The notes beneath the pieces were generated by a model, which made no database searches, was not told the DNA's origin, and saw only the letters and a list, made by a program, of their open reading frames with translations. 64,000 bases of DNA from Ophelia neglecta (lineage: Eukaryota): NCBI GenBank assembly GCA_965285935.1, contig OZ260663.1, positions 104,036,001-104,100,000 of the forward strand, given 5' to 3'. Shown here one piece after another: positions 1 through 64,000 of the stretch. The translations under genes and the position numbers were made by a program. How positions within the stretch are numbered: the first letter of the stretch is position 1; the number at the start of each line of letters is the position of its first letter.

Positions 1-1117
1 GATGCCTTCCGCCTCATACCAGTAAAACCTAGTCAATATCACCTTCTAGGGTTCACTTTTGACAACAAGTATTTTTTTGACAAGTGCCTGTCCATGGGCT
101 GCGCCTTCAAGTGTAAAATTTTTGAATCTTTTTCGTCGGCACTTAAATGAATTTTGACACATAAATACGGCATTCAGGGAGTGGTAAAGATTTTAGACGA
201 CTTCCTGTTTGTTGCCCCCACCAGCCAGTCCTGCGCACTGGCTCTGGCACATTTCAAAACCTTATGCAAACAACTGGGTGTCCCGCTAGCCGTGCACAAA
301 ACAGTTGGGCCAACCACCTGTCTTGTGTTTCTTGGAGTTGCCTTAGACTCGGTAGAGATGACAGCCAAGCTCCCTAAAGAAAAACTCGAGGCGTACACGG
401 ATGACATTAGGTCTGCCGTCAAACATAAAAAACTCACCCTTCGTGAGCTCCAGCCACTCGTAGGAAAACTCCAGTTTGTGGTGGTACCTTCTGGTCGACC
501 TTTCCTTCGTCGTCTTTACGACCTCACAATAGGCCTTCAAAAACCTTTCTATTTTAAACGACTAAGTGTGGGTGCTAAAGCTGACTTGAACTTGTGGCTA
601 TCTTTTCTTAGTGCTTACAATGGGACTTCACTCATCACTCAGCCCCCCCCCCCCCTACTTAGCGCCTCCACCTATGCTCAGACGCATCTAAATCTGCCTT
701 TGGCGCCACCTTTGGGGCGTCCTGGATCCAGGCCGCCTGGCCATGTGACTGGCAGCAGCTTAACATCGCCGTCCTCGAGCTTTACCCCATCTTTGTCATA
801 ATCACAATGTTCGCAAACAGAATTGCCCACTCCCATGTCACATTCCACTGTGACAATCAAGCGGTCGTGGATATCTTGAATAAGCAAAGTTCTAGGTGCC
901 CAACCATCTTGGCTGTTCTCCGACCGCTTGTTCTGACCCTCCTCATTCACAACATATCACTGTTTGCTGTCACATACCTGGTGAACGTAATATCCTATGT
1001 GATAAAATTTCCCGTCAACAGGTGGTGCCCGCCCTCTTGACACACTATGGGATGATGCCTTACCCCACTCCAGTTCCGGACCACCTGCTGCCTCAGAACT
1101 TCAAATTCAGCTCGTGA
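1..1117 (+). pseudogene. DIRS/Ngaro reverse transcriptase-RNase H (disrupted)
   Basis: Frame 1 reads DAFRLIPV...DKCLSMGC...VKILDDFLF...FLGVALDS (RT). After a frameshift at the C-run 643-655 it reads SDASKSAFG...NIAVLELYPI...FHCDNQAVV...HIPGERNILCDKISR (RNase H). TGA at 148-150 and a second frameshift near 970. Confidence 0.88.
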
Positions 1118-1986
1118 AACTCCTTACCGCCTCCCTTGCGCCTAGCACAAGATCAATGTATGTACGACATTGAAATACGCTTCTGTCCTTCATCTCTCAC
1201 AACCTAAAGAGCAAGCCTACCCTGCCTGTCCTCCTCACCACCCTATCCCTCTTCATTGCACATTTATCAAAACCTGGCCTGAGACATACGTCCATCAAAA
1301 CATACATGTCTGCCATCTCCTTTGTGCATTAAATTAAACACCTCCCTGATCACACGAACATCCTCATAATAACCAAAGCCATCCAAGGAGTACGTATGAC
1401 CCAGGGCGACAAGGACAACAGACAACTGTTGCCAATAAACAAGCCTGTCCTCTTCAAAATTATAGACGCTATTCCATTCTGCACTTTATCCCCATATGAT
1501 CGAACTATGTATAAGGCCTTGTTTTTACTCTCCTTCTACGCTTGCCTGCGTGCTGGCGAAGCCGTCCTCTCTGCAACCCCCCGGCACACATTAACCCTGG
1601 CACAGGTTTCTAGGCAAGGGAGGGGTTACCTGCTCTCATTTCATTCGTACAAACACAGTAATAGCATTAGGCCTGTCATCCAACTATTACCAGAGAAAAG
1701 CCTTCTTTACTGCTCGGTCAATGCTTTGACAACTTATATTGCAAAGCGTGGTCAATCCCCAGGGCCTTGGTTTATCAAGTCTCCCCATTCACCATTAACA
1801 ATAATTTCCCTCTCAATGTCTGGCCTAGCCCCAGACCAATATAATACCCATTCCTTTCGTATCGGCAGGGCCACACAGCTTGCATCTGAACATGCCTCCG
1901 AATCAACAATTAAAGCCACCGGCAGGTGGAAAAGCTCTGCTTTTCATAAATACATACGACCATCGCATTTCACACTTCCACAATGA
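1087..1986 (+). pseudogene. Tyrosine recombinase of the DIRS/Ngaro element (disrupted)
   Basis: SLAPSTRSMY N-terminal motif, FYACLRAGE (catalytic R), HSFRIGRAT (HxxR) and GRWKSSAFHKYIR (W, Y). In-frame stops at 1171-1173 and 1330-1332. Confidence 0.9.
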
Positions 1987-2030
1987 CTCACATCCGCTAA
2001 CACGCTGTACAAACACGGCCCACCTTGTCC

Positions 2031-2170
2031 TGGCAATCAGCGCATGCTGTTGCTCACCCCCCCCCCCTTTGGTAATCAGCGCATGCTGTTACCCCATCCC
2101 CACATCCCTTTGGCAATCAGCGCATGCTGTTGCCCCCCTCACACCCTCGGTAATTAGTGCACACTGTTAC
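2031..2170 (+). repeat. Four ~39-40 bp tandem units (core GGCAATCAGCGCATGCTGTT) in the 3' non-coding part of the YR retroelement
   Basis: Copies start near 2031, 2070, 2111 and 2148, separated by C-rich spacers. Confidence 0.85.
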
Positions 2171-3069
2171 CGAACCCAGCGTCTCTGTCCATTATTATTT
2201 TGGGATGCAACTTCATGTGACCTTGTGGTCACAATCGTTTCTTGGCGTCCCCTACGGGACATCCCCAAATAATGACTTTTAAAGGTAGTCATACTTTAAG
2301 CATGTAACACATAATGTGTGGTATTTTAATATTTGGTATTGTAAATATGTTTTTATTATAATTTAGAATATGTGCTAGTCAAGATTTGTTCATGACATTA
2401 TAACCATTGTATTGTAAGTGATTTAGTTTCTGAACCTTGTATAGACCCAATATTGTACATATTACATCATAATCATAATTACCTCATTTAATAAAATATT
2501 TAACCCAGTTTGGGTGTTATCTTGTTCATTCACCCCAGAAAAGTGTTTGTTTCTGTGAATGTTTGTCTAGAGAGGCCATGGACAGCTTATTGATACGACC
2601 TTTGACCCTGTTTCCCCACTGAACATTAATGATTTTGCCTTTCATTATTGTCCACATGGACTGGTCTCCCTGGTGTGACCGAACATATTTTAAATCTTCA
2701 AACTTTGCCTATATGTAGATACAATATTACCACAATAAACAAGGCACATTATTAAACAACAGTACATAACACCATTCTTTAATACGGCTTCTCACACGTT
2801 TACAAATACAAATAATCCGTCTTGTCCAGACAATTCTTAGTTAAATACTGACCAGATTATGTAACCAAAGAGCCTGCCACGAAGAGTGAAACAAGAGCTA
2901 CGTACGCTCTACACCTAGGCGGCACTTACTAGAATGTTAACCACACTATACCTGGCAGGTTAGAACACGTAATAGGGTATAAATCGAGAAATGTTATTGC
3001 ATTTAAGTGTGAACCAGAAGTATATTATGATGGTTTATTTGTAGAACTTTTATTCAATGAATATTTTTC

Positions 3070-3175
3070 GATGATGATGGAAACAAAATTAGTAACCCAA
3101 CACAGATAGTTGATAGGTTTAAAAAATATTCCTCAGTAATTGGCCCTAAACTTGCAAATAATATAAGTTCAACAG
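3070..3175 (+). mobile_element. Short L2/CR1-type LINE ORF2 fragment
   Basis: Translates DDDGNKISNPTQIVDRFKKYSSVIGPKLANNI, resembling the I.DP..IA..FN.YF..IGP.LA..I linker of CR1/L2 ORF2. Confidence 0.5.
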
Positions 3176-6100
3176 TACTCATTCAAGCTTTGTCAGAAAT
3201 TTCTTTGGAAATTATCGTATTTCTTAAATTCCGCATAGTTGAAACAGACACCCTCACCTTAAACCCCTCCGCTGCCCTTGGGATCGTCCGCCATCAACAA
3301 CATAAGATGCCGTTGCACCACACTACACCACAAAACGTGGACGAAGCAGTAAGTTTAACCTCTTACAATCTTGACTAATATAAATTCAAAATAATCTACA
3401 TTACTAAAATTGTTTATTGTGGATATATTATAAAAGAATCCATTGGCAAAGATGTCTAAATGAAGGAATGTGGAAACAAGCCATGCGTGAAAATTGTACT
3501 GCGGTTTCTCGTCACTACACCATACAAAACATGGAAGACACATCCGCAAGCTTTGCGACTTTAACTATCTCTCTAACCCGTTAAAAGGGATTCATAACCC
3601 CCGCACTGTTTGCACTATGTTGAAAACTTAACGGAGATTTATCTACACACAGTGTCTATCTGTGACGCATTAACCCGGGTATTGTGCACCAAAGTTTACT
3701 TTATTTCTAAAGCTTCCATTACCATGTTTGAGAATACGCTCGAGCAGACTTGTCAGATCGCCTTTACCGAGTAAACACAAGTGTAACTTCAATAACGGTA
3801 AGTTGTAGTGCGGGATTCGCCATTGTGAGAGGTAGTTGGGGGGGGGGGGGGGGGGGGGGTTAATCATAATTATCACCGTCAAAAGTGAGGGGCCAGAATA
3901 TTGCTTTAAGTCAGGTTTGAGAGATAAGATAATGATTGTCTCCTCCTCCAAACCCTATAAGATCTGCCTTCTGTCTAAATCCATGGACATATATAGGGGC
4001 TTTAGACATGCCCCCCCCCCCCCCCGCACCAGATTAATAGATAACTATTTGTTAGGTGTATCGATGTGGCTACTTACTATAATAAAAAAAAAATGTTTCG
4101 TCAAGCTACATTGGTACCGAATCCACAATGTAATTTATAATTGTATCTGAGCCATTTAGTTATGAACCTGAGTGCACTTGTCCTTACTTCCTTCAGTGTG
4201 TCATGTGTGCGCCATTTATGTGTCATATGGCATGTACCTATGATTTGTATGTCAAGGAGTGTCCGTAGCATTATCTTTCCTTGTCCCAGGCGATCGGCAT
4301 CACTAAACAGCTGGCCTGATCAGAACCTTCCCACAGCGATCCTCTAGTAACGTCCATGAAGGTGGCTAAAACACACTCGAAAAATTGCAATAACTGATTT
4401 CCAACAGAGGAACTTTGGGCCTCGAGATAAGTCGTCAACAATCATCGTGATCCATTGAACTTGGGTCGATGATAATAGCCGACAAACAAAAATCATAATA
4501 TATTCTTATAAGCAGAATAATAAGATTTTTGCAGTTAAAAACAGGCTGTCATTAAGTATATCTACAATAATACACACTTGTGTTTTATTCACTGGATATT
4601 ATTTCTGTGCTCCGATATTCGTTTATATTGCGGCCTCTGTCTTACTTATTGGATTAAAATCCACAACATCATGTTTACATAATATTTTTCAACAGGTTTA
4701 TCGCCTAAAAGACCCAACAAAGCAGTCATCGCATCAAGCGTTTGAATTGACCGGACTTTTCCACCTATACTATGGTACATATGTGCTATACGATGTACCG
4801 GCGAGGACCTACCCTGCGGCATGTGTAACTTGTTATCAGCGGGGTTCCAGATTGATATATCAGTGGTTCATTAAGATGCTATGTTAAGGATGGGGGTTTG
4901 ATGACCGAGAACTTTTGGAATTCATCTACCAGTTAATAAATCCTACTTTTCCGACCAGTTTTCTGGAGGTTCGCATAAAATCAGCAAAGCACTAAACTAA
5001 TATTGCTTAATGCCTATTTCCTGGTTGAATATCTCGAGTTCGAAAAAGTATTTGAATGGTATACCGATAATCTGGGTTTCTGAATGTAATTCTATTGAGC
5101 TATAATCATAATATAGCTTTGATGCAAAAGAATAATATTCTTCATCTAGGTGTATTCTTTGTGTGTCTATATTCTTTGCAGGGATTTTGGGCCACTACTA
5201 TTTACAATATATTCGCAATTCAGGGACGGCTGCTTAAACTAACACTCGACGATCTCAACTGGTAAATACAGCTCTGAAAGACTAGAAGTATTGACAAGGG
5301 TAGGATGACACAATGTGCTTGTCTATGAAGCAGTTGCCTAGGTTTGTATAGCACAGACATTTATCACAATGATAAATGTTTTATGGGTCTATTTGAAAAG
5401 ACGCCCCGCCGTCTTGTTTGACCTAAATTTAAATTTGAAGCGATCTTCATATCAAAGGCAAATCGTCCGCTAGTCTCATCGGCTCCTTTAACACGTTTCA
5501 CTACACACACGTGCATGGTTAGTGAATACTAATTAAGTTAAATCATGATTACTATACATACATCTTTATTGTGAGGAGTTTCCTAGACCAGTGGTAGAAA
5601 TTAGTTCACTAGCATTCACTAGAATTTCCAAAAATATAGTGGTGAAACAAGATATATTTTGTTTTGGTACATTCATGCCACGAACAAGGAAATAGATGGA
5701 TATAAAAGTACTTTATATAACTCTATTCAGCAGAAGAGCAACGTGCTTGGACGACAGTATTGGTTTCTAATACTGGTGGAGATTGGCGCAATGAGGATTG
5801 GCATGTTTGCGTTTTTGTTGACTTTGGCAATAATCGAAGGTAAGCTAAAATTTGTTAACACTCCCGAGAAAATTTAATGTATGCAAGGGAAATGAAGCTA
5901 GTATTTTGACCATCCACAGTCGTAACGCTTTCGGTGATTTTGGGAAAGTGTTCATTAATGCCAAATTAATAACGCTGTCATAAAAAAAAATCCAGTTAAT
6001 CCACTGACCATACAAACGATTGTTATTTCTTAATCAGCCCAGCTTGACAAACTAATTTAGCCGTTACTCTCCTGAAACTAATTACTAAAGGTATCTGGTT

Positions 6101-7740
6101 TTCAGACTGTGTTGATATAGCTGAATGCCGTGATATCTGTAACCCGGGTTGTAAGCACAGAGTGTGTATCAAAGAGACTGGGGTGTGTACCGAGGGATGT
6201 GTGTACGACAAATGGGGAGATTGGTTGATAGGGGACAAGTGTGATATCGTAATACGTAAGCATGTTCACTAGTTTGTCAATTTGAAAGTAATACATTCTT
6301 TGGCTTCTATAATACATATTTACAGAAATATAAATTCTTAAACAGCTGGTAAATCCAATATATGATATATATGATACAACATATGATCATTATTAATGAA
6401 TCAAACAAATGGACAGGTATAAAACAATGCGAAAAATTAGTTTTTCATGCATGAGCATTGGCTCAAAGACCAAAATAGAACACATTATAAACAAGAAATA
6501 CACATAGTCATACATGGTTGCACAGACAATCCACAGTTATTCAATTACAAGCACATGATAATAGAAGACATAATATAGGGTATCATGAAGTAAAAAAAAA
6601 ATACCTCGGTTGCATAAAAATGCATAGCATATATTTGAGCCAGGACGCCACCGATAGCCGAAGCCGTAAGTGGTGGCCGCCCACCTCATCCCCCAACAAA
6701 TTTGAGAAAAATAAATAAATGAAAGGGAAACAAAACCAAAAATAACTAGATTAAAGGTCAGTGGCCAGTAATACAGCGTTAGTATCAACCAGACAGAAAG
6801 TTAATTCGTATTCAAAATAACAAGACAAACTATTAGCAGGGTCGACCCCGTTCCTCTTCTATTATTACAGCCAAGATGCAGTTTGGTCCCTCAGACTGGG
6901 TTAGGACCACTCCATTATCAGTTACTTCTAACTGTGTAACCTGGCAATGGAAGGAAGGATCAAGTATTACAGACAGCGCCGCTCCTTACATCGGATATCG
7001 TATATACTACAGACAGTATACTACGTCATCAGCGGTATGGGCAGAGGGAGCTGACGTGGCAGCAGGGGACTGTTTCAGGTCTACAACCAGGGACACGCTA
7101 CCAGTTTGATCTGGCTGTCTATAGAATTAACTCGGAAGAAGAAAAAAAAAGGACATTATTCATATTTCGATCACATGGAGAAATACTTGTTAGCTACCAC
7201 GTTGAAATGTAAGTTACTCTGTAAATTTTGATTGGTTCTGTATCAGTCCCACTAATGGGATTGTATACATACCCGGTGTTTTGTTTTACTGTTTAACATT
7301 TGCAATTCATATAAATTAATGAAGCCTATGTGTAACAATGTCATAGCTTAGTTAATTTTTATCTCAGTGAGTGTAACGCCAACTTCTCGAGAAGCTACAG
7401 GCCGAGCTCGTCCTGACACCGGTATCAGTTCTCTCTTTCCTTCTACGACATTGGCTCAAAACTTAACGACCCTCTATGAAAACACAGTGAAACGCACTCA
7501 AGTATCAACTGCAACACAAGAACACGAAATAGGAACAAGCAGTGTAAAGGCAAAGGCGGACGTGGCCATTGGTAGGAGCCATTCCACGATACGTCCAAAC
7601 AAGGTCACAGGTAACACGGGCGTAGTGATAGGGGGCGCCGTGGGAGGAGCGCTCGGGATATGCGTGGTAGGGGGATTACTCGTATGTCTTGGGTACGTAT
7701 GTGTGTGTACGTGTGGGTATTTGGGGTTTGTGTGATTGTA

Positions 7741-7755
7741 ATATATTAATATATA

Positions 7756-7787
<32 letters not shown>

Positions 7788-7800
7788 ACTTATAATAATA
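7741..7800. repeat. (TA)n/(TAA)n microsatellite in a receptor A intron
   Basis: atatatatat...ataataataataat seen directly. Confidence 0.9.
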
Positions 7801-8187
7801 AGGATACTAATAATATTATAGCTTTTAACATCGAAAATAAAGCAATCGGAGTGTAATACAAAGATTATAATATCTGTGAAACAATCCACATCGTTCTAGC
7901 TGTTTCGTAGTTTCGTAACTTAATCATTAAAAGAGAGCTAACAATACTTTTCAGTTTGAAGAAATATTTAATAAATGGTTACTTTCAGAATGTTTATCCA
8001 GAGAAAGAGGTCGGCAAACTCAGACGCTGAAGATCGTAATGAACACGTATCAGCCCAGTACGAAGATATTGATGTTTACAAGCGGCAGAGGGAGAATATA
8101 CCACTTGAAAATGTGAATGTTAATACACGTCCGATTGGCAATAATATTCTTCTTTATGGTAAGTACGCCTGGAACTTTGTTGGGAGA

Positions 8188-8819
8188 CCCCCCCCCCTCA
8201 CTACCCCCATCCCACACACCATTCCTCACCCCTCACCCCTCCCCATCCTCGCTAGTCCCACCCCCCACTCACTACCCCCATCCCACACACCATTCCTCAC
8301 CCCTCCCCATCCCCGCTAGTCCCATCCCCCACTCACTACCCCCCATCCCACACACCATTCCTCACCCCTCACCCCTCCCCATTCTCGCTAGTCCCACCCC
8401 CCACTCACTACCCCCATCCCACACACCATTCCTCACCCCTCCCCATCCCCGCTAGTCCCATCCCCCACTCACTACCCCCATCCCACACACCATTCCTCAC
8501 CCCCTCCCCCCTCCCAATCCCCGCTAGTCCCATCCCCCACTCACTACCCCCATCCCACACACCATTCCTCACCCCCTCCCCCCTCCCCCTCCCCGCTAGT
8601 CCCATTCCCCACTCACTACCCCCATCCCACACACCATTCCTCACCCCCTCCCCCCTCCCCATCCCCGCTAGTCCCATCCCCCACTCACTACCCCCCATCC
8701 CACACACCATTCCTCACCCCCTCCCCCCTCCCCATCCCCGCTACTCCCATCCCCCACTCACTACCCCCATCCCACACACCATGTCTCACCCCCTCCCCCC
8801 TCCCCATCCCCGCTAGTCC
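8188..8819. repeat. C-rich minisatellite, about 10 units of ~62 bp, intronic
   Basis: Unit approx CCCCACTCACTACCCCCATCCCACACACCATTCCTCACCCCTCCCCCCTCCCCATCCCCGCTAGT. It explains the Pro/His- and Gly-rich spurious ORFs at 8117-8710. Confidence 0.95.
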
Positions 8820-10570
8820 GGATTTATATTAACGGGTGCTCTGTATTTGATGATAGAAATTTAATTGCGACATGGTAAGGCGAAAGAAAAGTGTGTCAAG
8901 CGACATATGACATGCGGGGCGATTTATATGGGGAGGAAACCTTACCTTTTGTTATTAACTATGCGTTACACATTAAATTTTAAGATTAGGCCTATATATA
9001 TTCATATGGACATATTTGTGATGTACGCATTCTTTTCCAGAAAACATCGACGTGGCACAATACGAATCTATACCTCTACCCCGGGTTGTCACTAATGACC
9101 AGTATGAGAACCTAAGTCTAGACAACAATAACTGAATGAAAACAAAAATCATCACATCACGTGCTATTATTTGTGGGCGTGTTTAATGTTTGCTATGTTG
9201 CCCAGTGCGAGGCTTCATCACTTTCCACAGAGTTTTTTAATGTATCTAATAATGATTTTTTTGTTTACCACAAGTTGAAGTAATAGTGCCTTTGTCAAGA
9301 CATTTAAAATACACAAATCAGAAGTTTAAACTTTGTTCTGTTAATTTCCTGCGTTTACTTATCTCGAGGTCCGAAACTGGAATGTATACTATACATTGAG
9401 CGCTGTTCCTAGATATATATAAAAGTACGAAAAGGAGACATTGTCATCACGTTTATATGCATATGGCGATTTGAACGAAACGTTGATATCTTTATGACTT
9501 TCTTACAATACAATCCGCGTTCAGCGCATGCTTTAAAGCGTTATTTACTAATCTACTGCACAGGCACAACAATATTACCACTGACTCTGAAAGAATTAGT
9601 TGCGGACTCGTATGGTATATATCCGTGCAGTATAACCAACGCTGATCGACACTCGCCAGCATTAATTGATATATTACAGCAATGGACTGTCAGTTTTCCA
9701 TGTATAACATACCACAGGAAACGGCCATTATGGTGCTCTATTTAAACAGGTGTCCTGGGATCGTATTGAAGGCATACATACTTGTTTAAATAACGACTTT
9801 CTATGTTTGACAAGACGCTCCAGATCTCAATTGTGCGTTTGCTGTTTTATTAGTAGACTACCGGTGCATCGTGTCAACATGGTGGAGGGTTTTTTGGCAG
9901 TGGGTAGGTGAGGCGGACGGAGTTACTGGCACGCTCGTTTAGGAGGAATCCTTACGCTAGTTCGACATGTGCGTGTTTAAAATCGTCATCTTAAAACTGA
10001 AATCAAAAATCGTAGAAAATTAATATCTCTCTGGGAATCATGCAAACAATTCCCTTTTCAAGCCTCTTAACTATAAAACACATAGTTAATACCTCTTCCT
10101 CCTACTTCTTATTTGATCAATTTAACATCAATGTCATCCTGTTTACGCAACGCTTGTTAAGAAGAATAAAGTCCGATCGACTTCACTTTTTGGGCATGTG
10201 CGTTTATGAGCAATTTGCATTCAACGTAAAGATCGTCATGTTGTTTAATATCAATAGGCTTTCAGGGGTAGCTTGTGGGCGGCAAAGTGGAAGATCGTAT
10301 TTTGGTGGCATAGTGAGGTTTATATGGCCATTTTAAGATTGTTTCTATATAGCGAGTAACTACTACCCCCCCCCCCTCAACCAGGGACCCCAACCCCTTA
10401 TTTTTCATAAGTTGGTCAGTAGACCCATTTCCGGGTAATGAATAACGGAACATCGTTCGGCTTATAATTATAGTCCGAACAATAATATGGGATTGAATCG
10501 TCTGTAACTTAGGGTTTTCTGTGAGTAAGCTTATTAATGTTATAAATAATTTGTTGTCAGCAAATATAAT

Positions 10571-10606
10571 TGGCCCTGAAGTGCATATCAAGATATGACA
10601 CCTACG
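10571..10606 (+). pseudogene. Remnant of the terminal exon of a receptor PTP paralogue
   Basis: TGGCCCTGAAGTGCATATCAAGATATGACACCTACG matches 44597-44632 at 34/36 nt (ALKCISRYDTY). Confidence 0.75.
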
Positions 10607-11492
10607 TGAGGAGCATGGCGTTTATTTGTACGAATCATTTGAATGATTGAATTTGGTTCCATGACTCTTACCATGATGTAGTATTTTTTTTATATCTGCT
10701 GTCAGTTGTAGCTATATTTCATAAATGACTCAAACATGAGCAGCAGTCATGTGTGCGAGTGTGACTTCTTTATTATTGAATTAATTAATTAGAGACTCAT
10801 TATAAATTTATGGAAAAGAGCTTCGATTACTTGCGAAGCACTCATGTTTTGCTGCGAAGATCCAATATCAAGCACATTGAGGGGGGAGATGAGGCAGACA
10901 ATTTACTTAGAGGTAATAGCGACCGTGGTAGTTGATGCCCAACTAAATATATTTCTTCTTAAGTTTAAACCAACTAATTGAGAAAAAGTTTACCCGAGAA
11001 TGTTGCAATGGGCCCGAGGGGGAGCACTCGATAATACGACAATACTCCTATAACAAAAGATTTTGCAATGAACAATTTTTCCTTAGCGAGAATTAAGCTG
11101 AATTATATACACAAACACACGAGACATACTGCAAACCACGGGGATTGAAATATACATGGTTTACCCGGCTTTTAAAGAAACATGATTCCTTCTGTGTGCA
11201 ACAAACTTTTCTGATCGGTTAGACCGTTTTATCATTTTGAAATGATTTGACCCGAATAATATATGCAAGAGACCAGCCTCCTAACAACTTTTCGGCACAT
11301 GTTTGAAACCACACTGCACAAGTGGTTTATTTGAGTCTGGTTGTTCAAATATGGCTTTATTGCAATCATTAGCTATAGTATTTATTTATAATGTGAATCG
11401 AAATGCGAAACAGAATCATCCCCACCCCCCAACTTAGCCCTACCCTCCAAACCGATCACTAAATTATTACTTACATATAATATGTGTGGGAA

Positions 11493-12975
11493 GCCCTGTA
11501 TGTGGCGGATATTTGCTGGATGTACTGCACCTGGCAGTACAGCAGAATAATATGGCCATCCACGAGGCCGTCTACAGTGCAGCATATTGAGGTCAGTCTC
11601 GCGAGGTCTCGCGGGAGTGCAAAATAATGGTGTGCATTAGTTTTTAACACCTACGAAGTAATAAATACTGCAATAGCTTAGACTTATATATTTTGTTCAT
11701 CCTGGTGCTGGTGTATCTGCTTCACACTGATATAATATCATAATAGAGTGGCTGGTTCTTTTTACACAAGTAACATTATATGACACTATTAAGGAGATTT
11801 ATAGCTCTTTTCTATTTACTATGAAGGGCCCTTTTTACACCTCTCTTTTGTCTTGTATTTATTGAAACATTTTCATTTTTTAGTCGTCGCTAAAATGGTG
11901 AGAGAGCTTATACCAACAAAAGGCAGATATTAATCTCATTTCTTATTTGGCCAATGTTTGTTTTGTGTTCTGACTGGAAAACTGTTTAAATACTTCTTAT
12001 TGCAAATTATTTCAGTTTGGGTGGGGGGGGGGGGGGTTATTTATTGACGTGAGTGTGCCTGTGGCTACCGGTTCCTGACGATTTCGGACCAATTAAATAG
12101 ATTATACTGTCTTGTTTTGTCTGCCGGGTATTCACTCCCGTCTCTTCTAATTGCTTGAAATAACATTATGAATTAAATTATAGGATTTAATTGGAATTAT
12201 AACTTGCGGTTAATGCTTTCTCATACACATTGTAATAAGGGCTTATTATCAGACACCCATACTTAGACTTATACTTCACAACCTTAACGGTACTTAACTC
12301 GTGTAAGACTGGATTTATTGACTGCGTTAGGCAGCTCAAATATGGTTTATTTGACGCTGTTATCCTCAGTTTGTTAAGCATGCCTTTACTACATTGAGTT
12401 TTTATTGGGATATTTGAAAGGACGCTCCACTGCATTGAAAGCTATCAAGTCGTTTATTTTGTAAATACATAAGGACGGTTCGAGGGAGTCCCTTTGTGGG
12501 GATTTCTGTAGCCTTAGGGCAGAAGACGTTATGGGGTGCCGTAGTGTGTGAGGAGTCAATACTCCCACAGATTTCCTGAATGCAATCCCTTTTCTGGAGC
12601 TCAGGATCTGCCCCGAAGCATTCACGATATCAAGGTTATAGATAGAGCGTGCGGCAGTGTCGTGAGCTGTGTCAATATCTATCAGTGTAAACAGACGTGT
12701 TCACAGGCTGTGAATGAAGCCTACTTTATATTGTAAAATATATGAACCCCTGTATCGTCTAAACATGGGCCGGGAGACAAAAAGTCCTCTTTTATGGAAG
12801 TTTTATCATGCCCCTTTAGGGCAGAAAGGGGTAACCTCGAGACGATGGGTATTTCTCCTACCCATCTGCCTCGCGATGAGATATTACTTGCTGAGAGCTT
12901 TCCCCGATACATCGTACAATATAGCCGTATTAAAAGACAAGGCTAATTAGGGACGGACTATTTGATATCTTGGGG
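11493..12975 (+). repeat. ~1.45 kb segment duplicated at 29523-30925 (copy 1, downstream of receptor A)
   Basis: Collinear blocks such as GGATGTACTGCACC, TCTCGCGAGGTCTCGCGG, GACGATTTCGGACCAATTAAATAGATTATA, GCTCAGGATCTGCCCCGAAGCATTCAC and GCTTTCCCCGATACATC are shared with copy 2. Confidence 0.9.
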
Positions 12976-15900
12976 CGGGGGGGGGGGATGTGGGAGAGGT
13001 TGTGAAATTATATTCAATTTGTAGGGAAAAATTAGTTTTTTAAAGCACGCACCCGAGGCCTTGTTTGGTTTATGCTAGCGTTGGACAGGAATAGCGGAAT
13101 TAACCGGGATTTGATATCTGCTCGAAACTTACCACCATATATTTATTATATTTCCCACACAGTAACTTATCATCATATAAACGGATATCAAATTTGTTAT
13201 TTAAATGAAAAAACTGAACTTACGTGCAAATAATGTATAGGTGGATAGAACAAGGCCCTCATCTTTCAGCCAATAGGGCATGCACCGGCGTACGCTCGTA
13301 ATGTGACCAGCGCGTCAGTAGAGGAACGACAAGCAAATGGAAATTAGCAATCAGGAAAAAAAACGCCAAGTGAAAAATTACCTTTGACAAATTGGTGTCT
13401 TTTCAAATCTTTATATGCATTGGCATTGACAAGGAAGTGGATGGAATTATATTAATACTAAAAAAGAAATATATATAAAGCCCATCTTATTGTAGACTCA
13501 CACAATTAATTAATTGATTAATATAGATATTAAGTATTTTCCCGTTATCATAGGAAATGTACTGCAGCCAATGAACTAATATGAGAATGGAAGAGAAACA
13601 TTTGTTCCAGTTCAATAAATATTTTCATTTTGTGCATGGATGATAAGAGCGTAACATTTCCCTCAGTCCCAATAGCCATAATAATCCAAATGGCTTATTA
13701 AAATAAATTTGATCTTGGGCGCTTTGTCGAATCGCCCCTTTGCCTCTTAAGGTTTTCGGCGCACTCGAGACACCGCAGAATCAAAGAGAAGTGAGTGGAT
13801 GTGAATGAACGCCTGCATCGTGTAGACAGAGGGGCGGAAGGTGGTCATTTAAGGGATAGGGTTTGAAAGGAGGGCAACGATCGCCCTGGTACCAGCGATC
13901 ATGTTAAGGATCCGCCCTTCAATGACATGACAGTTAGACTTGCTATTCAGATTAAAGGCTCAGCGATTTGGCTAAGGTTTAAATATGTTTAAGGCAAAGC
14001 GCCCAGCCGTGACATCGGCTCTAGCGAGGTATGTTCTTATACACGGGTGATGAATGACGCGTTCTATATTTGTTGAAATTTAAGTCACAATCCAGGAAGA
14101 AAAAGGTATAAGCCACTCTGTACTGCCACAGAGTACTTGGTCTGGAGGATTAAAGGGAAAGCGCCCAGCCTTTCCCTCGGTTCTGTCGCCAAACTTCCAC
14201 TTACACACATGGAATATACAGCAATAATATATATTGATTAGGTCACAAACCACGAAGTTTACCACACACCAAGTCATTAACCAAAGCAGACAATTTCGCA
14301 GGGAGAACTCCCTTTAGGTATACTAAGTACAGGACATGGATGCCGTGAATATATGTGTATTCGTGAATGTGCTTGCTTTAGCGAAATCACAAGGTAAGCC
14401 TATATTTTGAGTCAATATCATCTAAATGGCGCAAGTTATTTATCTACTGTACCCAGATTGGTGTATAGCACTATAAAAATTCTCTCGACTAGGTTAGGGC
14501 ACAGTCACTAATTTCCAGGTGGGGGAAGGGGCGGGGTGGTTGATAAAGCGTGTATACAATTGAATTTCAATTGATGACCCCCCTGCATATAATTGGCAAT
14601 TAAACGGGATGCCCCTCCCCCCTCTCCAAATATGAGTCCGAATAAAAATGGGTACTCCCCTCCCCTTATCAATAATCATAATTTAGTGATGCTGAATATT
14701 AACTAACAACTATTTGGAGGCAATATACCTTAAAAATGAGACCCAAGGCCAATTTCAACGTCACCTCTTGGTTTCTTTAGATGACGTATTATCAGTGTTT
14801 ATTGAATTTCAACTGAATATTTGTATATTAAGACACCAGAGGATTTACCGCAAACATTCGTAATTTTTAACCTCGTCAATAAATGATGTTGTAACCCGGG
14901 GCACACCGTAATCATTTGGAGATATGCCAATTTAACCGGTATAGACAGTGCTTTACGGACAACCCAAGTCAAACCTTAAATTAGCTTCACCAATTTGAGA
15001 ATAAGAAGGGTTATTACACTGAGCTCCCCTCTTAAATAAGTAGGTCTAAACAATATTCAGTCTTGGGTCACCCAATCATTTTCTATACTCCCTTTTTTCC
15101 TAAATAGCCATAGGTTCACGCAGTGTATAAGAATGCCCTACTCTAATTGCCATCTCTAGTTACTCAATCCCATTATCTAGGAAGTTAGGGGTCATATAGA
15201 GCCAGAAGATGGCCATTGTAGCGTGGAATTGTTGTCCACTCTGATTCTCATAAAGTCAGCCGCGCTTCGTTTTGATTAACTCCGAGCGTCTTAAGCGACA
15301 CGATTTAACCATGTGGGTAAAGCTTTTGAGATGGAATTCAAAGTCGTAAAGAATAATGTTTTGGGAAATCTCTTGTGACAACAGGAGATCTTACTTGGAT
15401 GAGAGAGCTTGGGTTACCTACGAAATAATATGACTGTCTACATATAACATTTTATCATGTAGCCAACAATCACAATATTATTATAACCAAAAAAGTTAAA
15501 AAGAACAGCATCATTTTCATTTTCCCAATTTTTTTGCACTGAAAGTCCGTCTCAGCAATTTCACCAGAAGCCTATTCAGTGTGTTCCACGCGTATCCATT
15601 GTTGATAATATACTGTAACATATTTAGTTTATTCTATTTCCGGTGTCTCGGAAGCTATAATCATTAGGCAAACAACTCTCGTTATTTGTCAATGTAAACA
15701 TATTGTATACTTATGTGTGTAGCATGTTCGTTAATTCTGTTTCCATAACGATTTAAATGCATATATAGTTTTATAAATTATCTCAAGACGCAGTTCCTAG
15801 ATACAACTCCGAGACACAACAACTAGTTTTAAAAGTTTTTGCCGAGGTTGAATAGCAAAAACAAAAGAACTAATGTTAATTTCCCGATGCAACCCTACAT

Positions 15901-17088
15901 CAAGCTTTTAATAGTTACTTATCGTTTCCGTCTGTGCCCTGGGTTATGTCGTGATGAATCAATCAATCAAAATTATTAGGAAAATTGCCAATTTTTTATA
16001 TCTTATGTATATAGTTGTCCTACGATACAAAGTGGGCAATATTAGACCAAACACCCTGTTGGGTTCCGAGGAGTAGATTGTTGTGATACTGGCCAGGGGG
16101 TTACGTTAAATTAGGTCATAATAACCTATTTAATATACATTTGAGAGATGGAAATGGATAATGTCGGATGAAGCTTTAAGGCTAGAGAGAAGTAGCAATT
16201 GTAGAAGGACGATAGATGTCTTGCAAGATGATTTGATGAACTCAGACTTGCATTGCAAGCAGATATCAAAAGAATTGCAAAATATGTGTAAATTTAAAAT
16301 AATGATAATAATATAAACATATTGCGAAAATGGACTTCAAGCTTTTACCGCTTAACGAAAACAATTAGAATAACAATGGACATGAGCATAGAAAACAGTT
16401 TTGAATTGGGCTACTACAGCCCAAACAATTAGTATAAGATTGATGGATAAAGGACCCATCAACCAATAACAAACAAATAAATACCCAATAACATTACTTC
16501 AATAACTCACACACCTGCAAACGGGTACGTTAATTTTCGATTAAGAATGTATGTTAGTAGTTTGCAAACAATTTCAAAGAATAAAAATTCAGCTTCAAGA
16601 TGTTATTTTTTTTAAAAAACTTATTATGCATAAAGTCTAAATGGTTTCAAAATCTTCACATACAAGGACAGAGATAACGATATTTCTAAATACGGCAATA
16701 CCTGCAACTTGTTATTAATACATCCTCAATTAATTTAGGAGTACAATGCTCCAACTGTTGTAACCGATAATCAGTTACATCTGATCATTCTCATTATGTG
16801 CCGTGTATTTGCTTCCAGACTGCGGCGATGCCACTGAATGCCGTGCCGTCTGTAACCCTGGATGTAAAGACGGTTTGTGTGAGAGGGCCACAGGGCTGTG
16901 TAGTGAGGGGTGTGACTTCCAGGAGATGGAAGACTGGGTGGTAGGGCCAGAATGTGACATTACAATACGTGAGTATGTACTATGATAAATATGGCATTAT
17001 TAAATACTACTGTGAGTTGATGTTTTCTCATGCGCCCCCTCGGCGTAGCGTATGTATATATTGAAACAAATCTATATAATTATGTTAT

Positions 17089-17539
17089 TATTCTAAACAA
17101 AACTCAAGTTTCTTTCGTTCCAATTTTATTTCGTATTTCTCAGACCATGTGCTTTACTGAAACAAACAAATTACATAAATACACTGCATGACATTACAAT
17201 ATGACTAGACAATTACAACGGACACACGTTTCTCATTATTAACTCATTGCTTTGACACTTACCGAATTTTATGGCTTCTAACATTCTAAGTGCTATTCTA
17301 ATTTTGACACACGACCATCTAAGACGCTTGACTGGCAGAAAAAGACCGAGTGGCTAATGAAGCTTGTGCTCTATCACAAACTGTGACGTCACCGGTTTGC
17401 GCTGCCTACGACAGCCAAATCATATGACACAGGATAAGCACATCACAAAGCGCGCTCCTGCGAGCAAAGCACTAATTACTGGCAAGTAGTATGGCATGGC
17501 TCCGTCCATATGGAGTAGCAGCATGACTTGACCATTACA
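17089..17539 (-). repeat. 3' LTR of the BEL/Pao element
   Basis: Direct repeat of 23769-24219 (offset 6680); minus-strand ends TGTAATGG...TAGAATA. Confidence 0.95.
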
Positions 17540-17926
17540 CACCGGGCCCCAAATTGGGAACCTTTGACCAATTTACATCAACAATGGTCAATTAAATTTT
17601 TAGAATACAATCATATCGATTATACGGTAACATAGCATTAGCTGTACAATTACAAATACTAGAGGCATACGGTAACGGAGTCATCTTGTACATCAAACAC
17701 AGTTCTACCTGTGGATATTATTATTTAACATACTGTACATACATACACTTATACACGTAGTGCAATTACTATTATCACAGTTCGAGGCATTAATTTTTTT
17801 TACATTACATGTAGTTACATTAACACATTAATATACAACCACAAAGATAGATCTAGACGTCTCTCAGAACCCGTAGTTTTATTACAATTCATATTAGCTT
17901 GAAATGACAGGCATACATTATTTGAA

Positions 17927-20900
17927 TCATCCGTCCGCTTCCAACAATAAAGACAATTTTTGTATTGGACGGCGTATTTCACTAGAGGCTGTTTGAACCG
18001 TTACATCTCTAACCAAACCTTTTTTGTCTTTGAACACGCCTGTGACACGACCAAAACTCCAAGAACTGCGCTGCTTGCTGTCGATTACCATGACAATATC
18101 ACCAACTGTTAAATTTCTTTTTGGTTGAAGCCATTTTTGTCTCTCTTGTAACAGAGGAAGATATTCTAAAGACCACCTTTTCCAAAACAAATTTGCAAAA
18201 TGCTGTACTAGACGCCAACGCTTTCTAGCGTAGGAATCTGACTGATCGAAAATGCCTGGGGGTATACTTTCCCCAGCCTGTCCCAATAATAAATGATTTG
18301 GAGTTAAAGCATCCAGGTCATTGGGATTTTCAGACAATTTTGAAATAGGCCTGTTGTTCAAAATGGCTTCGACCTCACAAAACAAAGTACTCAAACTTTC
18401 ATCATCCAGTTGCCCTGGCTGATTACTCAACAGCGAGAACAAAACCCTCCTGACTGATCGTATAAGCCTTTCCCAAACACCCCCAAAGTGAGATGGCGAG
18501 GGAGGATTAAACTCCCAGTCAATACCTTTCTGGTGCAAAGTTTCTACAATTTGGGATTGTTCTAAATCTGAAATAGACTCTTTCATTTCCCTGTTTGCAC
18601 CCACCATGTTGGTACCATTGTCGGATCTAATTTTCTTTACCGGCCCTCTTCTACTCACAAATCTTCTTATTGCATTTATACAATAGTCTGTATTGAGGGT
18701 ATGGGCTAATTCTAAGTGCACAGCTCGGACATTTAAACATGTGAAAATGACACCATATCTCTTAACTAAACTCCTTCCCCTCTTAACATCAAAGGGTCCA
18801 AAATAATCCATGCCAGTATATGTGAATGGCGGATCATCACTAATCACTCTATCTCTGGGAAGGTCAGACATCTTCTGTTCCATACACTTTGCTTTATACT
18901 TTCTACAAATTATACACCTTGCAATCAGACCTTTGATAGCTGTGCTTGCACCTGCTATCCAATATTTCTGTCTCAGAGCAGCTAGCATTGTGTTTTTGCC
19001 CATGTGACCGACTAGTTTGTGAGTGTATTTTAATATTAGCCCTGAGACATGACAATTTTTTGGCATAATGATAGGATGCTTTGCCTCATGGGAAACACCT
19101 GCCCTTTCTAATCGCCCCCCTACTCTAAGGAGACCATTCTCAATGTAAGGATCAAGTTTCCTTATTGAACTTGTCTTTTTCAAAACACCACCCTCTTGCA
19201 AGGCGGAAATTTCAGCTTGAAAACATGCCCTTTGGACGCTACATAAAATGACCTTTTCGGCGCAATTCAGCTGTTCTGATGATAATATAATTGAATTTAC
19301 ATTCAGCCTATCATGGACACGAGAATTTTTTATTTTGTCCTCGACTAGTAATTCACACTTATCACTATCAGGCTCCCTTTCAGACATTTCCTTTCTAAGT
19401 ACCCTGCGCCGGGAGACCCACATCAGCAACTTGTCCTTAAAAACTAGCAACCAAGCTACAACCCTTTTTAGTCTGCTCCATGAAGAGAATGACTTAAATA
19501 GGTCTTCTTTCTCGTTAGCTACCTTACCACAAGATATAACTGCAGGGACAGACTGCACTTCGGAGTCTTCTGAAGAAAGTGACAACTTTAATCCTGTCTG
19601 ATCCGGCCACTCACACTGTGGTTTCCATAGAAACTCTGGACCATTCTTCCAAACTGAATTTTCAATAAATTTACTCACACTCAAACCTCGGGAGGCCAGA
19701 TCTGCAGGATTATTGACACCTTCAACATATCTCCACTGGCTGGTATCAGTTGATTCCCTGATAACGTTAATGCGATTGGCAACAAATGTGTGGTATCTTG
19801 CAACATCATTTGCTATGTATCTTAAAACAGACATGCTATCAGTCCAAAATACAGTTTCTGATACCACCAGATCTAATTCTTCCCTTAACATGAAGTAAGT
19901 ACGCACCGCAAGCGTTGCTGCTGTAAGCTCCATACGCGGAATTGTTATCTTTTTCAAAGGAGACACCCTAGATCGTGCAAAGAGGAAACAACAGTGAACA
20001 TTGGCGTTCTCGTCCTCAATACGAAGACAGGAAACACAATCGTACCCTTGTGAACTAGCATCCCCGAAATTGTGAACCTGTATTGAAACCACATTACCAA
20101 GACCACCAGGTATAAAACACCTGGGCAAGCTATAACTGGCCAACTCTTCAAACTGACTTATCCACTGTTGCCATTTCTCAGCCTCAATTTTGCCTAACTC
20201 TTCGTCCCAGCCGCGCTGACTCTGACATAATTGTTGAAGCAGTATTTTTGCAGGTAGCACTGCTGGAGCAACAAACCCCAGAGGGTCAAATACTGACGAA
20301 ACCACGGAAAGAATACCTCGTCTAGTGATGGGTCCGGATTTCACGTTTGTTCTAATACTGAAAGTATCAGACTCTGCCGACCAACATAGACCTAATACAT
20401 GTCCTAATGGTAGCCCTTTACATTCAATATCTAGCTCATTTACTTCAGTGGCTCGGTCCCTTGCGGGAACTGCATCTAATACACCTTTGTGATTGCTTAA
20501 CCACTTTGTGAGACGGAATCCACCTTTCTCACACAAGGCAATCAACTTTCTCATCATGGTAATTGCTAAATCGACAGAAACTAATGACTTCAAAAGGTCG
20601 TCAACATAGAAGTTTCTGTGGATACTTTCTACAACCTTTTCTTCAAATTCTAACTGATGATCAATTGCAGTTTGTCTAAGAGCAGAAATCGCACATGCCG
20701 GTGAGCATGTCGCGCCAAATAAATTCACTGTCATCCTGTGTACCCTTGGTTCTAATGTGAAATTACCTTCCGGCCACCAAATGAACCGGAGACAATCCCT
20801 ATCGTTTTCGGCGATCCTAACCTGATGAAACATTGCTTCGATGTCCGCAGTGATTGCTACCGGGCTCTCCCTGAATCTAAGCAAAACCCCTATCAGAGTG

Positions 20901-22234
20901 CTGGTTAAGTTTGGCCCCGACAAGAGTAATTTGTTCAGGGAGACCCCATTGAATACTGCGGCACAATCGAAAACAACACGGAGTTTCTGTTTATGAGGGT
21001 GGTGAACCCCATGGTGGGGTATATACCATACCCTACCATCATTGCGATCTAACTGGGAAAGCGGGACCTCTTCCGCATACCCTCTCTCTAACATGGCAGA
21101 CATGAAGGCATTATAATCCTTTCTAAACTCTGGGTTCAATTTCATTTTGTTCTGAAGTGTTTTAAGCCGCCTACTAGCCTGCTGAATGTTATTTGGAAGT
21201 ACAACATTGGGATTTCTAAAGGGCAAATTGACCTGGTAGTGTGTTCCTGTGAACTTCATGGAGGCACTAATCTTTTCTAAAAATAGACTATCTTCAACAC
21301 TATGCTCTTTCCTGTCGTCTACAACCCGCTCAGGAAAGTCTAAATTAATGGAATTTCTTACAAGTTTGTCCAGATTTCTTAGTTCTTCACTCTTTTCAAT
21401 ATCTTTGGCTTCAGCCTCAATATGGTTCACTGAAAACACTGCACTATCTGGGCCAGAGTTTCTAATGACATTCCAAGGAATCCAACCTAACCTAGACCTG
21501 GTAGCATGGGGAGACCCTTTTGGCCCTACTATAATTTCCAGAGGGGTAAAGGCGTCAACCACATCACATCCAATTAACAAGTCTATATCTGCATGTATCT
21601 CTGAAATCTGTATTTCACTCAAATGAGGCCAATTTTCCAAATCAGATTGTTTAGGAATATGGCTCCTTGAAACAGGCATTTTCTCTGTAGTATACAAACA
21701 CGGAATTTCAATACTTTCACTACTGGCATTACCTATTCCACTAATAACCAAATTTTTCAAGCAATTGGTATACAAAGTGCTTTCGCCAGTCATAGTTTTT
21801 ACAGTAACCTTCTGCCTACGGCCTGAGCCACCCAATTCATACATAAGCTTTTCTGTGCAAAAGGTTTTAGTGCTGCCCGAGTCAAGAAAAGCGTAAGTTT
21901 CAACAGCTTTAATACTACCTGCTCGGCTAACTCTTACAGGAATTATGGCCAAGGCGGTCTCCGACAGACGTTCACCAATAAACGCACTAACTTCTTTACA
22001 CTCAGTTTGATCATTTCCAGGAACTGAAATTTTGTCAACATGCAAGAATGTGTTGTGTCTACCTTTACACCTTTCACAACATGGCGTTACCTTACAATCT
22101 CTGATCATGTGCTGGGAACCCAAGCACCCGAAACATCTACCCTTTGACCTTAGAAATGATAACCTTTCTTCCTTTGGCTTTTTCAAGGCTACTGGACATA
22201 CAGGTAAAATGTGAGTTTTGGCAGAACAATACAC
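17927..22234 (-). CDS. pol: BEL/Pao pol polyprotein (Zn knuckles, aspartic protease, RT, RNase H, integrase)
   Basis: CFGCLGSQHMIRDC and CERCKGRHNTFLH knuckles; AFLDSGS protease; WYIPHH...RVVFD...DIEAMFHQV...FYVDDLL RT; FGDASSQ...IPRMEL...WTDS...NPADLASR RNase H; GMDYFGP...SDNGTN...GVWER integrase. Confidence 0.95.
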   Translation of the reverse strand: MYCSAKTHILPVCPVALKKPKEERLSFLRSKGRCFGCLGSQHMIRDCKVTPCCERCKGRHNTFLHVDKISVPGNDQTECKEVSAFIGERLSETALAIIPVRVSRAGSIKAVETYAFLDSGSTKTFCTEKLMYELGGSGRRQKVTVKTMTGESTLYTNCLKNLVISGIGNASSESIEIPCLYTTEKMPVSRSHIPKQSDLENWPHLSEIQISEIHADIDLLIGCDVVDAFTPLEIIVGPKGSPHATRSRLGWIPWNVIRNSGPDSAVFSVNHIEAEAKDIEKSEELRNLDKLVRNSINLDFPERVVDDRKEHSVEDSLFLEKISASMKFTGTHYQVNLPFRNPNVVLPNNIQQASRRLKTLQNKMKLNPEFRKDYNAFMSAMLERGYAEEVPLSQLDRNDGRVWYIPHHGVHHPHKQKLRVVFDCAAVFNGVSLNKLLLSGPNLTSTLIGVLLRFRESPVAITADIEAMFHQVRIAENDRDCLRFIWWPEGNFTLEPRVHRMTVNLFGATCSPACAISALRQTAIDHQLEFEEKVVESIHRNFYVDDLLKSLVSVDLAITMMRKLIALCEKGGFRLTKWLSNHKGVLDAVPARDRATEVNELDIECKGLPLGHVLGLCWSAESDTFSIRTNVKSGPITRRGILSVVSSVFDPLGFVAPAVLPAKILLQQLCQSQRGWDEELGKIEAEKWQQWISQFEELASYSLPRCFIPGGLGNVVSIQVHNFGDASSQGYDCVSCLRIEDENANVHCCFLFARSRVSPLKKITIPRMELTAATLAVRTYFMLREELDLVVSETVFWTDSMSVLRYIANDVARYHTFVANRINVIRESTDTSQWRYVEGVNNPADLASRGLSVSKFIENSVWKNGPEFLWKPQCEWPDQTGLKLSLSSEDSEVQSVPAVISCGKVANEKEDLFKSFSSWSRLKRVVAWLLVFKDKLLMWVSRRRVLRKEMSEREPDSDKCELLVEDKIKNSRVHDRLNVNSIILSSEQLNCAEKVILCSVQRACFQAEISALQEGGVLKKTSSIRKLDPYIENGLLRVGGRLERAGVSHEAKHPIIMPKNCHVSGLILKYTHKLVGHMGKNTMLAALRQKYWIAGASTAIKGLIARCIICRKYKAKCMEQKMSDLPRDRVISDDPPFTYTGMDYFGPFDVKRGRSLVKRYGVIFTCLNVRAVHLELAHTLNTDYCINAIRRFVSRRGPVKKIRSDNGTNMVGANREMKESISDLEQSQIVETLHQKGIDWEFNPPSPSHFGGVWERLIRSVRRVLFSLLSNQPGQLDDESLSTLFCEVEAILNNRPISKLSENPNDLDALTPNHLLLGQAGESIPPGIFDQSDSYARKRWRLVQHFANLFWKRWSLEYLPLLQERQKWLQPKRNLTVGDIVMVIDSKQRSSWSFGRVTGVFKDKKGLVRDVTVQTASSEIRRPIQKLSLLLEADG

Positions 22235-23700
22235 GATTCTTCTTTAGTTACACTAGTGGTGGCAAACGTCCGAGAAGAAACCCCCCTGCTGTCCTTTGGA
22301 CCAGGAAGCCTTTTGCATTTGTCCTTCACTGATTCGCCACAGCTATTTACTGCCTCTCTACCAAACACTGGATCATTTAATTTCTTGGATTCTCTTTTCA
22401 CAAACTGTACGAATTTATCAAAGGACACATTCCTACCAGATTCATTATTAGCTACAACACCACGCCACCTATCGTGAAGCTGATATGGTAATTTGCCTAA
22501 CAGCCTTTTTATATTGACGGGAAAGTCAAAGGTTTTCATTGCATCAATAGTTTGTGTGGCATACAAACACTCTGCTAAAAATACACTGTAATTGTCTAAA
22601 CCCCTAGGATCGTCATAACGAATTTGTGGCCATTTCAGGGCCTTTTGCAAAAATGCATTGGCAATTACATGTTCATCTCCATACCTCTCTGCAAGTTCTG
22701 CCATTGCGGCGGTATAACCATTTTCCAAATAACTGAAACCACTTACAACTCTACTTGCTTCTCCAACTGTGAACTGTTCCAAATAGCTCATTCTTTCATC
22801 GTCACTTTCTGTATACATCACCACCCTTTGCTGAAATTGCCTCATAAATTTTTTGTATTCAACACAATCACCACTAAATTTCTTAATATCAATTTGAGGT
22901 CTCCTTAACTGATTTACAACCTTTGAAATTGAGTTAAATTGACCGTTGTCGGACTCTACCAAGGCTAGGCTGTTAGATTTAACACTGACATCGGGTACAT
23001 TACTCACAATTTTGCTATGATAAGTGACCTGATAATCTTTACCTTGAATTGATTTACCTGCAGAAACGTTTTCGAAATTGTCTATTACTGATTTTCTGGC
23101 CTCTGCAATAGCCAACTGAGTCTTTATTTCGAAGTGTTCTTCTTCACAGCGAAGGTTTACCTTGGCCAGCTCCAATCTTTTCTTTTCCTCCAAAGAGGCG
23201 GACCTTGCCAGGAGCTCTGCATGTTTCTGTTCCTCCCGAAGTAGTGCACTGCTTCTTTTAGAATGGCTTGAACTGCTCTTGGTAGATACAGATGATTCTT
23301 GGTAAGCATTTCCTTCTCCCAGAACTTCCTTAGCCTTGCTGCTCAAGATAAACTGTTCTGTCGTGGATTTGAAACCCTTTAGGCTGTCCAGCCAAGGACT
23401 GAACGTCTCTTGTCGCTCCTCCTTACCAGCGGTATCTAGAAGAGTTTCCACTTCCTCTTCCAATATCAAGAGTTCATCAAACAAACTCACCCACTTCTTG
23501 TATTCGGAGGCCACTAACGGCTGACTGTTTTCCACTGTCATTAGATAGCGCGTGTCCTTCATTTGCCTGCTGAGCTTCCGTACATGAGTGTCTATTTGAT
23601 CAGTCTTTACGCTTATCGTGTAAGCTAACCCCTTGTCGGTCAACTTTCTTATTCTTTCCGACTCCCGTCTTTCTTCTTCCATGTCGCCGTTGGCCGCCAT
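22189..23700 (-). CDS. gag: BEL/Pao gag
   Basis: 503-aa ORF with a coiled-coil N-terminus and a FSGDCVEYKKF...LAERYGDEH...LLGKLPYQLHDRW capsid-like region typical of Pao gag. It is out of frame with pol at the first Zn knuckle. Confidence 0.9.
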   Translation of the reverse strand: MAANGDMEEERRESERIRKLTDKGLAYTISVKTDQIDTHVRKLSRQMKDTRYLMTVENSQPLVASEYKKWVSLFDELLILEEEVETLLDTAGKEERQETFSPWLDSLKGFKSTTEQFILSSKAKEVLGEGNAYQESSVSTKSSSSHSKRSSALLREEQKHAELLARSASLEEKKRLELAKVNLRCEEEHFEIKTQLAIAEARKSVIDNFENVSAGKSIQGKDYQVTYHSKIVSNVPDVSVKSNSLALVESDNGQFNSISKVVNQLRRPQIDIKKFSGDCVEYKKFMRQFQQRVVMYTESDDERMSYLEQFTVGEASRVVSGFSYLENGYTAAMAELAERYGDEHVIANAFLQKALKWPQIRYDDPRGLDNYSVFLAECLYATQTIDAMKTFDFPVNIKRLLGKLPYQLHDRWRGVVANNESGRNVSFDKFVQFVKRESKKLNDPVFGREAVNSCGESVKDKCKRLPGPKDSRGVSSRTFATTSVTKEESCIVLPKLTFYLYVQ

Positions 23701-23768
23701 AATCCTGGGACTTTCCAGACTCTAAAACTCTAAGTCTCTCACCTCGTGGTAGCCAATTCGTAAATGGA

Positions 23769-24219
23769 TATTCTAAACAAAACTCAAGTTTCTTTCGTTC
23801 CAATTTTATTTCGTATTTCTCAGACCATGTGCTTTACTGAAACAAACAAATTACATAAATACACTGCATGACATTACAATATGACTAGACAATTACAACG
23901 GACACACGTTTCTCATTATTAACTCATTGCTTTGACACTTACCGAATTTTATGGCTTCTAACATTCTAAGTGCTATTCTAATTTTGACACACGACCATCT
24001 AAGACGCTTGACTGGCAGAAAAAGACCGAGTGGCTAATGAAGCTTGTGCTCTATCACAAACTGTGACGTCACCGGTTTGCGCTGCCTACGACAGCCAAAT
24101 CATATGACACAGGATAAGCACATCACAAAGCGCGCTCCTGCGAGCAAAGCACTAATTACTGGCAAGTAGTATGGCATGGCTCCGTCCATATGGAGTAGCA
24201 GCATGACTTGACCATTACA
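23769..24219 (-). repeat. 5' LTR of the BEL/Pao element
   Basis: Direct repeat of 17089-17539, followed by TSD GTTAT. Confidence 0.95.
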
Positions 24220-27200
24220 GTTATTATACTAATACATCAATTTGATTGAATGTATGATTATTTACTTATATTAGCAAAGATGAACTTCGGCTCATCTGAA
24301 GTTGTCCCGACCAATCCGGTATCAGTAACCACAAACTCGGTAACATGGAGATGGAAAGAAAATACATACATTTCACACAGAGCCGCTTCTTACATCGGGT
24401 ACCGTATATACTACAGACTGTATACCACGTCATCAGGGGGGTGGTCACTGGGAACTGACGTGCCTTACTCCACCGAAGAGTGGCAGCAGGGGACTGTATC
24501 AGGATTGCAACCTGGCACAAGGTACCAGTTTGATCTGGCTGTCTATAGACAAATGACTGGTAAAGAGCCAATGGAAAGTGACAACAGATATGGAACATAC
24601 AGAAGCAACTTTCTGGAAGCCATGACTATATATACAGGTAGGATATTGGCAATAATGCCTCAAATTTCTAATAGGAAACACTCCAATTGCTACAGCATTA
24701 TTTGTGCACAAGGAAACAGTTATATTTATTAATCAGAATGTCCGGTTGGTTATTACGGCCCGTCCTGTACAAAGAACTGTAGTTCCCTATGTAAATGTGG
24801 GTGTGACATGGAGAGCGGAGTGTGTACAGTCTGGAACTTCAATGTGGACAGCGAATGGCGGGCAGGGGACCAGTGTAACATTATAATACGTATGTAATTA
24901 GCGCACTTGATGCATTATGAATTGCCAAGTTTTTAATTCTCACTAAGTTTAATGGTATGATTATACTGAAACTGTAATTGTGTAGTGGCTGACTAAATTT
25001 GTTTATGGTGCATACCACACAGAAAAGCAGCCAGGTTCGGAAGTATGTATGTATTGCTAATACCTTAACTATATTCCAGCCGTTATGCGTTTTGGTGGGG
25101 CTGATATTGTTGAGACCACCCCTGTATCTGTGTTTACGGACTCAGTGACCTGGAGATGGAAGGAGAGTACCACCAATATCTCAGACAGAGCCGCTTGCTA
25201 CATCGGATACCGTATATACTACAGATTCCATGCAACGTCATCATGGACAGAGGGAGCCGACGTGCCATACAACAACACAGAGTGGCAGCTGGGGACTGTA
25301 TCAGGACTACAACAAGGGACACGGTACCAGTTTGATCTGGTGGTCTACAGGGTAAATGTAGATGGCGAAAAGGTGGAAAGCCCGACACATACTACGCCGA
25401 CCGCAAAGCCACTCTGGATGCTACAACACTGGCAGGTATAATGCGTACAAACTAAATATGTTAAAATTAATGGTGCGTGCATGTATCACCATCCAGATGC
25501 GTTGGGTAAATAAATTCAAGCGATGAAAAAAGATAAAAGTCAGCATAAACAGTTTACGGACCTAAGTTTTTCTTGGATGCTCACGCATCGACATTTGAGT
25601 ACTGGTTTACGGTCCATCACTTTGCGAACGAATGCGTTCTACATAAAATTATAAATAACCAATTGTTCCTATTCCATTCCAGACGTTCGTCTATCAACCC
25701 GTCCTAAGACCAGATCTTTAACAACTACAACAAAAGTTACCGTTATTACATCAAGTGTATATACGCACTCACCGTTCTATACCCAACCTAGTACGATCAG
25801 GCCCGGGACTAAGATAACAACAACAATTTCCGTTGGTCCAACTCGACTATATACGAATCCACCGTCTCAAACCCCACAAAGTACGACAAAAAGGGGTACT
25901 AAAACGACCTTAGGTACGTCCATTAAGTCAACGTTTTTAGTTCCAGTTAATATATCACGAGTTAAGTTAAAGTTCTATATGCAACCTAGTGCTACCACAA
26001 CGGGACCAAGACAAGAACAGGTACGTAAAGTATTGGCAGGAATTCATACCAGAAGTATTAAGTATTTACAATGGGCTTAAATCTTAGACATTAGTTTCCG
26101 ATGGCAGAGAAACAAACACTAGGATTAAATCAATGACGTTACAGCAACTCTTAAGGTAGATCGTTCTCAGAAGCATGAATATATAGCTACACAGGGGAGG
26201 CATCTCCTACAATTTTTTTGCAATGATTGCTTAATATATTTAAACTTGTATTACAATACACACATTTGCAATAAATATGCATTTACCTGAGATACAAATC
26301 TATTATTTTAACAGATAAATAAGAAGATTGAGAATATGACCAATATTTACAATTATTTAATATCCTGACTTATTATTGCGTTCATTACATCTTGTATATG
26401 ATGGACTTATTCTTAAAAAGGGCATTAACTGAAATTAGTTTTCTGGATAATATCATGATTGCTAGGAATGTAACAGAAGCACGCGCTTCACATGCACCAG
26501 TTGGAATCGTAGAACATCTTAATACTCTTAACTCCTCCAACAATATATTGTCTCATATCTCAACCTCACCATACACTCAAGGAAGTGGACAACTTACGAC
26601 CAACATAAAGGAAAGCAGTGTCGTACCCACATCACATCCGGTCCAGATGACGTCTACAGTGGTAGGAGGCGCCGTGGGGGGAGTACTCGGGATGTGTTTT
26701 GTAGCGGGATTACTTATATATATATTGGGTACGTATGTGAATATATGCAGATACAGCGCCAGAAATTGATGCAACATAGTATAAAATAAGTACTATTATG
26801 TGTGATAGAATAATATGTTTTGAATGCGCTGTGTTGTGTTGTATTATACGGCATTCATTAATGTATGCGGCGCTGTGGTTTTTGGTTCCTCGTGATTATA
26901 GATTTAATGGACGATTCTAGACCAATCAATTGTTTTTTGTCTGCCTGGTATCAATCCCGTTTTTATCTTCTGTATGTCTAACATGTTAACTAGTCATGTT
27001 AATAAATAATGGTGGTATTCAGACTGTTTATCCAGAGAAAAAAGTCAGCAAACCAACAAGCTGAAGTTCCTACCGACCATCAACCATCCCAGTACGAAGA
27101 CATCGATGCGTCCAATTTGCAGACTATGGATGTAACACTTGACAATGTCCAGGTATACGAAATACCAATTGCAAATAACATGCCTCAGTATGGTAAGTAC

Positions 27201-29522
27201 CCTTGGTATTGTCTATAGTAAACCCTTAATTTCGAATAAGGGACTAGCATGTGCCTTTACAATGGAACAATGGATTTTTTCTCTTTACATTATAAACTAC
27301 TACAATAGCCATGTATTTATATAATGGTATATAGGGCAGTTTGTTTGTCTTTTATCCTATTATTTCGTGAGCAGTATTAACAGCCCTAATACCAATGGAT
27401 TCAACGTGCTTTAAAGTTATGTGCATGCTTAAATAGAAATTGTAAAAAATGCATTCACATCTTTCTCCTCAAATCCCAAGTGTTGCCATATGGCCTTCAA
27501 AACTTAATGGATGCCACTCTAGCGTTATCAACAATCCATTACCAATGGAAGGCTATATACGTTCTCATGTTAGTAAAAGTGCAATAATCTTTCTTTTTTT
27601 TAGAAAACAGGGATGTGGTACAGTACGAATCTCTCATTTTACCGCAGTTGTTTAGCAATGACGATTATGAGGAAGTCAATCTGGACAATAACAACTGAAT
27701 GATTTCTTTGGAACAATTTAAGCCCTGCTTAAACTATATCATGATTCGCGATAAAAAGTAGATTTCAAATTAATCATATAAAAGGTACCTTGAGTACTCT
27801 TTAGCCCAAGAATTATTTACTGCTTGCAGACTTTTAGCTGAAAAGGGACAATTGTGACATTTTGAAGAAATACAATAACCGTATTATATTACAATAATAA
27901 CATATAGGGGCATCATATTGATTGTGGCCACATTATTAAAAAGCTTATACAATAAGTCTGGTAATATTGAATGATTAATGCAAATGTTTATTAAATGTAT
28001 ATAGCGCCAATTACAAGAAATGGCTCAATGGCCCTTTGCAGAAAAATGTATATGACCAAGAATTAGGGCTAGAACCATACCATATATTTACAATATTGTG
28101 TGCTAATGTGGAAAATTGGGGCATGAAACGAATTGTTTTATATTGTTTGACATGACATCATATTAGATGCACCTCACGCACCAAATGGAAGGCTATTCCA
28201 GACAACTGGAGCAGAAGTCTGGTATGCCTTATCACCATACCTGCTCCCTTTGAGACAGGTCTGACAAACCATAGTTGGTTTGCTGATTTCAGAGATCGAA
28301 ATGGACTAAACTGAATTAAATGTTGTGACAACTATATTGGTCCATACCATGGAGAGCATTAAAAGACAAGAGAGCAACATTGAATTTCAAAATCATGAAC
28401 AATAAATGTACGACATTGTATTGATTTAATGACTCTTAACATGATGTAGGTATAGCACGAAATCCATATAGGTAGTCGTGGTATTTTTGGAGGCTGATTT
28501 AGCGTATGCAACCAGGGGGTGGGATATGGGGTGGGTTGGGGATTTAAGGTTAGATAAGGGGCTAATTAATGCAAGATTTGGCCTCATAACAGTGACCCAA
28601 TATCAATGCTATAGTTAATAATAAGAAATAATATGAACAGTCCTCCTAACAAACATTTATAATTTAAAAATAATTGGTCTTTGCTCCATCAAAATGCATC
28701 TTGGCAAGTAATATATCATTGTTTAAACTATTTTTTTCCTTGCTGTTAACTAAGTGCCACGTTTATGTTGCAAAAGCCAATAGATCTTTATAACACAGTG
28801 CGTATCATTTTGTCTATAGTAAAGGTTCTAATGTAGTAGACTGATTACGTCAAAAAAAGTGATTGGTATATTTATAGGGTAGGCCTACTCTGTGAGATTG
28901 ACAGAGCAAAGTATTGCCAATTTAAATTAATAATCCACGGCCGATCGGATATTCAGTAAAACTCGTAAGTCCTGGATCTATAATCTATAGGAGTTATAGT
29001 AGTTATGTAGGCACATAAATGCACTGACTGTTTGGAATTTTTGGAGAAGAAGTTGGTCGGGATGGGCACAACAAGGATAAAAAACGTAGCATACTTTTAT
29101 AAATGCATAGGAATATGCTCGCTTCAGTAGAAGAGGAAACATTTGCAGGAATAAAGTGGGATTTCTTTTTTCATGCAGGGGACAAAATTTGGAGCTTAGG
29201 CTGCACTGGAATAAGGTACATATATTCAAATATTGACATTTGGCTTTCTTTGATATTAGGGAGAAAACCTTGAGGATTTCTGGAAATGAATAGTGACTGT
29301 AGTGGGTTTAGTAAACTGTTTAAATGAGACCGAGAATTTTTAGTAGAAACCGGGGGCTGTATTTGGGTGCCGTGACACATCTTGGACCTTTTCATTCGTA
29401 ATTAAACCCGGCATGAATAGTGAGAAAAAGTTAATAACAGGGCGAAAACTGGAGACATTTATTTCGCCATGAGATACATCCAACATCCGGGAGGTTCTCG
29501 GGTATGCCAAACCGGTGGGGAT

Positions 29523-30925
29523 CCCTGTATTTGGCGGATGTTTACTGGATGTACTGCACCCGGCAATACAGCAGAATTCTATGGCCATCCGAGGCCGTCT
29601 ACGGTGCAGCATATGTGGGTCAGTCTCGCGAGGTCTCGCGGGATTTAGTGCAAAATAATCGTGTTTATTGTTTTTAACACCTATGAAGTAATAAACTCCA
29701 AGGCTTAGACTAATATATTTCGCTCTTAATGGTGCTAGTGTGGCTGGTTCTAATTACACAATTAACATTATATGGCACTATCAACGAGATTTAATACCTT
29801 TTTTTCCATTAACTATGCTGCGGCATTAATCTCCCTCCAAATTTGGCCAATGACTTATTTGTTTTGTGTTCTGACTGGAAACCTGTTAAATACTTCTTAT
29901 TGCGAGTGCTTTCAATTTTTTTTTCGTTATAAGTGTATTTTATGTTGGGGAGCTGGGTATTTATTTTGTGATGTGAGTGGCCTATGGTCACCGTTTCCTG
30001 ACGATTTCGGACCAATTAAATAGATTATAATGTCTTGTTTTGTCTGCCGGGTATCCACTCAAGTTTCTTCTAATTGCTAGATTTCTTCGACATTATATTA
30101 TACATCAAATTCTCTGATTTAATGGGAATTTTACCTTTCTGTTAATTCTTTCTCATACACATTGTAAAAAGGCCTTAATCTCAGAAACGTATGTTTAAAC
30201 TAGCACTCCGCAACCTTAACGGTACGTACCTCTTGTAAGAGTGGATTTATTAAGACGCTCCACTGCATTAAAAGCTATCAAATCGTTTATAGTGTAAATA
30301 CATAAGGTCGGGAGGTTTAGGGAGTTCCTTTGTGGAGATTACTGACGCCTTAGGGCAGAGGACGGGGGGGGGGGGCGTAGTGTGTGAGGAGTCAATACTT
30401 ACTCCCACAGACTTCCATAATGCAATCCCTTTTCCGCAGCTCAGGATCTGCCCCGAAGCATTCACTTCACATTGATAGAGCGTGCGGCAGTGTCGTGGGC
30501 TGTGTCAATCTCTATCAGTTTACACAGGCGTGTCCACAGGCAGTGAATGAAGCCTTCTTTATATGGTAAAATATATGAACCCCTGTATCGTCTAGACATG
30601 GGCCGGGAGACCAACAGTCGTCTTTTATGGCAGTTTTATCTTGCCCCTTTAGTTCAGAAAAGGGGTAACCTGGAGGCGAGGGGTATTTCTCTTCCCTCGT
30701 CCTCCTCTTAATATGTATGAACGTACACTTATGTTCGTTCCCAAAAGTTTATGTAGCGGGTTTTTATTATTGAATAGCTAAAAGTCCGAGTCCTGTAAAT
30801 GGTGTTTTAATCTGCCCATCAGGCACGCGATGAGATATTACTGGCTGACAGCTTTCCCCGATACATCCTACATTATGGTTGTATTGACAGGCAATGCTAA
30901 CGGACCATTTGATATCTTGAGGGGG
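29523..30925 (+). repeat. Copy 2 of the ~1.45 kb duplicated segment (downstream of receptor B, immediately upstream of the PTP exons)
   Basis: Collinear with 11493-12975, with scattered substitutions and indels. Confidence 0.9.
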
Positions 30926-33900
30926 GTGGAGGAGTATGCGAAATTTTTGAAATCGCTGACATGTTCTCTCGACACGTGGAGGATATGTTTTCGATCAGTA
31001 TACTTCTCGTCAACCAGCTATCGTTCTCCTTTATTTTCCCACTTGTCCATGCATCGAAAGAAATGTTTTGAAGGCAATTATATTATTTTCTTGCCATACT
31101 AGACGTTAAAACATCGACAATATCGTCACGTACAACAACTGTTTTAACTCGCATACCACATTCTACGAATAGCAGGACGCCCATGACGCCAACTGTCTAT
31201 AAGATCCCGACGACAAAGCAAACATTGCCTGCAGTTGGACCTACTTCCAATGAAAACCATATCAACGGTGTTCCCATTATGAATGGTACTATCGCGGGAG
31301 TCGTGGTAGCTTGCTTGGTCCTCATCGGACTGGCTGTTGGTGTTTTTGCTTTTGTCATTCTAAGGCGAGTATAAAAGATAGTCAGGGAGGCTTATATGAT
31401 ATATTCATCTCTTTCTCATTACTTGTTTATTCGAAAATATATCCAGCTCATTTATGTAACAGTATTTTTGTCTTTAAAGGCGAAAAGAGGGCACAATGGT
31501 GATATTTCGCCCCAAAAAGAGAGCCTATGCACAATCCAATGATGTAGAAAATGGTGAGGAAATGAGGTCCATAATATCTGACTAGGTCCCAGGTAAACGC
31601 GATGAATAACTTTGCTTTTCCGCCCGGTAGTTAAAGTCCTTTCAGTGCCATGGTCATTTGCTATTCATGACGCCTGATCAGTCGGAGACTTGATTGATTA
31701 TCAAAAAAACATAATTCCACCATAAATCAGTATTTGTATATTTATATTAACAGTATTATCTGAAACCCCGAAGAGACCAGTGAAAAAGCAGCAAACGGCG
31801 AATGCAGCAGAATCGACAGAGGGGGCGCCACAAAGAATTGATGATACCGCAGCAGAAACAGAACCCATGCCTCCATCACTACCCTGCGAGTCGATTATAA
31901 TCGAGGTGGATGGTTTAGGCGGTTACATTGAAGACACATTAGATCAGCCAGACGGATTCAAACAGGAGTTTAAAGTAACAAATTTGGCCTTTCATAAACT
32001 GCTTCCTACAATATAATTATACTATTTGCATAATACAGAAAAAAACGTCCAAACAATCGTTTCCCTTGTGTACTTAATTGTAATATGGGATGATTCAAAA
32101 ACGTGTATGTATTTCAGGATATTCCAAATTGTCTTCTGCTACCTGCAAATGTCGGGCGACTGGATGCAAACAATGCAAAGAACAGGTTTAAAGATATCAC
32201 TGCATGTACGGAGATTTCTATAGTATTCAGAATAAAAATTGTTCATGATGAGAAGTACAGTATTTTTTTTCACCCTTGAAATTGTGAAATCCATTAAATG
32301 TTCGAACACATAATAAGCGTGACTTTAATTCAAATAATTATAAAAATAAGTTTGAAAAATGTTTATTCTTGACGCCGTTTACGGTTGCTGGACTATATCT
32401 TCTAGATGACTGTAACCGCGTGGTGTTGGACATCTAGAATCCCGATACCGAGACTGACTACCTAAACGCTAGCTATATAACTGTAAATAAATTTAAATCC
32501 TTATTAATGATATACAAATAAATTTGTAAAATTAAAGCCCGATAAAATCAATTATCAGCTATGAGAGTTTAGCACTCTGGCCTTACTGCAATATTATCTT
32601 TTCCTGTTTTTTCTTCTAAATATATACATTTTGCTGCGTTTAATTGCAGGGTTGCACTGGTATTGAAAAAAACATATATTGCCTCACAAGGTCAGTAATT
32701 TTGTTGCAATATCCACCCAGTTTTAATATTACACCTGCTTCATCTTCCAATTCATGAACCCACTTCATTTCAGGGTCCAAGGTCAAAACTAGGGTTGATT
32801 TTTGGAGGATGATTTGGCAAACGAAAGCCAATAGAATCGTCATGTTGACCAAATTGATTGAGGGAGACTGGGTACTGTGCTTATGTCTCTAGGTTTCTAG
32901 GCTCAGAAAATCAATATGTTAATATAATGTAGGCGTCGCATACATGTATATGCTACCAAGAACGATTTGTAATTAAAGTCACACGTTTCATTTATAGAAG
33001 AGGGCATTTACATCATTATAATAAATTAAATACTGGACAAGTCATTTATCCTTCTGTGATCATTAAATTGATTCATTGTGATTGTTAGCTTTCTTTCTTT
33101 CTTCAATCAAACTGTCTCTGAGCTTTATCTTTAACCACTTAGTTAAAACACGCTGATCTATTTACAGCGGAAATGTGAACAGTATTGGCCAAAATCCATG
33201 GGTGGCAATACCGAGTACAGTAGATTTGTTGTGACCACTGTGAGCTGTAACGTGTTTACAGATTACCAGATTACCATACTCAGCGTCAGGAAAGGGGTAA
33301 GTACATAGTAACGGCGTTATCAGAGAGAGTAAATGGTTGTAATGAACGGGGCAAGATACAATAACAAGGTTGCTATGAAAGAGACACGGTACTTTAACAG
33401 GGCTGCTAGGAACGGGGCAAGATACAGACATAAAGGTCTTGTCATCGAAATTACCAGTTTAATTGGACGCGTTTCGAATACATGATTCTCTATGAGATTT
33501 AGTTTGCCTCCCGGGTATCTATACTGGTGTTCCAACTAGTAAAGCAGTTATAGATTAGTTCATGTAAAATTTGTAGCCCCCGTATTATATATATAACTCC
33601 GATAGAAACAGACTCGTACAGTACGACACCTCCAGTTCCTGCGTTGGCCGGATAAATCGGCAACGGACCAAGCTTACCCACTGGTCGTCTTCCGTAGAAA
33701 GGTTAAGTCTTTCGATGACGTCACCGAGGGTCCAATGGTTGTGCACTGCAGGTAATACAACACATTTTATACATCAGCTGAATGTGTGAATAATAACAAT
33801 GTGTCCGCAATACAAATGAACCATATTTTTTCCCCAAATACAATAGCTCTTACTTGGTCAGTATTGTCAACAATGTTGAATTAATGAGTTTTATTAATAT

Positions 33901-34106
33901 GAATGGGTAGAAACTATATGGAGAGCTCTTATTGTCGTGAACAATAAAATACATCTGTTTCATTGTTCCAGCTTTTATGTGTATATAATACATACTTGTA
34001 TCTGAAGTTAACGAAAAATAATGCAAATGAAGCAAATAACCATGTGTCAATGACCCACAATGCTAGAAAACTATATGCATTGACACGATATGATCTTTGT
34101 TTTAAT

Positions 34107-34162
34107 GGGCGTGGCCGAGTGGTTTAGATGTTCGCCTCGGGAGAGGATCTACTCCCACCGCT
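34107..34162 (+). mobile_element. Possible tRNA-derived SINE head
   Basis: A-box-like TGGCCGAGTGG and degenerate B-box-like GGATCTACTCC; no intact cloverleaf. Confidence 0.35.
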
Positions 34163-34180
34163 GATGATATTTTGTTGTTA

Positions 34181-35007
34181 TACCAGCGCCATAAAGTCCG
34201 GAGACTAGAAGTAAATTTTTAAAATCATACGATGCCAGTAAAATACCCCTGACTCGCATACTGTCTGTCGTATAACTGCTGTGTATAAAAAAGGCTGCTT
34301 CTCATTGGTGTGCTTTGTGTAGCGTTGAAACTATTTTAACCCGGAGGAAAGGGACGAGTTGTCTAGGGGCTTTGTAAGATCTCCGGAGAAAACTGCTCAG
34401 ACATCGGTTATTCAATATGAGTCGTCTTAAATGGCGCATTATCTACCTGGTCAATATACATGGCAACTCAGTATATTTCATATCTAAATTTCTTTTCACA
34501 CCGAGGATTGAAAGTGTATAACATTATACTCCAGTTTTACCGCACGGGTGATCTGTCGATCAAGAACAATCCAGTCGACCACGCATACTCACGCGTGAAT
34601 GGGTCTTGGTGCAAATTTTAGTTGACACAAATAGATACTTTCTAAACGTAAACCAATTAAACATGGGTGGAGTCTAATCGTTTTTTTAGTTGCTGGAGCC
34701 TACTTCATCCGGCTTATACTCATAGAAGCAGTTTGCCCATACCTTCAATATAATTAGGTCATAACTAGGGTATTTCACAATAGATGGCAGTATTGCTCTG
34801 TGTGACCAGTGTATCTTGGGAGGCTGTTCACACGTAATCGCTGAGAAAAAAGCGCAGACAAACAGTAAAAAGCAACCGAAGCGTCATTTGCCTTGTGGGC
34901 CAATCAGAACACACCATATGAGCGCGTCAGACATGAAACTGCATATAGATTCGCGTCTTCAAGTTGTTTTTCCCCACTACTGGTCTCCAGATTTTATGGC
35001 GCTGGTA
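34181..35007. mobile_element. MITE / non-autonomous DNA transposon (TA-flanked, Tc1/mariner-like), intronic
   Basis: Imperfect ~30 bp TIRs: TACCAGCGCCATAAAGTCCGGAGACTAG at 34181 and CTGGTCTCCAGATTTTATGGCGCTGGTA ending at 35007. TA on both sides and no coding capacity. Confidence 0.75.
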
Positions 35008-36180
35008 TATATCAAATAATCTTGTATATTCCCCACGTCGACGTAGATGTGTACTGTTCGACCGTATGGAAGCAATACGAATCAATGCAGACCCTGAGAT
35101 AAAACACTTGCATTCGAAAATACGTACCCTAGAAGATGAAATTAGGCATTGGTTAAACCGTTAGTGACTTTCACAAATAACATCTGACGGAGCAGTGTGT
35201 ACTAGGAATGTTACTACTCCTGACCCAAAGTCAACATGTGACTCGAGTAGCCCAAACTAATAGACAGGAGCCTGGAGGACAGTCCATTGGGGATGGTTAC
35301 AGTAGTGAAAGAATCAGAACGAGAAGACCGCACCAGCCCCTCATTCCCTGGATGGACTAGGTTAAAACCTAGGCAAAGGAATCCTTAAATCGTAATAGTA
35401 GGTTCTAGATACGATGATGGACCGTTATGTAGGGCTTATAGCCATTGAATTTACTGATGTCCGGGCATACCGCGCATATGGACAAGGTAAAGAACCGAAC
35501 ATTTTAACCGAAAAGAATGTGCATAATCTCTACAATGAAAATATATTAGGCCGCAAGGTTTACAAGCTATATGGCCAGATACAAAAAAACACTAGATGAC
35601 ACCTTCTGGCCTGACGAAATTACCCGACAGCGATAAGAAACCAGTGGTAATAAACAGATTGGAAACAATGATTTGTCACAGTATAAACGTAATAGGATCT
35701 ACCACTGAAGTAGACAGCTCCACCATAAATCAAATCCTTACGTTTATCGCGGCTAGATATTTGACAATGCACGTACAAACTAATATGAATAAAACCATAT
35801 ATGCCTTCTGCATTTGAACTGATGTGTGTTTGCTAGTTCTAAGCACTGTTTAAAAGAGAATTACAGAAATACCAGTTTGCTTCATGTAATTGTTGAAATA
35901 ATGGAGGGCGTAATATGTCATATGATGGACAAATGGACCAGGGATTCCAATGTTATTAGTCCACCACAGGGAGCACAACAAAGCAAATGTTCTAGTAGAA
36001 TTCAATTTATCAATGCAGTTTCATACATGATATAATCACATCAGGTGAGAACTTAAAATGGCCTGATTGGATTTATAAAACAGCTAAATCCTACAAATTT
36101 AATACATCACCAGTTTGCTGTTTCCACAAAGTTGGTGCACTGTAGTCAAACGATTGATTCTCAATTTCATGATGCCGTAA

Positions 36181-36381
<201 letters not shown>

Positions 36382-38251
36382 TAGTATATAAGAAAGATTG
36401 TTGGGTGCAAATCCAACTTAAATAGTAATAGGGCAACGTCATCGTAGCCAGGACGGCAAACATTCTTTATACTGAATTATTTCTTGAAGTTTCCTTTCAA
36501 AACACTTTAATCTATTCACTATGTATTTCGTCTTCGTATTATTTAAGTCCCAGTACGAATTTGTATACCGGGCCTTACTGGAAGCTACAACCTGTGGGGA
36601 CAGTGCCATACCATGTGCCAACCTAAAGAATAAACTGAAGATTCTCAACTACCACAACACAAGTGGACGGACTCCTCTGCAACATCAATTTGACGTAAAG
36701 GAAAATATTTCATTATTAATTCATTAGTGTAATAGGTATCTGAACGCATTTACTTTAGAAGTATGATGTAACATTTACAATTAGTTCTATATATTTAAGT
36801 ACATGTTTATTCAAACAGTGGCTATTGTGAATGCATATTTAGGTTCTGACCGGGATCAAACCGTTCATATCACGAAGTAACCTGGTCGCTTTGAAAGAGG
36901 ACAATATCAGCAAGAACAGAAATAACGACATCGTGCCATGTACGTTAAGCATTTTTTTCTTATTATGAATCAAAAACGACACGGAATTGGAATTGATGAT
37001 TGAAATTCTACAGTTTGGTTATAAAGCCTCTATCAATGTAATTGATATTTTCACTTTTGAATAGCGAACGACGACTTCCCCACTTTAATGACAAGTATAG
37101 AAGGAGAGAGCACATACATCAACGCAGTTTACGTGGATGTAAGTCTGAATTTATAACAACCAAATGTTAACATTATGTGGAGGCAAGGTGAACTGGGAGT
37201 GGATAACCCACAGACATTCCAATGTCTACCGTTCTAAAAAAAACCTCAGTTTAGGTCAACACACATCAACTCCTCGCTGCACAATGTTTCCATACCTTTT
37301 GCCCAAATAACTTCAGCTGCAGGCCCAATGAGAATACGTAATGGTCAGTCTCATACTGATATGATAACAGTGGCCATTACCGAAATGATATAAAGCTGCT
37401 ACAAACTAGTACTTTTAATGGTTAACTTGAAGGGTGATTTTCTATTATTTCTGAATCTGAATATTTTCCCAATTGTAGACTTACCGTAGAGAGCAGGCCA
37501 TGGTCTCCACTCAGATACCACTTCCCAGTACCATGAACGACTTCTGGAGACTTGTCTTCCAACAGAGATCGTCTGCTATTGCACTGTTAACTGCTGAGGA
37601 TGCACATGGCCAGGTAATATGAAGCACATTCCGATGAGGCACAGTTCTGTTGAATGCATAGATTAAATGACATATATAATTCGGCTACACCGTAACGCTT
37701 AATATACACTCCACAGAACACCATAGCTTCAAAAGGTAGAGAAACATGAACAAATATTTGTGATGTCGTTATTAGCCATTGCACTGTTGATTTGAATATG
37801 TGAGTTAATTCCTTATACAGTGCGGTCTTTGGATGCACTTAAAACTTTTTATATTATAATATTATCAGCCGTCCCCTACATACTGGCCTACTGATGTGGG
37901 GAGAGTTCAAGTGTACGGAGGTTTAGAGGTGGAAACTCTTCACATGAAGAAGGCCGGCCCTATTGATGTCCGAGACTTTAAGATCAGGGCAACAAACCAG
38001 GTCCGCTCATAATTCGTATCGTATGGATTAAATGTATTACAATATTGTCAGTTTCACCATCGAGTATAAAGTTTTGTGAACATATCACGCCATAACATAT
38101 TAGGCCTCACTTTCGATATTTATATTATAGTCATTTATTTTGTAGGATGACGGCGAGCATCTGACTGTCAGACAGTTCCAGCTAACACATTGGCCAGGCG
38201 CCAGCGAGCTACCAGAGATAGGAGCCCTATTAGATCTGATAGACACAGTAG

Positions 38252-38545
38252 ACAGCTGGGTGATAGCTAGCGGTCCGGCCGGCAGGACCATAGTACAATG
38301 TATGTAAGTGTATAGATCTTCTGAGGGCCATTCCGTTCGGCTGGGTAGGAGCAAACGGCCAGGCCGATCGGATTATTGTACAATGTATGTAAGTTAATTG
38401 ATCTACTGAGGAAAAACAATATCTGGCTGGTTGAGAGCGAGCGGTGCGGCCAACAAGACCATACTGTAGTGTAGGTAAGTATAATTATCTACTGAGGACC
38501 ATTATGTGTGTCTGGGTGAGTGCGACCAGCCCGGTCGACCGGAGT
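38252..38545 (+). repeat. 3-4 degenerate ~86 bp tandem copies of a PTP exon end plus splice donor (also at about 43122-43345)
   Basis: Repeated GCTGG(G/T)T...GGCC...GTA(C/G)...GTAAGT...ATCT(T/A)CTGAGG at about 38252, 38339, 38425 and partially 38512. Confidence 0.75.
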
Positions 38546-39057
38546 TTACTTCACAGTTTGTTGAGTCTCAATGTTATTGAGACAATGGGAGTCATTTTGT
38601 CTGACCTGAAGTTTAATCTTCCCATATTTCTAAAGACATATAATGTTAAACTAGGCGCAAAAATAACATACGGTCTTAGTATTTTATTAAACGTCATGTA
38701 TTATGATACATCGCGACTCAATGTCAAAGTATGACTCCAAATCATATTTAGAGTGCCATTTATTTATATAGGACCCAATGCAATATTGATAATCGTTACC
38801 TTTTATACTTGAACTAAAATTGAGTCTGTATCAATTTACAATTTGTGACAAATGTGGTGCTGAAAAGACTATGCCTCATTTTGTCCAAACATAAATGCTC
38901 TTTTGATTTAATGTATTGACCTCAGGAACGGGGCGACGAGGTGTGGGCTGTTCTGCGCCGCGAGCTGTATGTTAGAGATGATGAAAGTTGATCAGGAGGT
39001 CGACGTATTTCTCGCCGTCAGATACGTATCCAGCAGAAGACCCCAGTTTGTCAACTC

Positions 39058-44346
<5,289 letters not shown>

Positions 44347-45182
44347 CTGGTAAGAACCTTTGGCGCTATACCTCAATGAAATCATATCTAGAGTATAAGC
44401 AATGTCCTTGGCGCTTATATAATATAATAACATTGAGTCTTTTTTTTTCAATTTTCATGTTCACGCATTTTAGTTGATTAATTCATTATAGCTTGAGAAC
44501 TACACTTTGTTGTATGGCTGTGCATTACTAGGGCAATGGTCACAGTGGTATTTTTTATTATATATATCCAGGTTCAGTACCAATTTCTTCACGAGGTGGC
44601 GCTGAAGTGCATATCAAGATATGACACATACGCAAAGTTTCAGTGAAAGTAGTGTCCGTGTTTCCTGAGGTTTGCTAACATTGCGAATTTGGATCTGTGT
44701 TAGATTATGATTTATAAGACGTGGATATATCAGTATATATAATGTCGTCAAGTTTCTTAATGGACGTTGAAAGACAGATACATTTTACTGGAATATATAA
44801 GACCATTATACGATTAATGCCCTGGGCATTCGTAGACCCGTGTAATGCCCGTAGATTCATAAAGCTAATTTGTATTACTCACTTTCCAATTCCCAAAACG
44901 CATTGTACAATTTAATTTGTTAAGGAAAAAAAATTCAAAATGGTAGTTCCTGTGAAGTAACTGTCAGTTATGATAATGTTCTTTCCTAAAATATGTTTTG
45001 TTTTAGCCTCATTTTATATTGGTGTGTGTCTTAAACCACTTGAATATGTTAGACTATGTGTATCAATTGTATCAGCTAAGACACTTAGTTCTACTAACTT
45101 AACACCAGGCATAAATCATAAAATATAAACCGCGCACAAAAAACTGCCACTAAAGAGGTTTTGTATTTACTGAGTTTTGCAT

Positions 45183-45255
45183 GTAGCACAATAGGCAGAG
45201 TCGGTTGAATCTTTGAGCTAGGTGGTGGTACAACAAAGGTCGTGGGTTCGAAATT
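45183..45255 (+). mobile_element. Possible tRNA-derived SINE head
   Basis: A-box-like TAGCACAATAGG and B-box-like GGGTTCGAAAT. Confidence 0.3.
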
Positions 45256-46441
45256 TGTTCAATATAAAACTCATTTTTGAAATTACTTTGAACGTGAATT
45301 ACTTATATTCAGGAATCATAACATATGTGTGGTTATAGCATTGTTATAGCATTGTTTTCCTATGTAATGCTTGGTAGAGTTATTATATTCACTGAATTAA
45401 ACTATACTTTACAAAATAACACGCATCAATAGTTCGTTTTATTTCACCAAATATATCAGTGTACAAGTCCGAACTTAGCATAAAAAACAAATGATATATT
45501 TCGCTTAAATGCATCTGAGATAAACACAACGTCTTGGAACTGAATGAACTGTCCAGCTGTACTCATTCCAGATTCCAGTTGGGTTTTTGTTACTATAGTA
45601 ACAGACAGGCGTGAACTCCTGCTGATGGCGTGAAAATGTTATAAACTCATCATATGATATCCAATCATTCACATAGTCACTTAGGGAGTGATGGTTATCC
45701 TTTCCTTCCTGTAGATGAAGCTTGAGTGTGTCTGGTGTAATTTATTAATGGGAAAGCATCTACTCATGTCGCTTAAGAACATTCATTATAACAAACCTAA
45801 CTTAAAATATATGTATATGTCCACACTGTCTCATAGCGTTGTCTCCTCACTGAGGATTATATATACTTCGCTAAAAGAAACTGCATGTATGTTCGATTCC
45901 ATTCAGGTACTGAGCATTTTTTTCTATTGTGGCACTATCATTGGGAAGAGTGCGACAATGTTTAAGGGGGCCTACTGGTATTTTAAAGCGTGATATGGTT
46001 TATTATATACGTGAATATTATGTGTCATTGGATCTGGATTACCGGTGAAACGGTGTTATTTAATATAATTAGTATTACTACAGACCCCACAGGGCGTGAT
46101 TTGATTATTATAATTGTTGATGATGTTTTATATTCATTGGTATATTGTTTTGTGATGAATCATTATCATAAATGTGGTTATATGTACGATTATAGTGAGA
46201 ATCATCCACGGGCATTAATTTATAATTGACATGATTATTAGAAAACCTTTTTTTGTTTGATGTAACGATTTTTTCTGTATTATCTACTGGGGAACTTGTG
46301 ATTGGTAGTGACTTCTTATTAATGCGAATGTGTAACAGAATATAGACAGACATTTATAATAGGTCATTCCAATAGGTTTACACTCAGTGGGCAACATTAT
46401 TCGGTAGGCAATCATCATTGTTTAGTCTTCATACAAAATGA

Positions 46442-46720
46442 TTTTTCCATTTACGCCCGTCATAACCCATCCACTAACTGGATACCGACAGTCTCTCTGG
46501 ATGTTCTCAAAAACAACTTATCAGAACCATTAAAGGCTCATTTATCACCAACCGTAGGTAGTAATAAGGTTTACACGTATATCCGGAACCCGAGTGTAAC
46601 TTCTGCCTCAAAGCGGCCATTGCCATATTAAGAATGGACTAATTAGCAGCTCCATTAAGGAAATATAAAGAAGCATGATCGCTGAAAATTCAATTAATGC
46701 ATGTTACTTGGGTGGTAATT
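46442..46720 (+). repeat. Diverged copy of the GPCR upstream region (other copy about 47921-48200)
   Basis: Shared collinear words TCCATTTACG, CTAAC(T/C)GG, GGATGTTCTCA, ACAAC(T/A)TATCAGA and TTAAGAAT. Confidence 0.6.
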
Positions 46721-48304
46721 GTTACGACACAAAGGCACCATGTGGGTCTTTTATAGTGCCTTTAGCTGTGTTTATTCGTGTTAAGTAATGGTATCTGCGA
46801 TATGTTATCGGGGTTTATTGTATCAGAGATTCTTGCTCCAAGTTATTTGTAGTTGGTTTATAAATAGGTAAAACGGGCTTTTGAAACCCTTATCTTTTTG
46901 TGATCGATATCACATTCGAGATCTACTAAATATTCAGGTAGATATCTATAGCTCTCAAGTATTGAAGGATCTGCTGTGGACAGACCCTTTCAAATGAAGT
47001 TTTATATGATCAACTTTCTAAATACGGTTTCTAGTTTCGATGATACATGTTGATCTGGCACTGACAAAGTGGTGGATCCTCTCTTCAGGAAATATGATTG
47101 TGTAAAATAGGATTGGCCTATTAGCAAATAAGAAATAATTAACTCGTCCCTCTTGTAGCAAGAGGCTGCCTTATATATTTTGGTATGGTTACTTGATGTT
47201 ACTTGACCATGGATATTCAGCCTCGCCTGTTCAATGAGCACCGTCTCGGATGGGTTTGTTTGGAGTTAGGGGAGGGGCGGAGCGGGGGACTTTTGCGAGA
47301 TATTTGTGCAGCGGTCAGTCGTATGCAGGCCTTTCGTATATTCGCGTTTACAAAGAAACACGAAATTGAGTAGCGGATTCATAATGACAGTTTCTACTAC
47401 ACGATAAAACGGTCATGTAAGAAATTACGTGTTTAATTCACGAAGTCGCTGACCTCGACCACACTAAAAGTTAATATTTTCGGTTGAATCCGAGGCATGG
47501 CCAACCGGGTTATATTATAGGCCAAATCTCATTAATGTCAGGGATCATATAACTCTATAGGGGAAGCTTGAAGGTATCTGGCTTACTTCTTCATTGATGA
47601 AGATAATGAAGAAAATTGTTTATCACAAACTTAACTTTAAGCGTCCTCGTAGGTGTTACCTGCCACGAAGTTGGGTCCCATCGGGGAACAGTGCGCTACT
47701 TCAATATTGATACTATTTTGGAAGGAAGTGTTATATGTAGAATTTAAGGAGTGTCATTAATAGGTTTTTTAGGATTGCCATTGACGTCTTATTGATGTGA
47801 ATGGAGGCCTGAAGATGTTAATACATTAATCATTGTAATCATTTAGAGGGGGTCTACTGTAATCATTTAGAGTAGGTCTTACTGTAGGCGTTCATTGTAG
47901 TTTAGTTTTCATAATATTTTTTTTCTCCATTTACGGCCATCATTAGCCAGGTGCTAACCGGGTATAAACAGGCTTTACGGATGTTCTCATATACAACATA
48001 TCAGAGTTATTTATGGCTATCTGCAAGTAACAATAGTCTTTGTATTTGCTTATATACCCGGAGCATAGGTGCAAACCCTTATACAATACAGCCATGACGA
48101 ACAAAAGGTGTTAAGAATAGCCTAATAAACAGATTCTATTTAATTTGATAGGCATATAATGTATTTTCGCGCCAAGACTACAGATAATGGATGTTAAGTA
48201 ATTGTTTTTGTTGAGCCTCGTCTATAAGCGAGCTCAGTGGCAAAGTATATCACAAGCAAATTGTGGGGCGAACGGGACAGTACGTACAATGGAAGGAAAC
48301 AACG

Positions 48305-49297
48305 ATGAACACGTCTATTTCTACCCACCCCGGGTTTTCTGATTTCACGAACACCACTGTTTATGTGACGATCGGAGATTGGGTATTAGTTACCTTTCAA
48401 GGCCTGGTCACTGTCAGCAATTTACTAATTAATTCGCTGGCTCTGGCAGTTCTGATCTACGGGAAGACTTACCAGAAGACATTGGGGGTGTACATGATCT
48501 CACTGACTTGTGCAGACCTTGGACTTGGCCTGTTTTTTCTGCCTTACAGTTTTATAGGAGGAGCGTTTGGAGAATGGCGACTTGGTCATGGCCTTTGTGC
48601 AGCTGCGTCTCACACAGGACGCCTGTTTTCCAGACTCTCTGCGATTTAACTTACCCTGCTCTGTTGTGACAGATGTGTTGCTATACGGAAGCCTTATTGG
48701 TACAATGAAAAAGTAACGGTGAAAACTGCAACCACGCTTTGTCTAGTTGGGTGTATTAAAGGAATTCTATTAGAGATATTTCTCGTCGCAATATCAAAGG
48801 ATTGGATCTATGAGGATTTTTTATGGAGTTGTCGTTCGTTGTATTATAGCGGCCCTCTTGAATACTTATCCAGGTTACTCATTTTCCTAGTGGGTGGCGG
48901 TTGTTATATGACAATCGGTGTGTCTTCAGTACAAGTTGCTCGCGTTGTTTATCAACATAGACGCCAGATAGCAGCACAAGACAACATCGCAGGACATGAA
49001 AATCAGTCGCCAATAATCGAAGCTTCGATCATCGCCTCGTTTCAGACAGTATTCTTGATGGCAGTCTCCATGATTGTAGCGGCCTCACCCGCCCTCATTC
49101 TTGCCGCTTTACCTAAAACGAATGCTTTCCGGGTGCATACTATCTTCGTACCTTGCACGTGGATGATTTATTTGAACTCTACACTTAACTCTCTTATATA
49201 TACATATAAAAAACCTTCATTTCGTCAAGATCTGAGGAACTTCATTAATAAGTTATTGAATAGGCCAGTCCCGCAAAATGATATAGAGCTACATTAA
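48305..49297 (+). pseudogene. Intronless rhodopsin-family (class A) GPCR with one premature TAA
   Basis: ORFs 48263-48649 and 48719-49297 are in the same frame. Motifs: N-glycosylated N-terminus (MNTS, NTT), TM1 INSLALAVL, TM2 SLTCADL, WRLGHGLC, DRCVAIRKP (DRY-like), TM7 NSTLNSLIY and helix 8 FRQDL. TAA at 48647-48649 lies within TM3. Confidence 0.9.
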
Positions 49298-52200
49298 AGG
49301 TGAACATACGACGGAATCAAACATAAGATGCGATCTCGAACGAAAAATATCCCGAACTTCAATGTTCTATAAAAAAAATGAAAGGATCATGACAAATCGT
49401 AAGGAAAGGACGTTTACGAAATAATTTTGATGGATGCTCGTTTCTCATTCCTATTCTTTGGTGAAGGTCCTCCACAAAGTACATTTGTGATGGGAATCAG
49501 GGATCATTGCCAGGTTCAATAGAAAGCCAATGTCCATTGTAGTAAGCAACTAGTGTCTCAGTACTTTCTTTTTTACGTGCACGGAGAAGTATTGTGTGTG
49601 TCTGTTGAAGGGGGGGGGGGTGAAGGGATTGATGTGTCCTTTTTCACTGTTCGTATAAGCTTACTAACATATTCTTCAGAACTTTTTACCACCTTTAAGC
49701 TGGACAGTTATTGTAACATATAGGTCTATCATGCCTTCTAAGGAGTAAAAATCCAACATGAGAAAGGGGTGGGGATATAAGGCAGATGGGGCAATGTGAG
49801 TAGTGAGTGGGTAAGAACTGGTTAATTAAGGCACAAACTACAATTTTTGCGTCTACTTGAGTAGGTCAGGATGGAGATGGAGTCGACAGAAGTGGATCTC
49901 AAAATGAAACTTACTCGAGTGCCATATATAAGGGGCGGGTTAAATAACAAAGGGTAAGTTTCGGTGTAGATGTAGGGATGTGGTCATTGATTGGAGCCTG
50001 TGTGAAGGAGGTGTTGCCTTTATTTGAATGCAGGGGTGTGTACGCATCCCACGGTTCTTTCTTATAACTTATGGTGATTGTCGAAAGGTGATAATTTCCG
50101 AAAGGTGATAATTCCCCATAGGTTATAATTCCATATACATGATAATTCCCGATAAATGATAATTTCCGTTTCGCGATAATTTCTTATAAATGGTTATGCA
50201 ATGTGTGCCTTGAACCCAGTTGGGCTTTTGGGTGTGGTATGTTATCACAAGTACCCACACACTATATATAAATATATCTGGATTCATGGATTTGCACTAA
50301 GCACACTTATGATTTATTTGGTAATGCTCAAGGCCAAGTGTCACGTTTTGGACGCAATGTTTAGGTACGTTGCGAAATTGGCAGAACGTTGCTGCAACCT
50401 AATCAATCGTGAAAAAACGTTGCAACACCGTCCCTAAAGGGGAAATAAAAATGTTAATTATTCATGTTTAAACATGTTAGGATAACGCACCACCACGTAG
50501 GACATCATGGTAACAACGTGGTTAACGTTATTGACAGGTAGTCAGGTATCGCGTTTCTGGTACGTTTTGGTACGTTATAACACGTTGTGGTCACAGGTCA
50601 AAATTGTCACTGCAGGACTACTACTGCCTTACACTTGTCAACAATGTAGTACAACGTGGTATGTGGCAGAATTTTTCAGTATTTTTCCAGAAACATCTTT
50701 GCAGGAAACGAGCACAATTGGTCAAAACGTGACACCTGGCCGGGGCAATATAACTGGTGCACCCCGTCATCGGAAATAACGCTTTTTGTACATGTTCCTT
50801 CTTTTTAAAAACAAATTGTATCATTAATGTGTTGCAATATAATTTCTTTTGTTTAAAGAATACATATTTTGTAATGAAAATGTGTTTTAGTTGGACTAAA
50901 AGCGACATTTATTTCTGCTCTCAATAGGAGGCTGTATTTGCAACTTGGATGTTTTGCTTTATTTCTTTTGCATTTTTAATTTAGATTGACGTCTAATATT
51001 ATTCCCTGTAAAATATAGCTGATAGTGTCATTGACGAGCAAATTAATTATTTGAATAATGAATTTAAAAAAAAACAATTTCAAAATTAGCATTGGAACTC
51101 ACAGACCATAAAACAGGCAGAAATCGCATAGGATCTTCCTTCCATTACCCCACGTATCGTGCTTAATATTGTGTAACCGGAGAAGACAGACAATCCATTA
51201 TTTCTTTACTTCATACCTTCAGATATTCAGAAAATTATTATTTGCTATAGAGTTATTAAGCGAAAATGTGTACGCCATGATCGATTCTGAGTATTCATAT
51301 TATAAAGGTAAATTTGAATGGCATGTTTGTTTCCAAATGGCAAACCCTCTATATATATTGCGGGTATAGCTTCTTTTTTAAATCTTCCGCAGCGTATGTC
51401 TGGTTCAAATGTTCAATTTCAAGACATTTTAGATAAAGGGACCCTTGTTTAGGGCTTTCTAAGTTAAAACGGTCACTTATCCATGGATCTTTTGGTGAAA
51501 ACAAATCGCTATTAAATTGAAATTTCCCAAAAAAATGACCCTTTCTGGCATACACACCTAGTATTGATGTAAATGGCAGTTCTCCCCACCGGGCCCATAA
51601 CCCCGTTAATCGTAGAAAGAAAGAAGGTTGCGTAAGTGAAGACGGGGAGGGGGGAGGGGGGGTTAGCGACCCGGGAGGCGGAGGGGGCATGAATAGGGCA
51701 TTGGTTTGTGACTTGCGTTGTTTTTAGGTGAATGGTAGCGGGCAGCTGTCCTCGGAATTCAGAAATTAAAATTACCGTGATCCGTATTTTTTTTTTAAAT
51801 TGTGACCAGGAATTATATATTTAGTTCTATCAGGATGTGAGGCGAAGCTTATGACAAGATAGATTGCCTTTTTTCGTCATTAGAGAGGGAGCCCCTCAAA
51901 AGCACTATCTATAGACGCAATAGTTATTCGAACATTAACGAAAGACCTGAGACAGAATTACAAGATGGGTTCTTCGTCTCAAGGAAGAGGGGTCGGCTCG
52001 CGGTATAGTTTGGCGTCGAATATCGCCGCTCTTTGTGTACTTGGTATACCGATCCAAGTGCAACTAATTCTCAGGAGTGAATACATGCATGGTAGGAATC
52101 CCTCAAGGGCAGTAGAGCAATAAAAATACATATACTTGTTTATCGACCAAATGTCAGGTTTTCAACAAAACCATTACATCCATTAATGGCCATATTTGCC

Positions 52201-55014
52201 ATATGCTAACAAACTAGGGAGGCTTTGTTATACATGATAAATCATGCTTGGAATGTAGTTTACTTACCATTTGACGTCAGACGCTCTTCCGATCATGTTT
52301 GGGCTCGTGTCGACTGTGTTGCAACTTACCTTCGGCTGATGCGACCCAATCATTAACTGCGAATCAAACTGACATAGCTTTATATATCATTTGCCTCTTC
52401 TTGTAGTACCTTATTTGATACTACATTGAGCCCACATATACATGTTGCCATTATAACAATAGTTAATTAATTTTCACTGACAGTGTACACATTGTGTCTG
52501 GTTTAACTGAAACTTCTTTCAAGTAAGCTTATATAATTATATTATGTATATGAGATTCACTATTCAGTATGGTCTATATTTATGACATGTATTTGGTTTA
52601 TTTATGGACTGGTTTATGCAGTATTTTGCCATTTCATTTGTTCTATTGTAGTTAAAATTCCAGATTTATATACATCTACACTATATCTAGAAGTGTACAT
52701 AAGTATAAAGTTCATTTCGTGAAAATGGGATTATCATTCACACAACAAGGGTGATCGGTTGGTGACTTTATCTATGAATGGCAAAGGCAATTTGGCTCTG
52801 GTTATTTCCTGTAGTTAGAAACACACGGATTCCTCGTCTTATCTTACCTGTAGCGGTAATCAGAAACCAAATACAATGTCGCTTTCTCTAGGTGTTTTCT
52901 TACGCGGGCATATTGTCATTTCAAACAGTCATTGGACCGTGGCTGGCATTCATTCAATATTTCTGTATAGCTTAATTTTCAAGCATATAACTGTAGACAG
53001 TTTTATTGTCAAGTGACCTTCATTAGATAAATACACCATCATAAGTTACCACTATATGAAGTATAGGGCAATAAATTTACTAGACTTATTAAACAAGCAA
53101 GCATACTCACAGTAAGACCTGCCGTGTTTATAGTTTTGACACAAAATCATTAAGGAGCTAATCCCTTGCTTATCTTGTGATACTTACTAAGGAAATTGGT
53201 GATCGAAAAAATCGCGGAAACCTAAACCGTCAGCAGCAGTTAGATAACTGTTAATAATTGCACAGAAATATAAAAATTAGTTTAGATATCAATTGCATTG
53301 AGAATTATAAACCACTTTTTTTTACGATGTGATTCAGAGCACAAAAGAAACCAGTTACTTGTCAATGTAGGCAAATGATGAAATATATTCTGTGGTAGTC
53401 TATGATGGACCTATGGAGCAGGTATTGACGGTGCTATTATTTGCCATGGCAGTCTAAGGCGTCGCTAGAAATATAAAACTTTGGCTTCGAAGCGAGGGTT
53501 GTTTTTAGTTGGCTGCAAGGCTGGAAGGGTAGTGTTACTAATGTAATGGGTAACAATGCTAATAGGGCACTGTCATAATTGAAGTGGGTTCCAAGGCTTG
53601 AAGAGCAAAACAGTCTGATTGTCCTTCTTCTTATCGTGTAGTCATGTTTCGTGCCGTGATCCGCAATCCCCTTAGGCCCTCGAACAAAACGTGTGGCACT
53701 GCACAATATAAACAGAGGGGTCTGTTCGCGGCAGGCAATCCAATATCAGAAAAAGAAAGTAAGGTAGACATCAAAAAATCTAATATCTGGTTCAACAAGA
53801 GCAAAACATGAAAGGCGGGATTTAAGGATTCTTCGCTTGCCTACACAGAAGGTCGCTCACTGCAAACATAACATTAACCAAAAACAAAATTATGAAATGA
53901 TAACATATGATTTATAGCACTATAAAAAAAGCGTTTCTGGCATTGTGTCTTCATGGAAGTTATAAATTACAGATACCACTACAAAAAAGGCACAGATCCA
54001 AGACATCATATTATATTATACTATCGTATTACAACCAGGGCCCGGTTTATAGAAGCGGTATCAAGATAAGGTAGATTCTTCCTTTATTAATTTATTTTGG
54101 AAAGTGGGCTTAAATAGAACAATGTTGTCTTATCTTAGCCACTTTTTAAGCATTAATAATATACATTTCGTTCTTAAACTTTTCAACTTAGATAATCATC
54201 AGATTCCTTCCTGAGACCATCCCATCGCATTTAAATCATTTAGAATCGAGCTTCGATTGAAGCCCAATCACAAATCAATGTGCTTCGCGATCCCAATCAG
54301 TTGTATATGATGTTAGTGGTCACCTTATCACTACATATTATAACGTATTAATCAAATGCTGACGTGTATCTTCTCAGTATAAACATGCAAAAGTTAGTCC
54401 GTTTTTCAAGCAAATATTGAAATTGGCAAATATAACAGGTCAGATTTCTAATCTTACTAGGAGGACACGAACATATTTAAATTGTATTATATACTGCTCA
54501 TATCCTGATAACACCCAACTCAATATACCTTATCAGGCGAGGGTTCAGTGTGATTTTGAATCTCCCGTGCCGATACTTTAACGGTGCATTACAGAGGTCC
54601 GTTGTTGCATAGACAACAGTTTACTAAATCTATAAGATTAATACCCAAATTTTTGATAAGCATTAACTTTTGTCACATATACATTGAGGTAAATATGCAA
54701 CACTCGTTAATTACTTACGATATATTTGACACGGATGCGAGTTTGTTCGTCCTACTAAAGCTTAGAAGTTTATAAGTCTTCCTAAACAATTGCTCTAAAG
54801 ATAAGTATCAAAACCTATGTACATTTTGAAGTGGTATAGATGCGCCAGATGAGGTGTAATACATGCATATTTGATATAATAAAATTTATATCTATGGAGC
54901 ATTATGATTTATGAGGTAGTCAAATTTCATATCGAAATACCAGACACCGAAGTGTCGCCTCCGAGAAATCAGAATGTATATTTACGCTTTAGCTATAACT
55001 TTTCGAAAATGTGA

Positions 55015-55335
55015 AACGCAATAAAGCGTAAACGGCGACAAGATTATCCAAATTATACCAGATCATATGTACTAAATTGCGCATATTTCGATTTATAGCT
55101 TTCGTGTGTTGAAAATGCTTCTGTTATGTTTATGCAAGACTATGACGATTTATGAGGTAATCAAAGATGTGTTACGCAATAAAGAGTAAATGGCGACAAG
55201 ATTACCCTAATTATTACCAGATCATATGTATGTTCTTGTGATCTGAATATGTAAAAGTTTACTATATTGCGCATCCTTCGATGTATAGCTTTCGTGTGTT
55301 GAAAAGGCTTCTGTTATGCTTATGCATGACTATGC
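55015..55335 (+). repeat. Local two-copy tandem duplication (~130-170 bp units)
   Basis: GCAATAAAG.GTAAA.GGCGACAAGATTA...ACCAGATCATATGTA...TATAGCTTTCGTGTGTTGAAAA.GCTTCTGTTATG occurs twice. Confidence 0.8.
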
Positions 55336-56059
55336 AACTAGCAAACTCGGTTTCCTGTGTGTATGGTGCGTTATTTTATTTACATTTTAGACTTTTCTTA
55401 TATGTTTTGTCATGTATTTTTTTAACGATCCTTATTGTGATTAGTCTTATTTATCCATTCTGTAGGCCTGACCTTAGGGAATATTGATCGACTTAATTGT
55501 TAATGTTGATTAATGTTTTTTCATTATCTGCCAGGAATCCAATACCATTGTACCTGTATATTGTCTGAAAGAAAAAAAACCAATGAGGATATAATAATTT
55601 TTTAACAACAAAGACTTGAATCTCCCATCTCCAGGAAAAAAATATTTTTTTGCGGAACAGCCGTATTTTAGCATACCTTAGCAATGTTAGTCCCCAAAAA
55701 TTCATTGTCCATCAGTCGTCAAGCGTACATGAACAGACAACTTTATTAGGATTAAAGGCAAGACCATGGCTAGACAAATGTCTTCAATTGGCCGTACGCT
55801 ACACTCTTCTTACAAACCAGGCCAAAACCGGGCCCGTTTATTGAAGCATATTTAAAATAACCGTCTTATAGGGGGATAAAGAGACAAGTACGTATCCGGG
55901 CCGTCTATGTCCATCTTCCCCTGCTGTCAGTTAGTATACGTGGCGTATAACGTCCGTTTATTTGGCATATAGTGCAGTCATAGCTGATCGTTAGACCAAT
56001 AAGACAGTCGGGTGTCTATTGGTCAGCCACCCTTTATGGGAAGCTTTTTTTCAACAAGG

Positions 56060-56300
56060 ATCGCCCATTGGACCTAGTTGTCTATTAAACGCACATTGTC
56101 CATGTGACTCCATACTTCTATTAGACACATGTCGACCATGGGACGCCTTGTGTCTGTTAAACACGTATAGCCATTTGAAAGTCAAGTGTCTGATAGACAT
56201 ACATCGCCAGATATCTATAAGACATATATCGGTCATGCGTCGCCAGTTGTCTATTAGAAACACATCGCCCATGCATCGAAAGTAGTCTATTTGACATGCA
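56060..56300. repeat. Degenerate ~36 bp minisatellite (core GTCTATTAGACAC)
   Basis: About 6-7 recurrences of (G)TCTATTAGACAC-like cores; produces the 12-aa periodicity seen in ORF 56051-56323. Confidence 0.6.
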
Positions 56301-56687
56301 TTGCCTCTCGGCCTCACGGCCATTAACGGCCTACAATGTCGAAAATCATTTTAAGATAATCAATTGTCGTGAGTCACCCGTTATGTGTTGGCCATGCACG
56401 TAATGACCAAGCGGTACTGCTCAATGTGCATATAATCATTTCATTATCTAATGATATAACATCCGGGTATTTTACATTTATCCCAAAATAAACTGATAAA
56501 TTCTAACCAGGATGTGCAAATATAACTGATCGAAAATGACACGATTCACCATCAGAGTGGGACGATTAGTGGTGTTTAAATCGAGCTTATCGATGAACGT
56601 GACCAATGTTTAGTGAATTTGCAATGAAACTAGGTTTTATAGCGTAACAGAGTGAACGACTTGTAATTTACAAAGCTACTAGCCATC

Positions 56688-59600
56688 ATGGCTGTCGTGC
56701 TTCCAACCATACTCTCAATTGTGATTGTTTATTGGACTTCTGTTAGAGTTGCAGGTACGTTTTTTATATAATCTATTTGTTTATGTTTGAGTCAGATTGT
56801 TATCAAACATCTAAGTACAGAGGTTTACGTTGTTACGTTGTTTGGTGTCTATTTCCTGCGTTAAGCCTCGGGCTGAATAAGCATAAACTATAGTGCCCTT
56901 CTGTATTTCATTTCGAATAACTTTCTATGAACTGATTATTAATCATTTGCCGAAAGACAGGTAAAAAATGCACAAATGAGGTTTTCTTTACTTGAATCAA
57001 TGGAATATGTATGCCATACGCAGCTTATTCATACCTATTTAAATCGCAAGTATTTCATCTTTTGTTGAAAGGCTCTGGCCCTAGTATCGCTACAGTCTCC
57101 ACTAAAATAGTGATGTATTTTTATAGGCAAGTACGAACAGTTTGTCGACATCGCAAAACAGACAGGCTTTAGGTATTAATACCCTTGTCAACGGGTACAA
57201 AGCATTGTGGACGTGATAAGATTTAATTGGCTCAATTATTATAATAAAATAGAAGTTTCCAAGCAGGATTCAATGTATGATCTACGTATATGACAGTTAA
57301 CTTACTGTGATGTTCTAAATGAGTCACCCCTTCCAACAAACAGTGATCAATAGTATGCACTGTATTACAACATGTGGTATTATAGCATGATAAATTGGGT
57401 TAGGCTAAGAATATTTCATGATCATTTACAAGTTTGCGAGTACTAGCCCAGTATAGGTCTGTGTATCGACCGAAAGTCCGCGTAATCGAAAAATAATTGC
57501 GGCGAGGTAGTAGTGCGACGAGATTGTCACTAGGTTTGAGGGAACTTGTGCCCAAGACCGGTGACAAAACTAAATATCGCCATATTACCATCTTATTTTT
57601 ATTCTTGTTGGTCTTATCCAAAAGCTGCTCTGTATGGGAAAAGGCTTTTCCTGTGCTTTGTGGACTTCATCAAGGCATCCGATCTCATTAACACGCATAT
57701 CCTCTGTTTTAAATTAATCGAATCGGGAATACACGGAAGGGTCATCGACACCCTCCGAAATCTTTTATACTAAAACCAGGTACAGAGTTAGGAGCACAGA
57801 GGGTATTACTGATCTCATTAAATGTCTGATTGGTTTAAACAAACCAGGGTGGAAATGTGAGTACCGATCTCTTCCTTGGATATTTGGCCGATAAGAAAGC
57901 CTATCAGGCTAGATCAGGAGGATCAGGGTATTGTTATTGATGAGGATCTGATCCTCTTACACATTTACTGTGGGCAGACGACCTTATTCTATTGTCTGAC
58001 TCAGCGAATGGTCTACAGTCTCAGGTCAATTGCCTATCTACATTTTGTTCAAAAATAAATGATTTTGGGAATATGTTTTGCAGCAGACAGTAAAAATGAA
58101 ATTAAATTTGGATTTGATCACGTTATTGAACGGGTTCAACAGTACAAATATATAGGCAATATTCTTCAAGTTACTGGTGATATTTTCAAATCACATTATG
58201 TATATTCAAAAGACAAGACGTTCAAGACAATGTTTGCATCTAGAGAATGTACAAAAGCATTTGGTAAGCTACCACTAAATGTTTCACTTTCTATATTTTA
58301 AACCTGTATTAAGCCAATACTTTTTGTATGGCAGTGAAATGTGTGGCTTCCGCCCATCTGCATGTAGTGTTTTGAATACCATTCACTTAGGTTATCTTAA
58401 GTATGAGCTTTGTGTAAAGGCATCTACTAGCACGTGTGCAGTGTATGGGGAGTGTGGAGAATTGCCTCTACATATTGATTATACAGCAACGTGATAACAT
58501 ATAAGATATTTATTAAGAACTTATTAAGAACTTATTTTACAATTAAAATGTCTTGTGTCCTGGAACCATACGTGAGACATATAAGTGATTTTAGTATCGA
58601 CAGGCGCTGTCGAAATGTCGTTTAAGTAGTCATAGTCTCGAAGTAGAAAGAGGCCGGCATACCAGGCCAAAGACTCGCTTACACCTGTGTATATGCAACT
58701 GTATGCGAATGTATTCACTATTCTTATATCTCAAACCTATTGAACATGATCCTATTTTTGACCTAAATCCCTCTCTCTTCCCGATTATCACATTACATGC
58801 TTTACTGTAATATAGGTTCTTGTCGATATGGCAATGACTCCGAAAATTGTGCGTTTCCATGTCGCTGTATCGATGGGATCTGCGACCCTGACACTGGAGA
58901 CTGTCGTCCTGGGGTGGAATGTGAAAGATGGAGTCCGGGTAATGTGCAGTGGACCGAGCCAGGATGCGGGTTTGGTAAGGTGTCTCCGTATTTATTTAAA
59001 ACAAAAACATGCATTCGATGATATGGAGGCAATTGCCCTGTGATCATTTCAGTGTTTCTATTTCGTGATACATATAACACAAAACAGTAAATAAAGCGAA
59101 ACCAGAAGATCAAGAATATGCTTCCCCATTCTTGTGGTATATGGAATAAATGTATGAACTAGTTTTCTTTTATCTGCCGGGCACAAACTTTAGTTGGTCT
59201 TCATGAAGTTGGGCCGTACTTAACGGTTGTTAAAACTATATACGCATTATCAAGGCAGTTGAAAGTATTCGTTTAAAAAGTGTACAATTGTTGTAAAGAC
59301 CAATGTGTTGTGTGACATGTCATGTGACATGCAACTAGAAAGAAAGAAGATAAAAGTATATTTAACGTTTCAGAAACCAAGCCCTATTTTAATACTTTGA
59401 TTAATTGAACTACAAATTACATCTGGATTCCTATAATTCACATGAAGTAATGTAACACAACAATTCATACAATAGATCAATCAATGCATTAATTAGTGAA
59501 TAGCTATATTATAAACACTGATTGTCAACATACTATGATTTGACGTCTGCTCTAACTTGAACAGGTAATGTGGCACTTGGTAAAGAAGCGTTGCAGAGTG

Positions 59601-62600
59601 ATTTTCAATACGGGAAAAAGAGACTGGCTAATCTTGCGGTAGATGGTATATCTACGGAGAGCACAGATGGTCAACACTGTTCATATATACAACAGGAACA
59701 AAACATGCTTTGGTGGATGGTGAGACTTGGACATCTGCATATTATAACGAGTGTATTAGTGTATGGTGGCCATGAAGGTATAATGCCCTGTACCATTTGA
59801 TATATCTATGAACATATATCTTAATTGGTGTTCAGGTCGGAATTTTAATCATCAAGTAAAGTATATCTGGCAGAATAAGGTTTAAATTGCAAACGATATG
59901 GCTTATTTCCAGGTTACCCGGTTAACTTTGTTACCAGCATAGGAAACTACTCCGATGACCCATTACTTAATGACTACTGTCAGTATAGTACACTCATCAA
60001 CAATAACAATACACAATACACGAACGTTACATGCTTACATGGCGCGCCTATCATCGGGAGTAACGTGGTGTTGCAGGTATTTGAAACTTCCGACTTAACA
60101 CTATGCGAGGTGGTTGTTATGGGACGAAGATATATAGGTAATTCACCTTTTTTCTAGGCATACATACATTAGAATGTTGAATATTTTATTTATATCAAAA
60201 CGTTGAGCTGACAGGACGACATATATAAAATATAAGGGCATAAGTCAGATAATTCACACTGGTTCTATCCCATATGCCACCACTAGCGATTAATACTATT
60301 CATTTAGCATTATTCAGCCCTATATTTTGAAATAGCCACGCTCGTTGATACCAACTGTAGGTAGTCTTAAACGAAATAATTCAGTTTTGAAATTGCCCCA
60401 AACAATTGTTACAAACAATTGCCAGAGACGTGGGAACACCCTTTGTACTCACTCAATGGACTTGGGAATAACAGTTCAGATTCTTCGTCTTGGCGTGGTC
60501 TTTGACTGATATAAGTGTATACCATTTTCTCCATTCTATTGTGTTATATATGTAGATTGCTCTGACTGTCCGGAGACCAGTACATGCGATGTCTACCATG
60601 GGTGTAGTAAGTGTCCTGATAGGTTTAAACTTCCCGACTGTAAAGGTAGGCAGTTAAGTCGACAGTGTTACGCAAACTTACAAGTCGATTTCAGTTGAAT
60701 TAGCCGTTTATGAACAGGTGTATGGCAAGTTTACAGTTGCTAAATAAACCAAACAAGCATTAGATATATAGAGCACATGTGACAAACCAAATTAATAGGA
60801 CAACATGATACGAAGCTACATGCTTAATGGTCTGTGTGATTTTGAGTACAGACGTGGAGTTAAAAATTAACAGATTTAACAGGCATGCCCAGAAAGTTTG
60901 TTTTACATTCCAAGAACATTCTCCTAACAAAGTAGTTTCTGATAAAGAATCGATTTTTACTAGCAAAGACTTCATAAAGACGCATGGGAAATAAGTCAAA
61001 AGGCTTCGAACGTATAATTGGATAGATGATAAGGGAATAATTTGATCTTAATTTGGACATGTGTTTCGCAAAGTTGTATATATTGGGTAAGGGAATACAT
61101 ATGGGTACCGTTTTCTTTGCCATTTTTGTCTTAGCATCGGTGCCTGCGTTCCCCACGCCATTTTCCTGTGCTGTGATAATGATATATAATATATACAAAG
61201 GTAGACCTTTTGTTTATTGTATTTCTTTATTTATTCAGAATGTGTTCCAGGGAAAGTTGGAAAGAATTGTTGCAGTCCACATTGTCTAAACGGGGCATGC
61301 GAAAAGAAGACAGGAGTCTGTACTGAGGGGTGTGCTTCTGATAGTAATATGATGACCTGGACTGGGGAGCAGTGTGATGTGCAAGCAAGTAAGTACAACA
61401 CTACTCTTAATTGATATAGGTCCGTTGACAAAGCACACGCCACTTTGAGAAAGTGGGTAGCGTACCCACATTGTGGAGGAATGTCATGTCATTGCGATCT
61501 GATAACATCAGGTACAGACGTATTGTAAGAGCAGAAGCCACCTTCTCGACATTCCCTGGAAGGTAATTCAGAAAGCCAAAGACGTCATATGGTATTGAAA
61601 TGCTTCTTTATTGGTATGATAAGACACCAAAAATTCAAGACTCCCCTCAAGACTGGGTAAGAATCCCATGAAATCGTCTGGCATACATCAGGTATGACAT
61701 CACCGTAAGCGTTTGCAATGCTTTGCAACAAGCATTGAACACTCATTGCGCACACTGTAGATGCAAACGTTATCCCGGAAGGGGTTAAAGTTTGGCATAG
61801 ATTATTTTCATTTTATTTTCTATTCATCACTCCCCTGCCAACCGACTCATTGACTGGCACTCTCACTGTCTTTGCTTTATCCTAGTCGTTCGTAGACTGT
61901 GCTTTATCTAGGGCTTTATAATCATAGAAATATTATTCACTGATCGATTTGTTCAGAGGCATGTCTCATACCATAGACTATTTAAACCGCTTCTTATTGT
62001 ACCCATTTGTACTCTAATGTTAACTCTAATGAATTCCTGTTCAAACAAAGCTAAAGATTTAATCATGAAGAGCCCATTTAATCCGTCTGATATCATCAGG
62101 AAACAGTAGCCACAGGGCTACCTATGTAAAGGTATAGAACCTGGGGATTGATACTTGTGGGCCTGAAATGAATCATTCTTGAGTATTGACTTTAGCTCTG
62201 TCTGCCGGGATTCCATTTTTTACTGTTTTTGCAGATGCTACGACGAAGAATCCGCTACAGACAACTACAAATGAAAAAACGACAACCTTACCAGCAATAA
62301 GAACCTCGAAGACAATACCAAATATAACACAATCCACGACACCACCATCGAGTGACGGCAGCAAGACCAGTAGTGTATCATCAAGCGGGGCGACCGTGAA
62401 GGGCGATCCGTCATCGCAGGGCTCAGGAGTAAGCGCGGCTGTGATTGGTGGAGCTACTGCCGGTGTCGTGGTTTTCGTGGCAGTTATAGCGGGATTAATG
62501 GTTTGTCTAGGGTGTGTGGCTTTCTAACGTCCTAATTTATGTGTTGAAAACATACTATCACACGCAAAGTCGATACACAACGTCATATACCTTTAATTTC

Positions 62601-63741
62601 TCTTCACACGAAGAACAATTATTTCATGGAAAGGGCGTTCCTGTTCACTTCCTGGAGACAGGAAACGTGAATGTAGACTTAATGCACATGTTACTTTCTT
62701 TTGAAAAAGAAAGATATAATGGGCCGGTTTGTTGGCTGTTATGTTCCCACCCCCACTCCAACCCACCCCCTCCCGTAATCACGCTCCAAACACAAAGACA
62801 AGCACACAACCGCGGCAAACATTATGGATACTAACTTAGCTACTATAAGGGCCCGGAAACTTGATGCTTATCTACTGTTAGGGTCATGAGACTTTATGCT
62901 TACCCCCCTTTTTTATTCTAATGGAAACTAAATTGTCTCAGCGCGAGATGTTAGGGGTGTGATATGAACCTGCCTAGGACAACTTGTGTTCTTGCTAATT
63001 ACCTAGCAAGCCGTGACTCATATGGCGTTATATCTGACAAACATATTCCCATCATGTGGGTTTATAAAAGAAAGTGCTACTTAGTTAGGGTCAGGCTCGT
63101 CCACATTGTTCCTGCCCAAAAAAAGGTGCGGTTTGTAATTCCTCCCAGGAATAGGCATTTAGGACAATGTAAAATTGATGACAAAACAAAAATATATTGC
63201 TTTAATATGAAGGAGGAGGGGGAGGGGGGAAGGGGGGAGGCCGGGGCTACGAATGAGTTGGAATACCTCGCAACATCCTGTCATTATTGTGTTTTTTTTA
63301 GGGGGGGGGGGGGGAGAGTTAGTCGTCTAGTTTTTCTTTGTATGCATGTTTGTTGTAGTTCATTTTGAATAATTTCCTAATTATTGAAATCACACCTGCT
63401 ATATTAAGTCGTTTTTGGTATCTTCATCTTCGAAACAGATTATATCTCTATTAATGTCACGAAATGACCTTTGAATACATTAATTCTGTTCAAAGTACAA
63501 TTGCCCAACATTTTCAGGATGTATATTAGAAAATTAAGGAAGATGAAGACTCAGATAGAGCGCCCGGGTTCTGCCTCTCAAAACACCGGTAGAGACCTCG
63601 GCCATGACTCTGGTCATTCCCCAATACCGTCATCTCCACTGTACAAAGATAACGACGAGCTGCAGCAAACGACCTTTGGCATTCAGGACGAACGAGCGCA
63701 TGCGTATGAGCTACCAGAAATATCAACTACCAACCAGTATG
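56688..63741 (+). CDS. Receptor C: signal-EGF-F-type lectin (fucolectin/F5-8C fold)-EGF-EGF-mucin-TM receptor with tyrosine-motif tail; last exon beyond the window
   Basis: In-frame GT-AG exons: 56688-56754 (MAVVLPTILSIVIVYWTSVRVA), 58816-58974 (EGF-like), 59565-59777 (NVALGKEALQS...ANLAVDG...C...WWMVRL), 59913-60137 (...C...C...LTLCEVVV), 60556-60645 (Cys-rich), 61239-61388 (EGF-like), 62235-62511 (T/S stalk + TM AVIGGATAGVVVFVAVIAGLMVCLG), 63518-63741 (LYKDND, AYELP, NQY). No stops or frameshifts found. Confidence 0.88.
57600..58490 (+). mobile_element. Degenerate non-LTR (LINE) reverse transcriptase fragment in intron 1 of receptor C
   Basis: Across frames: LFLCFVDFIKASDLI...KLIESGIHG, LLWADDLILLS, VQQYKYIG, LYGSEMCG and AVYGECGELPL. 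Confidence 0.85.
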
Positions 63742-64000
63742 GTAAATGCAGTTTTTTATTTTTGACGTTTTTCCAACAAATTCATACACCAATATCTATT
63801 ATAAAGATTTTATTCCCATATATTTTTCTTTTGACTGTTGATCAGGTAGAGAATCTGCGTCCGCGTAAAAGAGTACATATTTTACATGTCAGATTTATAA
63901 GACTTACAACATGCAATACGATTGTAGATAGTCAAGCACCATTCTGCATAAATTCATGACTCTATGTGGTGAATAATAATACATTTGAGGTATCATTCTT

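Follow-up and report, generated by a model that had tools for sequence, protein, structure and literature searches.

A candidate family of tandemly amplified membrane receptors with exchangeable intracellular cassettes in Ophelia neglecta

What kind of locus places three co-oriented receptor genes with differing ectodomains and a common intracellular part around a receptor phosphatase? We analyzed 64,000 nucleotides of the Ophelia neglecta genome (hereafter, the window; contig OZ260663.1, positions 104,036,001 to 104,100,000). The observation that raised the question is real: all of the exons named in the original prediction were found on the forward strand, with open frames, AG/GT borders, and the predicted phases. 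Genes A, B, and C do have in common a stalk-TM exon and a Tyr-rich cytoplasmic cassette, and a D1-D2 receptor phosphatase (RPTP) lies between them. The reading we prefer, with a probability of roughly 60%, is that the window samples a large family of type-I membrane receptors, restricted to its lineage and amplified in tandem, in which phase-1/1 ectodomain modules are joined to one of two exchangeable intracellular cassettes; gene C looks functional, genes A and B dead, and the RPTP headless. What is new relative to the original prediction is a terminal tail exon, the size of the family, the point at which cassettes are swapped, the lesions in A and B, and a deletion and a duplication in the RPTP.

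Because no RNA run is on record, the joining of exons in genes A, B, C, and the RPTP is modelled from phases, splice consensus, and conservation among paralogues. Comparisons with paralogues by coordinates are among the matches listed, and the sister RPTP loci are known from match coordinates rather than from their letters.

Genes of the window

Gene A (5791-9135) was read from its splice phases. It comprises a signal exon (5791-5839), a Cys-rich exon (6106-6255), an FN3 exon (6871-7208), a stalk-TM exon that ends in phase 2 (7368-7692), and a cytoplasmic exon that runs from phase 2 to phase 1 (7989-8158); beyond the original model, we found a terminal tail exon (9041-9135). Relative to the intact paralogue L024 and to gene B, the FN3 exon lacks 20 nt after 7055 and another 2 nt in an A-run near 7145; its frame stops at 7107. 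On these two deletions we read gene A as a pseudogene. Its tail has NTRP at the position where others carry YE[I/L/F]P. (A proline-rich tandem repeat lies at ~8160-8830, within the last intron.)

Gene B (14336-27698) has a candidate signal exon (14336-14393), two Cys-rich exons (16819-16968 and 24737-24889) that alternate with two FN3 exons (24275-24559 and 25080-25435), a stalk-TM exon (~26500-26729), a cytoplasmic exon (27023-27192), and again a terminal tail exon outside the original model (27604-27698). The acceptor of the stalk-TM exon was not located, and its phase 1 is taken from genes A and C. Poly(A) signals lie downstream of the stop codon, from 240 nt on. Two frameshifts relative to paralogues suggest that gene B is probably a pseudogene. 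Compared to paralogues g011 and g012, the C-run at 25381-25383 is one base short. The (TA)n run at 26710-26729 is longer by one TA unit, which moves the end of its exon from phase 2 to phase 1. The extra TA unit is common to L002 and absent from L003 and L004. Most of the read depth at 25380 agrees with the window sequence, and a minority has an extra C that would be in frame; reads over the (TA)n run reported no indel. (All of these reads were obtained from a single sample, which may be the one assembled; they are therefore no independent check of the assembly.) The first large intron of gene B holds a BEL/Pao LTR retrotransposon on the reverse strand (17927-23700), with pol at 17927-22234 (Pfam Peptidase_A17, DUF5641, Integrase_H2C2, and RVT_1) and gag at 22189-23700 (DUF1759). 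Its closest database relatives are at most 49% identical.

Gene C (58816-63741) has a Cys-rich exon (58816-58974), an F-type lectin domain split between two exons (59565-59777 and 59913-60137), two more Cys-rich exons (60556-60645 and 61239-61388), a stalk-TM exon (62235-62511), and a cytoplasmic exon (63518-63741). The model covers the exons inside the window, without a signal exon; the terminal exon falls past the window's end. Aligned to its paralogue g030, gene C shows 87-99% amino-acid identity, a pN/pS of 0.42, and no gaps or stops. Gene C (Cys-lectin-Cys-Cys plus tail) looks functional, and is intact as far as the window goes.

The RPTP (31099-44643, forward strand) matches Pfam Y_phosphatase in 11 pieces, which together with its motifs bears out the predicted D1-D2 organization. 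A Ser/Thr-rich stalk and TM exon with a phase-1 acceptor (31099-31368) is followed by the exons of D1 (31726-33752 plus 36181-36724), of D2 (36843-39097), and a last exon (44497-44643). D1 contains WPD (in 33606-33752), HC|SAGVGRTG (split between 33752 and 36238), and QTRE|QYEF, of the QTxEQY type (at 36381/36488). The features of a classical tandem RPTP are thus present (HCX5R, WPD, and Q-loop in D1, a second PTP domain, and a TM exon). D1 is plausibly catalytic, and D2 has a degenerate catalytic motif. A PDB comparison of the catalytic exon ranks RPTP epsilon/alpha first (E = 3e-23), followed by sigma and LAR. A tandem duplication with a period of ~4.9 kb (34977-44400, copies 86-96% identical) spans the D1 catalytic exon through D2, and its second copy is frameshifted in exon 41392-41626.

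We found no signal or ectodomain exon for the RPTP in 27700-31098. This interval instead holds an intergenic module (29515-30948, forward strand) that usually separates one gene of the array from the next: the same module occurs between A and B (11486-12985) and upstream of other family genes. At the L002 locus, the module is followed by ~7 kb that hold signal and ectodomain exons of an RPTP gene. In the window this stretch is missing, and at a junction near 30950 the module abuts the last 145 nt upstream of the RPTP stalk exon (30952-31092). Apparently, the RPTP lost its signal and ectodomain exons by a deletion of ~7 kb. The composite layout of gene B plus RPTP is kept at 103.64 Mb (94% identity, with a stop in the stalk-TM exon there), and the deletion would be older than a segmental duplication of the A-B-RPTP block.

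Separate from the receptor family, a rhodopsin-type GPCR reading frame lies on the forward strand at 48263-49297, with Pfam 7tm_1 in both halves. It has one in-frame stop (48650-48652), and the halves are in the same frame.

Ectodomain modules and the tyrosine tail

The predicted FN3 domains match the Pfam profile PF00041 in three open frames within 5.5-31 kb (best E = 5.8e-7), and tblastn places the matches at 6876-7146, 24280-24579, and 25085-25381. The F-type lectin was also borne out. The first lectin exon of gene C (searched as 59561-59797) aligns with solved structures, namely FBP32 (3cqo, E = 4.5e-5), Sm-hPAF (3le0, E = 1.7e-4), and a fucolectin-related protein (2j22, E = 8.9e-3), while the lectin matches Pfam F5_F8_type_C at E = 0.07-0.23. 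The second lectin exon, searched alone against PDB, gave no match; it ends with LCEVxV, which we take to be a motif typical of the F-type lectin fold. The fucose-binding triad of these lectins is presumably His...Arg...Arg, at the positions that we assume for it in the gene C alignments. In those PDB alignments the triad is not kept: the His ('CTH'/'THT') is replaced by Tyr, and the Arg of 'NRGD' (the triad's first Arg) by Gly. Tyr is also present at the His position in g030, g021, and g022. Because canonical fucose-binding residues are missing, sugar binding by gene C is uncertain.

The Cys-rich module has a cysteine pattern of the MEGF/SREC type (CPxGxYGxxC...C...C...TGxC...W.G..C), and seven or eight cysteines are invariant across 19 copies. 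It matched no EGF family in Pfam at E <= 0.01 (the best was EGF_STAB1-2 at E = 0.31); a PDB profile search returned SCARF1 as the sole match, at a non-significant E = 0.48, and an AlphaFold2 model had a pLDDT of 50 and was unusable. We therefore regard the EGF-like assignment, which follows the cysteine pattern, as weak.

The homology of the stalk-TM and cytoplasmic exons across the three genes held up. The cytoplasmic exons of A and B are 52% identical, and the tail of C is linked to them via the paralogue L030, with YEDID in the place of C's YKDND. For the stalk-TM exons, similarity against composition-preserving shuffles gave z = 12.5 (A-B), 4.1 (A-C), and 4.7 (B-C). The tail has five conserved tyrosines in acidic contexts: YEDI, VYExP, and QY|E, and then, in the terminal exon, QYExL-x10-YE[D/E]V just before the stop. 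Tail tyrosines are invariant across 28 copies, and QYExL-x10-YE[D/E]V is present in 16 of 17 copies of the terminal exon. Only two of the 17 copies, those of gene A and its paralogue L024, have a strict ITAM form (YESI-x10-YENL). In the cytoplasmic exon, YEDI and YExP are 18 residues apart and YExP ends in Pro, whereas an ITAM has two YxxL/I motifs separated by 6-12 residues. None of the tail exons read contains NPxY, and no homologue of the tail was detectable in 1.84 billion proteins.

Family size and exchange of cassettes

The tail is present in at least 50 copies, nearly all on a single chromosome-scale contig, C5 (25-27 A/B-type and 26 C-type exons). The genome, again nearly all on C5, also has at least 150 FN3 exons (of 582 candidates), at least 149 lectin exons (of 414), and at least 150 PTP exons (of 279). 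By these matches, related RPTP genes number in the hundreds, with the same kinds of ectodomain exons. Ten paralogues have one, two, or three (Cys-FN3) units, lectin-only heads, or lectin+FN3 hybrids; FN3 ectodomains with C-type tails occur, as do lectin+FN3 ectodomains with B-type tails. This reshuffling bears out the predicted modular cluster. Birth-and-death evolution is likewise supported by frameshifts or stops in A, B, g012, g016, and further copies; with so many copies broken, part of the family may be inert.

What of the tail as a fixed partner for interchangeable sensors? The sensors are reshuffled in the ten paralogues and the tail tyrosines are conserved, but tandem phosphatase cassettes are also joined to the same types of ectodomain, so the tail is no fixed partner. 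The RPTP, which had been taken for a mere linked neighbor, belongs to the same superfamily, here without its outer part, and the supposed working gene set has two of its three tail genes in the window broken (A and B). A fast-diversifying ectodomain was not seen either. The dN/dS values (0.28 for FN3, 0.35 for the Cys module, and a median of 0.37 for the tail exon, which indicates purifying selection) are alike inside and outside the membrane, so the ectodomain lacks excess diversity.

The exchange itself has left a boundary. The intron that follows the last FN3 exon begins with ~510 nt (25436-25945 in gene B, forward strand) that are common to Tyr-tail and RPTP sister genes, and beyond them the two kinds diverge. 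Positions 1-512 of the intron query match at 84-85% beside the FN3 exons of the RPTP loci at 104.21, 104.46, and 104.56 Mb, while in Tyr-tail paralogues the match continues to position 1388-1445. We read this divergence point as the site where cytoplasmic cassettes are swapped. In the same three RPTP sisters, FN3 exons lie 2-2.5 kb upstream of the stalk-TM exon with no tail exon between. Among the matches listed, many PTP exons have same-strand lectin exons 3.5-8 kb upstream, and for 20 of 25 A/B-type tail genes the 40 kb downstream include an RPTP on the same strand. This pairing is not universal: for the C-type tail genes at 101-103.6 Mb, the matches listed include no RPTP.

Because each ectodomain module occupies its own phase-1/1 exon or exons, modules could be gained, lost, or recombined with the reading frame kept. 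The last of the ectodomain exons would be followed by either a stalk-TM exon with two tail exons and five tyrosines or a stalk-TM exon with a tandem phosphatase, and recombination ~0.5 kb into the preceding intron would exchange one for the other. We infer signaling and immune roles as follows: ligand binding would cluster receptors, Src-type kinases would phosphorylate the YE-x-[I/V/L/P] sites of the tail, and the phosphorylated sites would in turn recruit SH2 proteins. Sister receptors, with matching ectodomains and a phosphatase of their own, would oppose or tune the signal, like paired receptors.

Alternative explanations and related receptors

The original prediction was of an immune locus, with three working recognition receptors that have variable sensors on one fixed SH2-recruiting tail and are functionally linked to a complete RPTP next to them. 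A tail cassette common to differing ectodomains, conserved tyrosine motifs, and the presence of an F-type lectin domain all fit. Nevertheless, this is unlikely, given the frameshifts in A and B, an RPTP without signal or ectodomain exons, sister genes that have a phosphatase in place of the tail, and an ectodomain that evolves no faster than the tail. Alternatively, the family could be real and expressed, but work in cell adhesion, in development, or in the recognition of gametes or of self and non-self, and not in pathogen sensing. EGF, FN3, and RPTP modules are a usual feature of adhesion receptors, RPTP sigma and LAR are among the nearest solved relatives, the lectin lacks canonical sugar-binding residues, and all modules are under purifying selection. 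We see this as rather less likely, since such a copy number and tandem turnover, with so many pseudogenes, are commoner in recognition repertoires than among housekeeping adhesion genes.

Could the lesions instead be assembly errors, with all four genes intact? Of the four indels, two fall within short simple runs (the A-run of A and the (TA)n run of B), a minority of the depth at 25380 has the in-frame C, and the 86-96% identical copies in the RPTP could be collapsed haplotypes. This seems quite improbable: a 20-nt deletion is atypical of consensus error, most of the depth at 25380 backs the window version, no indel was reported in the TA run, and L002 also has the extra TA. Lastly, gene B and the RPTP might be one transcription unit, whose ectodomain is spliced either to the tail, which has a stop and a poly(A) signal of its own, or over the tail to the stalk-TM exon of the RPTP, so that one gene makes both arms of a receptor pair. 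Both stalk-TM exons appear to have phase-1 acceptors (that of B as taken from A and C), the RPTP has no signal exon that we could find, and the layout is kept at 103.64 Mb. Yet the deletion explains this layout more simply, since at the junction the intergenic module abuts the 145 nt that precede the RPTP stalk exon. Also, the last FN3 and TM exons of B are frameshifted, the 103.64 Mb copy has its stalk-TM stop, and poly(A) signals begin 240 nt past B's stop codon. We consider a single unit very improbable.

A family of swappable cassettes, as we prefer to read it, resembles several known systems in part. Like CED-1, Draper, MEGF10, and SCARF1, its members are single-pass receptors with the same Cys-module pattern and short tyrosine-motif tails (the tail of Draper has an ITAM-like motif). 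In contrast to those receptors, they have one to three Cys modules that alternate with FN3 or flank the lectin, the SCARF1 match is not significant, and the hallmarks of CED-1/Draper/MEGF10 are absent: there is no EMI match in Pfam, no NPxY in the tail exons read, and no long EGF run. The phosphatases have the D1-D2 layout of RPTP alpha/epsilon, LAR/sigma, and CD45, with an active-looking D1 and a degenerate D2, and sister copies have FN3 ectodomain exons. However, here there are hundreds of copies on one contig, many with lectin and Cys-rich exons upstream, and the window copy has an internal duplication and no ectodomain. The first lectin exon of gene C aligns with solved F-type lectin domains (E = 4.5e-5 to 9e-3), a class that includes FBP32, eel agglutinin, and the lectin domain of Streptococcus Sm-hPAF, but its domain forms part of a membrane receptor rather than a soluble lectin, and its triad His and first Arg are replaced. 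Finally, by analogy with the vertebrate paired activating/inhibitory receptors KIR, Ly49, LILR, SIRP, and CD300, the family would place related ectodomains on opposite outputs, in tandem clusters with rapid turnover and many pseudogenes. It would differ from them in using neither Ig nor C-type lectin domains, and its presumed inhibitory arm would be a covalently attached phosphatase rather than a phosphatase-recruiting ITIM.

Exon structure and a longer tyrosine tail

We searched the whole 762-Mb assembly (223 contigs, with the window at 104036001-104100000 of the 115.9-Mb contig C5). The window has about 40% G+C and contains introns and retroelements. Each exon predicted for the modular receptor genes A (5791-9135), B (14336-27698), and C (58816-63741) was recovered as a stop-free frame on the plus strand, and all borders were inspected at the level of single codons. 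The exons for the signal, Cys-rich module, FN3, and lectin are in phase 1 at both ends. The stalk-TM exon runs from phase 1 to phase 2 (GG/GTACGT in gene A and GG/GTGTGT in gene C). The cytoplasmic exon opens with one base after ttcAG and closes in phase 1 at QY G/GTAAG. The ectodomains are thus built from symmetric-phase modular exons.

Homology and domain searches of the gene models were run exon by exon. In the window, Pfam matched FN3 in three pieces, Y_phosphatase in 11 pieces, and one 7tm_1 receptor. A protein homologue search with the FN3 open frame gave no match within its length limits, which full-length relatives exceed. The Cys-rich module has 7-8 cysteines that are invariant across 19 copies (consensus ECPxGxYGxxCxxxCNxxCKxxxCxxxTGACxxxCxxxxxGxWLxGDQCDI). 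It had no significant EGF match (none in Pfam; SCARF1, E = 0.48), and its AlphaFold2 model has a pLDDT of 50. For gene C, the predicted F-type lectin is upheld: its first lectin exon matches the solved F-type lectins FBP32 (E = 4.5e-5) and Sm-hPAF (E = 1.7e-4), which supports membership in that fold family. Fucose binding by this lectin is not supported. When gene C is aligned to FBP32 and Sm-hPAF, Tyr and Gly stand in place of the His and first Arg of the fucose-binding triad, and the Tyr is also found at the His position in three paralogues (g030, g021, and g022).

The original prediction held that the three genes share one tail, and the comparisons agree. The tails of A and B are 52% identical, and C is joined to them via a paralogue (L030) that has YEDID at the position of gene C's YKDND. 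Against composition-preserving shuffles, the stalk-TM exons are also similar (z = 12.5 for A-B, 4.1 for A-C, and 4.7 for B-C), and by the same measure gene C's stalk-TM exon resembles that of the receptor phosphatase (RPTP; z = 6.8).

By comparing the flanks of diverged paralogues, we found a conserved terminal exon 0.4-0.9 kb 3' of the cytoplasmic exon, so that the tail is longer than originally reported. On the plus strand, this exon lies at 9041-9135 in gene A and at 27604-27698 in gene B, where it encodes (E)NRDVVQYESLILPQLFSNDDYEEVNLDNNN and then a stop. The expected split QY/E was confirmed, as the codon is divided across the junction of the cytoplasmic and terminal exons. Of 17 copies of the terminal exon, 16 encode QYExL-x10-YE[D/E]V; among these 17, the strict ITAM form (YESI-x10-YENL) is restricted to gene A and its paralogue. 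With the terminal exon, the tail has five conserved tyrosines, each followed by Glu. Poly(A) signals occur downstream of the gene B stop, from 240 nt onward, which implies a separate 3' end for gene B.

A profile of 28 tail exons, searched against 1.84 billion representative proteins, gave one marginal match (E = 7e-4). Because no relative was detectable in this search, the tail cassette may be a lineage-specific signaling module. The marginal match, a 272-aa protein from an ENA metagenome contig (P0001), was not accepted as a homologue. It is an unnamed membrane protein with four PEYEDI(H/K)E… repeats, and its stretch VPSDPQAHEYEDI resembles the family's DVPSDPQPAQYEDI.

Family size, reshuffling, and constraint

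All 25-27 genomic copies of the B-type cytoplasmic exon are on C5, within 99.47-100.96 and 103.6-104.6 Mb, and 26 copies of the C-type exon occupy 99.7-104.5 Mb. For FN3 exons, at least 150 were scored, of 582 candidates, and for lectin exons at least 149, of 414 candidates. To map architectures, we placed exons by tblastn in 20 kb from each of ten members. Three paralogues (g005, g011, and g016) have three Cys-FN3 units, g012 has two, and g019 has one, while g030 is a copy of gene C. Others mix parts: g021 and g022 carry Cys-lectin-Cys-Cys-FN3 on a B-type tail, g029 joins three Cys-FN3 units to a C-type stalk-TM exon and tail, and g005 combines a C-like stalk-TM exon with a B-type tail. These differing combinations bear out the proposed reshuffling of modules among family members.

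An excess of ectodomain diversity had also been anticipated, and we did not find it. Median pairwise Nei-Gojobori dN/dS, a rough figure because the pairs are not independent, was 0.28 for FN3 (153 pairs) and 0.35 for the Cys module (99 pairs), versus 0.37 for the cytoplasmic exon (251 pairs). Rough as they are, these estimates show all parts to be under constraint. In the tail, the tyrosines are conserved and selection is purifying.

Gene C and its copy g030 have a pN/pS of 0.42. Their ectodomain exons are 97-99% identical in nucleotides and their stalk and tail exons are 93% identical. With introns included (58700-63800 of the window), the 5' half is 95-99% identical and the stalk-TM/tail half is 90-93% identical, which suggests a mosaic history, perhaps via gene conversion or recombination between paralogues.

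A phosphatase gene in the same superfamily and a proposed cassette swap point

The RPTP gene (31099-44643, plus strand) begins with a Ser/Thr-rich stalk-TM exon at 31099-31368 that has a phase-1 acceptor, and its last exon ends at 44643. Its D1 domain has the motifs KNRF, DYLNAS, DFWRMIW, KCEQYWP, WPD, HC/SAGVGRTG, and QTRE/QYEF, and the catalytic motif of D2 is degenerate. The catalytic exon is nearest to RPTP epsilon and alpha, with sigma and LAR next. There is an internal tandem duplication of 4.9 kb, from the D1 catalytic exon through D2 (34977 to ~39880 and 39881 to ~44400, 86-96% identical), with a frameshift in copy 2.

This gene had been described as linked to the receptor cluster. It does sit among tail genes, but it is more than a neighbor. 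Exons encoding the WPD loop (at least 150 scored, of 279 candidates) are nearly all on C5, at 95.8-101, 103.6-107, and 110.6-112.7 Mb. Many lectin exons are followed on their own strand, after 3.5-8 kb, by a PTP exon (e.g., lectin/PTP at 97381291/97384811, 98170395/98174215, and 104137722/104144203). These upstream lectin exons indicate that the RPTPs belong to the same superfamily. A same-strand RPTP lies at most 40 kb downstream of 20 of the 25 A/B-type tail genes, and the order along the array is blocks of one to four tail genes and then an RPTP. Near the C-type tail genes at 101-103.6 Mb, no RPTP was among the matches listed. Mb-scale arrays of PTP and F-type lectin exons are also found at 5.4-6.9 and 16.6-18.9 Mb of C5 and at 89-91.6 Mb of another contig, C7; tyrosine-tail genes occur in only part of all these arrays.

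The RPTP stalk-TM exon has close copies at 103.64, 104.21, 104.46, and 104.56 Mb, and we compared these sister loci with the window by coordinates only. At the last three, FN3 exons that are 79-90% identical to those of gene B lie 2-2.5 kb upstream of the RPTP stalk-TM exon, with no tail exon or B-type stalk-TM exon in between. We then searched window positions 25436-31098 as DNA against the genome. The first ~510 nt of the intron after gene B's last FN3 exon are 84-85% identical beside the FN3 exons of these three RPTP loci, where the match stops, while in tyrosine-tail paralogues it runs on through the stalk-TM, cytoplasmic, and terminal exons. Thus, two alternative cytoplasmic cassettes share a common intronic boundary and diverge about 0.5 kb into the intron.

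The same comparison bears on the missing outer part of the window's RPTP. No signal or ectodomain exon for it was found in 27700-31098; two candidate signal exons, at 29729 and 29772, were rejected as neither has a usable donor. Positions 29515-30948 correspond to a module that usually lies between consecutive genes (a second copy, at 11486-12985, lies between A and B), and 30952-31092 corresponds to the 145 nt upstream of the RPTP stalk exon in the 104.21-Mb copy. At the locus of another family member (L002), the intergenic module ends at 104570276 and is followed by ~7 kb and then by the RPTP stalk exon at 104563050. That ~7 kb carries the 5' and ectodomain exons of the RPTP and is missing from the window. 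The simplest reading of these alignments is that a deletion took the signal and ectodomain exons. As the composite layout is present again at 103.64 Mb, with 94% identity, the deletion would be older than the duplication of the A-B-RPTP block. Joints in DNA contigs of reads (26921 to 30039 and back) were not trusted, as their short side is 22 letters on an 18-nt direct repeat.

What the family does is a matter for tentative proposals. We give a probability of about 0.3 to the idea that it is an invertebrate analogue of paired activating and inhibitory receptors, in which lectin/EGF/FN3 ectodomains are carried either on an ITAM-like tail of the Src/SH2 type or on a tandem phosphatase, with new pairs arising by recombination ~0.5 kb into the post-ectodomain intron. 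The acidic YE-x-[I/V/L/P] sites would be phosphorylated by Src-type kinases and would dock SH2 proteins, and the terminal double-tyrosine motif could act like an ITAM. RPTP sisters whose outer part is the same could counteract or modulate the tail's signal. A literature search, of incomplete coverage and weak as evidence, turned up no account of lectin/EGF/FN3 receptors whose cassette is a tyrosine tail in some and a phosphatase in others, or of a comparable RPTP expansion. The repertoire consists of familiar modules in an arrangement that we did not find described. If expressed and functional, these hundreds of genes on one chromosome would be among the largest invertebrate receptor repertoires described. 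They would also offer a concrete genomic route by which one sensor could be rewired to opposite signaling outputs, through symmetric phase-1 exons together with a defined swap point in an intron. The window itself yielded the proposed swap point and the terminal exon, as well as the pseudogene calls and a reconstruction of the RPTP that lacks an ectodomain.

Gene decay and other elements in the window

The window chiefly documents turnover: of its three tail genes, two are dead and one, the lectin receptor, is live, and its phosphatase gene lacks an outer part. In gene A, the FN3 exon carries two deletions relative to the intact paralogue L024 and to gene B, one of 20 nt after 7055 and one of 2 nt in an A-run, and the frame stops at 7107. 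In gene B, the last FN3 exon has one C fewer at 25381-25383 than g011 and g012, which shifts the frame that fits the family consensus (…TYYADRKATLDATTLAG/GT). At this site, most contigs from the three sequencing runs on record, all of one sample and none listed as RNA, have the window's version; a minority has the extra C and may come from a paralogue or the other allele. Compared with L003 and L004, gene B also has an extra TA unit at the end of its TM exon (the extra unit is common to L002), so this exon finishes in phase 1, which would put the tail out of frame. Gene C has no lesion within the window (its terminal exon lies past base 64000). Other broken copies are g012 (an FN3 frameshift), g016 (an in-frame stop), and the stalk-TM exons at 103635972 and 100964098.

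Gene B's intron also contains a BEL/Pao LTR retrotransposon (17927-23700, minus strand) with long open gag and pol frames, which looks young. The relatives of its polymerase, at most 49% identical, are from bivalves, abalones, a hemichordate, a nemertean, and fishes. On the plus strand at 154-2272, open frames with motifs like those of reverse transcriptases and tyrosine recombinases (…HSFRIGRATQLA…) suggest an element of the DIRS/Crypton type; no Pfam family matched these frames at E ≤ 0.01. An intronless frame for a rhodopsin-type GPCR, unrelated to the receptor family, lies at 48263-49297 on the plus strand. Its single in-frame stop, at 48650-48652, leaves two readings, a pseudogene or a very short intron. 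Finally, gene A's last intron contains a tandem repeat rich in proline, histidine, and serine (8160-8830, …PSPLPIPASPIPHSLPPSHTPFLT…), which is open in several frames on both strands and is also present, at a different length, in L024.

Follow-up and report, generated by a model that had tools for sequence, protein, structure and literature searches.

A tyrosine phosphatase (PTP) gene without a 5′ end, located downstream of receptor B in a 64,000-nucleotide stretch of Ophelia neglecta DNA (hereafter the window; contig OZ260663.1, positions 104,036,001 to 104,100,000), is a 5′-truncated duplicated pseudogene: its 5′ exons are missing across a mappable junction and the remaining exons carry disabling lesions. 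We consider it very likely (probability of roughly 0.9) that the gene became a pseudogene by a deletion of ~7.1 kb and then acquired lesions, and that it is the likely debris of unequal recombination in a tandem array whose Tyr-tail and phosphatase receptors are likely kept alike in their ectodomains by DNA exchange. The parts of this history that can be read directly are the deletion, the lesions, the intact paralogues with ectodomains of their own and the way in which tail classes are interspersed on the ectodomain tree. Taken alone, the window locus represents ordinary gene decay; the array is more important.

Receptor B ends with a TGA codon at 27696-27698 and, as the original prediction held, no 5′ exon lies between this stop and the first PTP exon at 31103. 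A scan of 27699-31102 for signal-peptide exons yielded no candidate, while recovering both true ones of the window (2/2, receptors A and B); alignment detected no EGF or FN3 exon between 30960 and the exon encoding the PTP transmembrane (TM) span, and self-BLAST of the window found none within 27699-31102. The intergenic DNA at 28239-30949 (plus strand, as are all features below unless stated) is homologous to DNA upstream of the 5′ region of an intact PTP paralogue. Specifically, 30781-30949 aligns upstream of the 5′ region of paralogue P2C, whereas the sequence from 30952 onward aligns to the P2C stalk intron, 7.08 kb further on, placing the junction of the ~7.1-kb deletion at 30949-30952. 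Lost with it were the PTP 5′ flank, the signal peptide, the EGF/FN3 exons and stalk exon 1. The same junction is carried by P1, a sister headless copy, and is bridged by contigs in three of three runs, all of one sample; these contigs cover introns and were used for the deletion junction alone. The presence of the junction in two genomic copies and in contigs leads us to reject an assembly artefact as the source of the missing head, and the exon scan likewise rejects an overlooked signal-peptide exon. Thus, of the two explanations offered originally, that of a 5′-truncated duplicate is upheld by the mapped junction and by the 5′ exons that intact paralogues possess.

What remains of the gene begins with an orphaned stalk/TM exon (31103-31364), which has a phase-1 acceptor and a GC donor common to five of five close copies, followed by a juxtamembrane exon (31480-31592) with a premature TAG at 31583. 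The D1 exons (32118-36694) have kept the WPD motif and a second, ten-residue motif but contain a TAG at 32435, a +1 frameshift at 32650-32690 and, after 36375, a donor lost through a GT-to-GA change; the lesions thus amount to two premature stops, one frameshift and one lost donor. The D2 exons and the last exon (36843-44645) are broken up by a partial tandem duplication, in which ~34181-39058 recurs at 39149-44346; the second copy has additional frameshifts. P1, which is frameshifted ahead of its membrane span and carries two frameshifts along with the same donor loss, is also dead. Because two lesions are common to the window copy and P1, decay predates the split of these copies; the deletion would be older than that split, as would the +1 frameshift and the loss of the donor. 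The stops, the frameshift and the lost splice donor were probably gained after the deletion had removed the ectodomain exons and the 5′ flank. Private changes (synonymous/non-synonymous) number 13/26 in the headless lineages versus 24/19 in the intact ones, a marginal difference (Fisher p 0.048).

The remaining PTP exons match Pfam PF00102, and the best PDB matches of the exon with the catalytic motif are RPTP epsilon (E 2.5e-21) and RPTP alpha (E 1e-20), both of which are receptors with short ectodomains. This resemblance would suit a PTP that is itself a short-ectodomain receptor of the same kind, equipped with a small signal-peptide exon that had been overlooked. We find such a reading scarcely credible, given that no candidate signal-peptide exon exists, that the DNA upstream is a deletion junction, that an EGF-FN3 ectodomain is present in all other PTPs examined and that the frame is broken in any case.

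The intact state is represented by P2C (1189 aa) and P3C (1191 aa), two 24-exon open models with a B-like ectodomain of their own directly upstream (signal peptide, EGF, FN3, EGF, FN3 and stalk). Both display the layout of two-domain receptor PTPs, with a signal peptide, one TM span, D1 (WPD and the ten-residue motif) and D2; their pTyr loop reads KNRF, the consensus being KNRY, and phosphatase activity is predicted. Known two-domain receptor PTPs (RPTP alpha/epsilon, LAR; PF00102) likewise combine a D1 containing both motifs with a following D2, but the genes described here differ in their EGF-type plus FN3 ectodomain and lineage-specific array, and the window copy is broken. B-like EGF-FN3 exons are kept upstream in four of the six close PTP copies and missing in two (window and P1); damage is found in four of the six. 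The expectation of an EGF-FN3 ectodomain for the PTP, as in B, was correct, with 86-93% nucleotide identity over the ectodomain exons. Intact paralogues were expected, under simple truncation, to have unrelated 5′ exons of their own directly upstream of the TM exon: the exons are indeed there, but they are B-like rather than unrelated. The neighbouring genes P2B and P2C are 98% identical in EGF exon 1 and 93.5% overall.

Upstream of the headless PTP, the window contains two paralogous receptors. Receptor A (5791-9136) comprises a signal peptide, EGF-type, FN3 and stalk/TM regions and two Tyr-tail exons. Receptor B consists of a signal-peptide exon (14336-14393, phase-1 donor), EGF-type exon 1 (16819-16968), FN3 exon a (24275-24637; Pfam fn3 E 2.8e-7; phase-1 donor), EGF-type exon 2 (24737-24889, phase-1 donor), FN3 exon b (25080-25435), a Thr-rich stalk exon 1 (25683-25913, 231 nt, phase-1 acceptor), a stalk/TM exon (26582-26728) and a Tyr tail with tyrosine motifs encoded at 27023-27698 by two exons (27023-27192 and 27604-27698). 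The EGF-type exons are named by their cysteine pattern, with no Pfam match at E 0.1; a protein search of the FN3 exon against longer proteins returned nothing at E 0.001, which is weak evidence. On the minus strand, intron 2 of B houses a fresh 7.1-kb Pao/Bel LTR retrotransposon (17089-24219; LTRs of 451 bp, 100% identical) that is not found in other B copies. As read in the assembly, FN3 exon b has a 1-nt deletion near its 3′ end, a length of 356 nt and a phase-0 donor; the paralogous exons measure 357 or 363 nt in 7/7 cases. In intact PTP genes the homologue of stalk exon 1 is the last ectodomain exon, and divergence between B and the PTP genes begins in the intron after it. The B exon most likely ends at 25913, the predicted homologue of the donor joined to the TM exon in intact PTP models. 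A longer version reaching 26020 was rejected, as its 338 nt break the phase and one of four copies lacks that donor, and so was an acceptor at 26477, the AG of which is missing in two of four copies. The acceptor we infer for the stalk/TM exon is conserved in 4/4 copies, although in two of the four the assembled exon has an AT run longer by 2 nt, for which a donor 4 nt further downstream may compensate. Compared with consensus patterns, the Tyr tail of B has two ITIM matches, one relaxed ITAM-like pair and no strict ITAM; judged by these motifs, the sign of the tail (activating or inhibitory) is ambiguous.

The original prediction favoured, as its other option, a switch in which one ectodomain is spliced to a Tyr-motif tail or a phosphatase. 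Here, the ectodomain of B would be joined either to its own Tyr tail or, through read-through transcription, to the headless PTP, yielding an active phosphatase. Part of the underlying observation stands. The acceptor at 31103 is intact and, like that of the B stalk exon at 25683, in phase 1; among the donors named, those at 24637 and 24889 are phase 1 as proposed, but that at 25435 is not (phase 0, exon of 356 nt), so that joins to 31103 are frame-compatible from the former two and not from the latter. A join of 25913 to 31103 would, moreover, mirror the exon order native to P2C and P3C, and the order of B followed by a headless PTP is found twice (window and P1). The phase match is nevertheless uninformative, because all of the first seven introns in the intact model (7/7), counted as far as the stalk/TM acceptor region, either are phase 1 or have a common descent; the six ectodomain introns of the intact PTP model are all phase 1. 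When 24637 or 24889 is spliced in silico to 31103, the product meets the stop at 31583 ~36 residues beyond the membrane and never reaches the phosphatase domain, with three more lesions further on; P1 is frameshifted even before the membrane span, and the two lesions common to both headless copies make the decay older than their split. B itself is frameshifted and burdened with the fresh retrotransposon, five poly(A)-type hexamers lie within 1 kb of its stop, and no such arrangement occurs among 23 further PTP modules. An active phosphatase made in this way is thus very unlikely, and for the phosphatase product the switch is already contradicted in the assembly; the exclusion concerns the product and does not extend to transcription across the locus. 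Two distant PTP genes, at 99.67 and 100.89 Mb, each followed by a frame-compatible orphan Tyr-tail exon, could give both outputs in the reverse order, for which we see a slim chance. The two-output idea is valid when separate genes of the array are compared, but not inside a single gene.

Across 880 kb of the same chromosome, exon-level tblastn models define 48 EGF-FN3 receptor genes, of which 23 carry a two-domain PTP and 20 a Tyr-motif tail; these counts could be inflated by near-identical copies that are haplotypes assembled in tandem. Headless tail fragments occur too, and further PTP matches at 97-99 and 107 Mb fall outside the gene counts. All 23 PTP modules of the 880 kb have an ectodomain of their own, and in none does a Tyr tail lie between ectodomain and PTP. 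On a 51-gene ectodomain tree, from which five of the 48 genes were left out, tail class requires 19 changes, at least 13 of them on well-supported branches, compared with a mean of 17.3 for shuffled labels; the two classes are as intermingled as randomly assigned labels would be, and monophyly of the Tyr-tail genes is rejected (AU p 1.7e-35). Both tail classes are present in similar numbers in all four ectodomain clades; in two of the four, the PTP domains and the tails each also form a clade of their own. The array has the layout of paired receptors, its genes being clustered, highly similar in the ectodomain and different in the cytoplasmic module, and its ectodomain history is decoupled from tail history, resembling the concerted evolution of paired receptors. 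A Sawyer-type test for conversion tracts was significant after correction in none of 28 pairs (best value 0.084), and the exchange mechanism is therefore deduced from tree conflict. The ancestral unit may have been receptor A, B with a Tyr tail, C with a B-like ectodomain plus PTP, and a GPCR, in this order. Gene conversion or unequal crossover acting across the phase-1 stalk introns would carry ectodomains from one tail class to the other, DNA exchange would keep the Tyr-tail and phosphatase ectodomains alike, and the headless PTP would be a remnant of unequal recombination in this tandem array.

Several known systems share parts of this organization. The described paired receptors have ectodomain regions kept similar by repeated gene conversion between genes of different output, and non-functional alleles are common; that system is a single pair that has Ig domains and whose ligand binding has been tested, whereas the present array has ~50 genes, with a catalytic PTP as one of the outputs. 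The LG5R scavenger class F-like receptors of Biomphalaria glabrata (PMC13712769) are clustered single-pass EGF-like receptors in which one outer architecture is placed on a small cytosolic tail (1B) or on two PTP domains (1C), with gene fragments and presence/absence variation. Their outer part, however, contains galactose-binding/fucolectin domains, and a minority of the genes (4) encode PTPs, whereas the Ophelia array has EGF-FN3 repeats and roughly equal classes; the sections covered contain no test of ectodomain against tail trees. The SudRes1 MEGF/GBD RPTPs of Biomphalaria sudanica, linked by GWAS to parasite resistance, are similarly EGF-bearing receptor PTPs in a lineage-specific cluster shaped by recent duplication and by loss of domains, and the passages covered describe no Tyr-tail twins (PMC12297450). 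Fester and FcoR of Botryllus constitute a large family of invertebrate receptors whose tyrosine tails are of the ITIM/hemITAM type, and for this family a section heading gives intergenic recombination; the ectodomains are different, and the abstract mentions no phosphatase-domain class (bioRxiv 10.1101/2024.10.16.618699). A literature search covering mostly open-access journals, along with passages of the snail papers themselves (PMC12297450, PMC13712769), listed no paper describing EGF-FN3 twins of the PTP and Tyr-tail classes or testing such twins on a tree.

At the family level, the mixing may well reflect neutral churn in an unstable tandem array, the classes not being functional pairs, although we place this below even odds. 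Damage affects four of the six close PTP copies and is flagged in 9 of the 23 distant PTP genes and 4 of the 20 Tyr-tail genes, headless tail fragments are present as well, and ectodomain dN/dS (0.42-0.73) is below 1. On the other hand, both classes persist in similar numbers in every ectodomain clade, the PTP domains are under strong purifying selection (dN/dS 0.17 and 0.22) and tyrosine motifs recur across the Tyr tails displayed. More tentatively, the array could be a ~50-gene invertebrate paired-receptor system, in which a catalytic PTP rather than an ITIM tail provides the opposing output, the Tyr tail of the twin is its substrate, and a continual exchange of ectodomains provides each new specificity with both outputs. 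Twins with similar ectodomains are predicted to bind related ligands; the Tyr tail, once phosphorylated, would recruit SH2 proteins, and the PTP twin would oppose this.

Clusters of EGF-bearing receptor phosphatases have been tied to parasite resistance in snails (PMC12297450, PMC13712769). The ectodomain tree shows that, across four subfamilies, the outer parts of Tyr-tail genes and of phosphatase genes have a single common history. This offers a testable model of twin receptors, one a phosphatase and the other bearing a Tyr tail, with this tail as the likely, predicted substrate, with the adjacent pair P2B/P2C and the intact P3C as ready candidates.

Within the 762-Mb animal genome that was searched, the window (C5:104,036,001-104,100,000) carries receptor A, receptor B, a receptor tyrosine phosphatase (PTP) gene and a GPCR. 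The stop of B at 27698 and the first PTP exon at 31103-31364, with its phase-1 acceptor, were both confirmed, and an exon scan that recovered the signal-peptide exons of A and B found none between B and the PTP. The original prediction that ectodomain donors of B are in frame with this PTP exon holds for 24637 and 24889 and fails for 25435, which is in phase 0 because the second FN3 exon of B measures 356 nt in this assembly, compared with 357 or 363 nt in seven paralogous exons. The phase match itself is expected from shared ancestry, since each of the six introns in the ectodomain of the intact PTP model is in phase 1. In five of five close PTP copies the donor of the transmembrane (TM) exon is GC (31364/31365), and in three distant copies checked it is GT. 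Elsewhere in the window, the class A GPCR (48215-49297, plus strand) has one in-frame stop at 48647-48649 and moves with the duplicated unit; a C-rich minisatellite with units of 64-73 nt occupies 8159-8830, inside the last intron of A; and frames similar to reverse transcriptase, RNase H and tyrosine recombinase lie at 151-1986 (plus strand), in what we take to be a DIRS-like element.

A query with 31000-33800 returned 46 matches, among them four close loci, P1 (103.64 Mb), P2 (104.56), P3 (104.46) and P4 (104.21), and the B ectodomain returned eight close copies, thereby revealing P5 (103.78-103.80 Mb). The regions C5 97.1-98.7 Mb and 107.06 Mb hold some 30 more matches to PTP exons, of 72-79% identity. 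In P2, a B gene with its tail is followed by a second B-like ectodomain that continues into the PTP; in P3 and P4 the PTP is directly preceded by a B-like ectodomain. The PTP genes of P2 and P3 give open models of 24 exons (1189 and 1191 aa) with every splice site present, and the ectodomain of these intact paralogues, which the original prediction had singled out for inspection, proves to be EGF-FN3 like that of B. The P4 and P5 PTP genes keep EGF-FN3 exons but with internal deletions; the signal-peptide exon of the former was not found, and the latter (103.79-103.80 Mb) is another type of broken copy, which retains the ectodomain and has lost TM through the first exons of the second PTP domain (D2). 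The ectodomain is absent from the window and P1 copies, and two of the six close PTP copies are intact.

The breakpoint of the deletion could be mapped: window 30781-30949 matches DNA upstream of the P2 PTP 5′ region, and from 30952 the alignment resumes 7.08 kb downstream, in the intron that precedes the TM exon of that gene. The junction is identical in P1 and is bridged by contigs from all three runs, with 1, 7 and 3 differing letters (one sample, which may be the source of the assembly). The window PTP has TAG stops at 31583 and 32435, a +1 frameshift in exon 32650-32690 and a donor changed from GT to GA after 36375; the frameshift and donor loss are common to the P1 PTP, which has also gained 4 nt ahead of the membrane span. 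A tandem duplication (~4.9 kb) of the end of the first PTP domain (D1) and the D2 exons (34181-39058 and 39149-44346, ~90% identical) is absent in P1. Private changes number 13 synonymous and 26 non-synonymous in the headless lineages versus 24 and 19 in the P2 and P3 genes (p 0.048). The deletion, the paralogues with their own ectodomain and the coding lesions bear out the 5′-truncated duplicate offered originally as the first alternative: the window PTP is a truncated pseudogene (probability about 0.9), for the most part shown directly, and what was described there is a duplicate in ordinary decay. The other alternative, a switch splicing the B ectodomain to either its Tyr tail or the PTP, is very improbable as a source of a phosphatase at this locus, as transcripts joined in silico from 24637 or 24889 to 31103 stop at residue 313 or 364, ~36 residues past the membrane and before the phosphatase domain. 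B is itself damaged: its second FN3 exon is frameshifted in this assembly, and its intron 2 holds a Pao/Bel LTR retrotransposon (17089-24219, minus strand) that contains two long open frames, has a target duplication of 6 bp and ends 55 nt before the FN3 acceptor. This insertion is very recent, since its 451-bp LTRs are identical and it is missing from the other three B copies.

Genes called by exon-level tblastn form a wider array, 880 kb within 99.43-100.99 Mb, in which 48 genes begin with EGF-FN3 (23 PTP, 20 Tyr-tail, 4 unassigned and 1 with TM only); two of the four unassigned genes carry a third tail type. Each of the 64 PTP marker matches in this array lies inside a gene that has an ectodomain of its own, and in no case does a Tyr tail stand there between an ectodomain and its PTP. 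By a coarse screen, 14 of the 23 PTP genes and 16 of the 20 Tyr-tail genes are without a stop or listed lesion. Mean dN/dS is 0.17 for D1, 0.22 for D2, 0.47 for the tails and 0.42-0.73 for the ectodomains. Where the phosphotyrosine-recognition loop of D1 is usually KNRY, all 23 distant PTP genes and the close copies have KNRF. A Tyr tail related to the third type also occurs in the window, in a single-pass receptor with cysteine-rich exons (58767-63960, plus strand); upstream of P3 and P4, exons related to its ectodomain lie ahead of a different PTP, a hint that there may be a second tail/PTP pair.

A Tyr-tail exon of the third type, without a TM exon, lies ~2.6 kb past the last exon of each of two distant PTP genes at 99.67 and 100.89 Mb (tail exons at C5 about 99,685,800 and 100,907,600, plus strand). 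Its phase-2 acceptor is frame-compatible with the TM donor of both genes. The exon is open in both copies, and its codon differences, 4 synonymous and 7 non-synonymous, show no special constraint; one copy lacks the donor of the exon, and for the other no second tail exon was present within 12 kb. Further deletion debris is the most likely reading, and these genes are the best remaining site to seek one gene with two outputs.

In a phylogeny built from the first EGF and FN3 exons of 43 assigned genes and eight close copies (five genes left out), tail class changes 19 times, with at least 13 of these changes on well-supported branches; shuffled labels give a mean of 17.3. Monophyly of the 24 Tyr-tail genes is rejected (p-AU 1.7e-35), and 27 of 51 genes have their closest ectodomain in the other tail class. 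Both classes are present in all four ectodomain clades; in two of these a clade is recovered from the PTP domains and again from the tails, and in the other two the PTP domains and tails are mixed. The pattern is that of concerted ectodomain evolution among genes whose outputs differ, and exchange between tail classes across the family is probable and well supported by the trees. Ectodomains would pass between Tyr-tail and PTP genes by gene conversion or unequal crossover, which are not told apart because no single conversion tract is significant after correction. That the two classes act as opposing pairs is, in its strong form, a tentative suggestion; since the B tail gives two ITIM-consensus matches and no strict ITAM, an on/off opposition is not established.

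In Biomphalaria, LG5R subgroups 1B and 1C already combine one type of ectodomain with two outputs, a small tail in some genes and a pair of PTP domains in others (PMC13712769), and SudRes1 contains clustered EGF-bearing receptor PTPs (PMC12297450). Siglec-11/16 is the model for conversion between paired receptors (PMC5701461). An EGF-FN3 array of such kind was not found in the literature searched. Beyond the ordinary decay at the locus itself, the family of ectodomains and tails reached from the window PTP is worth following.
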